Source: an uncultured Nitrospiraceae bacterium (GTDB taxonomy: Bacteria > Nitrospirota > Thermodesulfovibrionia > UBA6902). Taken from it: 64,000 nucleotides of DNA. Positions within the stretch are counted from its first letter, which is position 1. Each line of letters starts with the position of its first letter. A program made the position numbers and the translations under genes. Below, piece after piece: positions 1 through 64,000 of this stretch. The stretch covers positions 1,246 to 65,245 of the forward strand of contig CAYFXR010000062.1 in assembly GCA_964347155.1 (NCBI GenBank). The letters run 5' to 3'. The notes under the pieces were generated by a model. The model worked only from the letters and a program-made list of their open reading frames with translations. It was not told the DNA's origin and did not search any database.

Positions 1-621
1 AGCCCTTTTGACATGTTCCTGCCCTTTCACATCAGCGAAGTCGTCCTGATAAACAGAGTTTTTTTTCATGACAGAAGAAATATCTACGTACGTCGGCTTG
101 ATGACTTTTATTCCCATGAAAAATTGTATTAATTCAGGCAGACTTTCAAAGCCGTATACCGGAACCTCCTCCACAACGGCTGCTTCTTTGGCATTTTGTT
201 CAGGGAGGATTAACCCTTTAAGTTTGTCGTCCCTTGCCTTGATTGCCATTGAAAGGGCTCCTTTTATGGGTTTTATCCTGCCATCCAATGACAGTTCGCC
301 GGAAATCAAATAACCATGAACGGCATCGGCATCAATGACGCCTTCTGCTACGGTTATTCCTATGGCAATAGGCAGGTCAAATGCCGAACCCTCTTTTTTA
401 ATATCGGCAGGTGCAAGATTGATGGTTATTTGCTTGAGAGGGAAATTGAATCCTGTATTTTTCAGAGCCGTCCGAACCCTGTCTTTGCTCTCTTTGACTG
501 CGGTATCCGGAAGCCCGACCGTTGAAAAGTGAGGCAGTCCCCGTGATGTAATGTCCACCTCAACTTCAACAGTATGTGCATCAATGCCTATTAACGTTGC
601 ACTGAGAATTTTGGAAAGCAT
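1..621 (-). CDS. comM: YifB/ComM family Mg-chelatase-like AAA+ ATPase, N-terminal part. 5'-partial in this window: the gene continues past position 1, and the start codon (complement) is at 619-621.
   Basis: Reverse-strand translation reads MLSKILSATLIGIDAHTVEVEVDITSRGLPHFSTVGLPDTAVKESKDRVRTALKNTGFNFP...GQEHVKRA. The Lon-like N-domain followed by the start of the AAA module is typical of ComM/YifB. It has no stop in the window, so it is missing from the ORF track. Confidence 0.8.
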   Translation of the reverse strand, partial: MLSKILSATLIGIDAHTVEVEVDITSRGLPHFSTVGLPDTAVKESKDRVRTALKNTGFNFPLKQITINLAPADIKKEGSAFDLPIAIGITVAEGVIDADAVHGYLISGELSLDGRIKPIKGALSMAIKARDDKLKGLILPEQNAKEAAVVEEVPVYGFESLPELIQFFMGIKVIKPTYVDISSVMKKNSVYQDDFADVKGQEHVKRA

Positions 622-677
622 TCCATGTCCCCTGATAAAAAATGTTATAAGTTATCCGTTATCTGTGATTTGTTAAC

Positions 678-746
678 CCAAATAATGCAGACATTGCTCA
701 AAAATTTATTTAACTCGATTTATCCCGTGAATAGTAAATATTTTAG
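678..746 (+). repeat. Family B intergenic repeat, AATAATGCAGACATTGCTCAAAAATTTATTTAACTCGATTTATCCCGTGAATAGTAAATATTTTAG.
   Basis: Near-identical copies occur at 28708-28740, 49608-49652, 50293-50378 and (reverse complement) 7375-7467. Partial copies are at 29040-29075 and 38140-38170. Confidence 0.8.
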
Positions 747-831
747 TGTTTTAAGTAGCCCAGAAACTATAACAATATAACATAAACAGGGTAGTTTTTG
801 GTAGAAAATATATCACATACAGTACCCACTG

Positions 832-1245
832 TCATTTGGGTCGGTTTGAAATAAAACTTTCTAATTCTACAGCAGTGCCGGGAAATGACCTGAGAACTTT
901 TTTGTCTACCGTTATCAGTGAAATTTTCAGGTCTTGCGCCAGGGCAACGAATTCACAATCATAAGCGGAACAGCCACTCGATATTGCCAGACTTAGGACC
1001 TGAATTGATGTAACTTCATATTCCGCACCATACATGAATGTTTCAGCTTCCTGCATTATCGTAAGCGCATCTTCAATCTTCAGTATTCCCCTTTGGGTAC
1101 AATGAGCGAGAATATTTCGGAATTCGCTCCTCCATAAGATGGGAGCTATCCAGTAGGGGTCTTTCAGAAGTGCCTGCTCAGATTGATGAGTCCTTTCACT
1201 CGAAAGGTACAGGTATGCAAGAACGTTTGTATCAACTACGATCAT
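832..1245 (-). CDS. vapC: VapC-type PIN-domain toxin.
   Basis: Starts MIVVDTNVLAYLY, a PIN-domain N-terminus with a conserved acidic residue. It is 137 aa and overlaps the upstream antitoxin gene by 4 nt. Confidence 0.8.
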   Translation of the reverse strand: MIVVDTNVLAYLYLSSERTHQSEQALLKDPYWIAPILWRSEFRNILAHCTQRGILKIEDALTIMQEAETFMYGAEYEVTSIQVLSLAISSGCSAYDCEFVALAQDLKISLITVDKKVLRSFPGTAVELESFISNRPK

Positions 1246-1484
1246 GGCCGTCCGATATTTCTGGCTTTTGCAATTTCTTTTTCTGTGAGTAAATATCCGG
1301 CAGTTTTTTTACGCAATGCCCGTGCAGCGGAAAGAATTTTTTTTGGATCAACCTTACGGCCCATGAGTGCGTGTTCAATGCAAACGATTATCTCGCTGTT
1401 GATACTGCGATGATTAGCCTTCGCGGATTGTTTAATCTGCTCATACAATTTATCGGGTATATTCTTCACGGTTACTGTAGCCAT
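1242..1484 (-). CDS. vapB: Ribbon-helix-helix antitoxin (FitA/VapB-like, plasmid-stability type). The likely start is the internal Met (MATVTVKNIP...); the ORF track extends to 1544.
   Basis: MATVTVKNIPDKLYEQIKQSAKANHRSINSEIIVCIEHAL is a classic Arc/MetJ-type RHH N-terminus. The 4-nt overlap with vapC gives standard type II TA architecture. Confidence 0.65.
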   Translation of the reverse strand: MATVTVKNIPDKLYEQIKQSAKANHRSINSEIIVCIEHALMGRKVDPKKILSAARALRKKTAGYLLTEKEIAKARNIGRP

Positions 1485-1719
1485 AAAACCTCCATATGGT
1501 TCCAATATAGTTCCATTATGGAATACACGGAATATATTTGTCAACGTCTATAATGCAGCAAAGACAAGGAGATAATGTGAAAAGTGTAGACGCCACTTAT
1601 ACGCTCAGAAAAGAAAAAAACTGCGGAGAAAAAATATAGAGATTTCGTAGCAGCAGGTATTTATGGAAAGAATATCTGGAAAGATGTGAAAGGGCAAAGT
1701 CTTTTAGGAGAAGATGACT

Positions 1720-2175
1720 TTATTGTGACCCTGATATTTTATTCTTTATCTTATTTATGTGAGTTTTCTCATCGGCAATTATTTTTTCAAAACATGTTTC
1801 ATTTTCACAAGACATGAGATGGGCAATTACTTTATTTGTATACGTTTCTACCATTGATTCCTCAAGCTTCAATGTCATGGTAAGGGCATCATCAAGGGCA
1901 AGGGAACCACTTGTAATTTTTTCTGTTATCACGCCGGCCTGCTTTAATGTCTCATTGATGATTGGCATCGATGGTGGCAAATCTATTTTTTGCAGTTCAT
2001 TGATTAGTCCAAGAGATTTCACATCATTTAAAAAGGATAAATGGTCTGTTTCATCATCATAAAGATTTTTCCAAAAATCATTATGCTCGGGGAATATCTG
2101 CATTAAGTCCTTGTAAATAGATGCTGCAGATTCCTCCACTTTCATATACCCGTCGATAAAAGCATTTTTGTCCAT
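1720..2175 (-). CDS. Hypothetical protein, possibly a ferritin-like four-helix-bundle protein.
   Basis: A 151-aa ORF. It has spaced E / ExxH / E / ExxH motifs (VEESAA, DETDH, LEESMVETY, ADEKTH) reminiscent of diiron ferritin-like or rubrerythrin folds. No stronger identification was possible. Confidence 0.4.
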   Translation of the reverse strand: MDKNAFIDGYMKVEESAASIYKDLMQIFPEHNDFWKNLYDDETDHLSFLNDVKSLGLINELQKIDLPPSMPIINETLKQAGVITEKITSGSLALDDALTMTLKLEESMVETYTNKVIAHLMSCENETCFEKIIADEKTHINKIKNKISGSQ

Positions 2176-2310
2176 CCTAAAGCCCCCCTTAAAAGATGTT
2201 TAAAGCAAGCCTCGATAGATGAGATAAAATTTAATTAGTTCTTGATAAAAACTAAATATGATCACAGTATATCATAATAGTTGATAAGTTTTATACGATT
2301 TTCAATATCT

Positions 2311-2455
2311 TTTATGAAGAAATGAACTTGAATACCCCGTTTTGTAAACTGGGATGAAAAGTTCTCCTTTCAGATCTCCCCCTTTGCTAAAGGGGGGGAA
2401 TACATAAGTATTAATCTTTTTTTGAAGCCCCGCCTTGTAGGCGGGGAGTTTCACT
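2311..2455 (+). repeat. Family A G/C-hairpin array repeat: the hairpins CCCCGTTTTGTAAAC(T)GGG, CCCCCTTTGCTAAAGGGGGGG and GCCCCGCCTTGTAGGCGGGGAG in a row.
   Basis: The same module, with the same order of hairpins, occurs at 28735-28945 and 50376-50587. Shorter versions are at 4519-4555, 19450-19546, 30067-30110 and 42822-42906 (reverse complement). Confidence 0.85.
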
Positions 2456-2756
2456 GTAAGTTTTAGCAGCACTGTAATAACATGCTGTTATTTCTGACAG
2501 TTGATATTCTATCGGGCAGAATATAGAATTAGACTTCAATTTCTTTCATTTTTAAGGGGGATATGGTACATGAATAAAATTTATGATTTGCTCTGGAAGA
2601 AGTCTGAAAGCAATGAAAAAACCCAGTGGGAGAGAGTGGGTATCATGCTTGAGAAAGAGGACGGAAAGAAGTCCGTGAAACTTGACCTTGTCCCTGCTGT
2701 CAACTGGGACGGCTGGCTTGTAGTCTCAGAGAGAAAGACAAAATAGGTTGCCTGAA

Positions 2757-4466
2757 TTACGCCTTCTCAACCTCGGCTATTAATTTCTGTGCTGTTTTTC
2801 CGGTTGTGAGTACTTTGATCCCTTCCCAACCGACAAAAACAGCCAGAATAACCAGCACTACACAGCTTATCCCGAGAAACATATTTGGATTGGGGCCCAT
2901 GAAAAAACCTGATGGGCTGAATGCCTGCCATAACAGAGCGGCTATAGTGGTAACAATCATAAAATATGCAGGAACGACTGTATATTTGGTAGGTTTTTTT
3001 ATTCCTATCAAATAGGCAGAAATAACGAATAAAGCCAGTGCTGCAACCAACTGATTGGTGGCTCCAAATACAGGCCAGATTTTCTTCCAGCTATTGGTAT
3101 ATCCAAGATAAAATGCAGGGGCAATAGTACAGAGCAGAGCTACATACCGGTTGGCAAATAAACGGAATTTATGACCAATTGATTCCTGAACAATAAACCT
3201 GGTGATTCTGGTAGCTGTATCTAAGGTGGTTAGTATAAAGGTCTTCAGGGCCATCATGGCAATCATAGAGGCGATGCCGAATCCTATGAAAGGAAAGGTA
3301 TCTCCAACGATGTTACCAAAGGCTGTTCCAAATGTTACAATCCAGCCTTTTTGATTGACCTCATTGAAGCTGAAACGTGCAGCATCCATGCCATGGGGAA
3401 GGATCCAGTATAGTCCTCCGGCGACGATCACCAGAGTTATGGTAGCAAGGATTCCCTCAATAAGCATACCTCCATAACCAATGGCTCTTCCGTCACTTTC
3501 CTTTGCTAACTGTTTTGATGTTGTTCCTCCTGCAACCAGAGAATGGAAGCCTGAGATTGCTCCACAGGCTACGATTACAAAGAGCATGGGCCATATAGGG
3601 CCTCCTTCAGTCACTGCAGAAGTGAATACAGGGGCCTTAATAGAGGGATGGATTATAATTATTCCAAGAATTCCCAGTATTAAAAGTGCGTAGAGATTAA
3701 AAGTCGCAATGTAATCTCTTGGTTGAAGAAGCACATACACGGGCAATATGGATGCCAGGGCTGCGTAAAGCATCAGGATTACAAACCAGAACATTACCGG
3801 AGACAGGCCGAAAAGACCTTCTTCAGGCAGAGAAATGGGATGAAAGTAACCTATTATAATAAAAACCAGGTTGGCTCCTACAGCCATAAGGGTTCCCCAT
3901 AGTAAAGGGACCCCTTTTTGATAAACCGACCATCCGAATATAATAGCTATGAAAATCAGAGAAAAAGTTGGAATGACCATCTGAGGGGCTTGAACCAACG
4001 TTAATGCACCTACTACGCCAAATACAGCAACAATAAGCACCATTGCCGCCCATAAGAATAAAGAGAAGACAGATTTTGCCCTTACTCCCATGGTGCGTTC
4101 TGCAATATTGGCAATGGAGGCTCCCCGATTTCTTACCGACATCATGAGAGTCATGTAATCATGTACAGCACCGAAGAAAAGATTTCCTATCATAATCCAT
4201 CCTAAAGTTGCCAACCATCCAAAATGACCTAATGCTAAAATAGGTCCTATAATGGGACCTGCACCGGCTATCGATGCAAAATGGTGACCAAAGAGGACGG
4301 GTTTTTTGGCAGGATAAAAATCCACGTTGTCCTGCATACTCCTGGAAGGTGTGGGGCGGCTGTCATCGGGATTAACTACTTTTTGATCAAGTTTGTTTAC
4401 ATAGTACTTGTAACCGACCAAGAAAAAGACAATGCACACAGAGGAAATAATTAATACCGAGATCAT
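2757..4466 (-). CDS. cstA: Carbon starvation protein A (CstA), a peptide/pyruvate transporter family member.
   Basis: 569-aa polytopic membrane protein. The N-terminal region ...FGHHFASIAGAGPIIGPILALGHFGW... is characteristic of CstA. Confidence 0.85.
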   Translation of the reverse strand: MISVLIISSVCIVFFLVGYKYYVNKLDQKVVNPDDSRPTPSRSMQDNVDFYPAKKPVLFGHHFASIAGAGPIIGPILALGHFGWLATLGWIMIGNLFFGAVHDYMTLMMSVRNRGASIANIAERTMGVRAKSVFSLFLWAAMVLIVAVFGVVGALTLVQAPQMVIPTFSLIFIAIIFGWSVYQKGVPLLWGTLMAVGANLVFIIIGYFHPISLPEEGLFGLSPVMFWFVILMLYAALASILPVYVLLQPRDYIATFNLYALLILGILGIIIIHPSIKAPVFTSAVTEGGPIWPMLFVIVACGAISGFHSLVAGGTTSKQLAKESDGRAIGYGGMLIEGILATITLVIVAGGLYWILPHGMDAARFSFNEVNQKGWIVTFGTAFGNIVGDTFPFIGFGIASMIAMMALKTFILTTLDTATRITRFIVQESIGHKFRLFANRYVALLCTIAPAFYLGYTNSWKKIWPVFGATNQLVAALALFVISAYLIGIKKPTKYTVVPAYFMIVTTIAALLWQAFSPSGFFMGPNPNMFLGISCVVLVILAVFVGWEGIKVLTTGKTAQKLIAEVEKA

Positions 4467-4518
4467 ATTAGAATTTTATCAAAATTAGTGATTTTATTTC
4501 TTCTGTAAAATATCCTGC

Positions 4519-4555
4519 AATCCCCCCCCTTGCCCACCTTTGTTAAAGGGGGGTA
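4519..4555 (+). repeat. Fragment of a family A hairpin (CCCCCCCCTTGCCCACCTTTGTTAAAGGGGGG) in the divergent cstA/xseA promoter region.
   Basis: G-run/C-run hairpin embedded in AT-rich spacer. It matches the family A unit CCCCCCTTTGCTAAAGGGGGG. Confidence 0.6.
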
Positions 4556-4602
4556 TTATAGAAATAACTTTACTTGCAGTGACGGAGTGAATAAGAGGAG
4601 AA

Positions 4603-5844
4603 GTGTCTCAAATATTATCGTTATACGAATTGAATCAATTGATACGGTCTGCTATTCAAAAGGCATTCGACCGGACCTTTCTTGTCACAGCGGAGATAGC
4701 GTCTTGTGATGTCAAGAATCATTGCTATATAACTTTAGTTGACAAAGATGAGGATACCATAAGGGCTGAAATTAAGGCCGTTATCTGGGCAAATAGATAC
4801 AAGGTTATAGCCCCTGTCTTTGAAGAAGAGACAGGAACCATACTGTCCAAAGGAATCAAGATACTCTTTGAAGCTGAAATAAATTTTCACGAACGGTATG
4901 GTCTAAAGCTTAATATTATCAATATCGACCCTACGTACACGATTGGTGAACTTGCTGTTAAAAGGAAAGAGATTCTGGAAAGACTGTTCAAAGAAGGGCT
5001 GATAGATAGAAACAAAGCGTTAGCATTTCCCCTCGTTCCTCAGAGAATAGGAATTATCTCATCTGCTACAGCAGCAGGGTATGAAGATTTAATGAATCAT
5101 TTGATAAATAATCCGTATGCGTATCGGTTTAGTTGCAAGCTTTATGAGACAATTATGCAGGGAGACAGGGCGGAAGAGTCCATTGTGAGTGCCCTGAATC
5201 AATGTGCTCATGAAGCGATGTTTTTGGATTTGGTAGTAATCGTAAGAGGTGGAGGGGGACAAATTGATTTACATTGTTTTGACAGCTATGAGATCGGTAA
5301 GTCCATAGCTCTTTTCCCCCTTCCGGTCATATCGGGGATAGGGCATCATAGGGATGTCACAGTAGTTGATGAAGTCTCTCACATGAGAGCAAAGACCCCG
5401 ACTGCTGTAGCTGATATGATTATTACGAGAGTAAAAAATTATGAAGACAGGATTGATTCACTCGTGCATAGCGTGGTTCACGGAACTCGCAGGTTAACAT
5501 CAGATATGAAAGAGACTCTTTCTGTTTTGTTAAAAAAACTTGAAATTGCAACAAGAAATGATCTGCTTAATAATTTTCATCGTTTAAATATTTTTATCAA
5601 AGGATTACAGCATTCTATGAAGTTTATAGTGAACGAAAGGCAAAAACTTAAAGCAAAAGAAGGCAATATTAATCATTTAAACCCCAAAAATGTTCTCAAG
5701 AGAGGATACAGTATTACATACAACAATGATACAGCTGTTAAATCTGTATCTCAGGTTAATGCAGGGGATAGTTTACGAACAATCCTTCATGAGGGAGAAC
5801 TGATGAGTAAAGTTGAAAGTAAAAAGAAAAACAGGAGGAGATAA
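4603..5844 (+). CDS. xseA: Exodeoxyribonuclease VII large subunit.
   Basis: 413 aa with an OB-fold N-terminus and catalytic core. It is immediately followed by, and overlaps, a small-subunit gene. Confidence 0.9.
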   Translation: MSQILSLYELNQLIRSAIQKAFDRTFLVTAEIASCDVKNHCYITLVDKDEDTIRAEIKAVIWANRYKVIAPVFEEETGTILSKGIKILFEAEINFHERYGLKLNIINIDPTYTIGELAVKRKEILERLFKEGLIDRNKALAFPLVPQRIGIISSATAAGYEDLMNHLINNPYAYRFSCKLYETIMQGDRAEESIVSALNQCAHEAMFLDLVVIVRGGGGQIDLHCFDSYEIGKSIALFPLPVISGIGHHRDVTVVDEVSHMRAKTPTAVADMIITRVKNYEDRIDSLVHSVVHGTRRLTSDMKETLSVLLKKLEIATRNDLLNNFHRLNIFIKGLQHSMKFIVNERQKLKAKEGNINHLNPKNVLKRGYSITYNNDTAVKSVSQVNAGDSLRTILHEGELMSKVESKKKNRRR

Positions 5845-6068
5845 TGAACGATACTCCGGGTTATAAAGATGCCATTGAAGAGATAGAATCCATCGTTGAA
5901 GAAATAGAAAATGAGACCATTGATGTTGATGTATTGACAGAAAAGGTAAAAAGGGCGACGTTTCTCATTAAATATTGCAAAGAAAGGCTGAAAGTAACAG
6001 ATAATGAAATTAAGAAGGTATTAAAAGATTTTGAGAAAGAAGAAGATACCGATGCAGAGCCTTTCTGA
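5844..6068 (+). CDS. xseB: Exodeoxyribonuclease VII small subunit.
   Basis: 74-aa acidic coiled-coil protein whose start overlaps the xseA stop (ATGA). Confidence 0.85.
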   Translation: MNDTPGYKDAIEEIESIVEEIENETIDVDVLTEKVKRATFLIKYCKERLKVTDNEIKKVLKDFEKEEDTDAEPF

Positions 6069-6099
6069 TAATAATGTTCTTTGTGAGTGCTGTAAAAAT

Positions 6100-6135
6100 T
6101 CAAAAGGAAGATCCAAAATGAATCTTCCTTTTGAG
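6100..6135. terminator. Bidirectional rho-independent terminator between convergent xseB and the PEP-CTERM gene.
   Basis: AAGGAAGAT-N9-ATCTTCCTT hairpin with T-runs on both strands. Confidence 0.45.
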
Positions 6136-6167
6136 TGAAAGAAGTATGTGTTGGATTTGGGAAGGAT

Positions 6168-6866
6168 TTATTTTCTCAATTTTTTCCTTCCATAAATTGC
6201 AAAGCTTATAATACCACCACTTAAAAGGATAAACGTCCCTGGTTCGGGAACCTTTGCTGTAGAACGAGCTCCTACCCATATTGAATCTCTCCCTGCTATG
6301 CCGGGGCTATCACCATACCTACCAATATGTACTGCTGCAAAAATACCACCTGGATATTTCTCAGCAACGTTGAAATATTCAGGGTCCAGGTTAAGGAGAT
6401 TCATGTCGGGATCCATCATTTTAATAGTATCAGCGTATTTTTCTAATCTGATACTTCCGCTATCAGGAAATTTTAAATCCATGTGCCCATAGTATCCATC
6501 AGGCCTTTGTCCGTTCATTTTAAAATCTAAACCAAATGTACTTGTTGTATCAAATATTTCGTTCCCTGAAATCATGGCCTCATCTAAATTAAGATATACC
6601 TGGAGGATTTTATGGACATCTCCGATGAGATCAACTTCCATATCTACCATATCACTGTTATCGGCAAGATTAATTGTACCAAACAATGTTGGTGGAGCTG
6701 GTGTTCCACAAGTCGGACCGCCACTAAAGTTTTGACCATAAACAGTCCCAGATATAACACAATCTAAGTTAAATTGAAGCGCTTGAGATTGACCTTCCAT
6801 GATACTTAATAATAGGAAGAACACCGAAGACATGATGAAAAAACTCCCTGCTATTCTTTTTTTCAT
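6168..6866 (-). CDS. Secreted PEP-CTERM sorting-domain protein, a putative exosortase substrate.
   Basis: N-terminal signal peptide MKKRIAGSFFIMSSVFFLLLSI. The C-terminus ends VPEPGTFILLSGGIISFAIYGRKKLRK, which is the PEP motif, a TM helix and a basic tail. Confidence 0.75.
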   Translation of the reverse strand: MKKRIAGSFFIMSSVFFLLLSIMEGQSQALQFNLDCVISGTVYGQNFSGGPTCGTPAPPTLFGTINLADNSDMVDMEVDLIGDVHKILQVYLNLDEAMISGNEIFDTTSTFGLDFKMNGQRPDGYYGHMDLKFPDSGSIRLEKYADTIKMMDPDMNLLNLDPEYFNVAEKYPGGIFAAVHIGRYGDSPGIAGRDSIWVGARSTAKVPEPGTFILLSGGIISFAIYGRKKLRK

Positions 6867-6987
6867 TTGATACCCCCCTCTTTTTTTGATGGTAATTTAT
6901 TTCATATGTATATGAAGAGTAATATTGTTGTCAGTTATATTTGTTATAACATGTCGGTATTTGATCATGGGTAAAATTAAAAAAATA

Positions 6988-7075
6988 AATTGTAAAATTA
7001 TTTTACACTAATGTGGATATCTAATTGAAATTGTAAATTATTTTAGATATAACTAATTGTAAACTAAATTTACAG
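6988..7075. promoter_or_regulatory. Three spaced palindromic sites TGTAAA-N3-5-TTTACA upstream of the PEP-CTERM gene: AATTGTAAAATTATTTTACA, AATTGTAAATTATTTTAGA and AATTGTAAACTAAATTTACA.
   Basis: Direct observation: site 1 (6988-7007) is a perfect 7-3-7 palindrome and site 3 (7056-7075) a 6-5-6 palindrome. Spacing is 41 and 27 bp, 120-210 bp upstream of the ORF start. Confidence 0.3.
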
Positions 7076-7374
7076 TTAATGTCAAGTCAATTTTAATCTT
7101 TGCAAGTAGCAAAACATTAGAGGGGGCAAGTCCTTTCCGATGTAACACTTTCTCATGTCATGCTGAACCCTTAAAGTGTCATGCTGAACTTGTTTCAGCA
7201 TCTCCTATTAAACTTCGCTTAAATCTTTCCATTCACCCCAAAAATGCAGTTAAATAATGCAGGCGTTGGAAGAAATTATTTTTTCACCTCGGTGAATCTG
7301 CTGAGGTGGACGGTACCTTAAACGCAATATTAATTGATCGAGAGTGAACACTTTTATTCAAAGCCATATGCACA

Positions 7375-7487
7375 ATGTAATAATAAATGTATCCCGTAAA
7401 ATATTTACTATTAACGGGATACATCGAGTTAAATAATTTTGTTACAATGTCTGCATTATTTAATCTGAAAATGTCATTCCCATGAAA
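7375..7487 (-). repeat. Family B repeat (reverse orientation) fused to the left arm of a family C foldback element (GAAAATGTCATTCCCATGAAA), ending at the IS insertion point.
   Basis: The arm matches the reverse complement of 32851-32955 (CCGAAAATGTCATTCCCGTGTAAACGGGAATCC...). Confidence 0.7.
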
Positions 7488-9203
7488 CAGGCTGTTGCAG
7501 AATGACAAATATATTTATCTTCTCATTCGCAATTGATTATTTTCATGTATATATAACAATAAATTCTTATATCGGATAATAATCTGTTCTTTAAAATATT
7601 GATAGGCTACAAATAAGGGCAAAATAGTACGCAACAAGATATACATCTTGTTGATATTATGAGCTATGCACATAAGATTGAACTCACCCTGAACCTGTGA
7701 AAGACCCCGCAAGCGAAATCGTCTGAATCCTAAATTCTCTTTTATGTTCCCAATCGCCGGTTCAACTGTTGTCATTCGAACCTTCAGTTTCTCCTTTGCC
7801 TCGTTGCTTTGCAGTTTCTCAAGCATTTTCTCAGCGTATATTTCACGATCATCCCTGTGTATCCGTCTCACTCCTGATTTGTTATTGGAGGGTAAACAAT
7901 TCTGTTTATAAGAACAACTGCTACAGTCCACCGCTTTGTACGTTCTACCTCTCCAGCCTGATCGCCTATATCTCCTTTCAAATTTCAGCTTCTTCCTTGC
8001 TGGACATTCATAGTAATCTCCCTCTCTGTTGTATACAAAATCAGACCTCTCAAATTTCTCCTTCTCTTTTAATAGTTCCTCAGGATTCTTAACTGTATTG
8101 GCTTTATTTGCATTTGACCTGTTCTCTGGATGTGGATCTGCCACTGTAGCTTTGATCTGATTCTCTTCTATATACTCAAGCTCCTCCAAACTGTGGTAGC
8201 CCGCATCAGTAGTATATTCACGCTCAGCGTCGGCTCCTAAATTATTTTCAACATTCTCATACTGCTTTGAAAATTGATTCTGATCATTCCGGTCTTGCAC
8301 CACATCATTGCCACAAATCAGTTGGCTCTCTGTATCTACGCTTACCTGTACATTGTATGCAGGAGCTTTCTGCCTCCCGTTTACTTTATCCATTATTATT
8401 GCATCCGGTTCAATTATGTTTATCTTATGCCCATTCCAATATTCAGGTTTGACAGTCTCCTTTCGTTTTTCCAGTTGCTCCTGACGTTCTATTAAGGTCT
8501 TTTCCTTTCTTTGTAATTGCCCTACTTTCTCCCTTACTTCCTCAATCTCCTGCGACGTTTCCTCTTCAGACAACTCACACATCTCCATGTACTCTGCTAT
8601 ATCTTTTCGTACCGCTGATAGATGCTTTGATAGTGAATCAGTATCTTTACTCTTCCTTGCACTCGCCGAAGCCTGTATCCTTGAGCCGTCCATTGCTATA
8701 CTCTTGAATTCTCCTAACCCCTTCTCCCTTGCCAGTCGGACTATCTGAATAAAATAATCCGATAACAGGTTCAAATGCCTCTTCCTGAACCGGCTAAGGC
8801 TGCTGTGATCAGGCTGCAAGTTTGCCGATACATAGATGAAGTGCAAGTCTCTCTGACATCGTTGCTCAAGTTTGCGAGTGCTCGTCTCTCCCTCACTGTA
8901 GGCGTTAAACCAAGTTGCCAGCATTATCTCAGGATCAAAGGCGTCATTGCCTTGGTCGCTATACTGGTTGTAAAGCTCCCGCAAGTCTAATTCCGATACT
9001 ACTTTTACTACAAAACGACACTTGGCATTCTGCTCTACAAAGTCATCAAGACTATAACCTATGAAATTCATTTGCTCTCGATTGTTTGTTATAAATCCCA
9101 TTATTTCGCTCCTCAAATTTTTTCTGACGTATAGTATATTCGATTGAGCTGCTTATGTTAAGATTATTTATTCATTTGTTAGTACAGAAACTGCAACAGC
9201 CTG
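7488..9203 (-). mobile_element. Intact insertion sequence, 1716 bp, IS5/IS1182-type. It has perfect 13-bp terminal inverted repeats CAGGCTGTTGCAG and is flanked by a 4-bp direct repeat GAAA (7484-7487 and 9204-9207).
   Basis: The terminal inverted repeats are read directly (7488-7500 and, as reverse complement, 9191-9203). The single transposase ORF 7515-9116 fills the element. The flanks reconstitute one uninterrupted family C repeat (compare the copy at 32851-32955). Confidence 0.85.
7515..9116 (-). CDS. DDE transposase, IS5/IS1182 family, with an InsH-like N-terminal domain.
   Basis: 533 aa. The N-terminus DPEIMLATWFNAYSEGETSTRKLEQRCQRDLHFIYVSANLQPDHSSLSRFRKR matches the transposase InsH N-domain. 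TTDAGYHS is the D(1)G(Y/F) motif, and the C-terminus NLMCIAHNINK is a typical IS5-superfamily tail. Confidence 0.9.
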   Translation of the reverse strand: MRSEIMGFITNNREQMNFIGYSLDDFVEQNAKCRFVVKVVSELDLRELYNQYSDQGNDAFDPEIMLATWFNAYSEGETSTRKLEQRCQRDLHFIYVSANLQPDHSSLSRFRKRHLNLLSDYFIQIVRLAREKGLGEFKSIAMDGSRIQASASARKSKDTDSLSKHLSAVRKDIAEYMEMCELSEEETSQEIEEVREKVGQLQRKEKTLIERQEQLEKRKETVKPEYWNGHKINIIEPDAIIMDKVNGRQKAPAYNVQVSVDTESQLICGNDVVQDRNDQNQFSKQYENVENNLGADAEREYTTDAGYHSLEELEYIEENQIKATVADPHPENRSNANKANTVKNPEELLKEKEKFERSDFVYNREGDYYECPARKKLKFERRYRRSGWRGRTYKAVDCSSCSYKQNCLPSNNKSGVRRIHRDDREIYAEKMLEKLQSNEAKEKLKVRMTTVEPAIGNIKENLGFRRFRLRGLSQVQGEFNLMCIAHNINKMYILLRTILPLFVAYQYFKEQIIIRYKNLLLYIHENNQLRMRR

Positions 9204-9432
9204 GAAAACGGGAGTCCATTTCCTTTATCTGGCCTCCCGCCATAGTGGGATATGTTACATAACGTGTTGTATGCTACTGTTGCCTCACGTGGTGTCCCAC
9301 TTTCGCGGGGACGGCGTCTGGAATCCCCGCTCAAGACGGATGGTACAGGGCAAGCTCTGAACCGGATGTACAGGGCAAGTCGGGGAATGACGGATAAAGG
9401 CATTTTAATTCTTTGTGGTGCCCCATAGGGAC
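9204..9432 (+). repeat. Right arm of the interrupted family C foldback element (GGGAGTCCATTTCCTTTATCTGG...GTGTCCCACTTTCGCGGGGACGGCGTCTGGAATCCCCG...CGGGGAATGAC), followed by a family D module (GGCATTTTAATTCTTTGTGGTGCCCCATAGGG).
   Basis: Homologous copies are at 44895-45000, 32851-32955 (reverse complement) and 31215-31345. The D module also occurs at 32815-32850 and 59219-59258. The ORF 9179-9532 lies wholly inside this repeat and is rejected. Confidence 0.75.
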
Positions 9433-9804
9433 ATGAATGTTTGGGTTCAGGATTAAACTGAGTTATAAAGTTTATCTTCCAGTGCAAATGCCAGGTTTTT
9501 AATTGTTTCTCTCTTTTTATTGCACTTTCCACATATGGTGTGACTTCATACTATACAAGCTTTGTAAGGTTATACCTTTCTGTAAATCCTTCTTCTAACT
9601 TAATTTTGACCTTTGGTCAAAGCCTCATCTTAAGCCGGTTTATAAATTTTTAAAAGAGGCACCAGAAAAATTTCTATTATCAAATAGTAACAGTGTGTGA
9701 CATGTAAAAATGAAAACGACCAGACATGTTCATCACAGTTAGTCATTTAGAGCCCTTGATTAAAAAACTCTGAAGAGTTATAGTATCAAAATTTTAAATA
9801 TACA

Positions 9805-10305
9805 TTGATAGTAATTGGAGGATACATAATGTTCACCCTGTCAGAAAGAAAACACTGTTATATAAAAATGACTAACAGGATCCTTGGTCTTTTATGGTAC
9901 AGAGTTAAAAAGTATCTCGGGTGCTTTTTAAAAGCATTTTTATATGTAATATATTTTCTCACGGTGTTTACAGATGTAGTTTATGCGTTGGCCGGCTCAC
10001 CAGGTGGAGACGGTGGAGCCGAGCCACAGGGAATAGGCGCTTTAGCCTCATCATTTCTACCTTTAATATTAATTTTTGTAATATTTTATTTTCTTCTTAT
10101 AAGGCCGCAGTCGAGAAAGGCAAAGGAGCATAAACAGATGCTGGAGAATCTTAAAAAAGGCGATAAGATTATTACCACCGGCGGTATATATGGCATTATA
10201 GAAGACTTTGATGCAAATACCATAACTCTGAAGGTTGGTATTAAAGATGATGTGAGAATAAAGGTAGGCCGTAGCTATATCGCAGGTATCAGGTCAGGAG
10301 AATAA
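9805..10305 (+). CDS. yajC: Preprotein translocase subunit YajC. The true start is probably internal, for example TTG at 9988; the first 60 codons of the tracked ORF look non-genuine.
   Basis: The C-terminal 100 aa (...[76 protein letters not shown]) is canonical YajC. It lies directly upstream of secD-secF. Confidence 0.8.
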
Positions 10306-10312
10306 GGCGTCT

Positions 10313-11926
10313 GTGAAGAAGAGGTTTTTCTGGCGTATCACATTAATTGCTGTAGCAACTATTCTATCAATAATTTTTTTCTTTCCATCAACACGTCTAA
10401 ACCAGTCAATGCCCGAGTGGTTGAGAAAATATGGTATCGTTCTCGGTCTTGATCTGCAAGGAGGAGTGCATTTAGTTTATGAAGTTGATGGCGATAAGGC
10501 AGTGGATGTTACGTTAGAGAGAGTTGCCTCCAGTCTTACGAATATTTTTAATGAAGAAAAGGTAAAGGCAAAGGCGAAAAAAGAAAATTCAGACATCGTC
10601 GTATCACCTGATAATGACAAGGTAATAAAAACAGTAACAGACCAGTTTCCCAATCTTAAATTACATATGCGATCTGGGGAAAAAATTGTTTACAGGCTTG
10701 ATACCCGTGAGGTTAACAGGATAAAAGATTTTGCTGCTGACCAGGCACTGGAGACAATCAGAAACAGAATTGATCAGTTTGGTGTTGCTGAACCAACAAT
10801 CCACAGACAGTCTGACAATGAGATAGTAATCCAGCTGCCCGGTGTAAAAGACACAAAGCGTGCAATTGATTTGGTGGGCAAAACAGCAATCCTTGAGTTT
10901 AAACTTCTTGATGATGAATCTCCCGTAGCGGCACAGCTTCCCGGTACTATTCTTCCTGCTGAAGAAGAAGAGATTTTGAAACAGCATGCTGATAAGATTC
11001 CTGAAGGTGATGAAATTCTTTTTGGGAGAGTTCGCAACAGAGAAACCGGGTTGGAGACAAAAATAGTTTATCTGATGAAAAAACAGTCACTTATGACAGG
11101 CGAGTTTCTCACAGAAGCCAGGGTCAATATCGACCAAAGATACAATGAACCGTATGTTTCAATAGCGTTTAATTCCACCGGTGCAAAACTGTTTGAGCAG
11201 ATTACGGCAAATAACGTAAAAAAACGTCTTGCCATAATTCTTGATGACAATGTTTATTCAGCCCCTGTGATACAGGAAAGAATAGCTGGAGGCAATGCCC
11301 AGATAACCGGATCATTTACCATGCAGGAAGCCAAGGATCTTGCTATTGTCCTGAGATCAGGTTCTCTTCCTGCACCTCTAAGGATGCTTCAGAATGTGAC
11401 CGTTGGTCCTTCACTTGGAAGTGACTCTATCAATGCAGGGATAAAGGCAGGCATAATCGGTGCAATAATCGTCATTGTGTTTATGATTGTGTATTACAGG
11501 ATGTCGGGCGTGATTGCTGATTTTGCGCTTATCTTGAATATTCTCTTTCTTATCGGAGTCCTGTCTGCATTTAGTGCGACACTTACATTGCCTGGTATAG
11601 CCGGTATAATTCTGGCCGTAGGCATGGCTGTTGACAGTAATGTCCTCATGTTTGAAAGAATACGGGAAGAACTCAGACTTGGAAAAACGCCGAGGGCTGC
11701 TATTGACTCGGGTTATGATAAAGCCTTCTGGACTATTTTTGACTCACATGTAACAACCCTTATCACTGCCGTAGTTCTTTTCCAGTTCGGTACCGGTCCG
11801 ATAAAAGGATTTGCGGTAACTCTCGGATGGGGTGTTTTTATCAATCTCTTTACAGCGCTTATTGGTACCAAAACAGTCTTTGATTTAATAACCACCAAAT
11901 GGGAAGTCAAGAGACTCAGTATATGA
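10313..11926 (+). CDS. secD: Protein translocase subunit SecD.
   Basis: 537 aa with a large periplasmic domain and a C-terminal 6-TM bundle. Confidence 0.95.
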
Positions 11927-12834
11927 TCGAAATTATAAAAAATACAAAAATTAATTTTATGGGCAGAAGGTATGTTGCTCTCGTTTTTTCAGCAATACTG
12001 ATTATCACTGGTTTCGTAGCAATTATTCAGATAGCAAGGGGAACTGCTAATCTCGGCATTGATTTTGCCGGCGGCACTGCAGTGCAGGTAAAATTTAATA
12101 CATATATTCCCCTTCAAAATATAAGAGAGGCATTGACGGAAGGTAATATAACCGATTTTGACCTTCAGGATCTGCCCACTGAAAATAAAATTCTTATCAG
12201 GATAAAAAAGGGGGAAGAGACGCTTGGTAATCTCTCGAAAACAATAATATCTGTTCTTTCGAAAAAGTTTTCCGAGAGCAATCTTGTAGTTGACTCGACT
12301 ACTGAGATAGGCCCAAAGGTTGGAGCAAGGCTGAGGAAAGATGCTTTGTGGGCTGTGATAGCAGCAATTATAGGCATTCTTATTTATATAACAATAAGAT
12401 TTCAATTCAGGTTCAGTATTGGAGCTACTGTTGCTACCTTTCATGATGTCCTCGCTGTCCTCAGTATTTTTTATCTAACGGGGAAGGAGATAAATCTGAT
12501 ACTTATCAGTGCACTGCTTATGATTGCAGGATATTCCTTAACTGATACAGTTGTTGTTTTTGACAGGATAAGGGAAAATCTGAGATTGAGAGGCAAAAAA
12601 TCTACATATGATATTGTAAATCAGAGCATAAATGAGGTGCTTTCAAGAACTATTATTACTTCACTAACCACTTTCATTGCGGCGTTTGCTCTTTTCATCT
12701 TTGGAGGTGAGGTGATTCATAATTTTGCCTTGGCAATTATGTTGGGAATAGTTATTGGAACATATTCCTCTATATTTGTGGCAAGTCCTATAGTGCTGAT
12801 GTTGGGTGAAAAGAAGGCTTTTGGAAAAAAATAG
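11899..12834 (+). CDS. secF: Protein translocase subunit SecF.
   Basis: 311 aa, overlaps the end of secD, with the typical SecF TM core ([15 protein letters not shown]). Confidence 0.95.
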
Positions 12835-12925
12835 GATTCCTTGAACCCTTTGTAATTGATTTGTTATGTGGATTTTAGCAATTGGATCTTTAAATATATC
12901 ATTACGATGAAAGTGTAAAATTGTA

Positions 12926-14647
12926 ATGAATCGTAACTGGTTGGTGAGCAGGACCAATCCCGAATTTTTGAGATATCTCTCAGGTGAGGCATCTATATCC
13001 CCTGTACTTACACAGGTACTTGTAAATCGAGGTGTCAGGGATGTTGATTCAATAGAGGACTTTCTCCGTCCCTCCTTGAAAAACCTTCATGATCCTTTTC
13101 TTATGCCCGATATGAAAAAAGCTGTTGAAAGGTTGAGGTCTGCTATTGAGAAGGATGAAACAGTATGTATATGCGGTGATTACGATGCAGATGGCATAAC
13201 ATCTACGGCACTTCTCTTTCTTATGTTAAGGAAATTGGGATTAAGGACTTACTATCATATTCCCAATAGAATTACAGAAGGCTATGGGCTTAGTAATAAA
13301 GGCATACAAAAAGCCAAAGCCTATGGTACAGGCCTTATTATAACTACTGATTGTGGGATAAACTCTGAAGACGAAGTTTTAACTGCGCTATCCATGGGTA
13401 TGGATGTTATTGTTACTGATCATCATGAACCTTCCGAGAGATTGCCTGCGGCTACAGCAGTTATAGATCCTCACAGAGTCGATTCAGAATATCCTTTTAA
13501 ATATTTGGCCGGGGTTGGAGTAGCATTTAAATTAATGCAGGCGCTTATACAGGATATAGAATGCGGAATACTGAATGTTGAATGCAGAATAAAAAAATCC
13601 GAAATACTCTTGGAGGACTACCTTGACCTGGTTGCCCTGGGAACAGTAGCTGATTCTGTTCCACTCGTAGGAGAAAACAGGATTTTTGTTACCTATGGAC
13701 TTAAGGAAATCAACAAGCGTCCTTGTAGATTAGGGATAGATGCCTTAAAAGAAGTAGCCGGAATAGATAAAGATATAACTTCGGGACTGCTTTCGTATAC
13801 ATTGATCCCAAGGATAAATGCTGCAGGAAGACTTGATGATGCTGGTGAGGTTGTTGAGCTTTTTCTCACAGAGGATCCTGCAGTCGCAAAAGGGATAGCA
13901 TCACTTCTTGAAGAGCATAACAAGAAAAGGCAGAACATTGAAGGGAATGTTTTTAAATCAGCCCTGAAAATGATCAACCCGAACGATTTAGAGAGTGCGA
14001 TTATTCTTGCGTCTCCTGAATGGCATCCTGGAGTAATAGGCATTGTAGCGTCACGATTGGTGGATATGTTTTACAGACCCGTGTTTCTTTTTTCGGTAAA
14101 AGATTCTGTTGCAAAGGGATCCGCAAGGAGTATTTCTCCATTACATCTTTACAAAGCTATTGCTCATTGTTCAGAACATCTTTTAGGTTTTGGAGGGCAT
14201 CGTCAGGCAGCGGGTCTTAGACTTTTAGCAAAGAACCTGCCTGATTTTAAAAAACAGATGAAACGGACAGTGGAAAACAATCTCAAAGCACATGATATGA
14301 TTCCCGTACTAGCAATAGATGCTGCCGTAAAGTTTTCAGATATAAACTTTACTCTTATAAGAGAGTTGAGTCTTCTTGAACCTTATGGTGAATCGAACAG
14401 ACAGCCTCTATTCGGTGCAAAAGATATTGAGATTATAAACCACAGGATTGTCGGAGACAAACACCTTAAAATGCAACTGAAGCAGGACAGTATCAATGTT
14501 GATACGATCGGTTTTAACATGGGTAATCAGTTTAGAAAGATAGGGACAGTTTCATCACTGGATATAGCTTTTGTGCCGTGCGTAAATGAGTGGAATGGTA
14601 CCAAAACTCTCCAACTCAATCTCAAAGCGATCAGGCCAAGCAGCTAG
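12926..14647 (+). CDS. recJ: Single-stranded-DNA-specific exonuclease RecJ.
   Basis: 573 aa with the DHH motif (ICGDYDADGITSTALL), a DHHA1 domain and a C-terminal OB fold. Confidence 0.9.
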   Translation: MNRNWLVSRTNPEFLRYLSGEASISPVLTQVLVNRGVRDVDSIEDFLRPSLKNLHDPFLMPDMKKAVERLRSAIEKDETVCICGDYDADGITSTALLFLMLRKLGLRTYYHIPNRITEGYGLSNKGIQKAKAYGTGLIITTDCGINSEDEVLTALSMGMDVIVTDHHEPSERLPAATAVIDPHRVDSEYPFKYLAGVGVAFKLMQALIQDIECGILNVECRIKKSEILLEDYLDLVALGTVADSVPLVGENRIFVTYGLKEINKRPCRLGIDALKEVAGIDKDITSGLLSYTLIPRINAAGRLDDAGEVVELFLTEDPAVAKGIASLLEEHNKKRQNIEGNVFKSALKMINPNDLESAIILASPEWHPGVIGIVASRLVDMFYRPVFLFSVKDSVAKGSARSISPLHLYKAIAHCSEHLLGFGGHRQAAGLRLLAKNLPDFKKQMKRTVENNLKAHDMIPVLAIDAAVKFSDINFTLIRELSLLEPYGESNRQPLFGAKDIEIINHRIVGDKHLKMQLKQDSINVDTIGFNMGNQFRKIGTVSSLDIAFVPCVNEWNGTKTLQLNLKAIRPSS

Positions 14648-14795
14648 AAAATCAATTCCAAATTTCAGATTTTAAATAATTTTTTTGTTGAGATTTCTTT
14701 TTTATTTAATTATTGTAATTACTATAAAACCTGGGATTTTGCTTGATATTTAATGCGTTAAGACCCCATATTTAAATATTATTGTATAATAAAAT

Positions 14796-16955
14796 ATGGT
14801 TGTATTAAGAGACATAAGTACTGTTGATGGCCTCATAGACAGAGTTTTTTCGTATAATCCCGAAGCAAATACAGATCTTTTACGCAGGGCTTACGCTTTC
14901 TCTAACGAGGCACATTATAAGCAGAAACGAAAAGGGGGGTCGCCTTATATTGAACATCCTCTTGCTGTCGCCGCAATTCTCTGTGATATGCGTATGGACA
15001 CCAATACCATTGCAGCAGGACTTTTGCATGATACTATTGAAGATACAGATACAACAATTGAGGATATAAGAGGACTCTTTGGAGAAGACATTGCTTTTCT
15101 TGTTGAGAGTTTAACAAAGCTGAGCAGAATGGAATTTAAGACAAGCGAAGATGCTCAAGCTGAAAATTTCAGAAGGATGTTTCTTGCGATGGCTGAGGAT
15201 ATGAGGGTTATCCTTATCAGGTTTGCTGACAGGCTGCATAATATGCGCACCCTTGAATATCTTCCTGAGTCTAAAAGGAAAGAAATAGCTCGTGAAACGA
15301 TGGATATATATGTCCCTCTTGCAAATCGTCTTGGTATTGGTTGGCTAAAGTCGGAATTCGAGGATCTGAGTTTTAAATTCATCATGCCGGAAATTTACAA
15401 CCAGCTTGTACAAAAGGTTGCTAAAAAAAGAGAAGAACAAGAGGGATATTTGAACGAAGTAATCAAAATAATAGATGCCCATTTGATGGAGGCATCTATC
15501 CCTAGAATGGTTTTAGGAAGAGTAAAGCATTACTATGGCATTTATCAGAAAATGCAAAAACAAAGAATATCGTTTGAAATGGTATATGACGTAATTGCCG
15601 TGAGAATAATTACCGATACACAGGCAAACTGTTATGCTGCCTTAGGGCTTATTCATTCACTCTGGACACCTGTACCAGGCAGGTTTAAGGATTTTATCGG
15701 TGCACCAAAATCAAACTTGTATCAATCCCTTCACACAACAATTATTGGTCCAAAGGGAGAGAGGGTTGAATTGCAGATAAGGACCGAAGAGATGAATCGT
15801 ATAGCTGAAGAGGGAATCGCTGCCCACTGGAAATATAAAGAAAGGGAGCATACCGGTAAGGTAGATGAGAAATATTTTTCCTGGCTCAGGGAATTTGTAA
15901 AGTCACAGAAGGATACGCCCGACGCAAAAGAATTTCTTGAAGCGGTAAAAGGCAATATAATCCCCGTAGTCGTTTATGTGTTTACCCCGGAAGGCGATAT
16001 AGTAGAACTCCCTCAAGATGCTACCCCTATTGATTTTGCCTATAATATCCATACGGAGGTAGGGCATCAATGCACAGGTGCAAAGGTTAATGGGAGGATT
16101 GTTCCGTTAAGATATAGGTTACAAAACGGGGATACTGTCGAAATAATAACATCTCATGATCATACGCCAAGCCGGGACTGGTTAAAAATTGTAAAGACTC
16201 AGAAGGCGAAAGCGAGGGTAAAACAATGGCTCAAGGTAGAAGAAAGAAAGAAAGGCCTGGCCCTTGGTGAGGAACTTTTAGAAAAAGCTCTTAGAAAATA
16301 TAATTTAAGCCCTGCACTGGCAAAATCAAAAGAAATTATTGATGTAACAAAACCATACAGAATAAAAACCCATGAAGACCTTTTTGTTGCTATAGGCTAT
16401 GGAAGACTTTCTGTCCATAAGTTAATAAACAAACTTTTGCCCGAATCAGAAAAGGTCGAAAAGGAAAAGGTTCTGGCAAGAAAGGATTCTAAAAAGACGG
16501 AAGAGGGTAAGGGTATAAGAGTTGAAGGTGTTGATGATATAATGTTTCATCGATCGAAATGTTGTTATCCCCTTCCAGGAGAACGGGTAACCGGTTTTGT
16601 TACACGGGGCAGAGGCGTATCCATCCATACAGTTGATTGTCCAACTCTTGATACCCATACGATTGATTTGGATCGTCTTGTAGACGTAGAATGGGCAGGG
16701 GATGGAGAAGCTACATATGCAGTTAAGGTACAGGTGATTACTATTGACAAGCGAGGTTTGCTTGCTGAATTAAGCGCTGTCTTATCCACGAATAATATCA
16801 ATATAAATCATCTTGATGCTTCTACAACGTACGAAAGGCAGGCTTTATTCAATTTTATACTTGATATCAGGGATAAACATCAACTTGATGAAGTTCTTAA
16901 AAAATTGTCACAGGTAAATGGTGTGATAGAGGTAAGAAGAGTTCAGGCCTCATGA
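14796..16955 (+). CDS. relA: Bifunctional (p)ppGpp synthetase/hydrolase of the RelA/SpoT family.
   Basis: 719 aa with an HD hydrolase domain (HD...LLHDTIEDT), a synthetase domain, and TGS and ACT domains at the C-terminus. Confidence 0.9.
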   Translation: MVVLRDISTVDGLIDRVFSYNPEANTDLLRRAYAFSNEAHYKQKRKGGSPYIEHPLAVAAILCDMRMDTNTIAAGLLHDTIEDTDTTIEDIRGLFGEDIAFLVESLTKLSRMEFKTSEDAQAENFRRMFLAMAEDMRVILIRFADRLHNMRTLEYLPESKRKEIARETMDIYVPLANRLGIGWLKSEFEDLSFKFIMPEIYNQLVQKVAKKREEQEGYLNEVIKIIDAHLMEASIPRMVLGRVKHYYGIYQKMQKQRISFEMVYDVIAVRIITDTQANCYAALGLIHSLWTPVPGRFKDFIGAPKSNLYQSLHTTIIGPKGERVELQIRTEEMNRIAEEGIAAHWKYKEREHTGKVDEKYFSWLREFVKSQKDTPDAKEFLEAVKGNIIPVVVYVFTPEGDIVELPQDATPIDFAYNIHTEVGHQCTGAKVNGRIVPLRYRLQNGDTVEIITSHDHTPSRDWLKIVKTQKAKARVKQWLKVEERKKGLALGEELLEKALRKYNLSPALAKSKEIIDVTKPYRIKTHEDLFVAIGYGRLSVHKLINKLLPESEKVEKEKVLARKDSKKTEEGKGIRVEGVDDIMFHRSKCCYPLPGERVTGFVTRGRGVSIHTVDCPTLDTHTIDLDRLVDVEWAGDGEATYAVKVQVITIDKRGLLAELSAVLSTNNININHLDASTTYERQALFNFILDIRDKHQLDEVLKKLSQVNGVIEVRRVQAS

Positions 16956-17467
16956 ATCAATCATGGAACAAATCTCTTCTTTTTTATGATGTTTTCGATT
17001 CTCCCTTAGGATTGCTGTATTTGATTTTTTCAGGAAAATTTCTTTCCGGGATTTCTTTCAAGAAACCTTCCAATATTCCTTTTAAAAAGGATTCGGCACC
17101 AGGAAGTTTTAAAAAGGAACTTGCTTTATATTTTCAGGGATTACATCATGATTTCAAACAGAGGATAAAATTGCTTTCCGGAACAGATTTTGAAAGAAAG
17201 GTATGGTTGATAATTAAGGAAATACCATTTGGAGAGACGAGATCGTATAAATGGATTGCTGAAAAGATTGGAAAGCCTTCTGCAACAAGGGCAGCGGGTC
17301 AGGCCCTTTCAAAAAATCCTGTTCCTATAGTCATACCATGTCACAGGGTTATTGAATCAGACGGCTCTATAGGAGGATACTCGTCAGGAGTAAACAGGAA
17401 AAGACGTCTTCTTGAGCTGGAATATTATGCGAAGATGAATGGTAAGGACTCAAGGAAGCAAAGTTAG
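16952..17467 (+). CDS. ogt: Methylated-DNA-protein-cysteine methyltransferase (Ogt/MGMT).
   Basis: Active-site motif IPCHRVI with a downstream helix-turn-helix. The gene overlaps the relA stop by 4 nt. Confidence 0.85.
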   Translation: MNQSWNKSLLFYDVFDSPLGLLYLIFSGKFLSGISFKKPSNIPFKKDSAPGSFKKELALYFQGLHHDFKQRIKLLSGTDFERKVWLIIKEIPFGETRSYKWIAEKIGKPSATRAAGQALSKNPVPIVIPCHRVIESDGSIGGYSSGVNRKRRLLELEYYAKMNGKDSRKQS

Positions 17468-17475
17468 TTCGACAG

Positions 17476-19302
17476 TTACTGCTCAACCATTACCAGGACC
17501 AGGTTACACTCAAATACATTGCCGCCTACGCTTTTAATGGCCTGTTCGTAAGCCTTACGGATTTTCTTTGCATTAATGTTTAACAGCAAACCTATGTTTT
17601 CACACGTCTTGAAGAGTGATATAGATTCCATATTGATAACCTTAATTGAATCCAATTTTTCTTTATACTTCTCATAGAATTCCGATACCTGCTGTTTGCC
17701 TTTTTCATGCCTACTTATCAAATCCTCTACAAATGGTGTTATGGCAAGGGTGTTTTTCTTAACAGAAAAGTATTCTTTACTTACAACGACTTTCTTGTCG
17801 AGTTTGCTCAGGAAAGTTGAAAAAAACCGGGATTCATTTTTTTTCAATGAAGCGGTATTTAAAATGATATTTTTTATTGATCCCTTTTTCTGAGGAAAAA
17901 ACTGTCTCAGTTTTTCGGTTTTACTGTCAAATTCAGCATTTATGAGTTCTTTCAAATGGTCCAGATATTTTTTTGTGCCGGAGAGAGCCTTTTTTACAGA
18001 CCTTTTACCATACAGGCAAACAACTGCATAGAAAAGATCGAATTGCCACAGATTACGAAGAATAGCTGTCCAAGAATAAAATTTGGACATGGCCTTAAGT
18101 GTTTCAACATGCAGTTCAAAGGCGGTCATCTGTTTTGGTTCATAAACAGCGTGATGGGCATCGTATTTACTCCAGTCAGTATGGATCAGGCGGCCCTGAT
18201 TCTTTAATTCCTCGAAAACAGGAGTTCCTGGTAGAGGTGTCAGCATCATGAATTGGATAGAGTCAATATCAAGCTTTTTTGCAAATTTTTCTGTATTTCT
18301 GATGGTTTGAATATCATCTGTATCAGAACCAAGCACAAACATCCCGTGGATATGTATTGAATATTTTTTTAAAAGCCTTATACAATTATCAATATCCTCA
18401 AGACCCTGACGTTTATTATAGAGAGAAAGGGTCGCGGGGTTAATCGATTCAAAACCGATATACACAGAAAAACATCCGGATGCTGCCATTAACTCTATCA
18501 GTTCCGGATCCTTGGCTATATCAGTGCGCACTTGAGCGCTCCATTCCAATCTAAGATTATTGTCAATCAGTGCCTTAACTAATTTCTTGGTTCTCTTTTT
18601 GTTGGCTGCAAAGTTGTCATCGATAAAGAATACATGACCTTTTTTAGGCGCTACGGCCTTGACTTCCTCAATTACTCTCTCTATTGACTTGAACCTATAT
18701 TTTCTTCCAAACATCTGGATTACTGAACAAAACTTGCAATCAAACGGGCATCCCCTTGATGTGGCGATAGGTACGGTAGCCTTTTCCCATTTATAGACAA
18801 GACTGAAGTCAGGGATGGGTGAATGATCAAGGTCTTTAACAAGCTCTCTGGGCGGATTATGCACTATTCCTTGGCTGCCGTTTTTAAAGGACAGTCCCTT
18901 AATCGAATCAAGCGGCATGCCGGTTTTAAGATGCTCAACCAGTTCAATGAGGGTTTCTTCTCCTTCTCCCCTGATAACATAATCAGCATGCTCCAAGCTT
19001 TCCTCCGGCATAAATGTAGAATGTGGTCCGCCGATTGCAATGGGAATTTCTAATTTCCTACATCTCTCTGCTATCTGAAATGCACGAGGGGCAGTGGATG
19101 TAATAGAAGAAACACATATAAGGTCCGCATCTTCAAGCTGCTTCCAATCAGGAGAAGCGATGTCTTCGATAAAGACTTTTGTATTGTATCCCATGTTTTT
19201 CAGGATGGTGCCCAAAAGAATTGAACCTAACCGGGGAAGGGAAGTCCTGCTGAAGATATGAGAGCTTGGAGATTTTGCCTCTATAAAATAAATGTTTTTC
19301 AT
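17476..19302 (-). CDS. B12-binding-domain radical SAM protein (class B radical SAM methyltransferase-like) with a roughly 200-aa C-terminal extension.
   Basis: 608 aa. It has an N-terminal cobalamin-binding Rossmann region and the radical SAM cluster motif SRGCPFDCKFCS. The extra C-terminal domain is uncharacterised. Confidence 0.85.
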   Translation of the reverse strand: MKNIYFIEAKSPSSHIFSRTSLPRLGSILLGTILKNMGYNTKVFIEDIASPDWKQLEDADLICVSSITSTAPRAFQIAERCRKLEIPIAIGGPHSTFMPEESLEHADYVIRGEGEETLIELVEHLKTGMPLDSIKGLSFKNGSQGIVHNPPRELVKDLDHSPIPDFSLVYKWEKATVPIATSRGCPFDCKFCSVIQMFGRKYRFKSIERVIEEVKAVAPKKGHVFFIDDNFAANKKRTKKLVKALIDNNLRLEWSAQVRTDIAKDPELIELMAASGCFSVYIGFESINPATLSLYNKRQGLEDIDNCIRLLKKYSIHIHGMFVLGSDTDDIQTIRNTEKFAKKLDIDSIQFMMLTPLPGTPVFEELKNQGRLIHTDWSKYDAHHAVYEPKQMTAFELHVETLKAMSKFYSWTAILRNLWQFDLFYAVVCLYGKRSVKKALSGTKKYLDHLKELINAEFDSKTEKLRQFFPQKKGSIKNIILNTASLKKNESRFFSTFLSKLDKKVVVSKEYFSVKKNTLAITPFVEDLISRHEKGKQQVSEFYEKYKEKLDSIKVINMESISLFKTCENIGLLLNINAKKIRKAYEQAIKSVGGNVFECNLVLVMVEQ

Positions 19303-19449
19303 TTATGTCTTTCGTAACATTGTGCTGTTGATTTATTTCCTGTCAAATCTAACACAAAGTATAGTACAAAAAATATTTTAAAACAAGTAGTACTCAAAAA
19401 AAGGTAAGCATATCTAAATTCGTGACAGGACAGATAAGACTGGAAATAA

Positions 19450-19546
19450 ATTCCCCTCTTTGGAAAAGAGGGGGTAGGGGAGATTTTATAATAAATACAG
19501 TTTCAATAACAAATCCCCCCTCGCCCCCTTTAATAAAGAGGGGATA
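19450..19546 (+). repeat. Family A hairpin-array repeat, short version (TTCCCCTCTTTGGAAAAGAGGGGGTAGG ... AAATCCCCCCTCGCCCCCTTTAATAAAGAGGGGAT).
   Basis: Same order and spacer (GATTTTATAAT...) as the copies at 28780-28880 and 50440-50530. Confidence 0.8.
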
Positions 19547-19654
19547 AAGAAAGCTACTCAAGCTGCAATGCATATTATAGTATTTATCACGGAAAAAGAG
19601 ATGCGTGTAATTGTAAAAAGGATTCGAGGATTCGTTCCTGCAAAAAACCAGAAA

Positions 19655-19690
19655 TAAAAAAGGAGAAGGATTTTGCCTTCTCCTTTTTAT
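19655..19690. terminator. Rho-independent terminator downstream of groEL.
   Basis: AGGAGAAGG-ATTTTG-CCTTCTCCT hairpin flanked by an A-run and a T-run. Confidence 0.6.
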
Positions 19691-19709
19691 AGAATTTTGG
19701 GATTAGCTT

Positions 19710-21368
<1,659 letters not shown>

Positions 21369-21376
21369 TTATATTT

Positions 21377-21667
21377 TTATTTCTCTATTGTTCCAAGAAT
21401 ATCGTCTTCTCTAATTATGAGATATTCCGTATCATCTATGTTTATTTTGGAGCCAGAGTATTTTTCAAACAGAACCAGGTCACCGACTTTGATTTCCATT
21501 TTTTGAACTTTGCCGTCATCAGTTGTCTTACCGGTACCGACCGCTATAACTTCCCCTTTTTGAGGTTTTTCCTTTGCCGTGTCAGGTATATAGAGTCCTC
21601 CTGAGCTTTTTTCGGGTTCATCAGAATACTTCACCAACACCCTGTCCTTCAGTGGTTTGAATTTCAT
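21377..21667 (-). CDS. groES: Co-chaperonin GroES.
   Basis: 96 aa starting MKFKPLKDRVLVK, directly upstream of groEL. Confidence 0.95.
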   Translation of the reverse strand: MKFKPLKDRVLVKYSDEPEKSSGGLYIPDTAKEKPQKGEVIAVGTGKTTDDGKVQKMEIKVGDLVLFEKYSGSKINIDDTEYLIIREDDILGTIEK

Positions 21668-21735
21668 AGTTATCTCTCCTTTCTTTAAATTAAGTTATTG
21701 ATTTTTGTTAAATTTTCAATAGTTCTAAGGTTATA

Positions 21736-21762
21736 TTAGCACTCCAAAGTGGCGAGTGCTAA
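21736..21762. promoter_or_regulatory. CIRCE operator (HrcA binding site), TTAGCACTC-N9-GAGTGCTAA, in the groES promoter.
   Basis: Both 9-bp arms match the CIRCE consensus perfectly. It lies 70-95 bp upstream of the groES start. Confidence 0.85.
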
Positions 21763-21944
21763 TATAATATTAATTTATTTCTAAAACAAGGCCACTTTTT
21801 GCCAGAAAAATAGCTAATATCACTGAAATTGAGAGATTATGTCCTTCTTTTTCTTTTTTTCTCAAAAATACCCTATATTTTGATTAATGGTAGAAATTTT
21901 ATAATAAGATATTGTTTGAACGGTTATTTCAGTTATGAGTACTG

Positions 21945-22667
21945 TCAATGAAAATATCGTCTTTTTTTAGTTTTTACCAGGAGTTTTATTATTAAAATAC
22001 CAAAGACAAAGCCGCCGATATGTGCAAACCATGCAATTCCACCCTGATTTATAAATCCTTTGCTTATTATGCCGTTTATAAACTGAATTACTATCCAGAA
22101 ACCTATTACAAATAATGCCGGAAGTCTGATGACCTGAACAAAGAAGCCCAAGAAAATTAGTGTATGTACTTTTGCGTGTGGGAAAAGGAGCAGATACGCT
22201 CCCAGTATTCCTGACACGGCACCGCTGGCACCTATCATGGGAATCGTAGACACAGGATCTGTTATGGCGTGACTGTATGCTGCAGCAAAACCACAAAGGA
22301 TATAAAATAGTATGAATCTCCCATAGCCCAATTTATCTTCAATATTGTTACCGAATATCCAGAGATAAAGCATGTTGGTTCCGAGATGGATAAGACCCCC
22401 GTGCATAAACATTGAAGTGAAAACAGTTAAAACAGGATGAATAGGCTGAACGGTCTTCATTGTCAAGAGAAAATGCGGGATTGCACCATATGCAAATGCA
22501 ATTCGTCTGGGATCTAATGGAGAAAGAGTCTGAAATATAAAAACCAAGGTGTTTATTATGATCAGTGCAATTGTTAAAAAAGGAAACCGGCTTGTGGGAT
22601 TGTCGTCTTTAAATGGAATCATTACGTGTGAACTTAACTCAATAGTATAGATTTTGTCAAATAACAC
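21945..22667 (-). CDS. Rhomboid-family intramembrane serine protease.
   Basis: Six predicted TM helices, catalytic GASGAVSG (Ser) and AHIGGFVFG (His). Confidence 0.85.
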   Translation of the reverse strand: MLFDKIYTIELSSHVMIPFKDDNPTSRFPFLTIALIIINTLVFIFQTLSPLDPRRIAFAYGAIPHFLLTMKTVQPIHPVLTVFTSMFMHGGLIHLGTNMLYLWIFGNNIEDKLGYGRFILFYILCGFAAAYSHAITDPVSTIPMIGASGAVSGILGAYLLLFPHAKVHTLIFLGFFVQVIRLPALFVIGFWIVIQFINGIISKGFINQGGIAWFAHIGGFVFGILIIKLLVKTKKRRYFH

Positions 22668-22729
22668 TTTTAGCTATTAGCCAATAGCTATCAGCTAATA
22701 GCTTTATATGCTATAATTAAATATAAGCA

Positions 22730-23078
<349 letters not shown>

Positions 23079-23317
23079 ATGCATTATAACTGCGCAAAAG
23101 TGCGGCTCTCCTTCGGAAGTTCCAGGTAAGAGAAGGTACAAAATTAAAGGAAAATTTTTCCGTTATTGCAATTCAATGAAACTTTTGGTTATCTTAACAA
23201 CTCTATAGTATAATTGTATCAAAGGATAGCGCCTGTCAGTATGTTGAAAACTGCCTGATTGTATCGTTAAAAAAATTTTTTCAATAATCTTATTATCATT
23301 TAATAAAGGTAAATAGT

Positions 23318-24538
23318 ATGGCATATCCAAAAATTCTTGCAATGATTATGGCAGGAGGCCGGGGTGAAAGGCTTTTCCCTCTTACATTCGAACGTTCCAA
23401 GCCTGCGGTTCCGTTTGGCGGGCGATATCGTATCGTTGATTTTGTCCTTAGTAACCTAATTAATTCACAGATTTTTTCTATTTACCTTTTAGTTCAGTAC
23501 AAATCCCAGTCATTGATTGAGTATATGAGGGAAAACTGGGGTCTTTCTGCCGTAATGAGCGACCATTTTGTTACCGTTGTCCCTCCCCAGATGAGGTATG
23601 GTCCCGATTGGTTTCAGGGTACAGCGAATGCCGTATTCCAGAACCTTAATCTCGTCCGCCAGCATAAACCTGAGCTTGTAATTGTCTTTGGAGCCGACCA
23701 TATATACCGAATGGATATCCGTCAGATGATCGATTTTCATCTTGAACATGATGCGCATGTTACAGTAGCAGCAAGACCGGTACCCGTTGAGGAGGCCAGT
23801 GCCTTTGGCATTATCGACGCAGAAATCGATGGTAAGATAAAAAGATTTATAGAGAAACCAAAAAAACCACCCTCAATGCCTAATGACCCGAGCAGGTCTT
23901 ATTGTTCTATGGGGAATTATATTTTTAACACTGATGCCCTGATCAAGGGATTAATACAGGCGGAGCGAAAAAAAGAATATGATTTTGGCAAACATGTAAT
24001 TCCGAACCTTTTACAGGAAGGTGAAAGGCTTTATGCATATGACTTTGCCACTAATCGTATTCCCGGCTCAAGACCTGATGAAGAACAGTGCTACTGGAGA
24101 GATGTAGGCACAATAAAGGCTTTCTGGGACGCACATCAGGACATGCTCGGAGAAAGGCCGCTGTTTGAAATCAATAATGATCTGTGGCCTATCCGCCCTT
24201 CAAGAAATGAACTGCCTGCAACAAAGATAATGGGAGGAGAGATTACGAATAGTATAATTGCTGAAGGGACTGTCATTAATAAGTCAAGAATAATAAATTC
24301 CATTATACGAAAAGGGGTTATGATTGAGGACGAAGTAGAGATCAGGGATTCGATTATTATGGATCATGTTGTTCTTAAAAAGGGCTGTGTTTTAAATAAA
24401 GTGATTGTAGACGCCTATAATGTGATAGAGGAAGGAATATATATAGGATATGACAGCAAGACGCCATACTGGCGTGCTCACATTGATCCCTCTGGAATCT
24501 CAGTGATTGCAAGTGAGAAACAAACATCGAGGCTTTAA
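23318..24538 (+). CDS. glgC: Glucose-1-phosphate adenylyltransferase.
   Basis: 406 aa with the N-terminus MAYPKILAMIMAGGRGERLFPLT...KPAVPFGGRYRIVDF and a left-handed beta-helix C-terminus. Confidence 0.9.
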   Translation: MAYPKILAMIMAGGRGERLFPLTFERSKPAVPFGGRYRIVDFVLSNLINSQIFSIYLLVQYKSQSLIEYMRENWGLSAVMSDHFVTVVPPQMRYGPDWFQGTANAVFQNLNLVRQHKPELVIVFGADHIYRMDIRQMIDFHLEHDAHVTVAARPVPVEEASAFGIIDAEIDGKIKRFIEKPKKPPSMPNDPSRSYCSMGNYIFNTDALIKGLIQAERKKEYDFGKHVIPNLLQEGERLYAYDFATNRIPGSRPDEEQCYWRDVGTIKAFWDAHQDMLGERPLFEINNDLWPIRPSRNELPATKIMGGEITNSIIAEGTVINKSRIINSIIRKGVMIEDEVEIRDSIIMDHVVLKKGCVLNKVIVDAYNVIEEGIYIGYDSKTPYWRAHIDPSGISVIASEKQTSRL

Positions 24539-24578
24539 ATTTTCAAAAGCCTGCATTATTTGGAATGCATTTTCCGGG

Positions 24579-25658
24579 TTATAGAAATCTGATTTGTTTT
24601 AGATCAGATCCCTTCCAGGTAAATTTTCTTTTCTTCCGGTTTTTAAGCAGCTTCTTTTCTTCCATTACTGCTGCAATGAGCAGGGGTAAACCTATTGTAG
24701 CATCTACATGTACGGTTGCCGAGTGTGTGTAATCTTCTATTTTTCCCCATGATTTTGCTTCTTCAAAAGTGCATCCTGACAGCCCGCCCCATTTTGCATC
24801 ATCCGTTGTTATCTGTATTGCGTATTGATGCCCTGGTGCGTTATATCCAAATACCTCCATCATTGGCTCAATTTGCTGAATATAATTTTTAGGTACACCG
24901 CCGCCAACATAGAAAACGCCTGTTGATTTAGCGAATTTATCAATTTGCATGATTTCTATATTATCCTTTAACAGGTCTAATCCAAATTTGTTTTTGGATT
25001 TGTTATTTAAACAGTATAGAGATAATCCAATACCAATTCCACTGTCATGAATTGTAGGACAGAATATAGGTACTCCTGATCTATATGCAGTTCTGATAAT
25101 TGAATGCGGATCTTTGACGGTTTTACCGAACTCGTAAAAAAATTCGCGTGTTGAATAATATCTTTTTTCAAGTTTTTTGGGAAAGTCTTTAAAGAAGGAG
25201 TCTGCTTCCAGAAACAATTTGTCATCGGCAAAGGTATCGTAAATTCTGTCAATACGAAGATCACGAAGTTCTGCATCGTCTATCGACCTGGTCCCCACAT
25301 AATGATTGTATCCCAGACTTTCAAAGAAATCATGATATAAGTTGGCGCCGGTTGAAACCAGTACATCTATCATATTGTATTCAATCATATCTTTTACGAC
25401 CTTCCGCATACCTCCTGGGACAAGGGCTCCCGATAATCCAAAGAATATTACCGCATGTTTATCTTCAAGCATGGCTTTATAGACTGAAAAACACTTTGCA
25501 AGATTTCTGCTTTGAAAAGATGTACTGTGAAAAGAATTCAGAATCTGGTTTGCACTTTTATTCTTTTTTACGTCAATATGTCTTATCTTCTTTGAGAGCA
25601 GACACCTTTTTTTCTTTTTCGAATTCTTATCCAAAACTAATTCCTTCATACTCCTCAC
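24579..25658 (-). CDS. Deoxyhypusine synthase-like protein (DHS/homospermidine synthase family).
   Basis: 359 aa. The conserved DHS-family core ...FFGLSGALVPGGMRKVVKDMIEYNMIDVLVSTGANLYHDF... and a C-terminal GGGVPKN NAD-binding loop are present. Confidence 0.75.
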   Translation of the reverse strand: MRSMKELVLDKNSKKKKRCLLSKKIRHIDVKKNKSANQILNSFHSTSFQSRNLAKCFSVYKAMLEDKHAVIFFGLSGALVPGGMRKVVKDMIEYNMIDVLVSTGANLYHDFFESLGYNHYVGTRSIDDAELRDLRIDRIYDTFADDKLFLEADSFFKDFPKKLEKRYYSTREFFYEFGKTVKDPHSIIRTAYRSGVPIFCPTIHDSGIGIGLSLYCLNNKSKNKFGLDLLKDNIEIMQIDKFAKSTGVFYVGGGVPKNYIQQIEPMMEVFGYNAPGHQYAIQITTDDAKWGGLSGCTFEEAKSWGKIEDYTHSATVHVDATIGLPLLIAAVMEEKKLLKNRKKRKFTWKGSDLKQIRFL

Positions 25659-25740
25659 ATATTTCAGGGAGAATGATGCGTTCAGCGGGGATTTTAAATT
25701 TAATTATTTTATACTATCAGAAGATATTTTTGTCATCTTT

Positions 25741-26958
25741 TCATACCCCTGTTCTGTGCACTCCCTTTGGACGCCATGCAGGGGAGATTACAGCTGGCCG
25801 GGATCTGGATAGTACATAGGCTGCCCAGGAAATAGTGAATTCCCCGTATCTGTCGTTGATAGTGTCTATTACCTGAAGCAGATTGTGCCTTCTGGCATAT
25901 TCCTTAAGAAGCGGAAGCTGTGCAGGGTTTTTTGACTCCGTCAGCCCGGACAGGCTTACACCAAGCAGCCTTATTGAATCTTTGAGTTTCAGTGCCTTTA
26001 TTATTTCCATGGCATGGTGATAGATAGTATGAGTATCATTTGTGTGTATTTTGAATTTTGACTGTTTGGAAAAGGTTTTAAAATTTTTGTATCTGATAAC
26101 CACACTTATGACATTTCCCGTTAGCTCATGCTTTCTTGCCCGTCTTCCGACCATTTCAGAAAGTTTTAATATATATGCCTCTATATCTTTTGCCCGCCAT
26201 ATATCACGGGGAAGGGTCATGCTGTGACCGACTGACTTTGTTTCATTTGCGTCACATGCAACCGGTGAATCGTCAATTCCCATACCCATTAGCTTGAGCC
26301 TCTCGCCGATTATGCCAAAGTGACTTCTGAGAAAACTCGCGGATGTTCTGCCCAGCTGTCCGCAGGTGTATATATCGATGGAATTAAGTTTTTCAGTAAG
26401 TTTTTTGCCTATGCCCCAGAGTTTGTCAACAGGGAGATCTTCAAGAATGCATGGGATATCTTCAGGCTTGATCCACATTAACCCGTCGGGTTTTGAAAGA
26501 TCGCTTGCAAGCTTTGCGATTAACTTGTTTGGGCCGATACCGATTGTTGCATTTAATCCAAGCTGTTGTTTTATTGTGTCTTTAATTGTGTTGCCTATCC
26601 GAGGCGGACTTCCAAAGAGGTTGCAGGAATTCGTTATATCCAGGAATGCCTCGTCAATGGAATAAACCTCAACTTCAGAGGTATATTTCGAGCAGATTTC
26701 TGTGAGCCTTTCACATGTGTGCATGTATTTGTCATTATTACCTATGACAAAGATTAAATGGTGGCACAGCATTTTAGCCTCCCACATGTTCATGCCGGTT
26801 TTAACGCCGAATTCCCTTGCCTCATAAGATGCTGTTGTAACAACTGTTCTTTTCCCGGAGCCTATTACTGCTATCGGCTTTCCGCGTAAAGCGGGATTGC
26901 ACTGCTGCTCAACTGACGCGAAGAATGAATCCATATCTATAAGAAGGATTACTTTCAC
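25741..26958 (-). CDS. dinB: DNA polymerase IV (Y-family translesion polymerase).
   Basis: The N-terminus MKVILLIDMDSFFASVEQQCNPALRGKPIAVIG is the UmuC/DinB palm domain. It is the last gene of an operon with lexA. Confidence 0.9.
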   Translation of the reverse strand: MKVILLIDMDSFFASVEQQCNPALRGKPIAVIGSGKRTVVTTASYEAREFGVKTGMNMWEAKMLCHHLIFVIGNNDKYMHTCERLTEICSKYTSEVEVYSIDEAFLDITNSCNLFGSPPRIGNTIKDTIKQQLGLNATIGIGPNKLIAKLASDLSKPDGLMWIKPEDIPCILEDLPVDKLWGIGKKLTEKLNSIDIYTCGQLGRTSASFLRSHFGIIGERLKLMGMGIDDSPVACDANETKSVGHSMTLPRDIWRAKDIEAYILKLSEMVGRRARKHELTGNVISVVIRYKNFKTFSKQSKFKIHTNDTHTIYHHAMEIIKALKLKDSIRLLGVSLSGLTESKNPAQLPLLKEYARRHNLLQVIDTINDRYGEFTISWAAYVLSRSRPAVISPAWRPKGVHRTGV

Positions 26959-27203
26959 ATCTCCGTCTCCACCCCTTCAAGTCTCCATAATGTGGAGTTT
27001 GTGTCAAAGCTCAATTCGTAGAGTGTATTTCCATCCGTTACCGAGAAATGAAGCAGCCTGTTTTTCCCCTGTAACGTAGCCCATTCATAGGTGATTTCCT
27101 TGATGTCAACCTGTCTGCCTGACCACTTAAATCGTAATGGTCTTAACCTGGCATTTTCCCCGAACACGGCAATAACAGATACCTGTTCTCCGACCTCAAG
27201 CAT
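26955..27203 (-). CDS. Hypothetical 82-aa protein encoded between lexA and dinB, with overlapping start and stop codons on both sides.
   Basis: The ORF is bounded exactly by the lexA stop (27203) and the dinB start (26958), a translationally coupled arrangement. No recognisable domain. Confidence 0.5.
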   Translation of the reverse strand: MLEVGEQVSVIAVFGENARLRPLRFKWSGRQVDIKEITYEWATLQGKNRLLHFSVTDGNTLYELSFDTNSTLWRLEGVETEM

Positions 27204-27826
27204 TATAGTCTCCTCAATATACCAACAACTTTTCCTATAATCTTTACGTCCTTTACGTCAAGCTTTATGGGTTCCATCTCCTTGTTTTCAGACACAAGTT
27301 TGACTGTTCCGTTTTTAAGAAAAAATCTTTTTATTGTTGCTTCCTCTTCGATGAGCGCAACCACGATATCCCTATTTACAGGTTCTGCATGAGGGGCGAT
27401 CAGGGCTATATCGCCTTCACATATCCCTGCATCTATCATGCTGTTACCCGTGACTTTGAGTGCAAAACCGTCCTCAGCTTTAAACAGGTTTTTATCGATG
27501 TTTATATAATCCTCAATATCTTCTGACGCCAGAATAGGCATGCCTGCCCTGACCCTGCCCAAAAGGGGTATTTTTGTGTCTTCTGCCGGTTTGAGCCCTG
27601 TTATTTCAAGGGTTCTCTGTTTGAAGGGCAATTTTTTGAGATAACCTTTTTTTATCAAGGCGTTAATATGCAGATGTGCGGAAAGGGGGCTTGCAAAGCC
27701 GAAATACCCGGCAATCTCTCTTACAGTCGGGGGAAAGCCTTTCTGGATTATGTGTCTCTTGATAAATTCAAGCACTGCCTTCTGTCTTGCTGTGGGTTGT
27801 CTGGATTTTACCGGCGTCATAATCAT
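27203..27826 (-). CDS. lexA: LexA repressor (S24 peptidase).
   Basis: N-terminal winged helix-turn-helix (QKAVLEFIKRHIIQKGFPPTVREIAGYFGFAS). A Gly cleavage site lies in the linker, and the catalytic Ser of GNSMIDAGI and a downstream Lys are present. Confidence 0.9.
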   Translation of the reverse strand: MIMTPVKSRQPTARQKAVLEFIKRHIIQKGFPPTVREIAGYFGFASPLSAHLHINALIKKGYLKKLPFKQRTLEITGLKPAEDTKIPLLGRVRAGMPILASEDIEDYINIDKNLFKAEDGFALKVTGNSMIDAGICEGDIALIAPHAEPVNRDIVVALIEEEATIKRFFLKNGTVKLVSENKEMEPIKLDVKDVKIIGKVVGILRRL

Positions 27827-27850
27827 ATACTATACAAATGTATAGTATAT
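27825..27850. promoter_or_regulatory. Candidate LexA operator (SOS box): perfect 24-bp palindrome TATACTATACAAATGTATAGTATA abutting the lexA start.
   Basis: Perfect dyad read directly from the sequence. The TACA-N3-TGTA core resembles TGT/ACA-type SOS boxes. The position is consistent with autoregulation. Confidence 0.4.
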
Positions 27851-27881
27851 GTCAAGAACCCATTTTCTAAACATCGGAAAC

Positions 27882-28538
27882 CTAGGCCAGCAGCACTGAT
27901 ATTATCCCTACAATAAAGATACCGTCAAAGACCCCTGCTCCTCCAATGCTCAGAAAAAAAACTCCAAATTTTTTTATCTGACGGAGCCTGAGCAAATCGG
28001 CTCCTATGAGTGTTCCCATAACACCGGATATGTATGCAACGGCCGGTGCATTCCCCTTTTCTGAAAATATTAATGCAGCGACTGCGGCAATAATGGGGGG
28101 AATGAATGCAGGAATAACTATTCCTACTCCTTTGACGGGTTTGCTCAAATAATAGGAGAAGATGGTTGTAACAACAGTTGCCGGTACGACAGAACTGATA
28201 TTCACTCGCGAAATAAGGTAGAGACTTAGCAATCCAGGTAGTATTGCACCTCCTAAGTTGAGAGAAACAATTTGCTCGTGAAACGCTGGTATTCTTATAC
28301 CAAAGAACCTGTTGAAGAAAGTCGTTATATCATCTGGCTCTTCATAATATTCAAGTTCTTTCCTGTAAACAGGGATGTTAATCAAGCTTCCCATTAAACA
28401 GAGCCAGAAGAAAACCAGCCCTATGAAAGGACTTAATCCCAACTTTGCAAAGGCAACGGCAGGGAGCATAAAGATAAGAAATGGAATTAAAAATAAAAAA
28501 ATCAGAAAGATTGCGATGGATATCGGAAGAAAATACAT
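27882..28538 (-). CDS. Polytopic membrane protein, DUF1614-like (assignment tentative).
   Basis: 218 aa, mostly hydrophobic, ending GGAGVFDGIFIVGIISVLLA. Confidence 0.4.
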   Translation of the reverse strand: MYFLPISIAIFLIFLFLIPFLIFMLPAVAFAKLGLSPFIGLVFFWLCLMGSLINIPVYRKELEYYEEPDDITTFFNRFFGIRIPAFHEQIVSLNLGGAILPGLLSLYLISRVNISSVVPATVVTTIFSYYLSKPVKGVGIVIPAFIPPIIAAVAALIFSEKGNAPAVAYISGVMGTLIGADLLRLRQIKKFGVFFLSIGGAGVFDGIFIVGIISVLLA

Positions 28539-28596
28539 GTTTTTATCCTTCTCTGTAATTATATCAGATCAGATCTGTCCAATATAGTGGCAAAGA

Positions 28597-28662
28597 GTAG
28601 GCTGAATGCCGAGAAAACAGAATTGCGCCCGTCGATCAATTATGTTTTGGAGGGTCAGCCTG
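28597..28662 (+). repeat. Family E repeat (AGGCTGAATGCCGAGAAAACAGAATTGCG...) with an internal AGGCTGA/TCAGCCT inverted pair.
   Basis: A 37-nt near-identical copy is at 42776-42812. The related GAATTGCGACAC is at 50650-50662. Confidence 0.7.
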
Positions 28663-28707
28663 CTATTTGTTATTACATTGGACATCAGTGATATCAAATA
28701 TTCAAAC

Positions 28708-29085
28708 CAAATAATGCAGACATTGCTCAAAAATTTATGAAGAAATGAACTTGAATACCCCGTTTTGTAAACGGGGATGAAAAGTTCTCCTTATCAAATC
28801 TCCCCCTTTGGAAAAGGGGGAATAAGGAGGATTTTATAATTATAACATCGACAAATCCCCCCTCACCCCCCTTTGCTAAAGGGGGGGGAATACATAAGTA
28901 TTAATCTTTTTTTGAAGCCCCGCCTTGTAGGCGGGGAGGTTCATTTAACTCGATGAATTTATTATTAAATTATGCATATGAATTTGAATAAAAATATGCA
29001 TAAGTACATTGATTAAAAATGCATTTAAGGTATCGAAAAATAAATTTTTTCACAACATCTGCATTATTTTTAATGCATTTTTGGG
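28708..29085 (+). repeat. Composite repeat locus: a family B module, a full family A hairpin array (four G/C hairpins), then an AT-rich family F module (GGTATCGAAAAATAAATTTTTTCACAACATCTGCATTATTTTTAATGCATTTTTGGGG).
   Basis: Collinear with 50293-50587 (B then A). The F module recurs at 38095-38175 with a 26-nt insertion. Confidence 0.85.
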
Positions 29086-29151
29086 GTCAATCGGATACAT
29101 TACTGCTGGTTCAATCGAGGATAATTGAACCAGCAAAGCTAATAAGACTGG

Positions 29152-30153
29152 TCATGAGCTAAATGACTGCAAAAGGGCTTCTACCTCTTCCAATCTCGGT
29201 ATGCCCGCTCTCCCGCCTAATTTCCGGCATTTCAGCGCTGCAAATGCCGATGCAAAACGCACAACATCCTTTATATTCCATTTCTGCAGGATCCCATAAA
29301 TATAACCTCCATGAAATACATCACCTGCACCTGTTGTGTCAATAACGTCAACCTTAAAAGCCGGGGTCTGAAAGATTTCATTCCCGGAGATTGTAATGCT
29401 CCCTTTTTTACCAAGGGTGATTGTTGTTGCCCTTGTATTAAATTCCTTCATGTGCATAACGGATTTTTCTGGATCGAATGAATCTTTGTTATTCAACAAT
29501 TCTCTTGCAAATTCTTCTGAGCAGACCACATAGTTACATAGATGCGCTATTTCAATCATTCCTTCTCGTACCCGGCCGGCATCAAGCATCACAGGAATAT
29601 TTTTTTCTTGTGCCTTTTTTGCAGCATATATAGATACCTCCTCCATAAGTCCATCAATAAGGAGAAAGTCCGCATTGTCAAGAAAATCCTCAGGTAGTTC
29701 ATGTGGTTTTAAGGGTTCTGCAGAAGGTCTTTTCCAGAATATTGTCCTTTTGCTACTGCCTTTTTCAACGGCGATAAATGCGACCTGAGAGCTGGACTGA
29801 GGTCTTTTTAAGAGACCTTTGATGTTTACATTTTCTGATTCAAGAGATTCCTTGATTTTTATCCCAGCTTCATCATCACCTGCAATGCCGTAAAAACTGC
29901 AATGAATACCGAGCCTTGAAAGACTTACAAGCGCGGTTGCAACAGGACCGCCGCTTGCTGTTGTACATTCTATTACTTCTTTTTTTGTGTCTGGCACAGG
30001 AAAAGAATCTACAATAAACAGATTGTCAAAAGAACACTGTCCAATTCCTACAACTTTTTTCTGAAAATCCCCCCTTCCCCCCTTTGCTAAAGGGGGGTTA
30101 GGGGGGATTAGATTTTTCTTCTTTTTTTTGCCTGAGTCACCGCTGGTGTGCAT
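29152..30153 (-). CDS. PfkB-family carbohydrate/nucleoside kinase (ribokinase-like). The real N-terminus is probably near 30060, because the first 30 codons of the tracked ORF are a read-through of a family A repeat.
   Basis: Conserved GG dipeptide region and the C-terminal anion-hole motif DTTGAGDVFHGGYIYG. The N-terminal MHTSGDSGKKKKKNLIPPNPPLAKGGRGD is a translation of the repeat at 30067-30110. Confidence 0.8.
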   Translation of the reverse strand: MHTSGDSGKKKKKNLIPPNPPLAKGGRGDFQKKVVGIGQCSFDNLFIVDSFPVPDTKKEVIECTTASGGPVATALVSLSRLGIHCSFYGIAGDDEAGIKIKESLESENVNIKGLLKRPQSSSQVAFIAVEKGSSKRTIFWKRPSAEPLKPHELPEDFLDNADFLLIDGLMEEVSIYAAKKAQEKNIPVMLDAGRVREGMIEIAHLCNYVVCSEEFARELLNNKDSFDPEKSVMHMKEFNTRATTITLGKKGSITISGNEIFQTPAFKVDVIDTTGAGDVFHGGYIYGILQKWNIKDVVRFASAFAALKCRKLGGRAGIPRLEEVEALLQSFSS

Positions 30154-30178
30154 TCTAGTGCATGAGGGTTATCTTTTT

Positions 30179-30712
30179 TTATTTTCGTTTCCAAGGGAAC
30201 GGAATGATCATTGGAGTATTTCCCCTGTATTTAATATATTCATTCCCAAAATCATTAATCAGTCGCTTTTCTTCTATCAGTTTAAGATATATTGCAAATA
30301 AAATAAAAAATATCAATAAAATGAATATCACACTCAGTGAATCAAAGTAAACAGCAATTGAAAAGTATGTTGAAAATACACCGTACACCATAGGGTTTCT
30401 GGTAAATCTATAAGGCCCGGTTACTACCAACTTCTTGGTCTGCGGACTAATAGCAATTCCAAATAGGTCCGTTGGCCCACCCTTGCCTTTTCTTAATAAA
30501 AATATATTTGACCATATAATAAATACTATCCCATTTATTAATAATATCGAAGATATAATTATACGAATCGATTTAGAAAAAAATATTGTGGTGCTCAATA
30601 TACAGTAACGTGAGGAGGCCAGATAAAATATCCCGTATGGGATCAATATTATGAATATACTTATTCCTAAAATATAGCCTGCAATACATCTTTCAATATT
30701 ACTTCGTCCCAT
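30179..30712 (-). CDS. Membrane methyltransferase of the isoprenylcysteine carboxyl methyltransferase (ICMT)/PEMT family.
   Basis: Four or five TM helices and the motif VVTGPYRFTRNPMVYGVF, matching the family pattern G-P-Y-x-x-x-R-H/N-P-M-Y. Confidence 0.7.
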   Translation of the reverse strand: MGRSNIERCIAGYILGISIFIILIPYGIFYLASSRYCILSTTIFFSKSIRIIISSILLINGIVFIIWSNIFLLRKGKGGPTDLFGIAISPQTKKLVVTGPYRFTRNPMVYGVFSTYFSIAVYFDSLSVIFILLIFFILFAIYLKLIEEKRLINDFGNEYIKYRGNTPMIIPFPWKRK

Positions 30713-30720
30713 TGCAATTA

Positions 30721-30915
30721 ATTTATGAAAATTTTACCAGAATACCCCTTGCTGTGCAAGGGGATGAATGGCATCCTTTCAAATCCCCTCTCCCCTGGTG
30801 GGAGAGGGAAAGGGTGAGGGGGAACAAATTAATCAATCACCCCCACATTAATCCTCCCCCGTCAAGGGGGAGGAGAATTAAGATGCCCCTCCTTGTAGGC
30901 GGGGAGCTTCACTTC
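30721..30915 (+). repeat. Family A2 hairpin-array repeat: the hairpins CCCCTTGCTGTGCAAGGGG, CCCCTCTCCCCTGGTGGGAGAGGG, CCTCCCCCGTCAAGGGGGAGG and CCCCTCCTTGTAGGCGGGGAG.
   Basis: A near-identical copy (about 95%) is at 49653-49845. The terminal hairpin GCCCC(G/T)CCTTGTAGGCGGGGAG is shared with family A. ORF 30712-30933 is a translation of this repeat and is rejected. Confidence 0.85.
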
Positions 30916-30967
30916 ATGTCATTTTTTTCTTAAAGATTACGCACTCATATCAATATCAATGTCAACG

Positions 30968-31102
30968 TGGTCGCATCTTTATCTGTGAGAGATTTTCATT
31001 TTTCCGGCCAGCAAGCAGGGATTTCACCCATTTAGTTTATTAAATATCCTAATCTGTTGTGAAGTAATCTACTACTTTTATTACAGATAAAGATGCGACC
31101 CC
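30968..31102. repeat. Small foldback element with 18-bp terminal inverted repeats ACAGATAAAGATGCGACC and an internal tandem duplication AAAGATGCGACC(C/T)ACTCACG(TACTCACG)CTACTCAT.
   Basis: Left arm 30968-30990 (GGTCGCATCTTTATCTGT), right arm 31085-31102. The direct repeat is visible at 31094-31160. Confidence 0.6.
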
Positions 31103-31214
31103 ACTCACGTACTCACGCTACTCATAAAGATGCGACCCTACTCACGCTACTCATTTTGCTAGCAAACTTTATCTAATTGCTACATACCTTGGTCAATTTC
31201 GAGAAAAAATCGCG

Positions 31215-31345
31215 GGAGGTGTCTAAATCGCAGGTCTCCAGATTTCATTTTTCCTCTGAAGAATGGAGACCTGACACCAATTCCTTCCTGGATTCCCCGA
31301 TCAAGCCTGTCATCGACCTGATCGGGGATCAGGGAATGACATTCA
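31215..31345 (-). repeat. Family C foldback element copy (contains CTGGATTCCCCGATC...GATCGGGGATCAGGGAATGACATTC).
   Basis: Shares the CTGGA(A/T)TCCCCG core and the GGGAATGACATT terminus with the copies at 9204-9392 and 32851-32955. It carries its own internal hairpins. Confidence 0.6.
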
Positions 31346-31421
31346 TGTAGAAATGCAATTTATACACAGACACTATTAAACCGCTTGACTACATATAAGT
31401 TTTAGTTTTATTCTTATTTTC

Positions 31422-32792
31422 ATGAAAAAATTGTGGGGAGGAAGATTTAAAGAAAAAACCGAAAAGACTGTGGAGAGTTTTACATCTTCACTTTCTTTTG
31501 ATGTAAGGCTCTGGAAGCATGATATAGAAGGCAGTATTGCCCATGTAAAAATGCTCGGAAAGCAAAAGATTGTCACCCAAAAAGATGCTGAATTGATTAT
31601 CAAAGGTCTTAATGAGATAAAGGCAGAGATTCAGAACGGTACATTCAGGTTTCATGAAAGCCTTGAGGATGTGCATATGAATATAGAGCATGCCCTGATT
31701 AAGAAAATAGGAGATATGGGGGGAAAACTCCATACGGCAAGAAGCCGGAATGACCAGATAGCTCTTGATATGAGGCTTTTTCTCAGGGAAGGGATAACTG
31801 AAATCATTAAATTAATCAAGGGCTTTCAGATGGTAGTTGTCAGGATTGCTGAGAAACATGTTGATATTGTTATGCCTGGTTATACGCATCTTCAAAGGGC
31901 ACAACCGGTACTGCTTTCACACCATTTGCTTGCTTACTTTGAGATGTTTGAGCGTGACAGGGAGAGATTTGAAGATTGTCTGAAAAGGGTTAATGTTTTA
32001 CCTCTTGGTTCTGTTGCTCTGGCAGGGACATCACTGCCGATTGACAGGAAGTATGTTGCAAGATTGCTAAGATTTCCAAAAATTTCGGAAAACAGTATTG
32101 ATACAGTATCTGACAGGGATATTGTTATTGAATTTATTTCTGCATCATGTATGTTGATGATTCATCTTTCAAGACTTGCAGAAGAATTTATTATCTGGAA
32201 CAGTACAGAGTTTGGATTTATTGAGCTGCCGGATGCCTTTACAACAGGTTCAAGTATTATGCCACAGAAAAAAAATCCTGACGTCCTGGAATTGATACGA
32301 GGTAAGACAGGCAGGGTCTGTGGACACATGACGGCAATCTTAACCGTTATGAAGGGGCTTCCACTTGCTTATAACAGGGACATGCAGGAAGATAAGGAGC
32401 CTGTTTTTGATACAGTTGATACGGTAAAGTCGTGTCTTTATGTACTGGCGAAAATGATGCCCAAGGTTGTGTTCAGGAAAGAAAAAATGAAATGTGCAAC
32501 GGAAGCAGGATTTCTTAATGCTACGGACATTGCTGAGTATCTTGTTAAAAAGGGAATGCCTTTCAGGGAAGCTCATAATGTAACCGGTAAAATTGTCAAA
32601 TATTGTATTGGTAAAAACAAGACATTGGCAGACATCGATCTACATGAATTAAAGCGATATTCTAAACTGATTGATAAGGATGTATTTAATAATATTTCTA
32701 TAGAGGCTTCTGTTAGAGGAAAAAAGTCTTATGGCGGAACATCAAAGAAAACGGTACGTGATCGTATTAAGCGAATTAAAGATATGAAATAG
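31422..32792 (+). CDS. argH: Argininosuccinate lyase.
   Basis: 456 aa starting MKKLWGGRFKE, with the fumarate-lyase signature GSSIMPQKKNPD. Confidence 0.95.
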   Translation: MKKLWGGRFKEKTEKTVESFTSSLSFDVRLWKHDIEGSIAHVKMLGKQKIVTQKDAELIIKGLNEIKAEIQNGTFRFHESLEDVHMNIEHALIKKIGDMGGKLHTARSRNDQIALDMRLFLREGITEIIKLIKGFQMVVVRIAEKHVDIVMPGYTHLQRAQPVLLSHHLLAYFEMFERDRERFEDCLKRVNVLPLGSVALAGTSLPIDRKYVARLLRFPKISENSIDTVSDRDIVIEFISASCMLMIHLSRLAEEFIIWNSTEFGFIELPDAFTTGSSIMPQKKNPDVLELIRGKTGRVCGHMTAILTVMKGLPLAYNRDMQEDKEPVFDTVDTVKSCLYVLAKMMPKVVFRKEKMKCATEAGFLNATDIAEYLVKKGMPFREAHNVTGKIVKYCIGKNKTLADIDLHELKRYSKLIDKDVFNNISIEASVRGKKSYGGTSKKTVRDRIKRIKDMK

Positions 32793-32814
32793 TCAGATGG
32801 TAAAAATGTATTGT

Positions 32815-32955
32815 AGACCCTAAAGGACACCACTAAGAGTGAAAATGCCCTTGTCTGTTGTTCCCCTCGATCGGGGAATCCAGACGTCGTCCCCGCGAAA
32901 GCGGGGAGCCAGATAAAGGAAATGGATTCCCGTTTACACGGGAATGACATTTTCG
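32815..32955 (-). repeat. Family D module plus an uninterrupted family C foldback element (reverse orientation). This is the reference empty site for the IS insertion at 7488-9203.
   Basis: Its reverse complement reads CCGAAAATGTCATTCCCGTGTAAACGGGAATCCATTTCCTTTATCTGGCTCCCCGCTTTCGCGGGGACGACGTCTGGATTCCCCGATCGAGGG, collinear with 7463-7487 plus 9204-9330. Confidence 0.75.
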
Positions 32956-32962
32956 GATTACA

Positions 32963-33496
32963 TTGAGCGATTCTTATATACATAGGTGTGCAATGCAGGT
33001 TCAAAAATTCATAATGCGATTGGATATTGGAATTGTCTTACTGAGTGCTGCTTTCTGCCTACTTTTAATTTTTATTGGTGCTTGCGGCAGAAGAGGGGAT
33101 CCGGTTGCAATCGTGCCGCGTGAAGAAAAGAATATTGAAAAGGAATTAAATAAAAACAATAATAAGGACGAGGACATAAGCGAAACCCGAAAGAAAGGGA
33201 AAGAAACGCCTGAGATGAAGGTAAATTCGCCCGATTCTCCCACAGGACTGACCGCCATATATACTCAACAAAGTATTATCCTTACATGGGATGAGATAAC
33301 AGGACAGGAAATCAGATTTTACAGGATTTATCGCTCTGAAGGTAATGATTACATACATGTTGGAGATACCGTTATTCCTGCCTTCAGTGATAAGAATATA
33401 AAATCGAATATAAAGTATTATTATAAAATTAGCGCGGTTGGAGCGTCGGAGAGTCCTTCATCAAAAGAAATCGAAATTGTAACAACGATTAAGTGA
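32963..33496 (+). CDS. Putative lipoprotein with a fibronectin-III-like beta-sandwich domain. The probable start is the internal Met at about 33016.
   Basis: Lipobox LLIFIGAC, a low-complexity K/E-rich linker, then ...SPTGLTAIYTQQSIILTWDEITGQEIRFYRIYRSEGNDYIHVGD..., which is FN3-like. Confidence 0.5.
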   Translation: MSDSYIHRCAMQVQKFIMRLDIGIVLLSAAFCLLLIFIGACGRRGDPVAIVPREEKNIEKELNKNNNKDEDISETRKKGKETPEMKVNSPDSPTGLTAIYTQQSIILTWDEITGQEIRFYRIYRSEGNDYIHVGDTVIPAFSDKNIKSNIKYYYKISAVGASESPSSKEIEIVTTIK

Positions 33497-33514
33497 TACG
33501 GAGGTTCACTGATA

Positions 33515-34099
33515 ATGAAAGAAAAGATATTAAAATCATTTAAAGAAAGTATATCGGTAAAACAGCAATTTGTTGATGAAAATATTGATACTATTATAGA
33601 AGTCTCAAGAATTCTTGCTGACACATTTAACAGTGGAAATAAACTAATACTTTTTGGTAACGGTGGAAGCGCGACAGATGCATCTCATATTGCAGCAGAG
33701 TTTGTTAACAGATTTAAGAAAGAACGCCCTGCTTTTCCAGCTATAGCCCTTAATACAGACATGGCGGTTTTAACTTCCATCGCAAATGATTATGATTATT
33801 CGGATATCTTCGTACGCCAGTTGAAGGCACTAGCTCAGGATGGTGATGCTGTTATTGCAATAAGTACAAGCGGGAATTCCCCAAACGTTATAAAAGCCAT
33901 GGATGTCGCGAAACAAAAGAAGTTGAAAACAATTGTATTTACAGGAGCGAAAGGTAATAAGTTGGCAGTTAAGGGTAATTATGTATTTGCTGTTCCATCT
34001 CATCATACACCAAGGATACAGGAGACCCATATCACCCTTGGACATGTCCTCTGCCAAATGGTAGAGGAATTAGTCTTTGAGGCTTACAGGAAGAAATAA
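33515..34099 (+). CDS. gmhA: Phosphoheptose isomerase (SIS domain).
   Basis: Contains NKLILFGNGGSATDASHIAAEF and AISTSGNSPNV, the SIS-domain signature of GmhA. Confidence 0.85.
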   Translation: MKEKILKSFKESISVKQQFVDENIDTIIEVSRILADTFNSGNKLILFGNGGSATDASHIAAEFVNRFKKERPAFPAIALNTDMAVLTSIANDYDYSDIFVRQLKALAQDGDAVIAISTSGNSPNVIKAMDVAKQKKLKTIVFTGAKGNKLAVKGNYVFAVPSHHTPRIQETHITLGHVLCQMVEELVFEAYRKK

Positions 34100-34146
34100 A
34101 ATACCGGGAATGGAATCTCTGGTACGGGAAATACTAATATTGGAGT

Positions 34147-35133
34147 ATGAAAAAAATAAGTTTATTGTGGATGTTTCTTCTTTTTTTACCGTTTCTTTTA
34201 TATGGAGAAACATATTTTCTGAAATTAAGAACAAACCATCATCCTAGATTTCTGAGGATTGTTTTAGAAGGGCATGAGTATGTAATAAATAAAGCCATGG
34301 TTTACCAGAGAGGCCGGAGAGTTCATGTTACTTTTCCTGATACACATTTTTCAATACAGACAGAAAAGATGGTAATTGCCTTTGATAAGATAGATAGGAA
34401 TACCGTCATTTTTCATCCTGGAGATTTTAGAGGTTTGAAGGTCTTTACTCTGAAACATCCGGCCAGGCTTGTGATAGACGTATACTTAAGAGAAAAGAAA
34501 AAAGATGTTCCTTCTGTCATTTCACCTTTAAGAAAGAAGAAGAAAATTGAACCGAGCAAAATAAAAACGGTCGTCATTGACCCGGGACACGGTGGTTATG
34601 AAAATGGCATTATAAAAGACAACTATAGAGAGAAGAATGTTGTTCTTGATATTGCCAAGAAACTCCATGCGCTTATAAATAGAGGTTCTTCGCAGAGTTT
34701 TCTCACAAGAGGCAGCGACCGGTTTATGACTCAAAGTGAGAGGATGAAATTTGCAAATAGCAAGGATGCAGACATTTTTATCAGTCTTCATATTGGCAAC
34801 CATGATAATATCGTTATGTATGTGCCTGTGATGACTGAGCATTTTTCCAGTATTGTAAAGCCGCATTTAGCCAATAAAGGTCAGGAAGAATATATGGGAG
34901 AAACGGTAACCCTGCTGAATGCCATGAAAGAAGCCGTGGTAACTGACTTTGGTGATGATATAGTATCAGTGCAGCCGTTTCCTTACAGTATTCTTTCCAA
35001 AATGGAAGCTGCTGCCCTCATGATTGAGCTGCCGTCATTTGAAGATGCTTATTATATTGAAGAGCTTAAGACAGAAATGGCTAACACATTATACAAAGGG
35101 CTTTATATTTATGAAGAAATCAAAGCGAAATAG
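34147..35133 (+). CDS. amiC: N-acetylmuramoyl-L-alanine amidase (AmiC-like) with an N-terminal AMIN domain.
   Basis: Signal peptide, then the Amidase_3 domain (VVIDPGHGGYENG ... ADIFISLHIGN). Confidence 0.85.
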   Translation: MKKISLLWMFLLFLPFLLYGETYFLKLRTNHHPRFLRIVLEGHEYVINKAMVYQRGRRVHVTFPDTHFSIQTEKMVIAFDKIDRNTVIFHPGDFRGLKVFTLKHPARLVIDVYLREKKKDVPSVISPLRKKKKIEPSKIKTVVIDPGHGGYENGIIKDNYREKNVVLDIAKKLHALINRGSSQSFLTRGSDRFMTQSERMKFANSKDADIFISLHIGNHDNIVMYVPVMTEHFSSIVKPHLANKGQEEYMGETVTLLNAMKEAVVTDFGDDIVSVQPFPYSILSKMEAAALMIELPSFEDAYYIEELKTEMANTLYKGLYIYEEIKAK

Positions 35134-35689
35134 GATAAAACACAAAAAGAAAAGAAGGTGGCGTTATTTATTTTTTCTGATTGTGTCTTTTGTAATCAGT
35201 ATAAATATAAGTTATTTTTATTTAAAGGAAAAGTTTGTATTTGAATCCTCTTTTATCGAAGATATTGAATCAAGACATGTTAAGGCAACACAAAAAGAGC
35301 AAGAAGAGAGTTCTTTCAGGTTATACAAATCCAATGAACATGCTCCTGCTGTCAGAAGTGGTACAGTCCTTAGAAAAGATACATTGCTTGTTGTTACGGA
35401 AGACATAATAAAAAAACAGGTAAAGCCCTATGGAGTAAGACTTTTAGATTTATATATGGATAAAGAGGGAGTTATTTATATAGATCTTAGTGATGAGATA
35501 AAGAAGAATTTCAATGGAGATGCATTGGAGGAACTGCGTATTGTAGTCGGCTTATACAAAGGAATAAGGTCAACTATTTTAGATTTTACCGCACTGAAAA
35601 TTTTAATTGAGGGTAAGGAAGTTGAGAGCTTTGGCGGTCATATCGATATTTCAAAACCAATAGGAGAAGAGATTGCGGAAAATATCTGA
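35111..35689 (+). CDS. Membrane-anchored GerMN-domain protein. The start is taken at the internal Met (MKKSKRN...); the tracked ORF 35024-35689 begins inside amiC.
   Basis: Basic N-terminus plus a TM helix, then LLDLYMDKEGVIYIDLSDEIKKNFNGDALEELRIVVGLYKGIRSTILDFTALKILIEGKEVESFGGHIDISKPIGE, which resembles the GerMN fold. It lies adjacent to the amidase. Confidence 0.5.
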   Translation: MKKSKRNRIKHKKKRRWRYLFFLIVSFVISINISYFYLKEKFVFESSFIEDIESRHVKATQKEQEESSFRLYKSNEHAPAVRSGTVLRKDTLLVVTEDIIKKQVKPYGVRLLDLYMDKEGVIYIDLSDEIKKNFNGDALEELRIVVGLYKGIRSTILDFTALKILIEGKEVESFGGHIDISKPIGEEIAENI

Positions 35690-36482
35690 AGACACGCCCA
35701 TAGGCATATTTGATTCGGGCATCGGCGGACTTACCGTTATGAAAGAGATAATAAAGCAACTGCCTCAAGAGAATATACTCTATCTTGGTGATACGGCAAG
35801 GGTCCCTTACGGCGTGAGATCTCCTGAAACTGTCTTAAGATATTCCATTGAAAATACAACATTTCTTATGTCTAAAGGCATTAAAATCCTTGTCGTTGCC
35901 TGCAATACATCATCAGCCGTAAGTTTGGGCATGCTCCAGGAAAAGTTCCCGATACCTGTTATCGGGGTTGTTGAGCCCGGCGCTAGGGCAGCCCTGGAAA
36001 AGACAAAATTAAAGAAGATTGCAGTAATTGGAACAGAGACAACGATAAACAGTGGTTCATATGAGAGTGCAATAAAAGCGGTTGATGATTCAGTTGAAAT
36101 AACTTCAGTTGCCTGTCCACTCTTTGTTCCGTTGATTGAAGAAGGATGGCTTGAGGGGGATGTAGTAAATCTTACAGCGGAAAAATATCTCTCATCAATA
36201 AAATACGATGGTGTTGATGTCCTTATCCTTGGGTGCACTCACTATCCGATGATCAAAGATGTAATAGCGAATATTACTCATATCTCTTTGATAGACTCGG
36301 CAGTCGAAACGGCTAAAGAAGTGAAGTGGGTACTTCGGGAGAAGGGTTTGCTTCGTCAGGGAAGAGGTGAATCATCAAGGGAATTTTTTGTTACTGACTC
36401 TCCAGAAAAATTTTCATTAATAGGGGAAAGGTTTCTTGGTAATAAAATTTTAAATATTTCAAAGATTAATCTGGGAGGATAA
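35673..36482 (+). CDS. murI: Glutamate racemase.
   Basis: Contains [22 protein letters not shown] and GCTHYP, which include the two catalytic Cys motifs. Confidence 0.9.
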
Positions 36483-36486
36483 CACA

Positions 36487-37203
36487 ATGCGTCCTGATGG
36501 AAGGAGAGCGGATGAACTGAGGGATATCACGATCATTAGGAATTTTTTAAAAACTGCTGAGGGTTCCGTCTTGATAGAGACGGGAGATACAAAGGTAATA
36601 TGCACTGCTTCTATTGAGGACAAGGTACCTCCTTTTCTTAAGGATAAGAAAAAAGGTTGGGTTACCGGGGAATACTCGATGCTTCCCAGGTCCACACATG
36701 TCAGGACAACAAGAGAGTCTTCAAGCGGAAGGGTAGGCGGCAGGACACATGAGATACAAAGGCTTATTGGAAGGGCTATGCGTTGTGTTGTGGATCTTGA
36801 GGCATTGGGTGAAAGAACTATCTGGCTTGACTGTGATGTAATTCAGGCAGATGGAGGAACGAGGACGGCATCAATAACAGGTGCATTTGTAGCTTTGAAA
36901 GATGCCATAAGGTATGCACTGGAGAATAAATTTATTAAAAAGCAGCCGATAGAAGAATATGTTGCTGCTGTGAGTGTTGGTATTATTAAAGGTGAGCCTA
37001 CACTTGATCTCTCTTATACTGAGGATTCAAATGCAGAAGTTGATATGAATGTTGTAATGACGGAATCGGGAAAATTCATTGAAGTTCAGGGAACTGCCGA
37101 GACCGAACCATTTAAACGTGGACAACTTCAAGACATGCTTAATCTTGCCGGATCAGGGATTAAAAAGATTATTGCTATTCAGAAGGAATCACTGGGAGAG
37201 TAA
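36487..37203 (+). CDS. rph: Ribonuclease PH.
   Basis: Starts [12 protein letters not shown]...; contains [19 protein letters not shown]. Confidence 0.95.
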
Positions 37204-37255
37204 TCTATAAAGTGGTTCTCAGCATCCTGTCTTTGATTTTTTTGGGCTCTGGATC

Positions 37256-37957
37256 GTGGGATATAAAAAAAGTATAAAGAAATGGCCTGAAGATGAGAGG
37301 CCAAGGGAAAGACTTATCAAATTCGGCGCACGTGGAATGAGTACCGCCCAGCTGCTTGCAATAATTCTGAGGATTGGTGGTAAGGACAAAAGTGCTATTG
37401 AACTTGCAAGAGAACTGCTTCTGTATTTCAAGAGCTTGAAAGAGATAGAAGATGCATCTATGGCTGAATTTTCAGCAATAAAAGGAATAGGAAGTGCCAA
37501 GGTTTCACAATTAAAGGCTGCCTTTGAGCTGGGCAGAAGACTTTTGCAAATTGATAAAAATGCAACGTTTCAAAAACCGTCTTTTAAAAACAGCAGAGAA
37601 GTATTTGAATATTACAGGCCTCAATTTTATGGTTTGAAAAAGGAAAGATTCCTCTGTGCTCTGCTTGATACCAAAAACAGGGTATTCAGGGATACAATTG
37701 TATCTGAGGGTACACTTACATCTTCTCTTGTACATCCGCGGGAAGTATTTAGAGAAGCAATAAAAGAAGCTGCTGTATCTTTGTTGCTAGTCCACAACCA
37801 TCCAAGCGGTGATCCGAATCCAAGTAAAGACGACATAGACATAACGAAAAGACTGGTTGAAACGGGGAAAGTTGTTGGTATCAATGTACTGGATCATATC
37901 ATAATCGCTGACGATACATATCTAAGCCTGACAGAAAAGGGCTATTTGCATTTTTAG
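37256..37957 (+). CDS. radC: RadC-like JAB/MPN domain protein.
   Basis: N-terminal HhH (LLAIILRIG), then the JAMM motif HNHPSGDPNPSKDD. Confidence 0.85.
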   Translation: MGYKKSIKKWPEDERPRERLIKFGARGMSTAQLLAIILRIGGKDKSAIELARELLLYFKSLKEIEDASMAEFSAIKGIGSAKVSQLKAAFELGRRLLQIDKNATFQKPSFKNSREVFEYYRPQFYGLKKERFLCALLDTKNRVFRDTIVSEGTLTSSLVHPREVFREAIKEAAVSLLLVHNHPSGDPNPSKDDIDITKRLVETGKVVGINVLDHIIIADDTYLSLTEKGYLHF

Positions 37958-38094
37958 GTTAATCCTTTTTCAAGTGTGTAACTATTTTAATTTTCATAAG
38001 AAATCCAAACCACATGATTTTTTTGTGCAAATAGTCTAAAATGGTTTACCGAACCCTGATTTGCAGGGATAAATGCTGCGAGGAATCTTCAATT

Positions 38095-38175
38095 CGGTAT
38101 CGAAAAATAAATTTTTTTCGTCTCGGTGGATACGAGTCTGAAAAAACATCCGCATTATTACAAATGCATTATTGG
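38095..38175 (+). repeat. Family F AT-rich repeat in the purH leader (GGTATCGAAAAATAAATTTTTTTC-[26-nt hairpin insert]-ACATCCGCATTATTACAAATGCATTATTGGG).
   Basis: Matches 29028-29085. The insert GTCTCGGTGGATACGAGTCTG resembles CACCTCGGTGAATCTGCTGAGGTGGA at 7286-7311. Confidence 0.6.
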
Positions 38176-38210
38176 GTTAACAAATCGAATATTGTGTTAA
38201 GGAGGATAAT

Positions 38211-39770
38211 ATGGCAGAGATTAAAAGAGCACTGATAAGTGTTTCCGACAAGAGTGGAATTGTTGAGTTCGCGCAAGGGCTTAGTGGTCTCGGAGTGGAA
38301 TTAATCTCTACAGGCGGAACTGCTAAGGCTTTAAAGGATGCGGGAATCAGCGTGAAAGATGTATCAGAATACACTAAATTCCCGGAGATGCTGGGAGGCA
38401 GACTCAAAACTCTTCATCCCAGGATTCATGGCGGCTTATTATGGAGAAGGGATAGTACAAAAGATAAGAAAGATGTAGAGACTCATAACATAGACTCCAT
38501 AGATATGGTTGTTGTTAATCTATACCCCTTTGAACAGACAGTATCAAAACCTGATGTCACGTTTGATGAAGCTATTGAAAATATTGATATCGGTGGTCCA
38601 ACAATGTTGAGAGCTGCCTCAAAGAATTTCAAAGACATAATTGTTATTGTAGATCCTGCTGACTATTCAAAAATTCTTGATGAACTGAATGCCCACAATG
38701 GTGAGGTTAGTTATGAAACCAGATATTATCTTGCCAGAAAGGTTTTTGCGCATACTGCTCGCTATGATACATTGATTTCAAACTATCTTAATAGGCAGGC
38801 TGAGCCGGATAATCCGTTTCAACCGCACATTAACTTGAGTTTTAACAAGATAAGCAGCCTGAGATATGGTGAAAATCCTCATATGAAAGCGGCAGTATAC
38901 AGGGAGCCGCTTTATAACGGATTATCCATTGTTGATGCGAAAATACTGCAGGGCAAAGAAATGTCTTACAATAATTATCTTGATTCAAGCGCAGCGCTTG
39001 ATCTTGTAAAAGAATTTGAAAAGCCAGCGGCAGCCATCATAAAACACAATAACCCCTGCGGTGTTTCTGTAGCTGAATCCGTTAGTGTGGCTTATAAAAA
39101 GGCTTTTGAGACAGATCCGATATCTGCATTTGGAGGAGTTATTGCATTAAACAGGAATATTGACGAAGCTACTGCTAAAGAAATATTGACACTTTTTGTT
39201 GAAATAATTATTGCTCCCGGTTTTGATGCACATGCTCTGAAGCTGTTAAGTGAAAAACCCAATATCAGACTGCTTGAGCTGGATGTTACAAAAGATATTA
39301 TCGGCTTTGAGATGAGGAAGATACAGGGGGGTCTTCTTGTTCAGGATCGGGATACTGGTATGATAGACGACTTAAAGTCTCTTAAGGTTGTAACCAGAAG
39401 ACAGCCGACTGAAGAAGAATATGCTGCACTGGCGTTTGCATGGAAAATCTGTAAGCATATGAAGTCAAATGCAATTATTTATACCTCTCAAGATCAGACA
39501 CTCGGTATTGGCTGTGGTCAGACAAGCAGGGTTGACTCTGCAAAGCTTGCAGCTATGAAGGCAGAAAATTTTGGCATTTCATTAAATGGTTCTGTTGTTG
39601 CATCAGATGCGTTCTTCCCGAATAGGGATGGAATAGATGTTGTTGCAGGGGCAGGAGCAACAGCCGTAATACAGCCAGGCGGTTCGATTAAAGACAATGA
39701 TGCTATAGCTGCGGCAGATGAGCATAACATGGCAATGATATTTACGGGAATGAGACATTTTAAACATTAA
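38211..39770 (+). CDS. purH: Bifunctional AICAR transformylase / IMP cyclohydrolase.
   Basis: 519 aa starting MAEIKRALISVSDKSGIVEFAQGL, with MGS-like and AICARFT domains. Confidence 0.95.
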   Translation: MAEIKRALISVSDKSGIVEFAQGLSGLGVELISTGGTAKALKDAGISVKDVSEYTKFPEMLGGRLKTLHPRIHGGLLWRRDSTKDKKDVETHNIDSIDMVVVNLYPFEQTVSKPDVTFDEAIENIDIGGPTMLRAASKNFKDIIVIVDPADYSKILDELNAHNGEVSYETRYYLARKVFAHTARYDTLISNYLNRQAEPDNPFQPHINLSFNKISSLRYGENPHMKAAVYREPLYNGLSIVDAKILQGKEMSYNNYLDSSAALDLVKEFEKPAAAIIKHNNPCGVSVAESVSVAYKKAFETDPISAFGGVIALNRNIDEATAKEILTLFVEIIIAPGFDAHALKLLSEKPNIRLLELDVTKDIIGFEMRKIQGGLLVQDRDTGMIDDLKSLKVVTRRQPTEEEYAALAFAWKICKHMKSNAIIYTSQDQTLGIGCGQTSRVDSAKLAAMKAENFGISLNGSVVASDAFFPNRDGIDVVAGAGATAVIQPGGSIKDNDAIAAADEHNMAMIFTGMRHFKH

Positions 39771-39957
39771 AAAATAGGGATTCAAGTGAATTATCAATTA
39801 TAAATGATCAATTAAAAATGAATATTTTTTAAGAGATTTTATACAATTCCTCATTACTCATTGATAATTGTTAATTTAACACTCGAATCCTTTCTACCAA
39901 CTAAATGGGAGAAGGACCAATGATAATTAAAATATCGTTAAAAAATAGGAGATAAGT

Positions 39958-41229
39958 ATGAAAGTTCTTGTCATTGGAAACGGTGGAAGGGAACATGCCC
40001 TTGTATGGAAGCTCAGCCAGAGCCCGAGGGTCAATAAGGTATTTTGTGCTCCAGGCAATGCAGGAATATCCGAGATTGCAGAATGTATTGACATCAAAGC
40101 AGACGATATAGATGGTTTATTGGATTTTGCAAAATATGAATGGATTGATCTAACAGTTGTCGGGCCTGAGGCACCGCTTACTGCTGGTATTGTCGATGCT
40201 TTTGTAAAAGAGGAGCGTAGAATCTTTGGTCCTTATGCTGTGGGTGCTCAGCTTGAGGGAAGTAAAATATTTGCAAAGGATTTTATGCGCAGACATGGAA
40301 TTCCAACTGCTGAATATAAAACGTTTGCATCCTATCTACACGCGGAAGAATATGTAAGACTCAAAGGAGCGCCTATTGTGGTAAAGGCAGACGGTCTTGC
40401 AGCAGGAAAAGGCGTTATCGTCGCAGAAAAGGTTGATGAAGCAATGGAAGCCTTAAAGCTGATAATGAAGGAAAAAGCATTTGGTGATGCTGGCAATAAG
40501 GTTATAGTTGAACAGTGTTTACAAGGAGAGGAAGCCTCTTTTATGATTTTAACCGACGGAAAGACCGTTGTTCCACTTGCCACATCCCAGGATCATAAGC
40601 AGATTTTTGACGGCGACAAAGGGCCGAATACAGGCGGAATGGGAGCTTACAGTCCGGCGCCTATCGTTAATAAGGCTTTAAGGAAAGATATTATGAAAAG
40701 CGTGATAGATCCACTCATTAAGGGTTTATCAAGGGAAAGGATGAATTACCGGGGTGTTATTTATGTTGGTCTTATGATATGTAATGGAAAGCCGTATGTA
40801 TTGGAGTTTAACTGTCGATTCGGCGATCCTGAGGCGCAGCCCGTTTTGACAAGACTTGATAGCGACTTTTTTGATCTGTTGAAAGCAACAGCAGAGGGTA
40901 AACTGAAAAATGTAAAAATCTCTTGGAAGAATGATGCCGCTGTGTGTGTTGTCCTTGCTTCAAAAGGGTATCCCGGCTCTTATGAAAAGGGCAAAACAAT
41001 TACAGGGCTTGATTCTTTAAAAAATAATAAAAATGTGGTGATTTTTCATGCAGGAACACGTTTGAATAATGAAGAAATTGTTACTTCCGGCGGAAGAGTT
41101 TTGGGAGTAACTGCTTTGGGTAAAAATATAGAGAATGCAAAAGAGAATGCATATAGTGCAATAAAAAAGATTCATTTCGATGGAATGCACTACAGAAAAG
41201 ATATAGGGAATAAGGCAATTGAAAAATAA
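39958..41229 (+). CDS. purD: Phosphoribosylamine-glycine ligase.
   Basis: 423 aa starting MKVLVIGNGGREHALVWKL, with an ATP-grasp domain. Confidence 0.95.
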   Translation: MKVLVIGNGGREHALVWKLSQSPRVNKVFCAPGNAGISEIAECIDIKADDIDGLLDFAKYEWIDLTVVGPEAPLTAGIVDAFVKEERRIFGPYAVGAQLEGSKIFAKDFMRRHGIPTAEYKTFASYLHAEEYVRLKGAPIVVKADGLAAGKGVIVAEKVDEAMEALKLIMKEKAFGDAGNKVIVEQCLQGEEASFMILTDGKTVVPLATSQDHKQIFDGDKGPNTGGMGAYSPAPIVNKALRKDIMKSVIDPLIKGLSRERMNYRGVIYVGLMICNGKPYVLEFNCRFGDPEAQPVLTRLDSDFFDLLKATAEGKLKNVKISWKNDAAVCVVLASKGYPGSYEKGKTITGLDSLKNNKNVVIFHAGTRLNNEEIVTSGGRVLGVTALGKNIENAKENAYSAIKKIHFDGMHYRKDIGNKAIEK

Positions 41230-41259
41230 AATTACAACTTATTTACAGGGGTAAAATAT

Positions 41260-41754
41260 ATGAAACCAAAAGTATTAATCATTATGGGTAGTGATTCTGA
41301 TTTGCCGGTAATGAAGGAAACTGGGAAGTTATTGAAGGAATTTAACATACCTTATCATATGTCTGTTTCTTCAGCGCACAGAACGCCAGACAGAACAGTA
41401 AAACTTATAAAGGACGCAGCAAAAAATGGAGTTGAAGTGATTATTGCAGGTGCCGGGGCAGCTGCTCACCTTGCAGGGGTAGTAGCATCCCATACGACCC
41501 TTCCCGTAATCGGGGTACCGATAGATTCTTCTCCACTTAAGGGCATCGATGCCCTCTACTCAACGGTCCAAATGCCACCTGGTATTCCAGTAGCCACTAT
41601 GGCTATAGGTAAGGCCGGGGCAAAAAACGCTGCTGTCCTTGCAACGCAGATTTTAGGTTTAAAAGATTCCAGAATTGCCAAAGCTCTAAAAGATTACAAG
41701 AAGAAAATAACAAGGGATGTAGAAAAGAAAGCTAAAAAGGTTGAAAAGAAATAG
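41260..41754 (+). CDS. purE: N5-carboxyaminoimidazole ribonucleotide mutase.
   Basis: Contains VLIIMGSDSDLPVM and AGAGAAAHLAGVVAS, the PurE signature. Confidence 0.9.
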   Translation: MKPKVLIIMGSDSDLPVMKETGKLLKEFNIPYHMSVSSAHRTPDRTVKLIKDAAKNGVEVIIAGAGAAAHLAGVVASHTTLPVIGVPIDSSPLKGIDALYSTVQMPPGIPVATMAIGKAGAKNAAVLATQILGLKDSRIAKALKDYKKKITRDVEKKAKKVEKK

Positions 41755-41770
41755 CCTGGCATTTTTTGGG

Positions 41771-42613
41771 TTAAACAAAATGCGGCACGAAGCCGTATTT
41801 TTTGTAAATCTCCTGTGCTTGAGGTGATTTTATAAAATTCAGGAATTTGTCTGCATTTTCTGGGTTTGAACCATTTTTGAGTTTGGCAATAAAATAGTTT
41901 ACTTTATCACTTTGGTCAAGTTCTTTACCTGGTTCAACAGCCTCCACTTTTAGGCCGTCTTTTATTGCATTAACAACCTCTGTTGCCCACACCGGTCCGA
42001 CATCAATTGTGCCTTTTTTTATCCTTAAAGGGGTTTCTCTGTGGTGAACGACTGTTAATATGGTTGTACCTTCCGCCCTTTTTTCTTCAATAATTTTTTT
42101 GAGAAGCGAATCTCCACCAGCTTTTTCGTACATATCATAAATGTAACGAGAAATATCTTCCATGGCACCGGGCTGTGAAATTCTTATGTCATCACGGCCA
42201 AGGTCATTGACAGTTTTTATATTTGCGGGGTTACCTTCAGGAACCATTAACACTATCCTGTTATGAAGATATATAAAGTTATGATTGATATACATTTTAT
42301 CGGAAAGTTCTTTCATGGCTTCTTCAGTAACCGATGTGTAAATGTCGGGTGTTACATTAATAACCATGTCTTTGAAACGTGCACCACCTGCAAGTATCTG
42401 TTTTAACTCAAGTCCCGGAGGTAGGGTTTCATAGAATATTTTTTCAATCTCTGGATGTATGTTTTGTAATTCACCAACTAAATCATCCATTACCATAAAC
42501 TGATTGCCTGCCATAAAAAGAACAAGGTCAGCATTATTCATGTATTCGATGTTGTGAAGATCATCCCCCCGTGTTGAAGGTATTTCAGGCAAATCAATAT
42601 TTATTTGTTTCAT
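41771..42613 (-). CDS. ModA-family (molybdate/tungstate-binding, PBP type II) protein with no recognisable signal peptide.
   Basis: The C-terminus NADKFLNFIKSPQAQEIYKKYGF parallels E. coli ModA NATVKAFYDYLKGPQAAEIFKRYGF (recalled sequence). The N-proximal LVLFMAGNQ parallels ITVFAAASL. The N-terminus MKQINIDLPEIPSTRGDD is hydrophilic. Confidence 0.5.
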   Translation of the reverse strand: MKQINIDLPEIPSTRGDDLHNIEYMNNADLVLFMAGNQFMVMDDLVGELQNIHPEIEKIFYETLPPGLELKQILAGGARFKDMVINVTPDIYTSVTEEAMKELSDKMYINHNFIYLHNRIVLMVPEGNPANIKTVNDLGRDDIRISQPGAMEDISRYIYDMYEKAGGDSLLKKIIEEKRAEGTTILTVVHHRETPLRIKKGTIDVGPVWATEVVNAIKDGLKVEAVEPGKELDQSDKVNYFIAKLKNGSNPENADKFLNFIKSPQAQEIYKKYGFVPHFV

Positions 42614-42775
42614 TATAAGAATTATTTTACAATTTTCTATATATAAATAAAGTAATGTATGGGCTTTTATTAATTATACGTTCTTGTCGTGAAATCATCA
42701 ATTTTAATGTTGTATGTACAAAATATTTGCTTTTATTAATTAGTGTTGGATCACTGATGTCCAAAACAATGGCAA

Positions 42776-42906
42776 ACAGCAGGCTGAATGCCGAGAAAAC
42801 AGAATTGCGACACCTTTAGTAGAGGGGGGGGAGAGGGGGGGATTTGCTATAAAGACATTTATTATAAAATCTACCCTTACCCCTCTTTGCCAAAGAGGGG
42901 GATATA
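42776..42906. repeat. Family E module (42776-42812) followed by a family A hairpin array in reverse orientation (42822-42906).
   Basis: AGGCTGAATGCCGAGAAAACAGAATTGCGACAC, then GGGGGGGAGAGGGGGGGATTT...ATTATAAAATC...CCCCTCTTTGCCAAAGAGGGGG. The latter is the reverse complement of the GATTTTATAAT-containing family A core. Confidence 0.75.
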
Positions 42907-43167
42907 ACTTAAAGAATGTTTTCAATGATGCAATGTTTTATATGCATCTGGATTATCTGATATAAAAAGTATAAAATCAAATGTACATCTATCTTGAATT
43001 TTTTTCCCATAGTCAGTTCAAAAAATGAAATTATTACCGTGAAAATAATTCAGGATAATGCATGAGAAATTGAAACACAAACTAAATATCCGGAATTTTA
43101 TATTAGCTTACTAAATGAAGAATAGATGAACTGGTAAAATCGATGCAGTATGCTGTAAAGTAAGTTT

Positions 43168-44262
43168 ATGAATTTATCAATTACACCTTTAAAAGAGTGG
43201 GGTTTACTCAATAAAGATATATTTCTTTCGGCGGGCCCTTGCAGTGCAGAATCAGAAGAGCAACTGTTTGAGACAGCCAGAGGACTTACAAATCGTGGAG
43301 TCAGCTTTATGCGTGCAGGAATATGGAAGCCAAGAACGCACCCCGGTACCTTCGAAGGGGTAGGTATTAATGGTTTGAAATGGCTGGTTCAAGTTCGGGA
43401 AAGATTCAATTTGCCTATCGGGATTGAAGTTGCAAATCCCTATCATGTTGAGGCTTGCCTGAAAAATAATGTGGATGTTGTATGGATAGGTGCCCGGACT
43501 ACACCGAATCCGTTTGCGGTCCAGGATATCGCTGATGCACTGAAGGGCACAGAGGTACCGGTGTTTGTCAAAAACCCGATTAGTCCTGACCTTGAACTCT
43601 GGCTTGGTGCTATAGAGCGTCTGTATAATGCCGGCCTAAGAAAAATCGGAGTAATACACCGAGGATTCAGCACCTCAAGAAAGGTCTTATATCGATATGC
43701 TCCCAACTGGAAGATACCTATTGAACTGAAACGCCAGCTTCCAAATATTCCAATATTGTGTGACCCAAGCCATATTTGTGGTAAACCTGAATTAATTTTT
43801 TCAATTGCACAAGAAGCCCTAGACCTGCTTTACGATGGCCTTATGATTGAGGTTCATGTCAATCCGGCCAAGGCCTTGAGCGATTCCGGCCAGCAGATCA
43901 CTCCTGAACAGTTTCATTCATTGATCGACCGCTTAACGCTGAAGAGAGAGTTGAGCTCCAGCAAGGAATTTCAAGCCAGGATAAAAGAGCTTCGCCTGGA
44001 AGTTGACAATATAGATGAACACCTTATCACGCTGCTGGGTAAGCGAATGGAAATTGTAAGGAAAATGGGGGATTTAAAACGCAAAAATAATATTTCAACA
44101 TTGCAGCCCCAGCGCTGGAAAGAAATTATTGCCAGCAGACTTGCAGCAGGGACCGAGCAGCATTTATCTGATGAATTTATCTTTCAACTTTTTCAGGCCA
44201 TTCATGAAGAAGCTATTCAACATCAGGAGGCAGACATGAAACAGGGATTTAAAAGAAAATAG
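43168..44262 (+). CDS. Bifunctional 3-deoxy-7-phosphoheptulonate (DAHP) synthase (class I-beta) / chorismate mutase.
   Basis: The N-terminal 260 aa are the KDO8P/DAHP-synthase TIM barrel (GPCSAESEEQL...GVSFMRAGIWKPRT). The C-terminal 90 aa form an AroQ-type chorismate mutase helix bundle (ELRLEVDNIDEHLITLLGKRMEIVRKMGDLK). Confidence 0.85.
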   Translation: MNLSITPLKEWGLLNKDIFLSAGPCSAESEEQLFETARGLTNRGVSFMRAGIWKPRTHPGTFEGVGINGLKWLVQVRERFNLPIGIEVANPYHVEACLKNNVDVVWIGARTTPNPFAVQDIADALKGTEVPVFVKNPISPDLELWLGAIERLYNAGLRKIGVIHRGFSTSRKVLYRYAPNWKIPIELKRQLPNIPILCDPSHICGKPELIFSIAQEALDLLYDGLMIEVHVNPAKALSDSGQQITPEQFHSLIDRLTLKRELSSSKEFQARIKELRLEVDNIDEHLITLLGKRMEIVRKMGDLKRKNNISTLQPQRWKEIIASRLAAGTEQHLSDEFIFQLFQAIHEEAIQHQEADMKQGFKRK

Positions 44263-44366
44263 CTGCTAATTCTTTTTGCTCTCGGAACTTAAGAATTGAT
44301 ATACATATTTATCCAAAAAACAACAAAATATATTTGTCTATAAAAAAAATTAGTGTATAATTCAAT

Positions 44367-44840
44367 ATGGACTCTTCAGAGAAAATAGAAATCTTACGTA
44401 AAAAAGTGCAAGAAGCATTCAGGTTCTTTAAAACCCTGACTGATGAAGAAGTAAGTGCTTTCCTCGATTTTTGTGATGTAAAACAAGTGGCAGCAGGAGA
44501 GACTCTTTGGCGTGAAGGAGACAGCGACAATTATGCGGCTTTTATTATCTCGGGCAAGATAGGTATTAAAAAGAAAACGGAATTCTTACATAAATACATG
44601 ATCGTCGGGACATTTGCTAAGGGAACAGTAGTAGGCGAACTATGCCTTCTTACAGATCATTTGCGGTCTGTTACAGCGGTGATAATTGAAACTGTTGATC
44701 TTGTGATCCTAACCAGTAAAAAATTCGAGAGATTGATCACAGAGCAACCAATTTTAGGGTTAAAGCTTCTCAGGCATATTTTTTTAGTCATATCTAAGCG
44801 CCTCAGCAGATCTACTGAACGCATAGCTTCAATCTTTTAG
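44367..44840 (+). CDS. Cyclic-nucleotide-binding domain protein (stand-alone cNMP-binding).
   Basis: Contains ...AAGETLWREGDSDNYAAFIISGKIGIKKK...GTVVGELCLLTDHLRSVTAVIIETVDLVIL, the beta-barrel of CAP/PKA-type cNMP domains. Confidence 0.75.
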   Translation: MDSSEKIEILRKKVQEAFRFFKTLTDEEVSAFLDFCDVKQVAAGETLWREGDSDNYAAFIISGKIGIKKKTEFLHKYMIVGTFAKGTVVGELCLLTDHLRSVTAVIIETVDLVILTSKKFERLITEQPILGLKLLRHIFLVISKRLSRSTERIASIF

Positions 44841-44894
44841 CCTGCCCCTTATTTGATATAGGGAATCTAGGAATTTTTTTGTATGTTTCCCTGC

Positions 44895-45000
44895 CACAGT
44901 GGGATACCCCACGTGGTGTCCCACTTTCGCAGGGACGGCGTCTGGATCATCCGGTCAAGCCCTGAACCAAATGGTTCAGGTCAAGCCGGATGATGACATG
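44895..45000 (+). repeat. Family C repeat copy (CACGTGGTGTCCCACTTTCGCAGGGACGGCGTCTGGATCATCCGG...CTGAACCAAATGGTTCAG...GATGATGAC).
   Basis: About 85% identical over the 45-nt core to 9296-9340. It carries an extra internal hairpin CTGAACC-AAAT-GGTTCAG. Confidence 0.75.
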
Positions 45001-45220
45001 AAGGTTCGTTATGTCTGTAAACAAATCTTCGTTAAGGTTACCACCCAATTGCTGTAAACAGAGAATCGTTCAATTTTGGGTTAATAATTATTCTGAAGCC
45101 TTTAAAAAGTAAATAAAGAAATACATCTAATGTGCCGATTAATTTACTGGATAGAAAAACGATGTACCGAGATATGCAAGCTGGATCAATCTGTAAAGTT
45201 TTATTAAGAAAGAGAGGAAC

Positions 45221-45445
45221 ATGGTAAACGTGGCAGTACGTGAAATTGGAATTGTTAAATGGTATGACCAAGGTGAAGGTTATGGTTTTATTGCTCGAAA
45301 ACAAGGAGAAGATGTCTATGTGCATTACAGCGCCATTATTTGTAGTGATGGCAATTGTATATTAAAAGAAGGTGATCCAGTTGAATTCTCAATGGCCGAT
45401 AATAAAAATGGCCCTCAGGCCCAGGATGTAGTTATTCTAAAATGA
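45221..45445 (+). CDS. Cold-shock protein (CspA family).
   Basis: Contains GIVKWYDQGEGYGFI and VYVHYSAI, the RNP1/RNP2-like motifs of the cold-shock domain. Confidence 0.85.
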   Translation: MVNVAVREIGIVKWYDQGEGYGFIARKQGEDVYVHYSAIICSDGNCILKEGDPVEFSMADNKNGPQAQDVVILK

Positions 45446-45599
45446 AATGTTTACCTACCACATTTTTTAATTATTGAAGCCGTACTGGTTATTTTTTTTT
45501 ACAATTTGCTTAAATAAATATAATAGATAATGAATAAGTTGATGAAAATAATGGAAAGACAAATAACATTTTTCAAGCAAGAAAAGATTATGATAAAAA

Positions 45600-46388
45600 A
45601 TGTTTGTATTTTTTGAAAAGATAGGCGCTCATGTTCTATATTATGTAAATCAAACCGGAAGAATGGGGATATTTCTTTTTTATTCCTTGCTGAGCATAGT
45701 AAAGCCTCCATATAAGATTTTTCCTATAATCAAGCAGACCTATATAATAGGAGCTCTTTCAATATTTGTTATTCTTTTCACCGGTGCATTTACAGGCATG
45801 GTCCTTGGGCTTCAAGGTTATCATACCCTTAGTAAATTTGGAGCAGAGGGTCTTTTGGGTTCTGCTGTTGCCCTGAGTTTGATCAGGGAATTAGGACCTG
45901 TTTTGGCCGCGCTCATGGTTACAGGCCGGGCTGGATCAGCTATCTGTGCCGAGATAGGGATCATGCGCATTTCAGAACAAATCGATGCCCTGGAATGCAT
46001 GGCAATTGATCCGCATAAATATATAATTGCTCCTAAATTCATTGCAGGAATTATTTCCCTGCCGCTTCTGACTGCAATCTTTAACGTGATAGGTATATTA
46101 GGCGGATATGTAATAGGTGTAGGTTTATTAGGAGCTAATGAAGGGACATATTTTTCGAGTATGTACAAGGATGTGGATTTTGATGACATATACATGGGAT
46201 TTGTGAAATCTCTCTGCTTCGGTATGCTGATTATATGGATATGTTCTTCAAAGGGTTATTTTGTACATCTGACAAAGGGAGGAGGATTTGGAGCCGAGGG
46301 AGTCAGTGCTACAACGACTAATGCAGTAGTTTTATCGTCAGTGAGCATTTTATTGTTTGATTACTTTTTAACGTCGGTGCTTTTATGA
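45600..46388 (+). CDS. mlaE: Phospholipid ABC transporter permease MlaE.
   Basis: 262 aa with 5 TM helices. Contains RELGPVLAALMVTGRAGSAICAEIG, typical of MlaE/TGD1. Confidence 0.85.
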   Translation: MFVFFEKIGAHVLYYVNQTGRMGIFLFYSLLSIVKPPYKIFPIIKQTYIIGALSIFVILFTGAFTGMVLGLQGYHTLSKFGAEGLLGSAVALSLIRELGPVLAALMVTGRAGSAICAEIGIMRISEQIDALECMAIDPHKYIIAPKFIAGIISLPLLTAIFNVIGILGGYVIGVGLLGANEGTYFSSMYKDVDFDDIYMGFVKSLCFGMLIIWICSSKGYFVHLTKGGGFGAEGVSATTTNAVVLSSVSILLFDYFLTSVLL

Positions 46389-47155
46389 AAGAAAATGCGA
46401 TTATAAAATTGATTGACGTCAGGAAATCATTTGGCTCACAACAGGTATTAAATGGTGTTAACCTCTCCATAACGGAAGGAAAGACAACAGTTATAGTTGG
46501 TGGAAGCGGACAGGGAAAGAGTCTCATTATTAAACATATATTAGGACTTGTTAAGCCTGACAATGGAAAAGTGCTGGTGTATGGCAAGGAATTAGATAAG
46601 ATTCGCAAAAAAGAACTCAAGGAGATTAGAACTGATTTCGGCGTTTTATTTCAAAATGCAGCCCTCTTTGATTCAATGACGGTTTATGATAATGTTGCGC
46701 TTCCACTGAGAGAGAGAACAAAGATTCCAGAGGATGAAATTGAAAGAATCGTTAATGAAAAATTAGCAATAATGGACGTTGAAGGTACGAATAACAAATA
46801 TCCTGCTCAGCTCAGCGGAGGCATGAAAAAGAGGGTTGGTCTTGCTCGTGCCCTTGTACTGAATCCTAAGATCATTTTTTTTGATGAGCCAACAACAGGG
46901 CTGGATGTTGCAAAGAGTAATGAGATATATCGTGTTTTTTCAAGAACTCAGGCACAATTAGGCTATACATCTGTTATTGTCAGTCATGATGTGCCGAAGA
47001 TATTTAAATTGGCTGATTATGTGGCGTTGCTTTATAATGGGGTCATTCAGGACTGCCTGACTCCGGAGGAGTTTCAGCTTTCAAGTGATCCTGTCATAAA
47101 GGATTATGTGGAAACAACAATGGGACCACTTTATTCAGGTGAAATGGAGGGTTAG
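46385..47155 (+). CDS. mlaF: Phospholipid ABC transporter ATP-binding protein MlaF.
   Basis: Walker A GGSGQGKS, signature LSGGMKKRVGLARAL and Walker B IIFFDEPTTGLD. Confidence 0.9.
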   Translation: MKENAIIKLIDVRKSFGSQQVLNGVNLSITEGKTTVIVGGSGQGKSLIIKHILGLVKPDNGKVLVYGKELDKIRKKELKEIRTDFGVLFQNAALFDSMTVYDNVALPLRERTKIPEDEIERIVNEKLAIMDVEGTNNKYPAQLSGGMKKRVGLARALVLNPKIIFFDEPTTGLDVAKSNEIYRVFSRTQAQLGYTSVIVSHDVPKIFKLADYVALLYNGVIQDCLTPEEFQLSSDPVIKDYVETTMGPLYSGEMEG

Positions 47156-47157
47156 AT

Positions 47158-47598
47158 ATGAAAAATATCAATATTGAGACGGGTGTGGGAATTTTCTTAA
47201 TTGTCGGACTTCTTTGTCTGGGTTTTCTTTCTGTAAGGTTGGGTGATGTAAATCTTTTTGGTACTGAGCAATATACTATTAAGGCGCGTTTTGCGAATGT
47301 TTCCGGTCTTAAGGAAGGCGCAATAGTTGAGATTGCAGGCGTTACGGTGGGAAAGGTTTCTGAAATTCAACTCGATGACTATGAAGCTTCTGTAGAGATG
47401 CTTATTGATCCTAAAGTAAAATTACAGGAAGATTCTATTGCCTCTATAAGGACACAGGGTATTATCGGGGATAAGTATATAAAGATCAAGACAGGTGGCT
47501 CTGAAGAGTATATTGGAAAAGGAGAAGAGATATTAGAAACCGAGTCAGCTATAGAATTGGAAGAGCTTGTTAGTAAATACATTTTTGAGAAAGAATGA
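47158..47598 (+). CDS. mlaD: MCE-domain protein MlaD.
   Basis: An N-terminal TM helix followed by a single MCE domain, 146 aa. Confidence 0.8.
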   Translation: MKNINIETGVGIFLIVGLLCLGFLSVRLGDVNLFGTEQYTIKARFANVSGLKEGAIVEIAGVTVGKVSEIQLDDYEASVEMLIDPKVKLQEDSIASIRTQGIIGDKYIKIKTGGSEEYIGKGEEILETESAIELEELVSKYIFEKE

Positions 47599-47879
47599 AT
47601 ATCATGTCTGTCTAAATTAGATAATATCAGGAGGCTGAATACCTCACAAACACAATGAATCGACAATATATAACCTTATTTTGCTTGATCTCATTTTAGA
47701 GGATTTACAGAGTTCATATTCTTGAAGATAAGCTGAGAGCAGTTCTTGAGGAGTCGTCATTGTGTTTATTCGGCATCCAGCCTCCTTTGAGAAACTATTT
47801 TGGACAGCTATTAATGAATATAAAAATTAACTCCAGATAGTAAAGGTGATTGAATAATAATAAACATGAGGAGTAAAAA

Positions 47880-48482
47880 ATGAATATAAGAATAACACTT
47901 CCACTCTTGATTGTAGTAACGTTTATTTTGAGTCTATTTACAGCGGTTACGGCTGTAAATGCTCCGACAAATGCTGTAAAATCCACAATTGATGCTGTTC
48001 TTGAAACATTGAAGGATAAAGAATTATCCCATCCCGATAAAAAACAAGAAAGACGCAACAGGATAAGAGGTTTTGTGAGAAACAGATTTGATTTCGAAGA
48101 AATGGCCAAGCGTTCTTTGGCGAGGCACTGGAAAAAAAGGACCCCTGAAGAGAAAAAGGAATTTGTATCTATTTTCTCTGATCTTTTAGAAGCTTCTTAT
48201 ATAGGAAAGATAGAGGCTTATACAGATGAAAAAGTTACATATGATAAAGAAGTGCTTAAAGGTAATAGTAAATACGGAACAGTCGGTACTACAATTATAA
48301 CAAAAAGCGTTAATATTCCTATTGATTATAAGGTTATATTCAAAGATGGAAAATGGTGGGTTTATGATGTAGTAGTAGAGGGAGTAAGTTTTGTCAGTAC
48401 ATACAGAAGCCAATATAATAAAATTATTCTTAAGGAATCTTATGCACAATTGATCCAAAAAATGAAGAATAAACTTCATTAA
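47880..48482 (+). CDS. mlaC: Periplasmic phospholipid-binding protein MlaC (Ttg2D family).
   Basis: A signal peptide, then the Ttg2D/MlaC fold (RFDFEEMAKRSLARHWKKRTPEEKKEFVSIFSDLLEASYIGKIEAY). Confidence 0.8.
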   Translation: MNIRITLPLLIVVTFILSLFTAVTAVNAPTNAVKSTIDAVLETLKDKELSHPDKKQERRNRIRGFVRNRFDFEEMAKRSLARHWKKRTPEEKKEFVSIFSDLLEASYIGKIEAYTDEKVTYDKEVLKGNSKYGTVGTTIITKSVNIPIDYKVIFKDGKWWVYDVVVEGVSFVSTYRSQYNKIILKESYAQLIQKMKNKLH

Positions 48483-48602
48483 GTGAATTGGCTTTTGATG
48501 AGGAGATACCTTGAATTATTGAGATGTTTTTTTAGCTTTTGAAATACTTCTTTAACCTAAATGTTCCACTTTATCTAATGAAATAACCCGGGAACAAACT
48601 AA

Positions 48603-49550
48603 ATGAACTCGAAAAAGACTGCTTTATATAATTTTATTATAATTTTAACTATAGTATCCTGCATCCTACTTTCTATCCGCTTTTCTCACGGCACGGATGT
48701 GTTTAGTTCATCCGTTTTTATGGATCTTAAGACCTCTATAGAGGAACTGTCACTGAAAGTTGAAAGAGCTAGCCCTGGTATTGTATCGATTGTTGTTTAT
48801 GACAATACAGGGTCAGAAAAAGGAATAACCAGCGGTTTTTTTATAGACAGAAAAGGACTAATCATGACAAATGCCCTTGTTATGAAGGGTGCATACTCTG
48901 CGGAAGTATATAGCGAATCTAATTATTATAATGATGTTACCATTCTCAGCCGGAATGAGGATCTTGATCTTGCATTGATCCAGGTCAAGGCAATTAATGA
49001 GAGCGCCCTTGAATTCGATTTTGAATATAAATTGAGTCACGGTGAGAGAGTTATCGCTATCGGCAAATCACGTGGTTTAAAGAAGACCGTTTCAGAGGGT
49101 TTGATTAGTGCTGTCAGTAACATTAAAGAGAAATTAGAACTTATTAAAATTCAAACTGTCACACCGATATTATCTTATAACACAAGCAGGGATGGTCCTT
49201 TATTAAATATGGAAGGCAGGGTGATAGGAGTATTGACTACCGCGATTTCTGAGGATAAAAGTTTTAATACAATCCCCTGGATTTCAGATGATCAAAACAT
49301 TAATGCAATTGGTGGAAGCTCAATTAAAACTTTTCTTTTAAGGCAGTATAATGTAGAACATCTTCATCCCCCGAAGTCCAAAGTTTGGTCAAGGTGGTTC
49401 ATAAAATGGTCAAAAACAGTAGCCATTAATGGATTTATCACTTTGTATGAAACTGGATTTACAAAAATTTTAGCCGTTATTTTTGCTATCATATTATTTA
49501 TATCATTAATTCAGTGGCTTTACAGTAAAATGAAAAAGAATCTTTGGTAA
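48603..49550 (+). CDS. Trypsin-like (S1/HtrA-like) protease homolog that appears catalytically inactive, with N- and C-terminal TM helices.
   Basis: In the chymotrypsin-fold core, the conserved TNAHV is TNALV here (His to Leu) and GDSGGPLL is TSRDGPLL (Ser to Arg by best alignment). The Asp motif DLDLALIQV is retained. Confidence 0.55.
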   Translation: MNSKKTALYNFIIILTIVSCILLSIRFSHGTDVFSSSVFMDLKTSIEELSLKVERASPGIVSIVVYDNTGSEKGITSGFFIDRKGLIMTNALVMKGAYSAEVYSESNYYNDVTILSRNEDLDLALIQVKAINESALEFDFEYKLSHGERVIAIGKSRGLKKTVSEGLISAVSNIKEKLELIKIQTVTPILSYNTSRDGPLLNMEGRVIGVLTTAISEDKSFNTIPWISDDQNINAIGGSSIKTFLLRQYNVEHLHPPKSKVWSRWFIKWSKTVAINGFITLYETGFTKILAVIFAIILFISLIQWLYSKMKKNLW

Positions 49551-49607
49551 ACTAAAAAGCTTGCATTAATAAATTGTTTTTATTATATTTTTTAGTAGTT
49601 CTATAAT

Positions 49608-49845
49608 CCCAATAATGCAGACATTGCTTAATAAATTATTTAACTCGATATATTTATGAAAATTTTGCCAGAATACCCCTTGCTGTGCAAGGGGATGAAT
49701 GGCATCCTTTCAAATCCCCTCTCCCCTGGCGGGAGAGGGAGAGGGTGAGGGGGAACAAATTAATCAATCACCCCCACCTTAATCCTCCCCCGTCAAGGGG
49801 GAGGAGAATTAAGATGCCCCGCCTTGTAGGCGGGGAGCTTCACTA
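49608..49845 (+). repeat. Composite repeat locus: family B module (49608-49652) plus a family A2 hairpin array (49653-49845).
   Basis: Collinear with 30721-30915. Only single-base differences, for example TGGTGGG versus TGGCGGG. Confidence 0.85.
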
Positions 49846-49895
49846 GATTTATTGTTTTTGGTACTTTAGAAATAAAAGTAATTTTTTTCACTGCC

Positions 49896-50264
49896 ATGGA
49901 CATTTTTAGTAAGATAGCGGAGAGGAAGATACGCGAGGCTATAGAAGATGGCATGTTTGAAAACCTGTCCGGTAAGGGTGAGCCTCTTCATTTCGAAGAT
50001 GAAACGTGGATTCCTGAAGACCTGAGAATTGCTTATCGATTTTTAAAAAATGCCGGTCTCGTTCCTCCTGAACTTGAACTGAGAAATGAAATTGTAAATC
50101 TCAAAAATCTTATTGATACCCTTGATGATGATAAAGAACGGCTTAAAAAAATAAGGGAACTTAATTATAAAATCATTCATTTGAGTATATTAAGAAAAAA
50201 GCCTCTGAATCTGGAAGATTTTCCTGAATACGAAAATAAAATTATAGATAAAATATCTTCCTGA
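49896..50264 (+). CDS. DUF1992 (DnaJC28-like) domain protein.
   Basis: The N-terminus IAERKIREAIEDGMFENLSGKGEPL matches the DUF1992 signature as recalled. Confidence 0.55.
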   Translation: MDIFSKIAERKIREAIEDGMFENLSGKGEPLHFEDETWIPEDLRIAYRFLKNAGLVPPELELRNEIVNLKNLIDTLDDDKERLKKIRELNYKIIHLSILRKKPLNLEDFPEYENKIIDKISS

Positions 50265-50292
50265 TATTCAGTTTCCCTAATTTCTGCTTAAT

Positions 50293-50700
50293 CAAAATAA
50301 TGCAGAGTCGATTCGACCTCTAAAATTTATTTAACTCGATTTATCCCGTTAATAGTAAATATTTTACGGGATAAATTTATGAAGAAATGAACTTGACTAC
50401 CCCGTTTTGTAAACGGGGATGAAAAGTTCTCCTTATCAAATCTCCCCCTTTGGAAAAGGGGGATTAAGGGGGATTTTATAATTATAGCTTTTACAAATCC
50501 CCCCTTACCCCCCTTTACTAAAGGGGGGAAATAGAAGGACAGTTAATATTTTTTGAAGCCCCACTCTGTGGGCGGGTTAATTCACTAGTGAAATATGCAT
50601 ATGACAAAAAGACTGGATTGTCCGGTTAAACCGGACAATGGCATATGTATGATGCTGAATTGCGACACAGCCACAGGATGGGGGGCTGGAGAATGACAAA
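50293..50700 (+). repeat. Composite repeat locus: family B (including the hairpin TTATCCCGT-N16-ACGGGATAA), a full family A hairpin array, then the hairpin TTGTCCGG-TTAAA-CCGGACAA and E-like GAATTGCGACAC / GAATGACAAAAG modules.
   Basis: 50376-50587 is collinear with 28735-28945 and 2311-2455. GAGAATGACAAAAG resembles the IS left end CAGAATGACAAATAT at 7498-7512. Confidence 0.8.
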
Positions 50701-50851
50701 AGTGATGGCATTGCTCTCCCGTTAGACCGTTAAAAAATGGAGGAACTACTGTATAAAAATTAGAGTTCCCAGAGTTTTAGTAAATATGATAAGATTATGT
50801 TTATTATAAAAAATAGATAGTAATCTATAATGAATGTTTTAAGGAGGGAAA

Positions 50852-51568
50852 ATGAGTAAAGGGAAAGGTCTTGCTGTATTAATGCTGTTGATAATTCCAT
50901 TATTAATTGCAGGCTGTGTGGATAAAAAGAAGATTGATGCAATTGAAAAGACTCAAAAAGAGATATTGGCTAAGGTTGAGACCATAGAGGAAAATCAAAA
51001 GGAGATGCTGAAATTCTTTAAACCGAGGAGACCGACAGTTGATTTTGACAGGGTCCACAGGATTCCTGTGGGGAAATCGAAGATCAGGGGGAATGAAACG
51101 GCTCCTGTCACGATTGTTGAGTTTTCTGATTTTCAGTGTCCTTATTGTTCAAGGCTGCAATCGACTCTCAAACAGGTTTTAGATGCTTATCCCGATGACG
51201 TGAGGTTGGTTTTTAAAGATTTCCCTCTGTCATTTCATCAACAGGCAAGAAATGCTGCAAAGGCTTCCCATGCAGCAGGAGAACAGGGAAAATACTGGGA
51301 GATGCATGATGTGATCTTTGAAAATTACAATAAACTCGATGAGAATAAGTTTAAGGAATTTGCTGTTAAATTAAACTTGAATATTGAGAAGTTTATGGCA
51401 GACTACAAAAGCAATAAATACGATAATCAGATCCAAGAGGATTTTAATCTTGGTAAGAGCATTGGTGTAACCGGTACCCCTACACTTTTTCTAAACGGTA
51501 AGAGAATGAGGGGCCGGTCTTTTGATGACTTTAAAACAGGGATTGAGGGCTATGTAAAGAAGAAGTAG
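50852..51568 (+). CDS. DsbA-family thiol:disulfide oxidoreductase lipoprotein.
   Basis: Lipobox LLIAGC and the thioredoxin-fold active site FQCPYC. Confidence 0.8.
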   Translation: MSKGKGLAVLMLLIIPLLIAGCVDKKKIDAIEKTQKEILAKVETIEENQKEMLKFFKPRRPTVDFDRVHRIPVGKSKIRGNETAPVTIVEFSDFQCPYCSRLQSTLKQVLDAYPDDVRLVFKDFPLSFHQQARNAAKASHAAGEQGKYWEMHDVIFENYNKLDENKFKEFAVKLNLNIEKFMADYKSNKYDNQIQEDFNLGKSIGVTGTPTLFLNGKRMRGRSFDDFKTGIEGYVKKK

Positions 51569-51575
51569 AACATTA

Positions 51576-52418
51576 CTAGGTGATCAGGACTTCCAGGAGC
51601 CTGTCCAATTCTTCAAGGGAGTAGTACTCGATTTCTATTTTCCCCCTTTTGTTTGATTTGTGAATCAAACGGACTTTCGTACCAAGGCTGTGCATGAGTT
51701 TCTCTTCAAGCGAGGCTATCTGAGGGTCTTTATGTGTTTTTCGTTTGGTGCGAGAGATGCTCGAAGACCCCTTTTTGCTTAATATTTCCGCCTCTCTTAC
51801 GCTTAACCCGCTGTGTATTATTTTTTTTGCAATATCAATCTGAAGCTTTTTGTTTTCAACCTGCAACAGTGCTTTTGCATGTCCTATGCTTAAAGAGCCT
51901 TCTGCGATCCACTTCTTAATCTCAGGAGGGAGTTTCAGTATCCTCAAGTAATTGGTTATGGTTGCCCGGTCTTTTCCAACTTTTTTAGAAAGGTTGTCAT
52001 GTGTTAGATTAAAATCGTTAATTAGTCTCTGAAATGCCTCTGCTGTTTCAAGCGGGTTAAGATCTTCCCTCTGGATATTCTCTATTAAGGCAATTTCAAG
52101 CGCTTCCGCCGGGGCAGCCTCTTTAACTATGGCAGGAAGGCTGGCAAGACCCACCATCCTGGCTGCCCTCCATCTTCTCTCACCTGCAATGAGCTGATAT
52201 AAGTTATGGGCAGTTTTTCTTACGATTATGGGCTGAATAATACCCTTTTCCTTAATTGATGAAACAAGTTCATTCAAGGTGTCGTCTTTAAAAATTCTTC
52301 TTGGCTGGTATTCATTCGGTTTAATTGATTTTATATCCAGTTCGAGTATTTCTCTTGTCTTATTTTTTTCTTTCTCGGGTATCAGGGCCGAAAGACCTTT
52401 ACCCAGTGCCGTTTTCAT
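51576..52418 (-). CDS. parB: Chromosome partitioning protein ParB.
   Basis: ParB box GERRWRAA and an HTH region. Overlaps parA. Confidence 0.9.
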   Translation of the reverse strand: MKTALGKGLSALIPEKEKNKTREILELDIKSIKPNEYQPRRIFKDDTLNELVSSIKEKGIIQPIIVRKTAHNLYQLIAGERRWRAARMVGLASLPAIVKEAAPAEALEIALIENIQREDLNPLETAEAFQRLINDFNLTHDNLSKKVGKDRATITNYLRILKLPPEIKKWIAEGSLSIGHAKALLQVENKKLQIDIAKKIIHSGLSVREAEILSKKGSSSISRTKRKTHKDPQIASLEEKLMHSLGTKVRLIHKSNKRGKIEIEYYSLEELDRLLEVLIT

Positions 52419-53172
52419 TTCCCATTATCTCCTGTGCAAGTTCTAAGTAACTCAGAGCACCTTTTGAGCGGATGTCATAAAAAATAACCGGTTTCCCGTG
52501 ACTCGGTGCCTCGGCAAGTGTTACATTTCTTGGAATAACCGTTTTATATACCTTGTCTCCAAAATGCTTCCTCAGTTCATCAGTTACCTGGTGTGTGAGT
52601 GTGTTTCTCACATCAAACATGGTAAGCAAAATTCCCTCTATCTCGAGCAAAGGATTGAGGGAGTCTTTTACCAGATTAAACGTCTTGAGTAACATACTGA
52701 TCCCTTCAAGAGCATAGTATTCGCATTGCAGTGGTATTAACAGGCTGTCAGCAGCAACAAGTGCATTCAGGGTTAAAAGACTGAGAGACGGAGGACAGTC
52801 TATAAAAATATAGTCGAACTGATGTTTAATCGGTTCCAGGGCACTTTTCAGGATTGACTCTCTTTGATCTTTTGCTGTAAGCTCAAGTTCAGCACCGATA
52901 AGCTCTATATTTGATGAGATAATTTTAAGGCGTTCAATACCTGTTTCCTGAATAATCTCTTCCAGGGTTTTTGTTTCGGTGTAAAGGTCGTAGAGACTGC
53001 TGGTGAGATTACTTTTATCTATGCCCAATCCGCTTGTTGAATTAGCCTGGGGATCTGTATCTATAAGCAGGACATTTTTTTTGAAAGCAGCCAGTGAAGC
53101 GGTTATGTTAATGGCTGATGTAGTTTTTCCAACGCCTCCTTTTTGGTTGGCTATTGCTGTTACCTTTCCCAC
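52399..53172 (-). CDS. parA: Chromosome partitioning ATPase ParA/Soj.
   Basis: Deviant Walker A KGGVGKTT. 257 aa. Confidence 0.9.
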   Translation of the reverse strand: MGKVTAIANQKGGVGKTTSAINITASLAAFKKNVLLIDTDPQANSTSGLGIDKSNLTSSLYDLYTETKTLEEIIQETGIERLKIISSNIELIGAELELTAKDQRESILKSALEPIKHQFDYIFIDCPPSLSLLTLNALVAADSLLIPLQCEYYALEGISMLLKTFNLVKDSLNPLLEIEGILLTMFDVRNTLTHQVTDELRKHFGDKVYKTVIPRNVTLAEAPSHGKPVIFYDIRSKGALSYLELAQEIMGNENGTG

Positions 53173-54362
53173 TATGCTCCGTCCTGAATAAATTTAAAAC
53201 CTTTTTTGATGGATAGTTCCGCCCTTGCGAGTTCTTTACCCAGATAGGCAGCATGGCTTAGCTCTTTTACCCATTTATTATTAATAATTGTCAAATAAAC
53301 ATCCCGGCTGCTCTTGCCTTCTATTTTTCTCAGCAATTTATTGTCATAAGAATAGTGCTCGACTAAAATACTTCCATTCTTTTTTGATGGAAGGATAACG
53401 AAATAGCCTGCTTTGTCTAATTTTATTGATGATTTATTTTGTTTTTTAGCCGTGATTTTGGGAATAGGTGTAACTGGTTTTAAAAGAGGTTTGGACATGG
53501 TAGTTTGGTCGTTGCAGTCACCATGGCATCCACAACTTGATACATTTTTTGCCCCCCTGGAAACAAGGCCCTGACCGGTATTTCTAACGAGGCTTACAGG
53601 AGATAACCTTTGAGAAAGTTCCTTGATTCTCTTGGCCAATGTTCTTGAGTTTTCACACCCGATTTGATCATCAATATAAATTTGTTTGCGGAAATTATCT
53701 ATATCCGAACGTGTTACATTTTTTAATATAGGACGTCTTGCTTTTGACCCTATAATACGCATGTTTTTATCCACGCCATTTTTCCAGAGGGCAAGCAAAG
53801 TGTTTCCGCTTTGGTGCCCTTCCGGATCCTTTCCTGCCACAATTAAGGAATGAATAGAGGTATTTGAAATAACATTTTTTACTATTTTATCGATCCCTAT
53901 ATTCTCGGTTTCTGTTTTGCCGACTATGCAGAGTCCAGGGGGGCTGAGCCTGGCCAGCTTTTCTTCCAATTTAACGCTCGCAAGCGTAGAAACTGCTACA
54001 GAAGCGGATTTATCCAGTACCGTATATTCGCCTTCAACAGGCGGCCAAGAATTATCACGTGCTTTTAGATCACAGGTTGACAATGTTGCCGAGGCTAAAG
54101 ATGGATATTTTGATGTCAGTATATTCATTGCTTCTGGTGGTATACAGTATTTGCAGCCAAAACACGCGTACTCAAGAGGTTCAAGCTTGTCAAACCATTC
54201 ATTTACATTTCGAAGCAGTACTTTTGCATCCTTTTGTTCCAGTAAAGGAAGAAAGGTTTTCAGGTTTTCAAGAGTTCCCCTCATGCAGCCACACTTTCTG
54301 CATTTGGAAAGTCGCATGCCTCTTTGAAGTTCTGAGTGGACCTTTTTAAAAGGAGGATTCAT
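53172..54362 (-). CDS. MtrA-like (tetrahydromethanopterin S-methyltransferase subunit A homolog) putative corrinoid-binding protein. It has an N-terminal Cys-rich motif and a C-terminal DUF4346-like domain.
   Basis: The central region WPPVEGEYTVLDKSASVAVSTLAS ... ENIGIDKIVKNVISNTSIHSLIVAGKDPEGHQSGNTLLALWKNGVD ... RIIGSKARRPILKN aligns by eye with methanogen MtrA ([24 protein letters not shown] ... [46 protein letters not shown] ... RIIGATGAIPFIEN, recalled sequence). This includes the His that ligates cobalamin in MtrA. The N-terminus has CRKCGC...CFGCKYC. The C-terminal AGYFVILP...HAAYLGKELARAE resembles DUF4346 (recalled). The stop overlaps the parA start. Confidence 0.55.
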   Translation of the reverse strand: MNPPFKKVHSELQRGMRLSKCRKCGCMRGTLENLKTFLPLLEQKDAKVLLRNVNEWFDKLEPLEYACFGCKYCIPPEAMNILTSKYPSLASATLSTCDLKARDNSWPPVEGEYTVLDKSASVAVSTLASVKLEEKLARLSPPGLCIVGKTETENIGIDKIVKNVISNTSIHSLIVAGKDPEGHQSGNTLLALWKNGVDKNMRIIGSKARRPILKNVTRSDIDNFRKQIYIDDQIGCENSRTLAKRIKELSQRLSPVSLVRNTGQGLVSRGAKNVSSCGCHGDCNDQTTMSKPLLKPVTPIPKITAKKQNKSSIKLDKAGYFVILPSKKNGSILVEHYSYDNKLLRKIEGKSSRDVYLTIINNKWVKELSHAAYLGKELARAELSIKKGFKFIQDGA

Positions 54363-54688
54363 GACAGTATTATGTATGATGATATTAAAAACTTCAACTA
54401 AAGGTAAATGATAAAATTATTTCAGATGTTTCTATTTCAATGTGTATCGGTTTGTTATATCTGAATTGAGCAATTTAATTTCATTAAGATATGCAAGGCA
54501 GGTGAAAAAATACATTGCGATACCTCTATGTAAGTATTGTCTTGCCTTTATAATCTTCACTCTTTAAGTGAAAGACTAACTATAGCATTCATATAATTCC
54601 AATATCCAATCGCATTATGAAATTTTGAACCTGACTTGCATATCTATCTAATATAAGAATCGCTCAATTTAGGTTATAATAAAAAAAT

Positions 54689-56218
54689 ATGAGCTTCGTT
54701 ACTTATCAAAGATTAAAGACTCAATGGGGTAAGGTCAAAAGCTGCATAGAGATTGCTGATATTGCATATATTATTATACGACTCATAATTCTTTGGGGTG
54801 GGATTGCATGGATTGTATTCAGTGATATATCAATTGAGACATTTGGAGATGTCAGTAAGCTCTTTATTTACTTTGTTACCTATAGTTTTTTTATCTATGT
54901 ATTGTTGTTTTTTTATCCGGAGAAAAAGAAAAACATTTACGGTCTTAGCCTTTTCTTTGACATTTCATATGCATCCCTTCTTGTCAGGGTAACCGGTGGA
55001 TTTGACAGCCATTTTTTTAATGGGTTTTATTTAGTAACAGCCCTTTATTCTTTTAAGTTTGGTCCTGGACTCGGAGCAGCAATAGCTGCGACATCTGCAG
55101 TACTCTATCTTGCATGCGGTAGCTTTGATTTCAATAAACTTCACTGGACCGATTTTTCTGTCAGGGTTGCTTTTTTGTTTTTATTGGCGCTACCGATTGG
55201 CATACTTTCTCAGAAACTAAGAAGAGATAAGGACAAAATAGAGATTCTTAACAAACACCTGGAAGAATCTATTGAAGAACTGCGAAATGTCCAGGTAAAA
55301 CTTATTCAGATTGAGAAACTGTCTGCTTTGGGCAGGCTGACTGCAGACGTTGCCCATGAGATAAGAAATCCGCTGACGTCCATAGGTGGTTTTGCAAGAC
55401 GTCTTAATAAGAAGTTATCGCATGGGTCTAGAGAAAAAGAATATGCAGATATTGTTGTATCTGAGGTAGATAGATTGGAACGGATACTCAGAGATGTCCT
55501 GACGTTTTCGAGAGAAGCAAAATTTAACATTGAATATCAGGAAATAAAAGGGACTATAAAAGATTCCATCCAGGCTTTTGTTGGCATATGCAATGAGCAA
55601 GGAATACAGATAGAAGAAAAGCTGGATTCATCACTTCCTGAGATATTGATTGACAGAGATCAGGTGAGACAGGCAATGGATAATCTTATTTCTAACTCAA
55701 TAGATGTCATGTCTGAAGGAGGTAAACTTGTAATAAAGATCTGTATGGATACATTATATGAGGTTAATTATGTAGTAGTAGAGGTTACCGACACAGGTCC
55801 TGGCATACCCTATGAAAAAATAGATATGATATTTGAACCATTTTATACTACAAAAGAGATAGGGGCGGGGACAGGACTCGGTCTTGCACTTTGTAAAAAG
55901 ATTATGGATGAACACAATGGATTAATATTTGTGGAAAGTGAAACAAACAAAGGCACAACCTTCAAAATGTATTTTCCTTATCAGAGTAAAGAGGATGAGG
56001 CCAAGATAAAATGCTGGGAATTCCACAAGTGTGGCGTGGAAAAGGCAGAAGGAGCGGTGCAAATGAGATGCCCTGCTTACCCTCATTATGGGCGCATATG
56101 CTGGGCTGTAGCAGGTACTTTTTGCGGGAAGAGGGTAAGCGGAGCTGTCGCACAAAAGCTGGGGGACTGCAGAAAGTGTGAATTTTATAAGCATGTAGCT
56201 GTAAGAAAAGACATGTAA
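54689..56218 (+). CDS. Sensor histidine kinase with an N-terminal polytopic membrane domain and an unusual C-terminal 7-Cys domain.
   Basis: About 6 TM helices, HisKA H-box HEIRNPLTSIGGFARRL, HATPase_c (N, G1, G2 boxes: DNLISNSID, TDTGPGI, GAGTGLGL). The tail is KCWEFHKCGVEKAEGAVQMRCPAYPHYGRICWAVAGTFCGKRVSGAVAQKLGDCRKCEFYKH. No cognate response regulator is adjacent. Confidence 0.85.
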   Translation: MSFVTYQRLKTQWGKVKSCIEIADIAYIIIRLIILWGGIAWIVFSDISIETFGDVSKLFIYFVTYSFFIYVLLFFYPEKKKNIYGLSLFFDISYASLLVRVTGGFDSHFFNGFYLVTALYSFKFGPGLGAAIAATSAVLYLACGSFDFNKLHWTDFSVRVAFLFLLALPIGILSQKLRRDKDKIEILNKHLEESIEELRNVQVKLIQIEKLSALGRLTADVAHEIRNPLTSIGGFARRLNKKLSHGSREKEYADIVVSEVDRLERILRDVLTFSREAKFNIEYQEIKGTIKDSIQAFVGICNEQGIQIEEKLDSSLPEILIDRDQVRQAMDNLISNSIDVMSEGGKLVIKICMDTLYEVNYVVVEVTDTGPGIPYEKIDMIFEPFYTTKEIGAGTGLGLALCKKIMDEHNGLIFVESETNKGTTFKMYFPYQSKEDEAKIKCWEFHKCGVEKAEGAVQMRCPAYPHYGRICWAVAGTFCGKRVSGAVAQKLGDCRKCEFYKHVAVRKDM

Positions 56219-56297
56219 TATCATGGGAGCGGTTTACTTTTCCACGTGTTTTATCATAGAATGTGATGGTTACTATTTTTGATATTTGATCTCATAA

Positions 56298-56373
56298 GGG
56301 CCCATAGCTCAGTTGGAAGAGCTACCGGCTCATAACCGGTTGGTCCCAGGTTCGAGCCCTGGTGGGCCCACCA
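56298..56373 (+). tRNA. tRNA with a CAT anticodon: tRNA-Met (or tRNA-Ile2 if lysidinylated), 76 nt with an encoded CCA.
   Basis: Cloverleaf read directly: acceptor GGGCCCA/TGGGCCC, D-arm GCTCAGTTGGAAGAGC, anticodon stem ACCGG/CCGGT with loop CTCATAA, T-arm CCAGGTTCGAGCCCTGG. Confidence 0.85.
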
Positions 56374-56469
56374 AGATGAGTCTTTCGGACTCTGATTAAC
56401 AGTATAAAAAGAAAAATTTTTTGTTAATGAATCTCAAATCGCTGTTTATTACTTCTCCTGGAGGTAAAA

Positions 56470-57219
56470 TTGGATGAGCAACTAAAACTTTTAGTTGAGC
56501 TTCAGGAAATAGATTCTTCTATCCTTTCAATAGCTGAAAAAATTGAAAAGCTTCCAAAAAATTTAGAACAATTTGAAAATACCCTTAAAGAAACAAAAGC
56601 TTCCTTTCAGAAAGTTAATACCAAGTTCGAAAACCTGAACAAAAATAAAAAAGATAAAGAATTTGAGTTAGAAGAAATTCAGGAAAAAATTAACAAACTT
56701 AAATCCAGAAGCAGTGAAATTAAGACCAACAAGGAATATGAGGCGCATCTTAAAGAAATAGAAGGGGTTGAAAAGAATAAATATCGGATTGAGGATGAGA
56801 TCCTTTCTTTAATGGAAGATATTGAGGATTTAACGAAAGATTTACAAAAGGAAGATTTGAAAGTTAAGAAGGCAGAGGTTGAAGTTACACAGCAGGTGAA
56901 GGCACTAGAGGAGGAGAAAAAAAAGTTACATTCAGATATGGAAATGCATAAGGCAAAGAGAAAGGACTTTGTTACACGGATTAATGAGGAAACGTATGGT
57001 CAGTATATGAATCTTTTGAAAAGATCAGGAGGATTAGCAGTTGTACCTACAAAAAACGAGGTCTGTCTGGGATGTAATACCAATATACCGCCACAATTGT
57101 ATAATGATATAAAAAAGAATGACGATCTTTATACCTGTTACTATTGCAAGAGATTCCTGTATTATCAAGAACCTATCTCAGTTGATGAGAAATCTAAACA
57201 AGCCCCCCCGGCATCATGA
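56470..57219 (+). CDS. Coiled-coil zinc-ribbon protein (DUF164 / C4-type Zn-ribbon family).
   Basis: A 200-aa heptad-rich coiled coil, then CLGCNTNIPPQ...CYYCKRFLY, which is a C4 zinc ribbon. It overlaps rnhA downstream, a conserved gene pair. Confidence 0.7.
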   Translation: MDEQLKLLVELQEIDSSILSIAEKIEKLPKNLEQFENTLKETKASFQKVNTKFENLNKNKKDKEFELEEIQEKINKLKSRSSEIKTNKEYEAHLKEIEGVEKNKYRIEDEILSLMEDIEDLTKDLQKEDLKVKKAEVEVTQQVKALEEEKKKLHSDMEMHKAKRKDFVTRINEETYGQYMNLLKRSGGLAVVPTKNEVCLGCNTNIPPQLYNDIKKNDDLYTCYYCKRFLYYQEPISVDEKSKQAPPAS

Positions 57220-57692
57220 TGATAATTAGAAGCAGGTCAAAGCAACATGACTTGTCTGATACCGGGTATGCGGTTATGTATTGCGACGGTGCATCCAGTG
57301 GTAATCCAGGCAGGGCCGGAATAGGGGTAGTAATAAAACTTTCAGATAATGATGCTCACCGTTTGGGGAAAAATAAGCATTACAGGATATCAGGTTATAT
57401 AGGAATTACTACAAATAATGTTGCTGAATATTCAGCATTGATAAAGGGGCTTGAAAAATCGAAATCATTAGGGATAAAAAATATAAAAATTTTTCTGGAT
57501 TCGGAGCTGCTGGTAAGACAGTTAAACGGAATTTACAGTGTGAAGAGTAAAAATTTGATCCCTTTATGGATTAAGGCAATTAATATGTTAAAAGATTTTG
57601 ACAATAGTGTAATCGCCCATATTCCGAGGGAAATGAATAAGTATGCAGATTCGCTTGCAAGGCAGGCTGTTAAAAAAGCAAGAATAAAGTAA
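57216..57692 (+). CDS. rnhA: Ribonuclease HI.
   Basis: Contains YCDGASSGNPGRAGIGVV, with conserved DEDD residues in an RNase H fold. Confidence 0.9.
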   Translation: MMIIRSRSKQHDLSDTGYAVMYCDGASSGNPGRAGIGVVIKLSDNDAHRLGKNKHYRISGYIGITTNNVAEYSALIKGLEKSKSLGIKNIKIFLDSELLVRQLNGIYSVKSKNLIPLWIKAINMLKDFDNSVIAHIPREMNKYADSLARQAVKKARIK

Positions 57693-58027
57693 AGCATATT
57701 ATTTTTTACTGGACAGGAATTATCTAAACTGTTATAATTCCATATTGCTTCTTAGTAAACTTGTTTGTACAATTCTTATTATTTTGATCCAGGATTTACT
57801 AATGTGAATAAGAATAGTATTGTTTTTTTAATATATTGATGTTACAGCAGGTGTAAGTATTTGAAAAATAAAAATATATTGATGTAAATAAAATAATCAA
57901 TAGTGTAAACAAGAGAAACATATTGCCATTGAGATAAGTCTTTAGAAAAATATAATAATTTTTTGGTTATTTTTGGTTGCAGCGGCGGCGGTTGAAACCC
58001 CTGAATAGTTAGGCACATAGCTTGACA

Positions 58028-58062
58028 AAAAAGGCGGTGAATTTAACCCCGCCTTTTTTTAT
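58028..58062. terminator. Bidirectional rho-independent terminator (AAAAAAGGCGGTGAATTTAACCCCGCCTTTTTTT).
   Basis: GC stem GGCGG/CCGCC flanked by an A-run and a T-run. It lies downstream of rnhA (+) and of the DUF368 gene (-). Confidence 0.5.
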
Positions 58063-58113
58063 CTTTTTCCGAGGCCAACCAGCAAATCGCAATTCAGGAT
58101 ATTCTCTTGATTT

Positions 58114-59130
58114 TCAACTATTTTTTTGCAGTCTTTGTTTGTTTTCCAGCCAAATAAATAAAGCGACAATTGTACCTCCTAAGACCATAGATCCTATAGT
58201 TAACATTTCACTGCCACCCCAGGAATAGGGCAATTGGTTCGTGAAATAAATTTTTTCTTTACCGATTGTTATGCTTGATTTAAAAGGCCAGATCGCCCAA
58301 AGCGATCCAATTACCAGACCCAGCAGAAAATACATGGTCTGATCATGCCATTTTTTTAGTAAAAGATTTAGAAATCTTGTAAATAAAAGAATTCCTATAA
58401 TACAGCCTAGAGCAAAAACAAGTAATAAAAGAAAATCGCGATAGGTTATTGCTTTTAAAAGTTCAAAATATGCCCCCATGAGTAACAAAATAAAAGAACC
58501 ACTAATTCCCGGAAGGATCATTGCTGAAATTGCAACTGCTCCTGCTATAAACATAAGCATTAGATGAAAAGGGCTGTGTTTAACCCTTGATAATTGTGAA
58601 TGTTCTTCTTGGGCCAGTTTCTTCGCCATTTTAATTTCGTATTTCTTCTGTTCTTTTTGAACCATTGTTTCACCACTCATGGTATTGGAAAGCATGACTA
58701 CTCCTCCCAGTGCAATCAGAGCAATCAAAACGCCTGTTACAGTATGTTTTTTAATCAATTTAAATGGTACCCAGGCTGAAACTGCAACAAGCCCGAAAAA
58801 GAAGCCATAGGTCGGATCATGTTGATTATCAAGCAAATATGTCATAACATTAGCCAATGCAATTATTGCGAGAAAGGCTCCTCCGCCAATTTCTGTCAGA
58901 AAAAAGGCATCGATCCTTTTCATTTCAGTCCAAAAATCATCCCAAGCATTTTTATTGAGTTTCAACAAGCCAAAACAGGATTTTAAGGTTCGAAATGAAA
59001 CATTATGAATTGCAGCAATTAAACGTTCATATATTCCCAGAGCCAAGGCCATAGTTCCTCCAGATACTCCAGGAATAATGTTTGCAACTCCAATGACCGC
59101 ACCTTTTAAAAACAGCTTTATTATTTGCAT
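58114..59130 (-). CDS. DUF368-family polytopic membrane protein, a putative undecaprenyl-phosphate translocase (PopT-like).
   Basis: The N-terminus FLKGAVIGVANIIPGVSGGTMALALGIYERL and an internal repeat (IAGAVAISAMILPGISGSFILLLMG) match the duplicated DUF368 motif. Confidence 0.75.
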   Translation of the reverse strand: MQIIKLFLKGAVIGVANIIPGVSGGTMALALGIYERLIAAIHNVSFRTLKSCFGLLKLNKNAWDDFWTEMKRIDAFFLTEIGGGAFLAIIALANVMTYLLDNQHDPTYGFFFGLVAVSAWVPFKLIKKHTVTGVLIALIALGGVVMLSNTMSGETMVQKEQKKYEIKMAKKLAQEEHSQLSRVKHSPFHLMLMFIAGAVAISAMILPGISGSFILLLMGAYFELLKAITYRDFLLLLVFALGCIIGILLFTRFLNLLLKKWHDQTMYFLLGLVIGSLWAIWPFKSSITIGKEKIYFTNQLPYSWGGSEMLTIGSMVLGGTIVALFIWLENKQRLQKNS

Positions 59131-59218
59131 ATAATCTCCTTTAATTTACCTCGATAGAAAGCACTGCTGTATATAATATGTATGACCTCAAGACCTTTAG
59201 CATGCAACCTAAACTCTC

Positions 59219-59258
59219 ATACCCCTAAGGGGCACCACTAAGAATGAAAATGCTCTTG
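59219..59258 (-). repeat. Family D module copy (CCCCTAAGGGGCACCACTAAGAATGAAAATGCTCTTG).
   Basis: Matches 32815-32850 (CCCTAAAGGACACCACTAAGAGTGAAAATGCCCTTG). Its reverse complement matches 9398-9432. Confidence 0.7.
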
Positions 59259-59451
59259 AATAAAGGTTTTTTACTCTTTTAAGAAAACTCATATAATTAT
59301 CTTAGTCGGCTCGTAAAAAAAGACCACTTATTATACACTATTATTAAATACTTACAAAGATTTGTTTCACAAGCCAAATAATAATTTTGAGAAATACAAT
59401 TCACTAAAGAATGGTTGAGAAAAGCCGTATTCTAATATCAAGGAGCAGTCG

Positions 59452-60153
59452 ATGAGAAAAAATAATTTTTGCTACTTTTTATTCATTTTTTTATTGTGTA
59501 TTTTGTTTCCAGCATGTGCAACAATTCCCAGGACAACAGAAAATGAAATACCTGAGAAGATAGAGCCTTCAGTGGAGACGGAAGATACGGAAAAAGAATA
59601 TATTCCAACAGAAGAGGAAACAAAATCACTTGAACTGTTCACAGCAATACTGGAACTTTTTGAATCATCCGAAGATAGGCGATCCGTACTTCCTCAAGCA
59701 GAGGAACTCTATGAAAAAATTATCAGGGAGTATCCTGAAACACCTCTTGCTCAGGAAAGTTATTGGAAGCTCATTATGATGTATCTGGAAGATTATTCTC
59801 CTCCGGCCTTTGAAAAAGCAGAAGCCCGTTATTATGAATTTTTAAAGAAGTATCCTCGCTCTTTCTTAAAGGACACTGTCAATGATATGCTTGGCAAAAA
59901 TTATTATAAAAATGCGGAGTGGGAGCGACTCTTGAAGCTGTGTACACCCTCATACAGGGAATTCGTTGAGGGGGGGAAGCGTCCGAGGGCAGCTATGTTG
60001 TTTATGTACTCTGAAGCAAATTATAATATGGGTAATATGTTAGATGCAGAGAAAGGCTATGAAATTGTGGCAGAATTGTTTCCAACGCTAAGCGCAGGCA
60101 AGAAATCAAAATCAAGGCTTAAAGAGATAAGGCAAAACAAAGAGTCAAAATGA
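59452..60153 (+). CDS. Lipoprotein with TPR-like helical repeats; hypothetical.
   Basis: Lipobox LFPACAT, an acidic linker, then three or four helix-turn-helix repeats containing W/Y and LP-x-A. Confidence 0.5.
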   Translation: MRKNNFCYFLFIFLLCILFPACATIPRTTENEIPEKIEPSVETEDTEKEYIPTEEETKSLELFTAILELFESSEDRRSVLPQAEELYEKIIREYPETPLAQESYWKLIMMYLEDYSPPAFEKAEARYYEFLKKYPRSFLKDTVNDMLGKNYYKNAEWERLLKLCTPSYREFVEGGKRPRAAMLFMYSEANYNMGNMLDAEKGYEIVAELFPTLSAGKKSKSRLKEIRQNKESK

Positions 60154-60387
60154 CCTCATTTTATCCCCAAATTGTGTAAAATCACACTCTTTCTGGGGTA
60201 TTTCAAACACCAACTAATGTAACAGGAAAATTAAAGTGTAAATTTACTTGACATTTTTGTTTAATTTATTTACACTTAAATTATACAAAGATTCTCTCTT
60301 TTTGGGGCATGTTTTTTGCATTAACATAAATGAGGAGTGTGAAATAATTATGTATAAATTAAAAAAAATGAGAGGGCTCATTAATTA

Positions 60388-63159
60388 ATGTATAGATATA
60401 TGGGAGAGAACAACATCAAATTTCTGTTAATAATGCTTGCTGTTATTGGTTCTTTTCTCTGTATTCCTTTACATACATCGCTGGCAGCGGTCATGCCTGT
60501 ATATGAAAGGCTCCAGCCAGTAACAAGCAATCTGAATGCACCAACAGCAGTAGCCCTTGATAGTAATGAACGTATTTATGTGGCAGAATCAATCAATAAT
60601 AAACTCCTCATTTACAGTCAGAGCGGTCAATACCTTGATTCTCTCTCAGGACTTAAAAAACCTATCAGTGCAGCTGTGGATGGTAATGGAAGGATTTTTA
60701 TAGGAAACAAAACCAGGGGGAACGTTGAAGTTTATGACGCTGATTTAGCCTTTTTATTCAAGCTTGGCACAGGAGATGGAGAGTTTGCACAACCAGGGGC
60801 AATAGCAATTAACAGTGCAGGAGATATCTATGTAGCTGATAGTGAAGAGGATGTAATAAAAATTTATAATCCTGACGGTACCTTTAATTTTTCATTTGGT
60901 AGTTCCGGGAGTGGGGATGGTGAATTTAACTTTCCCACATCTATAGCAATAAATGAGACAGCAGAGGAGATTATCATATCCGACCTTCAATTAATACAGG
61001 ACATGTACGGAGGTGAAATCGAGGGGGCAAGGATACAAGTACTTGATATGAACGGGGTGTTCAAAAGAAGCTTCGGTGAATATGGAGTTGGGGAAGGATT
61101 AATGGCAAAGCCCATGGGAGTGACAGTAGATAGTGAGGGCAGGATATATGTGACGGATTCTTATCAGCATATAGTTCATGTGTTTGACAGCAACGGCACA
61201 TTTCTTGGAACCGTGTATAATCTTGATAATCCAATGAGGACCCCCCTGAGCATAGCCATAGGAAATAGCAACAGGCTTTTCATAGCGTCACTGAATACCG
61301 GGAAGGTAGAGGTTTACGGAATAGATCAATATACACAAATGGAAGTATCGCCCTTAACCCTTTCTTACGAAGGACAGGAGGATGGAGCAGATCCTGCATC
61401 ACAAAACGTAACCATAACCAATAACGGAACAGGTACACTCACCTGGACCGCAGAGGCAAGCGACAGCTGGATAACATTATCCGGGACATCAGGCCTGGCA
61501 GACCCGTCAGACAGTTCTGTTTTAAACGTGGGAGCAGACCTGAACGGGCTTTCAGTTGGAACATATACGGGCAGCGTGAGCATCCGTGCAGGGTCAGGGG
61601 CTATGGAAGTAGTGGATATAGAGCTGACAGTTTTACCAATGCCGCAGCTTTCCGTGATACCGTCTGCATTAGAATTTATATCACAGAACGGTTCAGTTCC
61701 TTCATCACAGGGTCTCTCAATAGAAAATACGGGAGAAGGCACACTGAATTGGTCAGCCTCTTCGGACAGGAGCTGGATTTTAATTGACAAAGAGACAGGG
61801 ACAGCGCCGGATACGATAGTGGTTTCTATAGATGTATCATCAATGGGAGCCGGGACATATACTGGAGCGATCACCATAACAGGAGGGGGCTCTGCGATCA
61901 TACCGGTAACCCTGAATATCATTGAAGTGGTAGGCACAATAAACGTAACAACAAACCTTGCAGATGCCGCATTTACCATAAACGGGTCTGGGTCTTATTC
62001 AGGCAGTGGAATGAGCTGGGCAGTGACAGATGCGCCGATCGGCACTTATACAATTATATTTGGAGCTGTTGAGGGATACACCACACCGTCTTCACAGAAC
62101 CAGACACTGCAGACGGATGGAACGATTAATTTTTCAGGGGATTATGAAGAAATAGTAGAAGCACAGCAGGCAGTTAACAAAAATATCATAGTGGGACACG
62201 GCCCGGGGAAGCGTAATAATGGCCTTGTCAAGGTGATGAAATCTGATGGAAGCGAGACAGGGGTGGAGTTTTTTGCCCATAAATATACATATGGAGTAAA
62301 CGTGGCAGCAGGGGACATTAATTGCGACGGTGTCGATGAAGTAATAACAGCACCCGGTCCCGGACCTAAAAACCCCGCAAAAATCAAGATATTTGATAAA
62401 AATGGTAATCATCTCAGAAATTTAATCATTACTGCTTTTAAAAACTATAAATATGGGGCGAATGTGGCATCTGGAGATTTTAACGGGGATGGATATCATG
62501 AAGTTGTAGCAGGAGTAGGAGCAGTACCCGGGAATCCTGCATATGTAAAAGTATTTGTGTATGACACAACAAAAAAGAAAATGATAAACAGCGGGATTAA
62601 ATTGCTTGCCTATGATAGAAAATATGGAGTAAGGGTAGCAGCAGGCGATGTTGACGATGACGGGATTGATGAAATAATTACAGCCCCTGGTCCTGATGAA
62701 TTCAGCAAAGGTGTATTGATAAAGATATGGGAAGTGAATACATCTTCGGGTATTGGTCAGTGGAGTGCATCATTATCTTATAAGTACACAGTTAAATCAC
62801 GGCATAGATACAGCGTGAGCATAACAAGCGGGGACATAAACGGGGACGGTTATGATGAGGTAATAGCGGGAGAGGGACCGTATTACAATGTACCAGATAA
62901 GATAAAAGTATTTGATAGAAATGGTGAGATTGTATCAAAATTCAGGGCTTATATAGGCAGGCATTATGCAGCGAATATGGCAAGTGATGACATAGATAAC
63001 GATGGAGTGGCAGAGATAATAGTGGGAGCAGGACCTCATAAGCGCAAGAAGGGGATTGTAAAAATCTATAATGCCAATGGTGTAAGGCAGGCTCGCTTTA
63101 CGGCCTTTAATGCAATGTATGGCGTAAATGTTGCAGTTGGTGATTTAGGATGGGAATAA
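60388..63159 (+). CDS. Large secreted multidomain protein: N-terminal NHL-repeat beta-propeller, two BACON/Ig-like domains, an additional beta-sandwich, and a C-terminal FG-GAP (integrin-alpha-like) repeat beta-propeller.
   Basis: Signal peptide. NHL units (YVAESINNKLLIYSQSG, IYVADSEEDVIKIYNPDG, IYVTDSYQHIVHVFDSNG). BACON-like units (LTLSYEGQEDGADPASQNVTITNNGTGTLTWTAEASDSWITLSGTSG and LSIENTGEGTLNWSASSDRSWILIDKETG). Five FG-GAP/Ca-binding units (GDINCDGVDEVITAPGPG, GDFNGDGYHEVVAGVG, GDVDDDGIDEIITAPGPD, GDINGDGYDEVIAGEGP, DDIDNDGVAEIIVGAGP). Confidence 0.7.
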   Translation: MYRYMGENNIKFLLIMLAVIGSFLCIPLHTSLAAVMPVYERLQPVTSNLNAPTAVALDSNERIYVAESINNKLLIYSQSGQYLDSLSGLKKPISAAVDGNGRIFIGNKTRGNVEVYDADLAFLFKLGTGDGEFAQPGAIAINSAGDIYVADSEEDVIKIYNPDGTFNFSFGSSGSGDGEFNFPTSIAINETAEEIIISDLQLIQDMYGGEIEGARIQVLDMNGVFKRSFGEYGVGEGLMAKPMGVTVDSEGRIYVTDSYQHIVHVFDSNGTFLGTVYNLDNPMRTPLSIAIGNSNRLFIASLNTGKVEVYGIDQYTQMEVSPLTLSYEGQEDGADPASQNVTITNNGTGTLTWTAEASDSWITLSGTSGLADPSDSSVLNVGADLNGLSVGTYTGSVSIRAGSGAMEVVDIELTVLPMPQLSVIPSALEFISQNGSVPSSQGLSIENTGEGTLNWSASSDRSWILIDKETGTAPDTIVVSIDVSSMGAGTYTGAITITGGGSAIIPVTLNIIEVVGTINVTTNLADAAFTINGSGSYSGSGMSWAVTDAPIGTYTIIFGAVEGYTTPSSQNQTLQTDGTINFSGDYEEIVEAQQAVNKNIIVGHGPGKRNNGLVKVMKSDGSETGVEFFAHKYTYGVNVAAGDINCDGVDEVITAPGPGPKNPAKIKIFDKNGNHLRNLIITAFKNYKYGANVASGDFNGDGYHEVVAGVGAVPGNPAYVKVFVYDTTKKKMINSGIKLLAYDRKYGVRVAAGDVDDDGIDEIITAPGPDEFSKGVLIKIWEVNTSSGIGQWSASLSYKYTVKSRHRYSVSITSGDINGDGYDEVIAGEGPYYNVPDKIKVFDRNGEIVSKFRAYIGRHYAANMASDDIDNDGVAEIIVGAGPHKRKKGIVKIYNANGVRQARFTAFNAMYGVNVAVGDLGWE

Positions 63160-63250
63160 TATGGGGGGGGATTAATAAAGAAATATTTGTATAAATAAAA
63201 ATTCATAAACTGCCGAAAGGGCAAACTATCTGCAAAGGTAGGGCGCAAAG

Positions 63251-63490
63251 CCGCTGATCCTGAAATTAGCTATAAGCGTTTAGCTTTAAGCTTTAAGTGA
63301 AAAATCTTTTAGCTTATTGCTTAACGCTTATGGCTTAAAGCTTAAAGGGTGGCAGGGCTGCCGAAGGAGTTTTATAAAATTTAAAACCCATACCTTTTCA
63401 GGTATGGGTTTTTTAGCTATAAGTTTTCAGCGTTAAGCTTTAAGTTACTAAATATTTTTTAGCTTATCGCTGACAGCTAAAAAGGATATG
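63251..63490. repeat. AGCT-rich direct and inverted repeats (AGCTATAAGCGTTTAGCTTTAAGCTTTAAG / GCTTAAAGCTTAAAG ... AGCTATAAGTTTTCAGCGTTAAGCTTTAAG) flanking the terminator.
   Basis: Read directly. Long imperfect palindrome 63251-63350 and a second copy at 63415-63445. Confidence 0.4.
63384..63415 (+). terminator. Rho-independent terminator downstream of the NHL/FG-GAP gene.
   Basis: AAAACCCATACCTTTTCAGGTATGGGTTTTTT: a 10-bp stem CCCATACCTG/CAGGTATGGG followed by a T6 run. Confidence 0.65.
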
Positions 63491-63710
63491 GAATTTACAG
63501 AACTGGGGTATTCAAATGCAGTAATTCCCTAGTAATTTTCAGGATATTCCTGATTAAGTAATTAACCTGGATATCCGAATAAGTATTATGAATGTAAATA
63601 AAAAAAGGAGACTAAAAAAGGGGACTAAAAGCGATTTTTGGGCTGAAACGCTCATTATCTTCATAAGTCGAAAAGAATTGCAGTGGAAACATATCCCCAT
63701 TGTATAAAGA

Positions 63711-64000
63711 ATGGATAAGCAAGTACTAATAAAAGCATTAATTTTAGCATTGGCATTTAGTTTCATAGCAATCCAGGCAGATACGCTTGATTATCCTCAT
63801 AGCAGTGTAAACAATATTAACTGTACTTCCTGTCATTTTGTATATGGAACCGAGCCTTCCCTTTTGCCCGAGTGGACAAACCATGTTCCCCAGGATATAG
63901 ATGATACCCAGTACAATACACTCTGCTGGAGCTGCCACAATGATGTAACGGCTCCATATATGAAGACACATTCGAGTCTTCAGATAGACAACAGCTACGG
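63711..64000 (+). CDS. c-type (multi)heme cytochrome, N-terminal fragment (3'-partial; continues past the window end).
   Basis: ATG at 63711, a signal peptide (LIKALILALAFSFIAIQA), and two CXXCH heme-binding motifs (CTSCH, CWSCH) within the first 85 residues. Not in the ORF track because it has no stop. Confidence 0.6.
   Translation, partial: MDKQVLIKALILALAFSFIAIQADTLDYPHSSVNNINCTSCHFVYGTEPSLLPEWTNHVPQDIDDTQYNTLCWSCHNDVTAPYMKTHSSLQIDNSY

Follow-up and report, generated by a model that had tools for sequence, protein, structure and literature searches.

The 64-kb window, that is, the whole stretch of DNA analysed here, carries between its genes, pfkB and argH among them, short repeats that total 3086 nt (~3.1 kb) at no fewer than 16 loci (Table 1). 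Intergenic DNA makes up 19% of the window and repeats make up 24% of this intergenic DNA; 96% of the repeat nucleotides lie outside ORFs and RNA genes, and of the 26 gaps with a length of 150 nt or more, 16 contain a repeat, as do 8 of the 10 that reach 500 nt. A sequence-only reading had described such families at many loci, and comparison of the window with itself recovers them at essentially the same positions; the four hairpin sequences quoted in that reading were all found as written, and the identity range of 85–100% given there is replaced by measured values of 62–97%. In the self-comparison, the A1 copies (2311-2455, 28734-28943, 50376-50586) are 88–97% identical to each other, the A2 pair (30721-30928 vs. 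49652-49858) 95% (E 7e-72), the B copies 76–91%, C (9187-9355 vs. 32866-32954 and 44907-44986) 74–87%, D (32818-32853 vs. 59223-59258) 89% and E (28556-28627 vs. 42737-42809) 82%.

Table 1. Repeat elements and the associated insertion sequence in the 64-kb window.
Feature	Position	Strand	Description
B1	677..745	+	Truncated left part of TTAA-duplicating MITE; TTAA at 673-676; self-comparison match 634-745
A1a	2316..2454	+	PATE, IS200-derived, internal deletion; left hairpin mutated (CCCCGTTTTGTAAACTGGG); TTTAT at 2311-2315; TTTCAC is element end
G hairpin, degenerate	4519..4555		
B2	7236..7461	-	Full-length MITE; 33-nt hairpin insert TATCCCGT...ACGGGATA; self-comparison match 7383-7461 (reverse)
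C1 left tip	7473..7487	+	GTCATTCCCATGAAA; cut off from C1 body by insertion sequence
IS1182-family insertion sequence	7488..9203	-	Pfam; NF033551, 361 bits; 13-bp perfect terminal inverted repeats; 4-bp GAAA duplication (7484-7487, 9204-9207)
C1 body	9204..9430	+	Ends GGGGAATGAC at 9391, then module D (9397-9430)
G module alone	19447..19551	+	Foldback; two C-run/G-run hairpins around AT-rich spacer
E1	28556..28685	+	130-nt foldback; fold z -5.6
B3	28707..29086	+	Full-length MITE broken by A1b; terminal inverted repeats CCAAATAATGCAGACATTG and CAACATCTGCATTATTT..GCATTTTTGGGG; self-comparison matches 28684-28738, 29043-29069
A1b	28739..28944	+	Full PATE: left-end hairpin, G module, right-end hairpin; nested in B3, 3' of TTTAT (28734-28738); excision in silico gives contiguous B copy
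G hairpin, single complete	30064..30112		AATCCCCCCTTCCCCCCTTTGCTAAAGGGGGGTTAGGGGGGATT; within 5' end of pfkB ORF
A2a	30727..30912	+	PATE; end type as A1, internal hairpins differ; TTTAT at 30722-30726; GCTTCAC is element end
C4	31215..31345	+	Right-end hairpin module only (GGATTCCCCGATCAAG...GATCGGGGATCAGGGAATGAC)
D plus C2	32815..32955	-	Left tip TGTCATTCCCGTGTAAACGGGAATCCAT (32922-32949)
B4	38097..38176	+	Right half of MITE, then TTAA (38177-38180)
E2	42737..42809	+	Left arm of E only
G module, reverse	42814..42924	-	Abuts E2
C3	44895..45000	+	C core plus right hairpin, compensated stem (ATCATCCGG...CCGGATGAT)
B5	49608..49657	+	Left part of MITE, broken by A2b; degenerate remainder after 49843; self-comparison match 49571-49653
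A2b	49658..49843	+	95% identical to A2a; nested in B5, second TTTAT site of B
B6	50293..50380	+	Left part of MITE with hairpin insert, broken by A1c; resumes 50586 to ~50610; self-comparison match 50247-50366
A1c	50381..50585	+	PATE; nested in B6, second TTTAT site; right hairpin partly decayed
D3	59219..59258	not assigned	Solo D module

Family A, with its subfamilies A1 and A2, carries a subterminal imperfect palindrome near each end, both of them on one strand, and has no terminal inverted repeats; TTTAT stands directly 5' of the element in all five copies. The A1 and A2 copies of the original list stand, while four further entries (4519-4555, 19450-19546, 30067-30110 and 42822-42906) contain only the G hairpin module and lack the A ends. 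When A1 is removed from a B copy, the latter aligns without break, at 90% identity, to uninterrupted metagenomic B copies; insertion of family A thus entails no target duplication. All five copies and the eight intact hairpins (8/8) are carried by the G-rich + strand, a bias based on n = 5 copies for which replication direction was taken from GC skew alone. The A1 copies diverge by 3–12% and two have a damaged end hairpin (the left one in 2316-2454, the right one in 50381-50585); some of them are thus decaying relics.

No cognate tnpA was found by tblastn in the 64-kb window. In other genomes, by contrast, the search proposed in the sequence-only reading, for a transposase of the IS200/IS605 family whose subterminal hairpins match, was positive: complete insertion sequences encoding a 143-aa Y1 transposase have left and right ends that match the 5' and 3' hairpins of family A, and ends matching such Y1 (HUH) TnpA insertion sequences were found at L040, L054, L075, L089 and L100. 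The 5' 55 nt of A1 are 93% identical to the left end of the insertion sequence in L040, and in L040, L075, L100 and L089 the stop of the 143-aa ORF is followed, at 1–13 nt, by the right hairpin GCCCCGCCTTGTAGGCGGGG together with NNNTTCAC. This ORF matches the Pfam Y1_Tnp profile (E 8e-41) and the NCBIfam IS200/IS605 model (150.9 bits, cutoff 55), its nearest solved structures being the ISDra2 and IS608 TnpA proteins. The same architecture recurs in 22 elements of 89–540 nt from many genomes, and a full A1-like composite is present in another Nitrospirota MAG (L106, 83% identity), with further copies at contig ends. Since the loci were chosen by an exact 20-mer, the right hairpin's apparent conservation is inflated; the distribution of A-type elements across phyla is based on loci picked in this way and on MAG bin labels.

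The left boundary lies 3' of TTAY in nearly all 22 elements (the exceptions are L103, with TGAC, and L067, which is ambiguous), at a distance of 16–20 nt from the hairpin. A guide AATA or AAAA pairs with a TTAT target in seven element families and a guide AATG or AAAG with a TTAC target in eight, so that the last base covaries (A with TTAT, G with TTAC) in 15 element families with no exception among them; this is the base rule established for IS608 (PMC3201880). The left-end hairpin itself, for which folding and a covariation test had been suggested, shows strong covariation: 93.9% of the alignment cells are paired, compensatory changes occur in 10 of the 14 pairs, and the score of 0.62 compares with 0.195 in shuffles, of which 0/500 reach it, and with at most 0.12 in slid controls. 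Family A/A2 is of the PATE type: its members derive from an insertion sequence of the IS200 group (IS200/IS605 family) and lack tnpA.

PATEs, tnpA-less derivatives of the IS200/IS605 family, have been described in Haloquadratum walsbyi (PMC3119063) and Geobacillus stearothermophilus (PMC10055086), in both of which PATEs, MITEs and small repeats are mutually nested; they share the mechanism of IS608 and ISDra2 (PMC3201880, PMC5027513). Family A resembles them in its near-terminal hairpins on one strand, without terminal inverted repeats or target duplication, and in copies that are nested with, and targeted by, other small repeats. It resembles IS608 in its insertion 3' of a fixed tetranucleotide that precedes the left hairpin by ~16–20 nt (IS608: 19 nt), in a right end 8 nt past the right hairpin (IS608: 10 nt) and in the covariation of guide and target. 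On the other hand, it differs from the described PATEs in its host, a bacterial Nitrospirota lineage, in its parent, an IS200-group element with tnpA only and without tnpB or omega RNA, and in its cargo of additional C-run/G-run hairpin modules; its target, compared with both PATEs and IS608, is TTAT and not TTAC. We infer that a Y1 HUH transposase acting in trans would bind both hairpins on single-stranded top-strand DNA. The left cut would fall 3' of the flanking TTAT, which is recognised by pairing with the AATA guide that lies just ahead of the left hairpin, and the right cut 3' of TCAC, 8 nt past the right hairpin. The excised strand would then circularise and, on the lagging-strand template, re-insert 3' of a further TTAT with no target duplication.

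RAYTs are Y1 HUH enzymes related to IS200 TnpA, and the arrays could also be read as a domesticated system of the REP/BIME kind, whose elements are associated with RAYT transposases (PMC3333891): they would be dispersed and kept by a single-copy RAYT and have structural or regulatory roles, e.g. mRNA stabilisation or protein binding. The repeats do share with REP/BIME elements the GC-rich stems, the intergenic position, the clustering in mosaics and the tie to a Y1 HUH enzyme, and one transposase homologue (P0220) is labelled "REP-associated tyrosine transposase" at its source. However, the family A hairpins are direct and not alternating, their boundaries are defined by TTAY and TCAC, and the transposase is of IS200 type, as the RAYT model NF047646 gives it only 35.8 bits (cutoff 80) against the score with the IS200/IS605 model quoted above. 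Moreover, this transposase has a left hairpin on one side and a right hairpin on the other, both in direct orientation, which is the layout of an insertion sequence, and it is multi-copy (two in L100; thousands of homologues on contigs of 0.6–1.7 kb). The element ends conform to the IS608 rule for TTAY and guide and are without a GTAG head. A RAYT-driven system is therefore very unlikely.

The sequence-only reading had also considered transcription punctuation. In its wider form this explanation holds that the arrays have a function in transcripts, as small RNAs, attenuators, intrinsic terminators or further cis-regulatory structures, and are conserved for their RNA fold; the predicted folds are indeed far more stable than shuffled controls (z -3.6 to -7.2). 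A loose terminator scan picks out just two of the A/G hairpins, 28918-28936 (+) and 49817-49835 (-); a weak T tail occurs in two of ~20, and most are devoid of a T tract. The terminator count is 10 against 4.3 +/- 2.2 in shuffled sequence for 28000-33500 and 2 against 1.8 +/- 1.6 for 49000-51000, most of the hits being outside A/G hairpins. At gathering score, Rfam 15 matched no repeat; its only hits, the tmRNA, the tRNA-Met and one c-di-GMP-I riboswitch, fall elsewhere in the window. In addition, the A copies all lie on the + strand whichever way the neighbouring gene points and whether its 5' or its 3' side is concerned, identical sequences border a transposase gene in other genomes, and orthologous gaps of relatives are without copies. 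A conserved role in transcripts is on this evidence extremely improbable.

Family B was found in at least 60 metagenome contigs. An alignment of 37 full-length copies defines a non-coding element of ~185 bp with terminal inverted repeats of 20–30 bp (CCCRAATAATGCAGACATTG...); in 34 of the aligned copies, TTAA flanks the left end in 22 and the right end in at least 18. Variant flanks occur as matched pairs (TTTA/TTTA, AATA/AATA, TAAA/TAAA), which shows that the flanking bases arose by target duplication and do not belong to the element. As judged from these alignments, family B is a MITE: it is bounded by terminal inverted repeats and duplicates 4 bp of its target, mostly TTAA. It is like classical bacterial MITEs in size, lack of coding capacity, terminal inverted repeats, 4-bp duplication and many metagenomic copies, but differs from them in that no matching autonomous insertion sequence sharing its terminal repeats was found among 120 metagenome loci, where the sole long-spaced pair was a chance match. 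It would move by cut-and-paste, presumably through a DDE transposase; the TTAA duplication and the CCC...GGG tips suggest a possible likeness to piggyBac/IS1380-like or IS5-group elements.

Three B-A junctions with the same order and orientation had led to the proposal that B-A and B-A2 move together as a single composite element. The junctions, however, fall on two separate TTTAT sites within B: A1 occupies one of them (28739), whereas the second has received both A1 (50381) and A2 (49658), i.e. different subfamilies at the same site. A is missing from more than 30 metagenomic B copies and is also seen without B (2316-2454, 30727-30912), while the common orientation is explained by the TTTAT target being strand-specific. 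The B-A junctions are independent insertions of A into B, and joint mobilisation appears most improbable.

Family C, together with module D, is a mosaic with hairpins of another kind at its bounds. NTS/dRS3 repeats and NIMEs are known from Neisseria, and Ssn-related motifs (SRM) are tied to GIY-YIG single-strand nucleases (PMC11893778). The family C tips form a GTCATTCCCG-loop-CGGGAATCC hairpin (ATTCCC-N8-GGGAAT) as in NTS/dRS3, and the copies are repeat-unit mosaics bounded by such hairpins and flanking a gene (argH), as in NTS and NIMEs. In contrast to the Neisseria repeats, the loop departs from the consensus, the tips are diverged in three of the four C copies and no ssnA-type gene is present in the window. 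The published SRM pattern HGTCWYN(0-2)YYVSBRHN(0-5)WNVSBRGN(0-2)RNCYNB gave one match, at 32922-32949 (-), with 0.09 expected, the other C tips being diverged or split. The family C ends appear to be hairpins of the Neisseria NTS/dRS3 (Ssn-related) type, and the resemblance of the motif, matched in one of four copies, would tie them to an Ssn nuclease. Exact Neisseria NTS consensus sequences (consensus from PMC11893778) are present in related Thermodesulfovibrionia and Syntrophales MAGs. A six-frame regular-expression motif scan of the window revealed no cd10448-type GIY-YIG ORF flanked by repeats; a partial ORF of this type was seen in the Nitrospirota locus L045. L118 and L119 lack the D+C block in their orthologous gap at argH, and the corresponding gap of L121 contains a different element, GTCATTCC...GGAATGAC. 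The C core copies listed previously are confirmed, except that 31215-31345 shares the right-end module of C only.

The foldback hairpin modules G and E occur solo and also within A and B. Family E is a real repeat, although its extent is not the 28597-28662 given before but a foldback of 130 nt (28556-28685). It had further been suggested that a repeat copy produced a false N-terminal extension of the pfkB ORF. This seems questionable: in the stretch from the ATG at 30153 to codon 53, a codon that is already part of the conserved domain, no further ATG, GTG or TTG occurs in frame, and the G hairpin is therefore probably translated.

Neither a transposase for family A, B or C (a Y1 or B-type enzyme) nor a GIY-YIG gene was found within the 64-kb window. 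Element boundaries, empty sites, matches to transposase-bearing insertion sequences, hairpin covariation and guide-target covariation were read directly; the activity of the elements in this genome and the identity of the enzymes acting in trans we infer. The view of the repeats as non-autonomous, MITE-like mobile elements combined in mosaics is supported, that of five modules of one system has to give way to at least three mechanistically unrelated element classes, and all belong to kinds of element that are already known rather than to a new kind of repeat system. With a probability of about 85%, the repeats represent a nested community of non-autonomous mobile elements, of at least three unrelated mechanistic classes, that has accumulated between the genes of an uncultured member of the Nitrospirota.

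Self-comparison of the window recovers the repeat families essentially at the coordinates proposed in the sequence-only reading, and all hairpin sequences quoted there are found as written. The delimitation of the families changes in part. The A1 and A2 copies of family A are retained, and four further listed copies consist of nothing but an internal hairpin module (termed G below); E is corrected to a foldback of 130 nt, and the proposed family C copy at 31215–31345 has only the right-end module of C in common with it. The window also holds seven full or partial copies of B, four of C, three of D and two to three of E. Identity between copies ranges from 62 to 97%, not from 85 to 100% as first estimated. 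The repeats total 3086 nt, and the statement that all copies lie between genes holds for 96% of these nucleotides (vs. 19% of the window being intergenic on a simple gene map, on which repeats constitute 24% of the intergenic DNA). Of the 26 gaps of 150 nt or more, 16 hold a repeat, as do 8 of the 10 gaps of 500 nt or more. Folded as single strands, all families are far more stable than shuffled controls (z from -3.6 to -7.2). Readings as an RNA family or terminator were abandoned: an Rfam search of the window yielded only a tmRNA, a tRNA-Met and a c-di-GMP riboswitch, none of them within the repeats, and a loose scan for terminators picks out just two of the A hairpins. A CRISPR-like array was likewise discarded in view of the irregular spacing, differing units and dispersed copies, as was a phage origin: among 2.9 million viral contigs, 4 contain the right A hairpin and none contains the B end.

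Location of the repeat elements and associated features (positions in the window, or in loci fetched from other genomes and metagenomes, L-numbers)
Feature	Location	Remarks
A1	2311–2455, 28734–28943, 50376–50586	88–97% identity, self-comparison
A2	30721–30928, 49652–49858	95% identity, E 7e-72
A1b	28739–28944	follows first TTTAT of B
A2b	49658–49843	follows second TTTAT of B
A1c	50381–50585	follows second TTTAT of B
A plan, left part		flank ending TTAY; 16–20 nt; 6-bp lower stem
A plan, left hairpin		internal loop GAAWR / ATGAA on opposite sides; 8-bp upper stem, TGT loop
A plan, right part		variable cargo; second hairpin; final 8 nt ending TCAC, TCAT or TTAC
G, single unit	30064–30112	
G, two half-units	19447–19551, 42814–42924	around AT-rich spacer
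pfkB	29152–30153	only usable start codon upstream of G hairpin
IS1182-family IS	7488–9203	complete, 533-aa transposase; splits C1
C-type tip		GTCATTCCCGTGTAAACGGGAATCC; putative single-stranded Ssn substrate
Exact NTS consensus	L103 1220 (Thermodesulfovibrionia); L099 4145; L071 2656; L080 5229; L008 5379	
Repeat upstream of argH	30965–30988, 31081–31109	inverted; tandem copy 31119–31146
86-nt repeat pair	32959–33043, 54586–54671	inverted, 86% identity
AGCT-rich palindromic insert	63266–63328, 63413–63478	80% identical

The origin of family A is indicated by its terminal hairpin, GCCCCNCCTTGTAGGCGGGG, which occurs at no fewer than 117 loci in a scan of one genome per species; among the matches listed, Syntrophales, Thermodesulfobacteriota, Nitrospirota, Bipolaricaulota, Chloroflexota and others are represented, and many lie at contig ends. 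At four loci (L040, L075, L089 and L100) the hairpin follows, at a distance of 1–13 nt, the stop codon of a 143-residue open reading frame assigned by Pfam to Y1_Tnp (E 8e-41); among solved structures, those of TnpA from ISDra2 and IS608 come closest to it. The proposed check for an IS200/IS605 transposase with matching hairpins is thus positive in these other genomes; the window itself contains no tnpA. Upstream of the gene, the insertion sequence of L040 starts with TTTAT|GAAATCATCGAACTTGAATACCCCGTTTTGTAAACGGGGATGAAAAGTTC and shows 93% identity to the first 55 nt of A1. A system of REP sequences and their associated tyrosine transposase (RAYT) was considered and rejected, the arrangement being IS-like and the transposase of IS200 type: it scores 150.9 bits with the NCBIfam IS200/IS605 model (cutoff 55) and 35.8 bits with the RAYT model (cutoff 80). 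Since the ends of A match those of an insertion sequence encoding a Y1 transposase, family A reads as the left and right ends of an IS200-group element in which other hairpins occupy the place of tnpA. The transposase family itself comprises 4635 homologues at E <= 1e-30 (P0121–P0240 among those listed), mostly on contigs of 0.6–1.7 kb, close to the IS in length, a sign that the IS200-type element is very abundant and assembly-breaking in environmental metagenomes.

One common plan underlies 22 elements of 89–540 nt from many genomes. Covariation corroborates the left hairpin: 93.9% of alignment cells are paired, compensatory changes are seen in 10 of 14 pairs (the four invariant pairs are set by the search pattern and carry no weight), and the score of 0.62 compares with 0.195 for shuffles, none of 500 reaching it, and at most 0.12 for slid controls. 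The base directly 5' of the upper stem tracks the last base of the target, being A in the seven element families with TTAT and G in the eight with TTAC, with no exception at this position. In IS608, the TTAC target precedes the left hairpin by 19 nt and is recognised through a 4-nt guide at the foot of this hairpin; cleavage at the right end takes place 10 nt past the right hairpin, on its 3' side, and an altered guide retargets insertion (PMC3201880). The architecture of family A agrees with that of IS608, making single-strand 'peel and paste' the most likely mode of movement. Precise excision would leave the joint TTTAT|TTAACTCGAT, and the excised circle would carry the RE-LE junction ...TTCAC|GAAGAAATG... 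The five A copies and the eight intact hairpins are without exception on the + strand, which is G-rich over the whole window and hence presumably the lagging-strand template; this is the orientation expected for the IS200/IS605 family (PMC5027513), a weak point given five copies and a replication direction deduced from G-richness.

Several A copies are nested in family B. A scan of metagenomes with the B end gave 120 loci, at least 60 of them with true copies. When 37 full-length copies are aligned, the element proves to be about 185 bp long, with terminal inverted repeats CCCRAATAATGCAGACATTG... and ...CAACATCTGCATTAT..GCATTTTTYGGG. The flank is TTAA on the left in 22 of 34 copies and on the right in at least 18 of 34, and matched variant flanks (TTTA/TTTA, AATA/AATA, TAAA/TAAA) reveal a true 4-bp duplication. 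Thus B has the make-up of a classical cut-and-paste MITE. A search of the 120 loci for an autonomous partner of B found none, yielding nothing beyond nested MITEs and a single chance match. In three window copies a hairpin of 33 nt (TATCCCGT...ACGGGATA) is inserted; none of the metagenomic copies shown has it. The truncated copy B1 is adjoined by a pair of PIN-domain toxin and ribbon-helix-helix antitoxin genes (832–1544). B copies with and without A represent filled and empty sites of the sequence ...CAAAAATTTAT|TTAACTCGATGAATTTAT|T..., with no target duplication at the A insertions. The recurring B-A and B-A2 junctions had been taken as a sign of mobilisation as composite units. Two different TTTAT sites of B are used, and the B copy without A1b aligns contiguously (90%) with uninterrupted metagenomic copies, which argues for independent insertions at a strand-specific TTTAT target instead.

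The G module, a nested hairpin AAATCCCCCC-N-CCCCCCTTTNNNAAAGGGGGG-N-GGGGGGATT, is the least explained part of the repeat set. It stands alone at some sites and is also found inside A1, inside a B copy in L147 and, in all, in 30 of some 240 loci fetched from several phyla; neither G nor E has recognisable ends of any known transposon. The A1 composite of ends and G module recurs with 83% identity in another Nitrospirota MAG (L106), in whose genome further copies break contigs; this recurrence points to G as a cargo travelling with A1. It is improbable, in our estimation, that G is a hairpin-only mobile element of an undescribed class which favours other mobile elements as hosts, possibly via their single-strand machinery, much as SMR-A repeats parasitise PATEs in Haloquadratum.

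One G hairpin lies at the start of pfkB, whose N-terminal extension had been regarded as false. After the ATG at 30153, no in-frame start follows before codon 53, a position already within the conserved domain, and the window has no equivalent of the orthologue start MEITGIGQ... As the sole usable start is upstream of the hairpin, the latter is probably translated, giving a real 31-residue extension (MHTSGDSGKKKKKNLIPPNPPLAKGGRGDFQ) rather than an annotation artefact. The argH region is syntenic in L118–L122, and the nearest ArgH relatives (72–81% identity) carry Nitrospirae/Nitrospirota MAG names where named. The pfkB-argH gap measures 135 nt in L119 vs. 1335 nt in the window (30049–31384), the extra DNA being a phospholipid methyltransferase gene (30179–30712), the G hairpin, A2a and C4. 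Between A2a and C4 there is an inverted repeat GGTCGCATCTTTATCTGT / ACAGATAAAGATGCGACC with a tandem copy, a candidate for another small element or for an operator-like site ahead of argH. One member of an 86-nt repeat pair, present also in metagenome locus L158, overlaps the start of an open reading frame (32963–33496) whose N-terminus differs from that of the L118 orthologue. A further small repeat family beyond those first listed is formed by AGCT-rich palindromes, one inserted in a stem of the c-di-GMP-I riboswitch (63210–63365) and the other following a terminator-like hairpin. Directly 5' of the tmRNA gene, a heptamer-like run at 22670–22702 is related to them.

At its tips, C has ATTCCC-N8-GGGAAT hairpins (GTCATTCCCG-loop-CGGGAATCC), the same motif as in Neisseria dRS3/NTS repeats. 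Small GIY-YIG nucleases (Ssn) bind and cleave NTS and the related SRM motifs, which are present in several phyla, in single-stranded form (PMC11893778). The published SRM pattern has one match in the window, at 32922–32949 (-), with 0.09 expected; a motif scan of the window detected no GIY-YIG (Ssn-like) gene. The exact Neisseria NTS consensus CGTCATTCCCGCGMAVGCGGGAATCYRG occurs in Thermodesulfovibrionia, Syntrophales and other MAGs, and elements with two inverted tips related to C are common in the fetched loci. The gap downstream of argH lacks the D+C block (32815–32955) in L118 and L119, and contains a different element of the same type in L121. The DDE transposase gene at 7515–9116, flanked by C fragments, was considered as the parent of C and rejected. 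It belongs to an IS1182-family element with perfect 13-bp terminal repeats of its own and a 4-bp GAAA duplication, a later insertion into a C copy.

The nearest parallel is the mobilome of Haloquadratum, in which PATEs (tnpA-less miniature elements) of IS605-type descent, MITEs and small repeats are inserted into one another (PMC3119063); elements resembling PATEs have been described in Geobacillus as well (PMC10055086). The present case concerns a bacterial Nitrospirota lineage, an IS200-group parent and a TTAT target, and the PATEs occur together with a TTAA MITE and mosaics of NTS-type hairpins. No new mechanism follows from these repeats. They explain the GC-stem hairpins filling intergenic DNA and contig ends of Nitrospirota, Syntrophales and related MAGs, and they call for caution in annotation, as hairpins create spurious or altered ORF starts, as in pfkB. 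The 15 element families offer a natural collection from whose sequences the guide-target rule of IS608 (TTAT vs. TTAC) is directly readable, and three hairpin- or single-strand-based repeat systems, IS200/PATE, NTS/SRM-type hairpins and foldback modules, nest in one genome.

What the first reader, a model, noticed from the sequence alone, without database searches (positions are those of the whole stretch)
7463..9432. Intact IS5/IS1182-type element precisely inserted into a family C foldback repeat: terminal repeats, duplication and empty site all readable
The 1716-bp element (7488-9203) has perfect 13-bp terminal inverted repeats CAGGCTGTTGCAG and is flanked by GAAA on both sides (7484-7487, 9204-9207). 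Joining the flanks (GAAAATGTCATTCCCATGAAA | CGGGAGTCCATTTCCTTTATCTGGC) reproduces the uninterrupted family C copy at 32851-32955 (GAAAATGTCATTCCCGTGTAAACGGGAATCCATTTCCTTTATCTGGC). This gives an internal empty-site control. It shows the IS is a recent insertion with a 4-bp target duplication, and that family C elements are hotspots for insertion. The 533-aa transposase (7515-9116) is intact with InsH-like N-domain and DGY motifs, so the IS is likely active. The adjacent ORF 9179-9532 is an artefact inside the repeat.
Basis: seen in the sequence. Interest (0 to 1): 0.55.

Follow-up and report, generated by a model that had tools for sequence, protein, structure and literature searches.

The report
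Hairpin-loop-targeting IS1182 insertion sequence
This is an intact jumping gene of the IS1182 family, sitting exactly in the 4-base loop of a small DNA hairpin repeat; its relatives in many other bacteria use the same landing site, which is tidy but belongs to a known kind of behaviour.

Summary
A 1716-bp element (7488-9203) has perfect 13-bp terminal inverted repeats and is flanked by a GAAA duplication. Removing it restores a hairpin that exists uninterrupted at 32926-32945.

The transposase is IS1182 family (NCBIfam 361 bits, cut-off 270), not IS5 proper. It is most likely 528 aa, starting at ATG 9101, and the conserved D138/D299/E447 residues are intact.

The insertion site is not chance. 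I collected 46 distinct flanks of this IS, of relatives down to 53% protein identity, and of 132-170-bp MITE derivatives. The hosts include Nitrospirota, KSB1 and Deferribacteres genomes. All 46 show the same target, the centre of ATTCCCGC-N4-GCGGGAAT, used in both orientations. In contiguous copies the 4-nt loop is the duplication.

This hairpin matches the Neisseria dRS3/NTS "Ssn-related motif". A decayed GIY-YIG (Ssn-like) nuclease pseudogene lies next to the repeat at 9434-9724. The "artefact ORF" 9179-9532 begins inside it.

Hairpin and REP targeting by IS elements, including IS1182 members, is already known. I therefore rate this a new member of a known kind with unusually clean target specificity. 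Interest is moderate.

The parts
7488..9203 (-). Complete IS1182-family insertion sequence, 1716 bp, with the transposase on the minus strand
   Evidence: Terminal repeats. Identical element in public assemblies L001-L003.
7488..7500 (+). Terminal inverted repeat CAGGCTGTTGCAG at the transposase-distal end
   Evidence: The same 13-mer ends relatives down to 53% protein identity.
9191..9203 (-). Terminal inverted repeat CAGGCTGTTGCAG at the transposase-proximal end
7515..9101 (-). Transposase gene, 528 aa plus stop. The longest ORF extends to TTG 9116 (533 aa).
   Evidence: NCBIfam IS1182, 361 bits. Pfam DUF772, DDE_Tnp_1 and DDE_Tnp_1_6. The exact 528-aa product is called in three assemblies. 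D138, D299, E447 and K454 are conserved in at least 97% of 118 relatives.
9133..9161 (-). Promoter-like site TTAACA-17-TATACT inside the IS, upstream of the transposase start
   Evidence: This is a consensus match only, and the number of sites in the region is no higher than in shuffles.
7484..7487 (+). Target-site duplication GAAA, left copy. It is the loop of the target hairpin.
9204..9207 (+). Target-site duplication GAAA, right copy
7473..7483 (+). Left half of the split target hairpin, GTC-ATTCCCAT
9208..9219 (+). Right half of the split target hairpin, ACGGGAGT-CCAT
9208..9440 (+). Remainder of the family C mosaic repeat. It holds two further NTS-like hairpins, each with an extra block in its loop region (about 9241-9300 and 9331-9379).
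   Evidence: Alignment to 32780-32990, repeat pairs I3, I9 and D14, and the sequence itself.
32810..32955 (-). Uninterrupted family C copy, the empty-site control. Its hairpin ATTCCCGT-TTAC-ACGGGAAT lies at 32926-32945.
   Evidence: It folds at -10.4 kcal/mol, z -5.6. 32922-32949(-) is the only match in the window to the published Ssn-related motif.
9434..9724 (-). Decayed single-domain GIY-YIG (Ssn-like) nuclease pseudogene with six in-frame stops, directly abutting the family C repeat
   Evidence: Translation. Pfam GIY-YIG E 0.0027, below threshold. 693 hits, all those listed being PF01541 proteins of about 64-126 aa, with up to 81% identity and E 5e-24. Two stops were replaced by Y in the query.

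Best explanation
The element at 7488-9203 is an intact, probably active IS1182-family insertion sequence in an uncultured marine-sediment Nitrospirota bacterium.

Its DDE transposase presumably binds the 13-bp terminal repeats (inferred). It joins the element into the centre of a short palindromic hairpin repeat of the type (GTC)ATTCCCGC-NNNN-GCGGGAAT(CCAG). This is the dRS3/NTS "Ssn-related motif".

The two strand transfers are staggered by 4 bp at the stem-loop boundaries. Gap repair therefore duplicates exactly the 4-nt loop, here GAAA.

Target choice is a property of the whole clade and rests on the symmetric arms. It does not depend on the loop sequence or on the asymmetric flanks, because both orientations occur and loops vary.

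**Shown:** ends, duplication, empty site, family assignment, conserved catalytic residues, the clade-wide target and multiple flanks.

**Inferred:** current activity, that the transposase itself reads the target, and whether it reads a duplex palindrome or an extruded hairpin.
For: - **Ends and duplication:**
- **Empty site:**
- **Family:**
- **Catalytic residues:** D138 (AMDGS), D299 (TTDAGY), E447 and K454 are invariant across relatives.
- **Target, counted:** 46 distinct 24-nt flanks have at most 2 mismatches to GCGGGAAT at flank positions 5-12. Chance 17-mer hits in unrelated genomes centre on 6 mismatches, giving a bimodal distribution.
- **Direct duplications equal to the loop in contiguous copies:**
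  - GAAG (L059)
  - CTCC (L086)
  - GCAG (L055)
  - TTTC (L098)
  - CTTC (L137/L004, L143)
  - CAAG (L117)
  - GAAA (L010)
  - TTTC/GAAA (window)
- **Orientation:** both GAC-side and CCAG-side arms are found next to the same IS end.
- **Match to the published motif:** reconstructed targets match the 28-nt NTS consensus with 1-3 mismatches in L055, L059, L086, L010 and L137 (consensus from PMC11893778).
- **Rarity of the target in the window:** only 2-3 such hairpins exist in 64 kb, among 54 8+4+8 palindromes, and the single IS sits in one.
- **Multicopy:** two further flanks at the transposase-distal end and one further 11-nt flank at the other end occur for 100%-identical copies.
Against: - The occupied hairpin in the window is degenerate. 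Its arms ATTCCCAT and ACGGGAGT have two non-pairing positions. It folds at only -3.5 kcal/mol, no better than shuffles, and has 6 of 28 mismatches to NTS.
- Several short metagenome contigs have non-matching flank pairs: L001, L005, L008, L011, L013, L139 and L145. I attribute these to assembly chimeras between copies, but I cannot prove it.
- In contiguous copies the duplication is not always a perfect 4-bp repeat. L095 has GGAG/GAAG and L146 has GGAA/GAAT.
- A few elements with the same ends lie in other contexts: L117 has a different stem, L082 has no direct duplication, and L036/L051 show no hairpin half.
- No experiment shows transposition.
- The genome of the host is not available, so copy number and per-copy targets could not be counted.
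Confidence: 0.85

Rival explanations
1. The transposase recognises only structure, as reported for IS1272. It would insert into any stem-loop or cruciform, and the apparent sequence consensus merely reflects which hairpin is most abundant in the host genomes.
For: IS1272 (IS1182 family) targets hairpins with no primary-sequence conservation (PMC4923244 and PMC5678879). Some targets here have altered but still complementary arms: ATACCCGC/GCGGGTAT, ATTCCTGC/GCAGGAAT and TCCCGA/TCGGGA.
Against: 46 flanks from several phyla keep GCGGGAAT with at most 2 mismatches. The window contains 54 palindromes with an 8-bp stem and 4-nt loop, including several copies of CCCCCTTT-GCTA-AAGGGGGG, yet the IS sits in the NTS-like one. 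The occupied site in the window is a poor hairpin but keeps most of the arm sequence. Unlike IS1272, the target is not deleted and a duplication is made.
Confidence: 0.08
2. The insertion into the repeat is coincidental. The IS has no target preference and simply landed in an intergenic repeat where it is tolerated.
For: Only one copy is present in the window. Intergenic repeat mosaics are permissive sites.
Against: The position is at the dyad centre to the base. The same position is used by relatives and MITEs in unrelated assemblies. The chance of hitting the centre of one of about 3 such sites in 64 kb is about 5e-5.
Confidence: 0.02
3. The hairpin halves belong to the mobile element, as longer terminal repeats, or are created by it. 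In that case family C copies without the IS would be excision scars or solo ends rather than targets.
For: The flanks of the IS are inverted repeats of each other, as extended terminal repeats would be. One MITE (L082) is bracketed by 16-nt inverted flanks with no direct duplication.
Against: The same IS end is found next to either side of the asymmetric hairpin, GAC side or CCAG side. Loop duplications differ from site to site and are direct repeats. The uninterrupted hairpin has exactly the length expected for an unused site. Such hairpins are abundant in genomes such as Neisseria independently of this IS (PMC11893778).
Confidence: 0.03
4. The IS copies were spread among hairpin repeats by homologous recombination or gene conversion between repeats, or the shared flanks are short-read assembly artefacts, rather than by targeted transposition.
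For: Chimeric flank pairs are common in the short contigs. dRS3-type repeats are proposed recombination substrates (PMC1797815).
Against: Long contigs from MAGs show matched direct duplications that differ between sites (L055, L059, L086, L098, L117, L137, L143). This is the signature of separate transposition events. Outer flanks are unrelated.
Confidence: 0.02

Closest known systems
IS1272 and other IS1182-family elements (ISfinder family IS1182)
   Same: Same transposase family. They have terminal inverted repeats and a DDE enzyme with an N-terminal DUF772 domain. Members of the family are reported to target palindromic or hairpin sequences (Siguier et al. 2015 as cited in PMC4923244 and PMC5678879).
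   Different: IS1272 shows no primary-sequence specificity. It cuts in the stem, deletes part or all of the stem-loop and makes no duplication. This clade uses one conserved hairpin sequence, inserts at the loop and duplicates the 4-nt loop, which is pathway c of the model in PMC5678879. Named IS1182-like elements in the plasmid collection are under 30% identical.
IS1397 / ISKpn1 (IS3 family) and other REP-specific IS elements (ISPpu9, ISPpu10, ISPa11, ISRm19, ISRm22)
   Same: They insert at one fixed position of a repetitive extragenic palindrome. This is the "type 1 association" of Tobes and Pareja 2006 (PMC1525189). From my own knowledge, IS1397 inserts in the loop of the palindromic unit with a short duplication.
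   Different: They belong to different transposase families: IS3, IS110, IS4, IS256 and IS5 are listed in that paper, and IS1182 is not. They use different host repeats. The IS110-type members use a different chemistry and lack classical terminal repeats and duplications.
Neisseria dRS3 / NTS hairpins and Ssn-related motifs, with the GIY-YIG single-strand nuclease SsnA
   Same: The target hairpin fits dRS3 (ATTCCC-N8-GGGAAT). In other loci it fits the 28-nt NTS consensus with 1-3 mismatches. The empty-site copy matches the published degenerate SRM pattern. A small GIY-YIG gene remnant lies beside the repeat. The repeats sit in intergenic mosaics like NIMEs (PMC1797815).
   Different: These are the target, not the IS. 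The known dRS3-specific integrating element is a filamentous prophage that uses an IS110-like recombinase, not an IS1182 transposase (PMC1797815, PMC11893778). The nearest intact relatives of the pseudogene are flanked by hairpins of another sequence, GTCATTCTGAA..TTCAGAATCTCAG, which does not match the SRM pattern.

Membership tests
IS1182 family insertion sequence | Transposase matches the family model above its curated threshold | tested here: met
   NF033551: 361.3 bits against a cut-off of 270, E 8e-108, covering model positions 3-486 of 488.
IS1182 family insertion sequence | Domain layout with an N-terminal DUF772 (InsH-type) domain and a C-terminal DDE_Tnp_1_6 domain | tested here: met
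   PF05598 at residues 56-123 and PF13751 at 371-492 of the 533-aa ORF, both above gathering scores.
IS1182 family insertion sequence | DDE catalytic triad intact | tested here: met
   D138, D299 and E447 (with K454) are invariant in at least 97% of 118 aligned relatives and present in the window copy. Their catalytic role is inferred from position, not assayed.
IS1182 family insertion sequence | Terminal inverted repeats bounding a single transposase gene, with a length of 1.3-2 kb | tested here: met
   13-bp perfect repeats, 1716 bp, one gene. The family size range is from my own knowledge of ISfinder.
IS5 family (sensu stricto) | Transposase matches an IS5 family model above threshold | tested here: not met
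   NF033581: 53.8 bits against a cut-off of 140.
REP/hairpin-specific IS ("type 1 association" of Tobes and Pareja 2006) | All copies inserted at the same position of the palindromic repeat, so that a target consensus can be written | tested here: met
   46 distinct flanks with GCGGGAAT at positions 5-12, and none of the transposase-adjacent ends deviates by more than 2 mismatches. The test was made across the clade. It was not made within the host genome, which is unavailable.
IS1272-type stem-loop-replacing transposition | Target stem-loop deleted and no target-site duplication | tested here: not met
   Both arms are retained and the 4-bp loop is duplicated.
dRS3 / NTS / Ssn-related motif (for the target hairpin) | Sequence fits ATTCCC-N8-GGGAAT (dRS3) and the degenerate SRM pattern | tested here: met
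   32926-32945 matches dRS3 at 20 of 20 positions. 32922-32949(-) is the only SRM match in the window, against a shuffle mean of 0.1. The reconstructed occupied site has 1 dRS3 mismatch and fails the SRM pattern.
dRS3 / NTS / Ssn-related motif (for the target hairpin) | Bound and cut as single-stranded DNA by a cognate Ssn nuclease, with spatial association with an ssn gene | tested here: inconclusive
   A GIY-YIG pseudogene abuts the repeat. However, it is dead, and its intact relatives carry different flanking hairpins. Cleavage is not testable with these tools.
Ssn nuclease family (cd10448) for the pseudogene at 9434-9724 | Single-domain GIY-YIG protein of about 95 aa assigned to cd10448 | not tested
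   Homologs are PF01541 proteins of about 64-126 aa, mostly 87-113 aa. No CDD model was available, so cd10448 membership was not checked.

The most novel reading that the evidence does not exclude
The IS1182 clade and the Ssn/hairpin system are functionally coupled rather than merely co-located. The transposase would read the same extruded hairpin that Ssn nucleases read. The hairpins would act as dedicated landing pads across phyla. The clade's MITEs, one of which carries the two hairpins that normally flank a GIY-YIG gene, would help disperse such hairpins. Alternatively, Ssn cleavage would restrain the IS.
Probability: 0.12. Interest if true: 0.65.

Novelty: new member of a known kind. Interest (0 to 1): 0.4.

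Why it matters
For this window, it settles the annotation. There is one intact IS1182-family element, its exact ends, a 4-bp duplication, a dead GIY-YIG gene and no real gene at 9179-9532.

More generally, it gives a clean natural-history data set for how one branch of a poorly studied IS family chooses its target. That target is the dyad centre of a conserved 8+4+8 hairpin, with the loop duplicated. IS1272, in contrast, deletes the hairpin.

The target is the same hairpin family recently shown to be the substrate of Ssn single-strand nucleases. That makes a simple testable question: does the transposase recognise the duplex palindrome or the extruded hairpin, and do the two systems interact?

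Such safe-site targeting also explains why these elements break short-read assemblies at hairpin repeats.

Tried and rejected
- **Genome collection, protein scan.** A scan for the transposase found no relative. The host genome and close relatives are therefore not among the species representatives, and copies per genome could not be counted.
- **Genome collection, 17-mer end scan.** This scan returned mostly chance matches. I used these as a negative control.
- **Metagenome scan.** I chose a 21-mer that was too specific, and it gave only 6 loci.
- **Cluster look-up.** It gave no organism names. Taxonomy came from SecD relatives instead.
- **Pseudogene searches.** NCBIfam and the solved-structure sequence search found nothing. 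Pfam was below threshold. Only the large protein search was decisive. No intact GIY-YIG gene is present in the window.
- **Plasmid collection.** It holds only relatives under 30% identical, so no ISfinder name could be transferred.
- **Rfam.** It has no family for the repeats.
- **Readings considered and rejected.** Extended terminal repeats including the hairpin arms, chance insertion, and recombinational spread. See the rival explanations.
- **Not pursued.** The odd contexts of L082, L036/L051 and L064.
Full report
**1. What is in the sequence**

The 13-mer CAGGCTGTTGCAG occurs exactly twice in the window, at 7488-7500 on the plus strand and at 9191-9203 on the minus strand. None of 100 shuffles produced any match. 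The two ends match for 13 bases and then diverge.

Immediately outside the ends are GAAA at 7484-7487 and GAAA at 9204-9207. Deleting 7488-9207 leaves GAAAATGTCATTCCCATGAAAACGGGAGTCCATTTCCTTTATCTGGC. This has the same length as the reverse complement of 32909-32955 and differs from it at 3 of 47 positions.

The only slip is one A (base 9208) dropped in the written join.

The similarity between the two repeat copies runs on to about 32810. Relative to the 32.8-kb copy, the copy next to the IS has two additional blocks, roughly 9241-9300 and 9331-9379.

**2. What the element is**

The single long ORF (7515-9116, minus strand) matches the NCBIfam IS1182 transposase model over its whole length. 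It scores 361 bits against a cut-off of 270. The IS5 model scores 54 bits against a cut-off of 140. Pfam finds DUF772, DDE_Tnp_1 and DDE_Tnp_1_6.

The start is more likely ATG 9101 than TTG 9116, for two reasons:
- A GAGGAG lies seven bases upstream of the ATG.
- The exact 528-aa product is the gene called in three public assemblies.

In an alignment of 118 relatives, D138 (AMDGS), D299 (TTDAGY), E447 and K454 are invariant and present in this copy. Four cysteines, C366, C393, C396 and C402, are also invariant. A promoter-like TTAACA-17-TATACT sits between the end of the element and the start codon, but this is a consensus match only.

The element is an intact IS1182-family insertion sequence of 1716 bp.

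**3. The host**

The window is part of a 65.5-kb contig of an NCBI sediment metagenome assembly. The three assemblies that carry the identical transposase belong to a study of deep sediments of the Gulfs of Kathiawar (PMC8319310).

The neighbouring SecD is 82% identical to proteins of "Nitrospiraceae bacterium" MAGs and 73-74% identical to Thermodesulfovibrionia proteins. The host is therefore an uncultured member of the Nitrospirota.

**4. Other copies of the same IS**

The three assemblies hold the 100%-identical transposase on contigs that end a few bases outside the element. This is typical of a repeat that breaks short-read assemblies.

Their flanks are not all those of the window:
- At the transposase-distal end I find TTTCATGGGAATGAC (the window), TTTCGCGGGAATGACTTACTG and GAAAGCGGGAATCCAGTGT.
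- At the other end I find CCCGTTTTC (the window) and TTCCTGCATTC.

There are therefore at least three insertion sites in these samples. The two additional flanks at the transposase-distal end are canonical hairpin halves. The additional flank at the other end is only 11 nt long. I read contigs with mismatched flank pairs, such as L001, as assembly chimeras between copies.

**5. The target is the same across the whole clade**

I fetched contigs encoding relatives of 83-69% identity (P0004, P0006, P0008) and of 53% identity (P0076 from a KSB1 genome, and P0054). I also scanned the genome and metagenome collections for the conserved end.

All true ends carry the same 13-bp repeat, or CAGACTGTTGCAG, and abut a hairpin half. 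In total, 46 distinct 24-nt flanks have GCGGGAAT, with at most two mismatches, at positions 5-12 outside the end. These are followed either by GAC or by CCAG. Chance hits of the 17-mer in unrelated genomes show the random expectation of about six mismatches.

Complete copies in contiguous sequence give matched direct duplications that differ from site to site:

| Locus | Left flank \| right flank | Duplication |
|---|---|---|
| L059 | GTCATTCCCGC-GAAG \| GAAG-GCGGGAATTGAG | GAAG |
| L086 | CTGGATTCCCGC-CTCC \| CTCC-GCGGGAATGAC | CTCC |
| L055 | flanks as | GCAG |
| L098 | flanks as | TTTC |
| L137, L143 | flanks as | CTTC |
| L117 | flanks as | CAAG |
| L010 | flanks as | GAAA |

Two contiguous copies have imperfect duplications: L095 has GGAG/GAAG and L146 has GGAA/GAAT.

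The target is thus an 8-bp stem with a 4-nt loop. The element is joined at the two stem-loop boundaries and the loop is duplicated. Both orientations relative to the asymmetric outer bases occur, so recognition rests on the symmetric arms.

Several of these insertions are MITEs, not full elements. They are 132-170 bp long, carry the same ends, and come from Deferribacteres and Thermodesulfovibrionia MAGs.

In the window, only two or three hairpins of this type exist among 54 palindromes with an 8-bp stem and a 4-nt loop. The single IS sits at the centre of one.

**6. What the hairpin is**

The uninterrupted copy at 32926-32945, ATTCCCGT-TTAC-ACGGGAAT, fits the Neisseria dRS3 definition ATTCCC-N8-GGGAAT at 20 of 20 positions (definition in PMC1797815). 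It folds as single-stranded DNA at -10.4 kcal/mol with z -5.6.

Chenal and colleagues (PMC11893778) extended dRS3 to the 28-nt NTS, CGTCATTCCCGCGMAVGCGGGAATCYRG, and to a degenerate "Ssn-related motif". They showed that small GIY-YIG nucleases (Ssn) bind this hairpin as single-stranded DNA and cut next to it.

Match to these definitions:
- Reconstructed targets from other loci match the NTS consensus with 1-3 mismatches of 28.
- The window's own copies are more diverged, with 5-6 mismatches.
- The empty-site hairpin is the only match in the window to the published degenerate motif, against 0.1 expected from shuffles.

The occupied hairpin has two non-pairing positions and folds no better than shuffles. 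Either it was already a weak copy or it decayed after being split.

**7. The neighbouring "artefact ORF"**

Its first ~33 codons, however, lie in the frame of a longer decayed reading frame at 9434-9724 on the minus strand:

MSGRFHFYMSHTVTI***KFFWCLF*KFINRLKMRL*PKVKIKLEEGFTERYNLTKLV*YEVTPYVESAIKREKQLKTWHLHWKINFITQFNPEPKHS

This frame has six stops and no frameshift. Pfam GIY-YIG is below threshold at E 0.0027. A search of the large protein collection with the C-terminal 72 residues, with two stops replaced by Y, gave 693 hits. All those listed are PF01541 proteins of about 64-126 aa, with up to 81% identity and E 5e-24.

A dead single-domain GIY-YIG nuclease gene therefore abuts the hairpin repeat. 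This recalls the NTS-ssn-NTS arrangement.

I could not test membership of the Ssn family (cd10448). The nearest intact relatives are flanked by hairpins of a different sequence, GTCATTCTGAA-TTTA-TTCAGAATCTCAG upstream and GATGCTGAAAC..GTTCAGCATGACA downstream. These do not match the published motif. I therefore treat the link as suggestive only.

**8. How it most likely works**

*Shown:* a DDE-type IS with 13-bp ends, a 4-bp direct duplication equal to the loop of a conserved palindrome, use of both orientations, an unused site in the same contig, and recurrence of the same target in several phyla.

*Inferred:*
- The transposase or its synaptic complex binds the two GCGGGAAT half-sites symmetrically.
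- It transfers the 3' ends 4 bp apart across the dyad.
- Repair then duplicates the loop.

This corresponds to pathway c of the scheme drawn for IS1272 in PMC5678879. Whether the duplex palindrome or an extruded cruciform or single-strand hairpin is recognised cannot be decided from sequence.

Compensatory arm variants among used targets (ATACCCGC/GCGGGTAT, ATTCCTGC/GCAGGAAT) are compatible with either reading. The strong sequence consensus argues against a purely structural reading. So does the fact that the other hairpin families in the window were not used.

**9. Comparison with what is known**

REP-specific insertion is documented for members of the IS3, IS110, IS4, IS256 and IS5 families (PMC1525189).

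For the IS1182 family, the review by Siguier and colleagues is cited as stating that some members target palindromes. IS1272 inserts into hairpins of any sequence while deleting them and making no duplication (PMC4923244 and PMC5678879).

In Neisseria, the known dRS3-specific integrating element is a filamentous prophage with an IS110-like recombinase (PMC1797815). The Ssn paper does not mention IS1182 elements. Two text searches for IS1182 together with REP, or for Ssn together with insertion sequences, found nothing relevant.

Named IS1182-like elements in the plasmid collection are under 30% identical. I had no access to ISfinder, so I cannot exclude that a member of this clade and its target are already registered there.

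**10. Verdict**

What the tools add:
- the precise family
- the likely start codon
- the identity of the target as a dRS3/NTS-type hairpin whose loop is the duplication
- the demonstration that this target is a clade-wide property shared by MITE derivatives
- the GIY-YIG pseudogene next door

This is a new, unnamed member of a known kind of element with a known kind of behaviour. It is of moderate interest, mainly as a clean case for studying target choice in the IS1182 family and its possible relation to the Ssn hairpin system.

Noticed in passing
window 9434-9724 (-): Decayed single-domain GIY-YIG nuclease gene of about 97 aa. It has six in-frame stop codons, three of them consecutive, and no frameshift. 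It directly abuts the family C repeat.
   Followed up: yes
window 9241-9300 and 9331-9379; compare 32853-32910 and 44880-45000: The family C copy beside the IS has extra blocks sitting in the loop regions of its two other NTS-like hairpins (CTCCCGC..GCGGGGAC and AATCCCCGC..GGGGAAT). The partial relative at 44.9 kb shows the same hairpin-within-hairpin nesting, including TCAAG|CCCTGAACCAAATGGTTCAGG|TCAAG. This looks like repeated small insertions into hairpin loops.
   Followed up: partly
L055, L059, L086 (149 bp), L095 (170 bp), L098 (132 bp), L064 (197 bp): Non-autonomous MITE derivatives carry the same 13-bp ends as the IS. Those in L055, L059, L086, L095 and L098 lie in the same hairpin loop with 4-bp duplications, imperfect in L095. 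L064 sits in a weaker context. The hosts are Deferribacteres and Thermodesulfovibrionia MAGs. The interior of the L098 MITE consists of the two hairpins that flank intact GIY-YIG homologues in L148-L159.
   Followed up: partly
L082, about 1797-1964: A MITE of about 168 bp with the same ends is bracketed by 16-nt inverted flanks, GCCCCTCCCCGTCAGA and TCTGACGGGGAGGGGC, with no direct duplication. This does not fit the 4-bp loop rule.
   Followed up: no
L001, L005, L008, L011, L013, L139, L145: Short metagenome contigs pair flanks from different insertion sites. Examples are both flanks from the CCAG side, or TTTC on one side and GAAA on the other. These are most simply assembly chimeras across a multicopy IS, though inversions between copies are not excluded.
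   Followed up: partly
L004 771-2195 and 2543-4129: Two IS1182-type transposase genes, of 474 and 528 aa, lie side by side among NTS-type hairpins on one 4.9-kb contig.
   Followed up: no
window 2311-2453, 19448-19546, 28731-28943, 30065-30123, 42850-42906, 50373-50584: Other dispersed intergenic repeat families are built from G/C-run hairpins such as CCCCCTTTGCTAAAGGGGGG. They are combined in mosaics reminiscent of NIME/BIME arrays. None carries an IS in this window.
   Followed up: no
window 7383-7440, 702-745, 50323-50380: A further repeat family, ATCCCGTAAAATATTTACTATTAACGGGAT, lies just left of the IS insertion site and at two other places. The 2.9-kb gap between the PEP-CTERM protein gene (6168-6866) and yajC (9805-) is therefore a patchwork of at least three repeat families, the IS and the pseudogene.
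   Followed up: no
window 22730-23078, 56298-56373, 63210-63365: tmRNA with tag ANTELALAA, tRNA-Met, and a c-di-GMP-I riboswitch.
   Followed up: no
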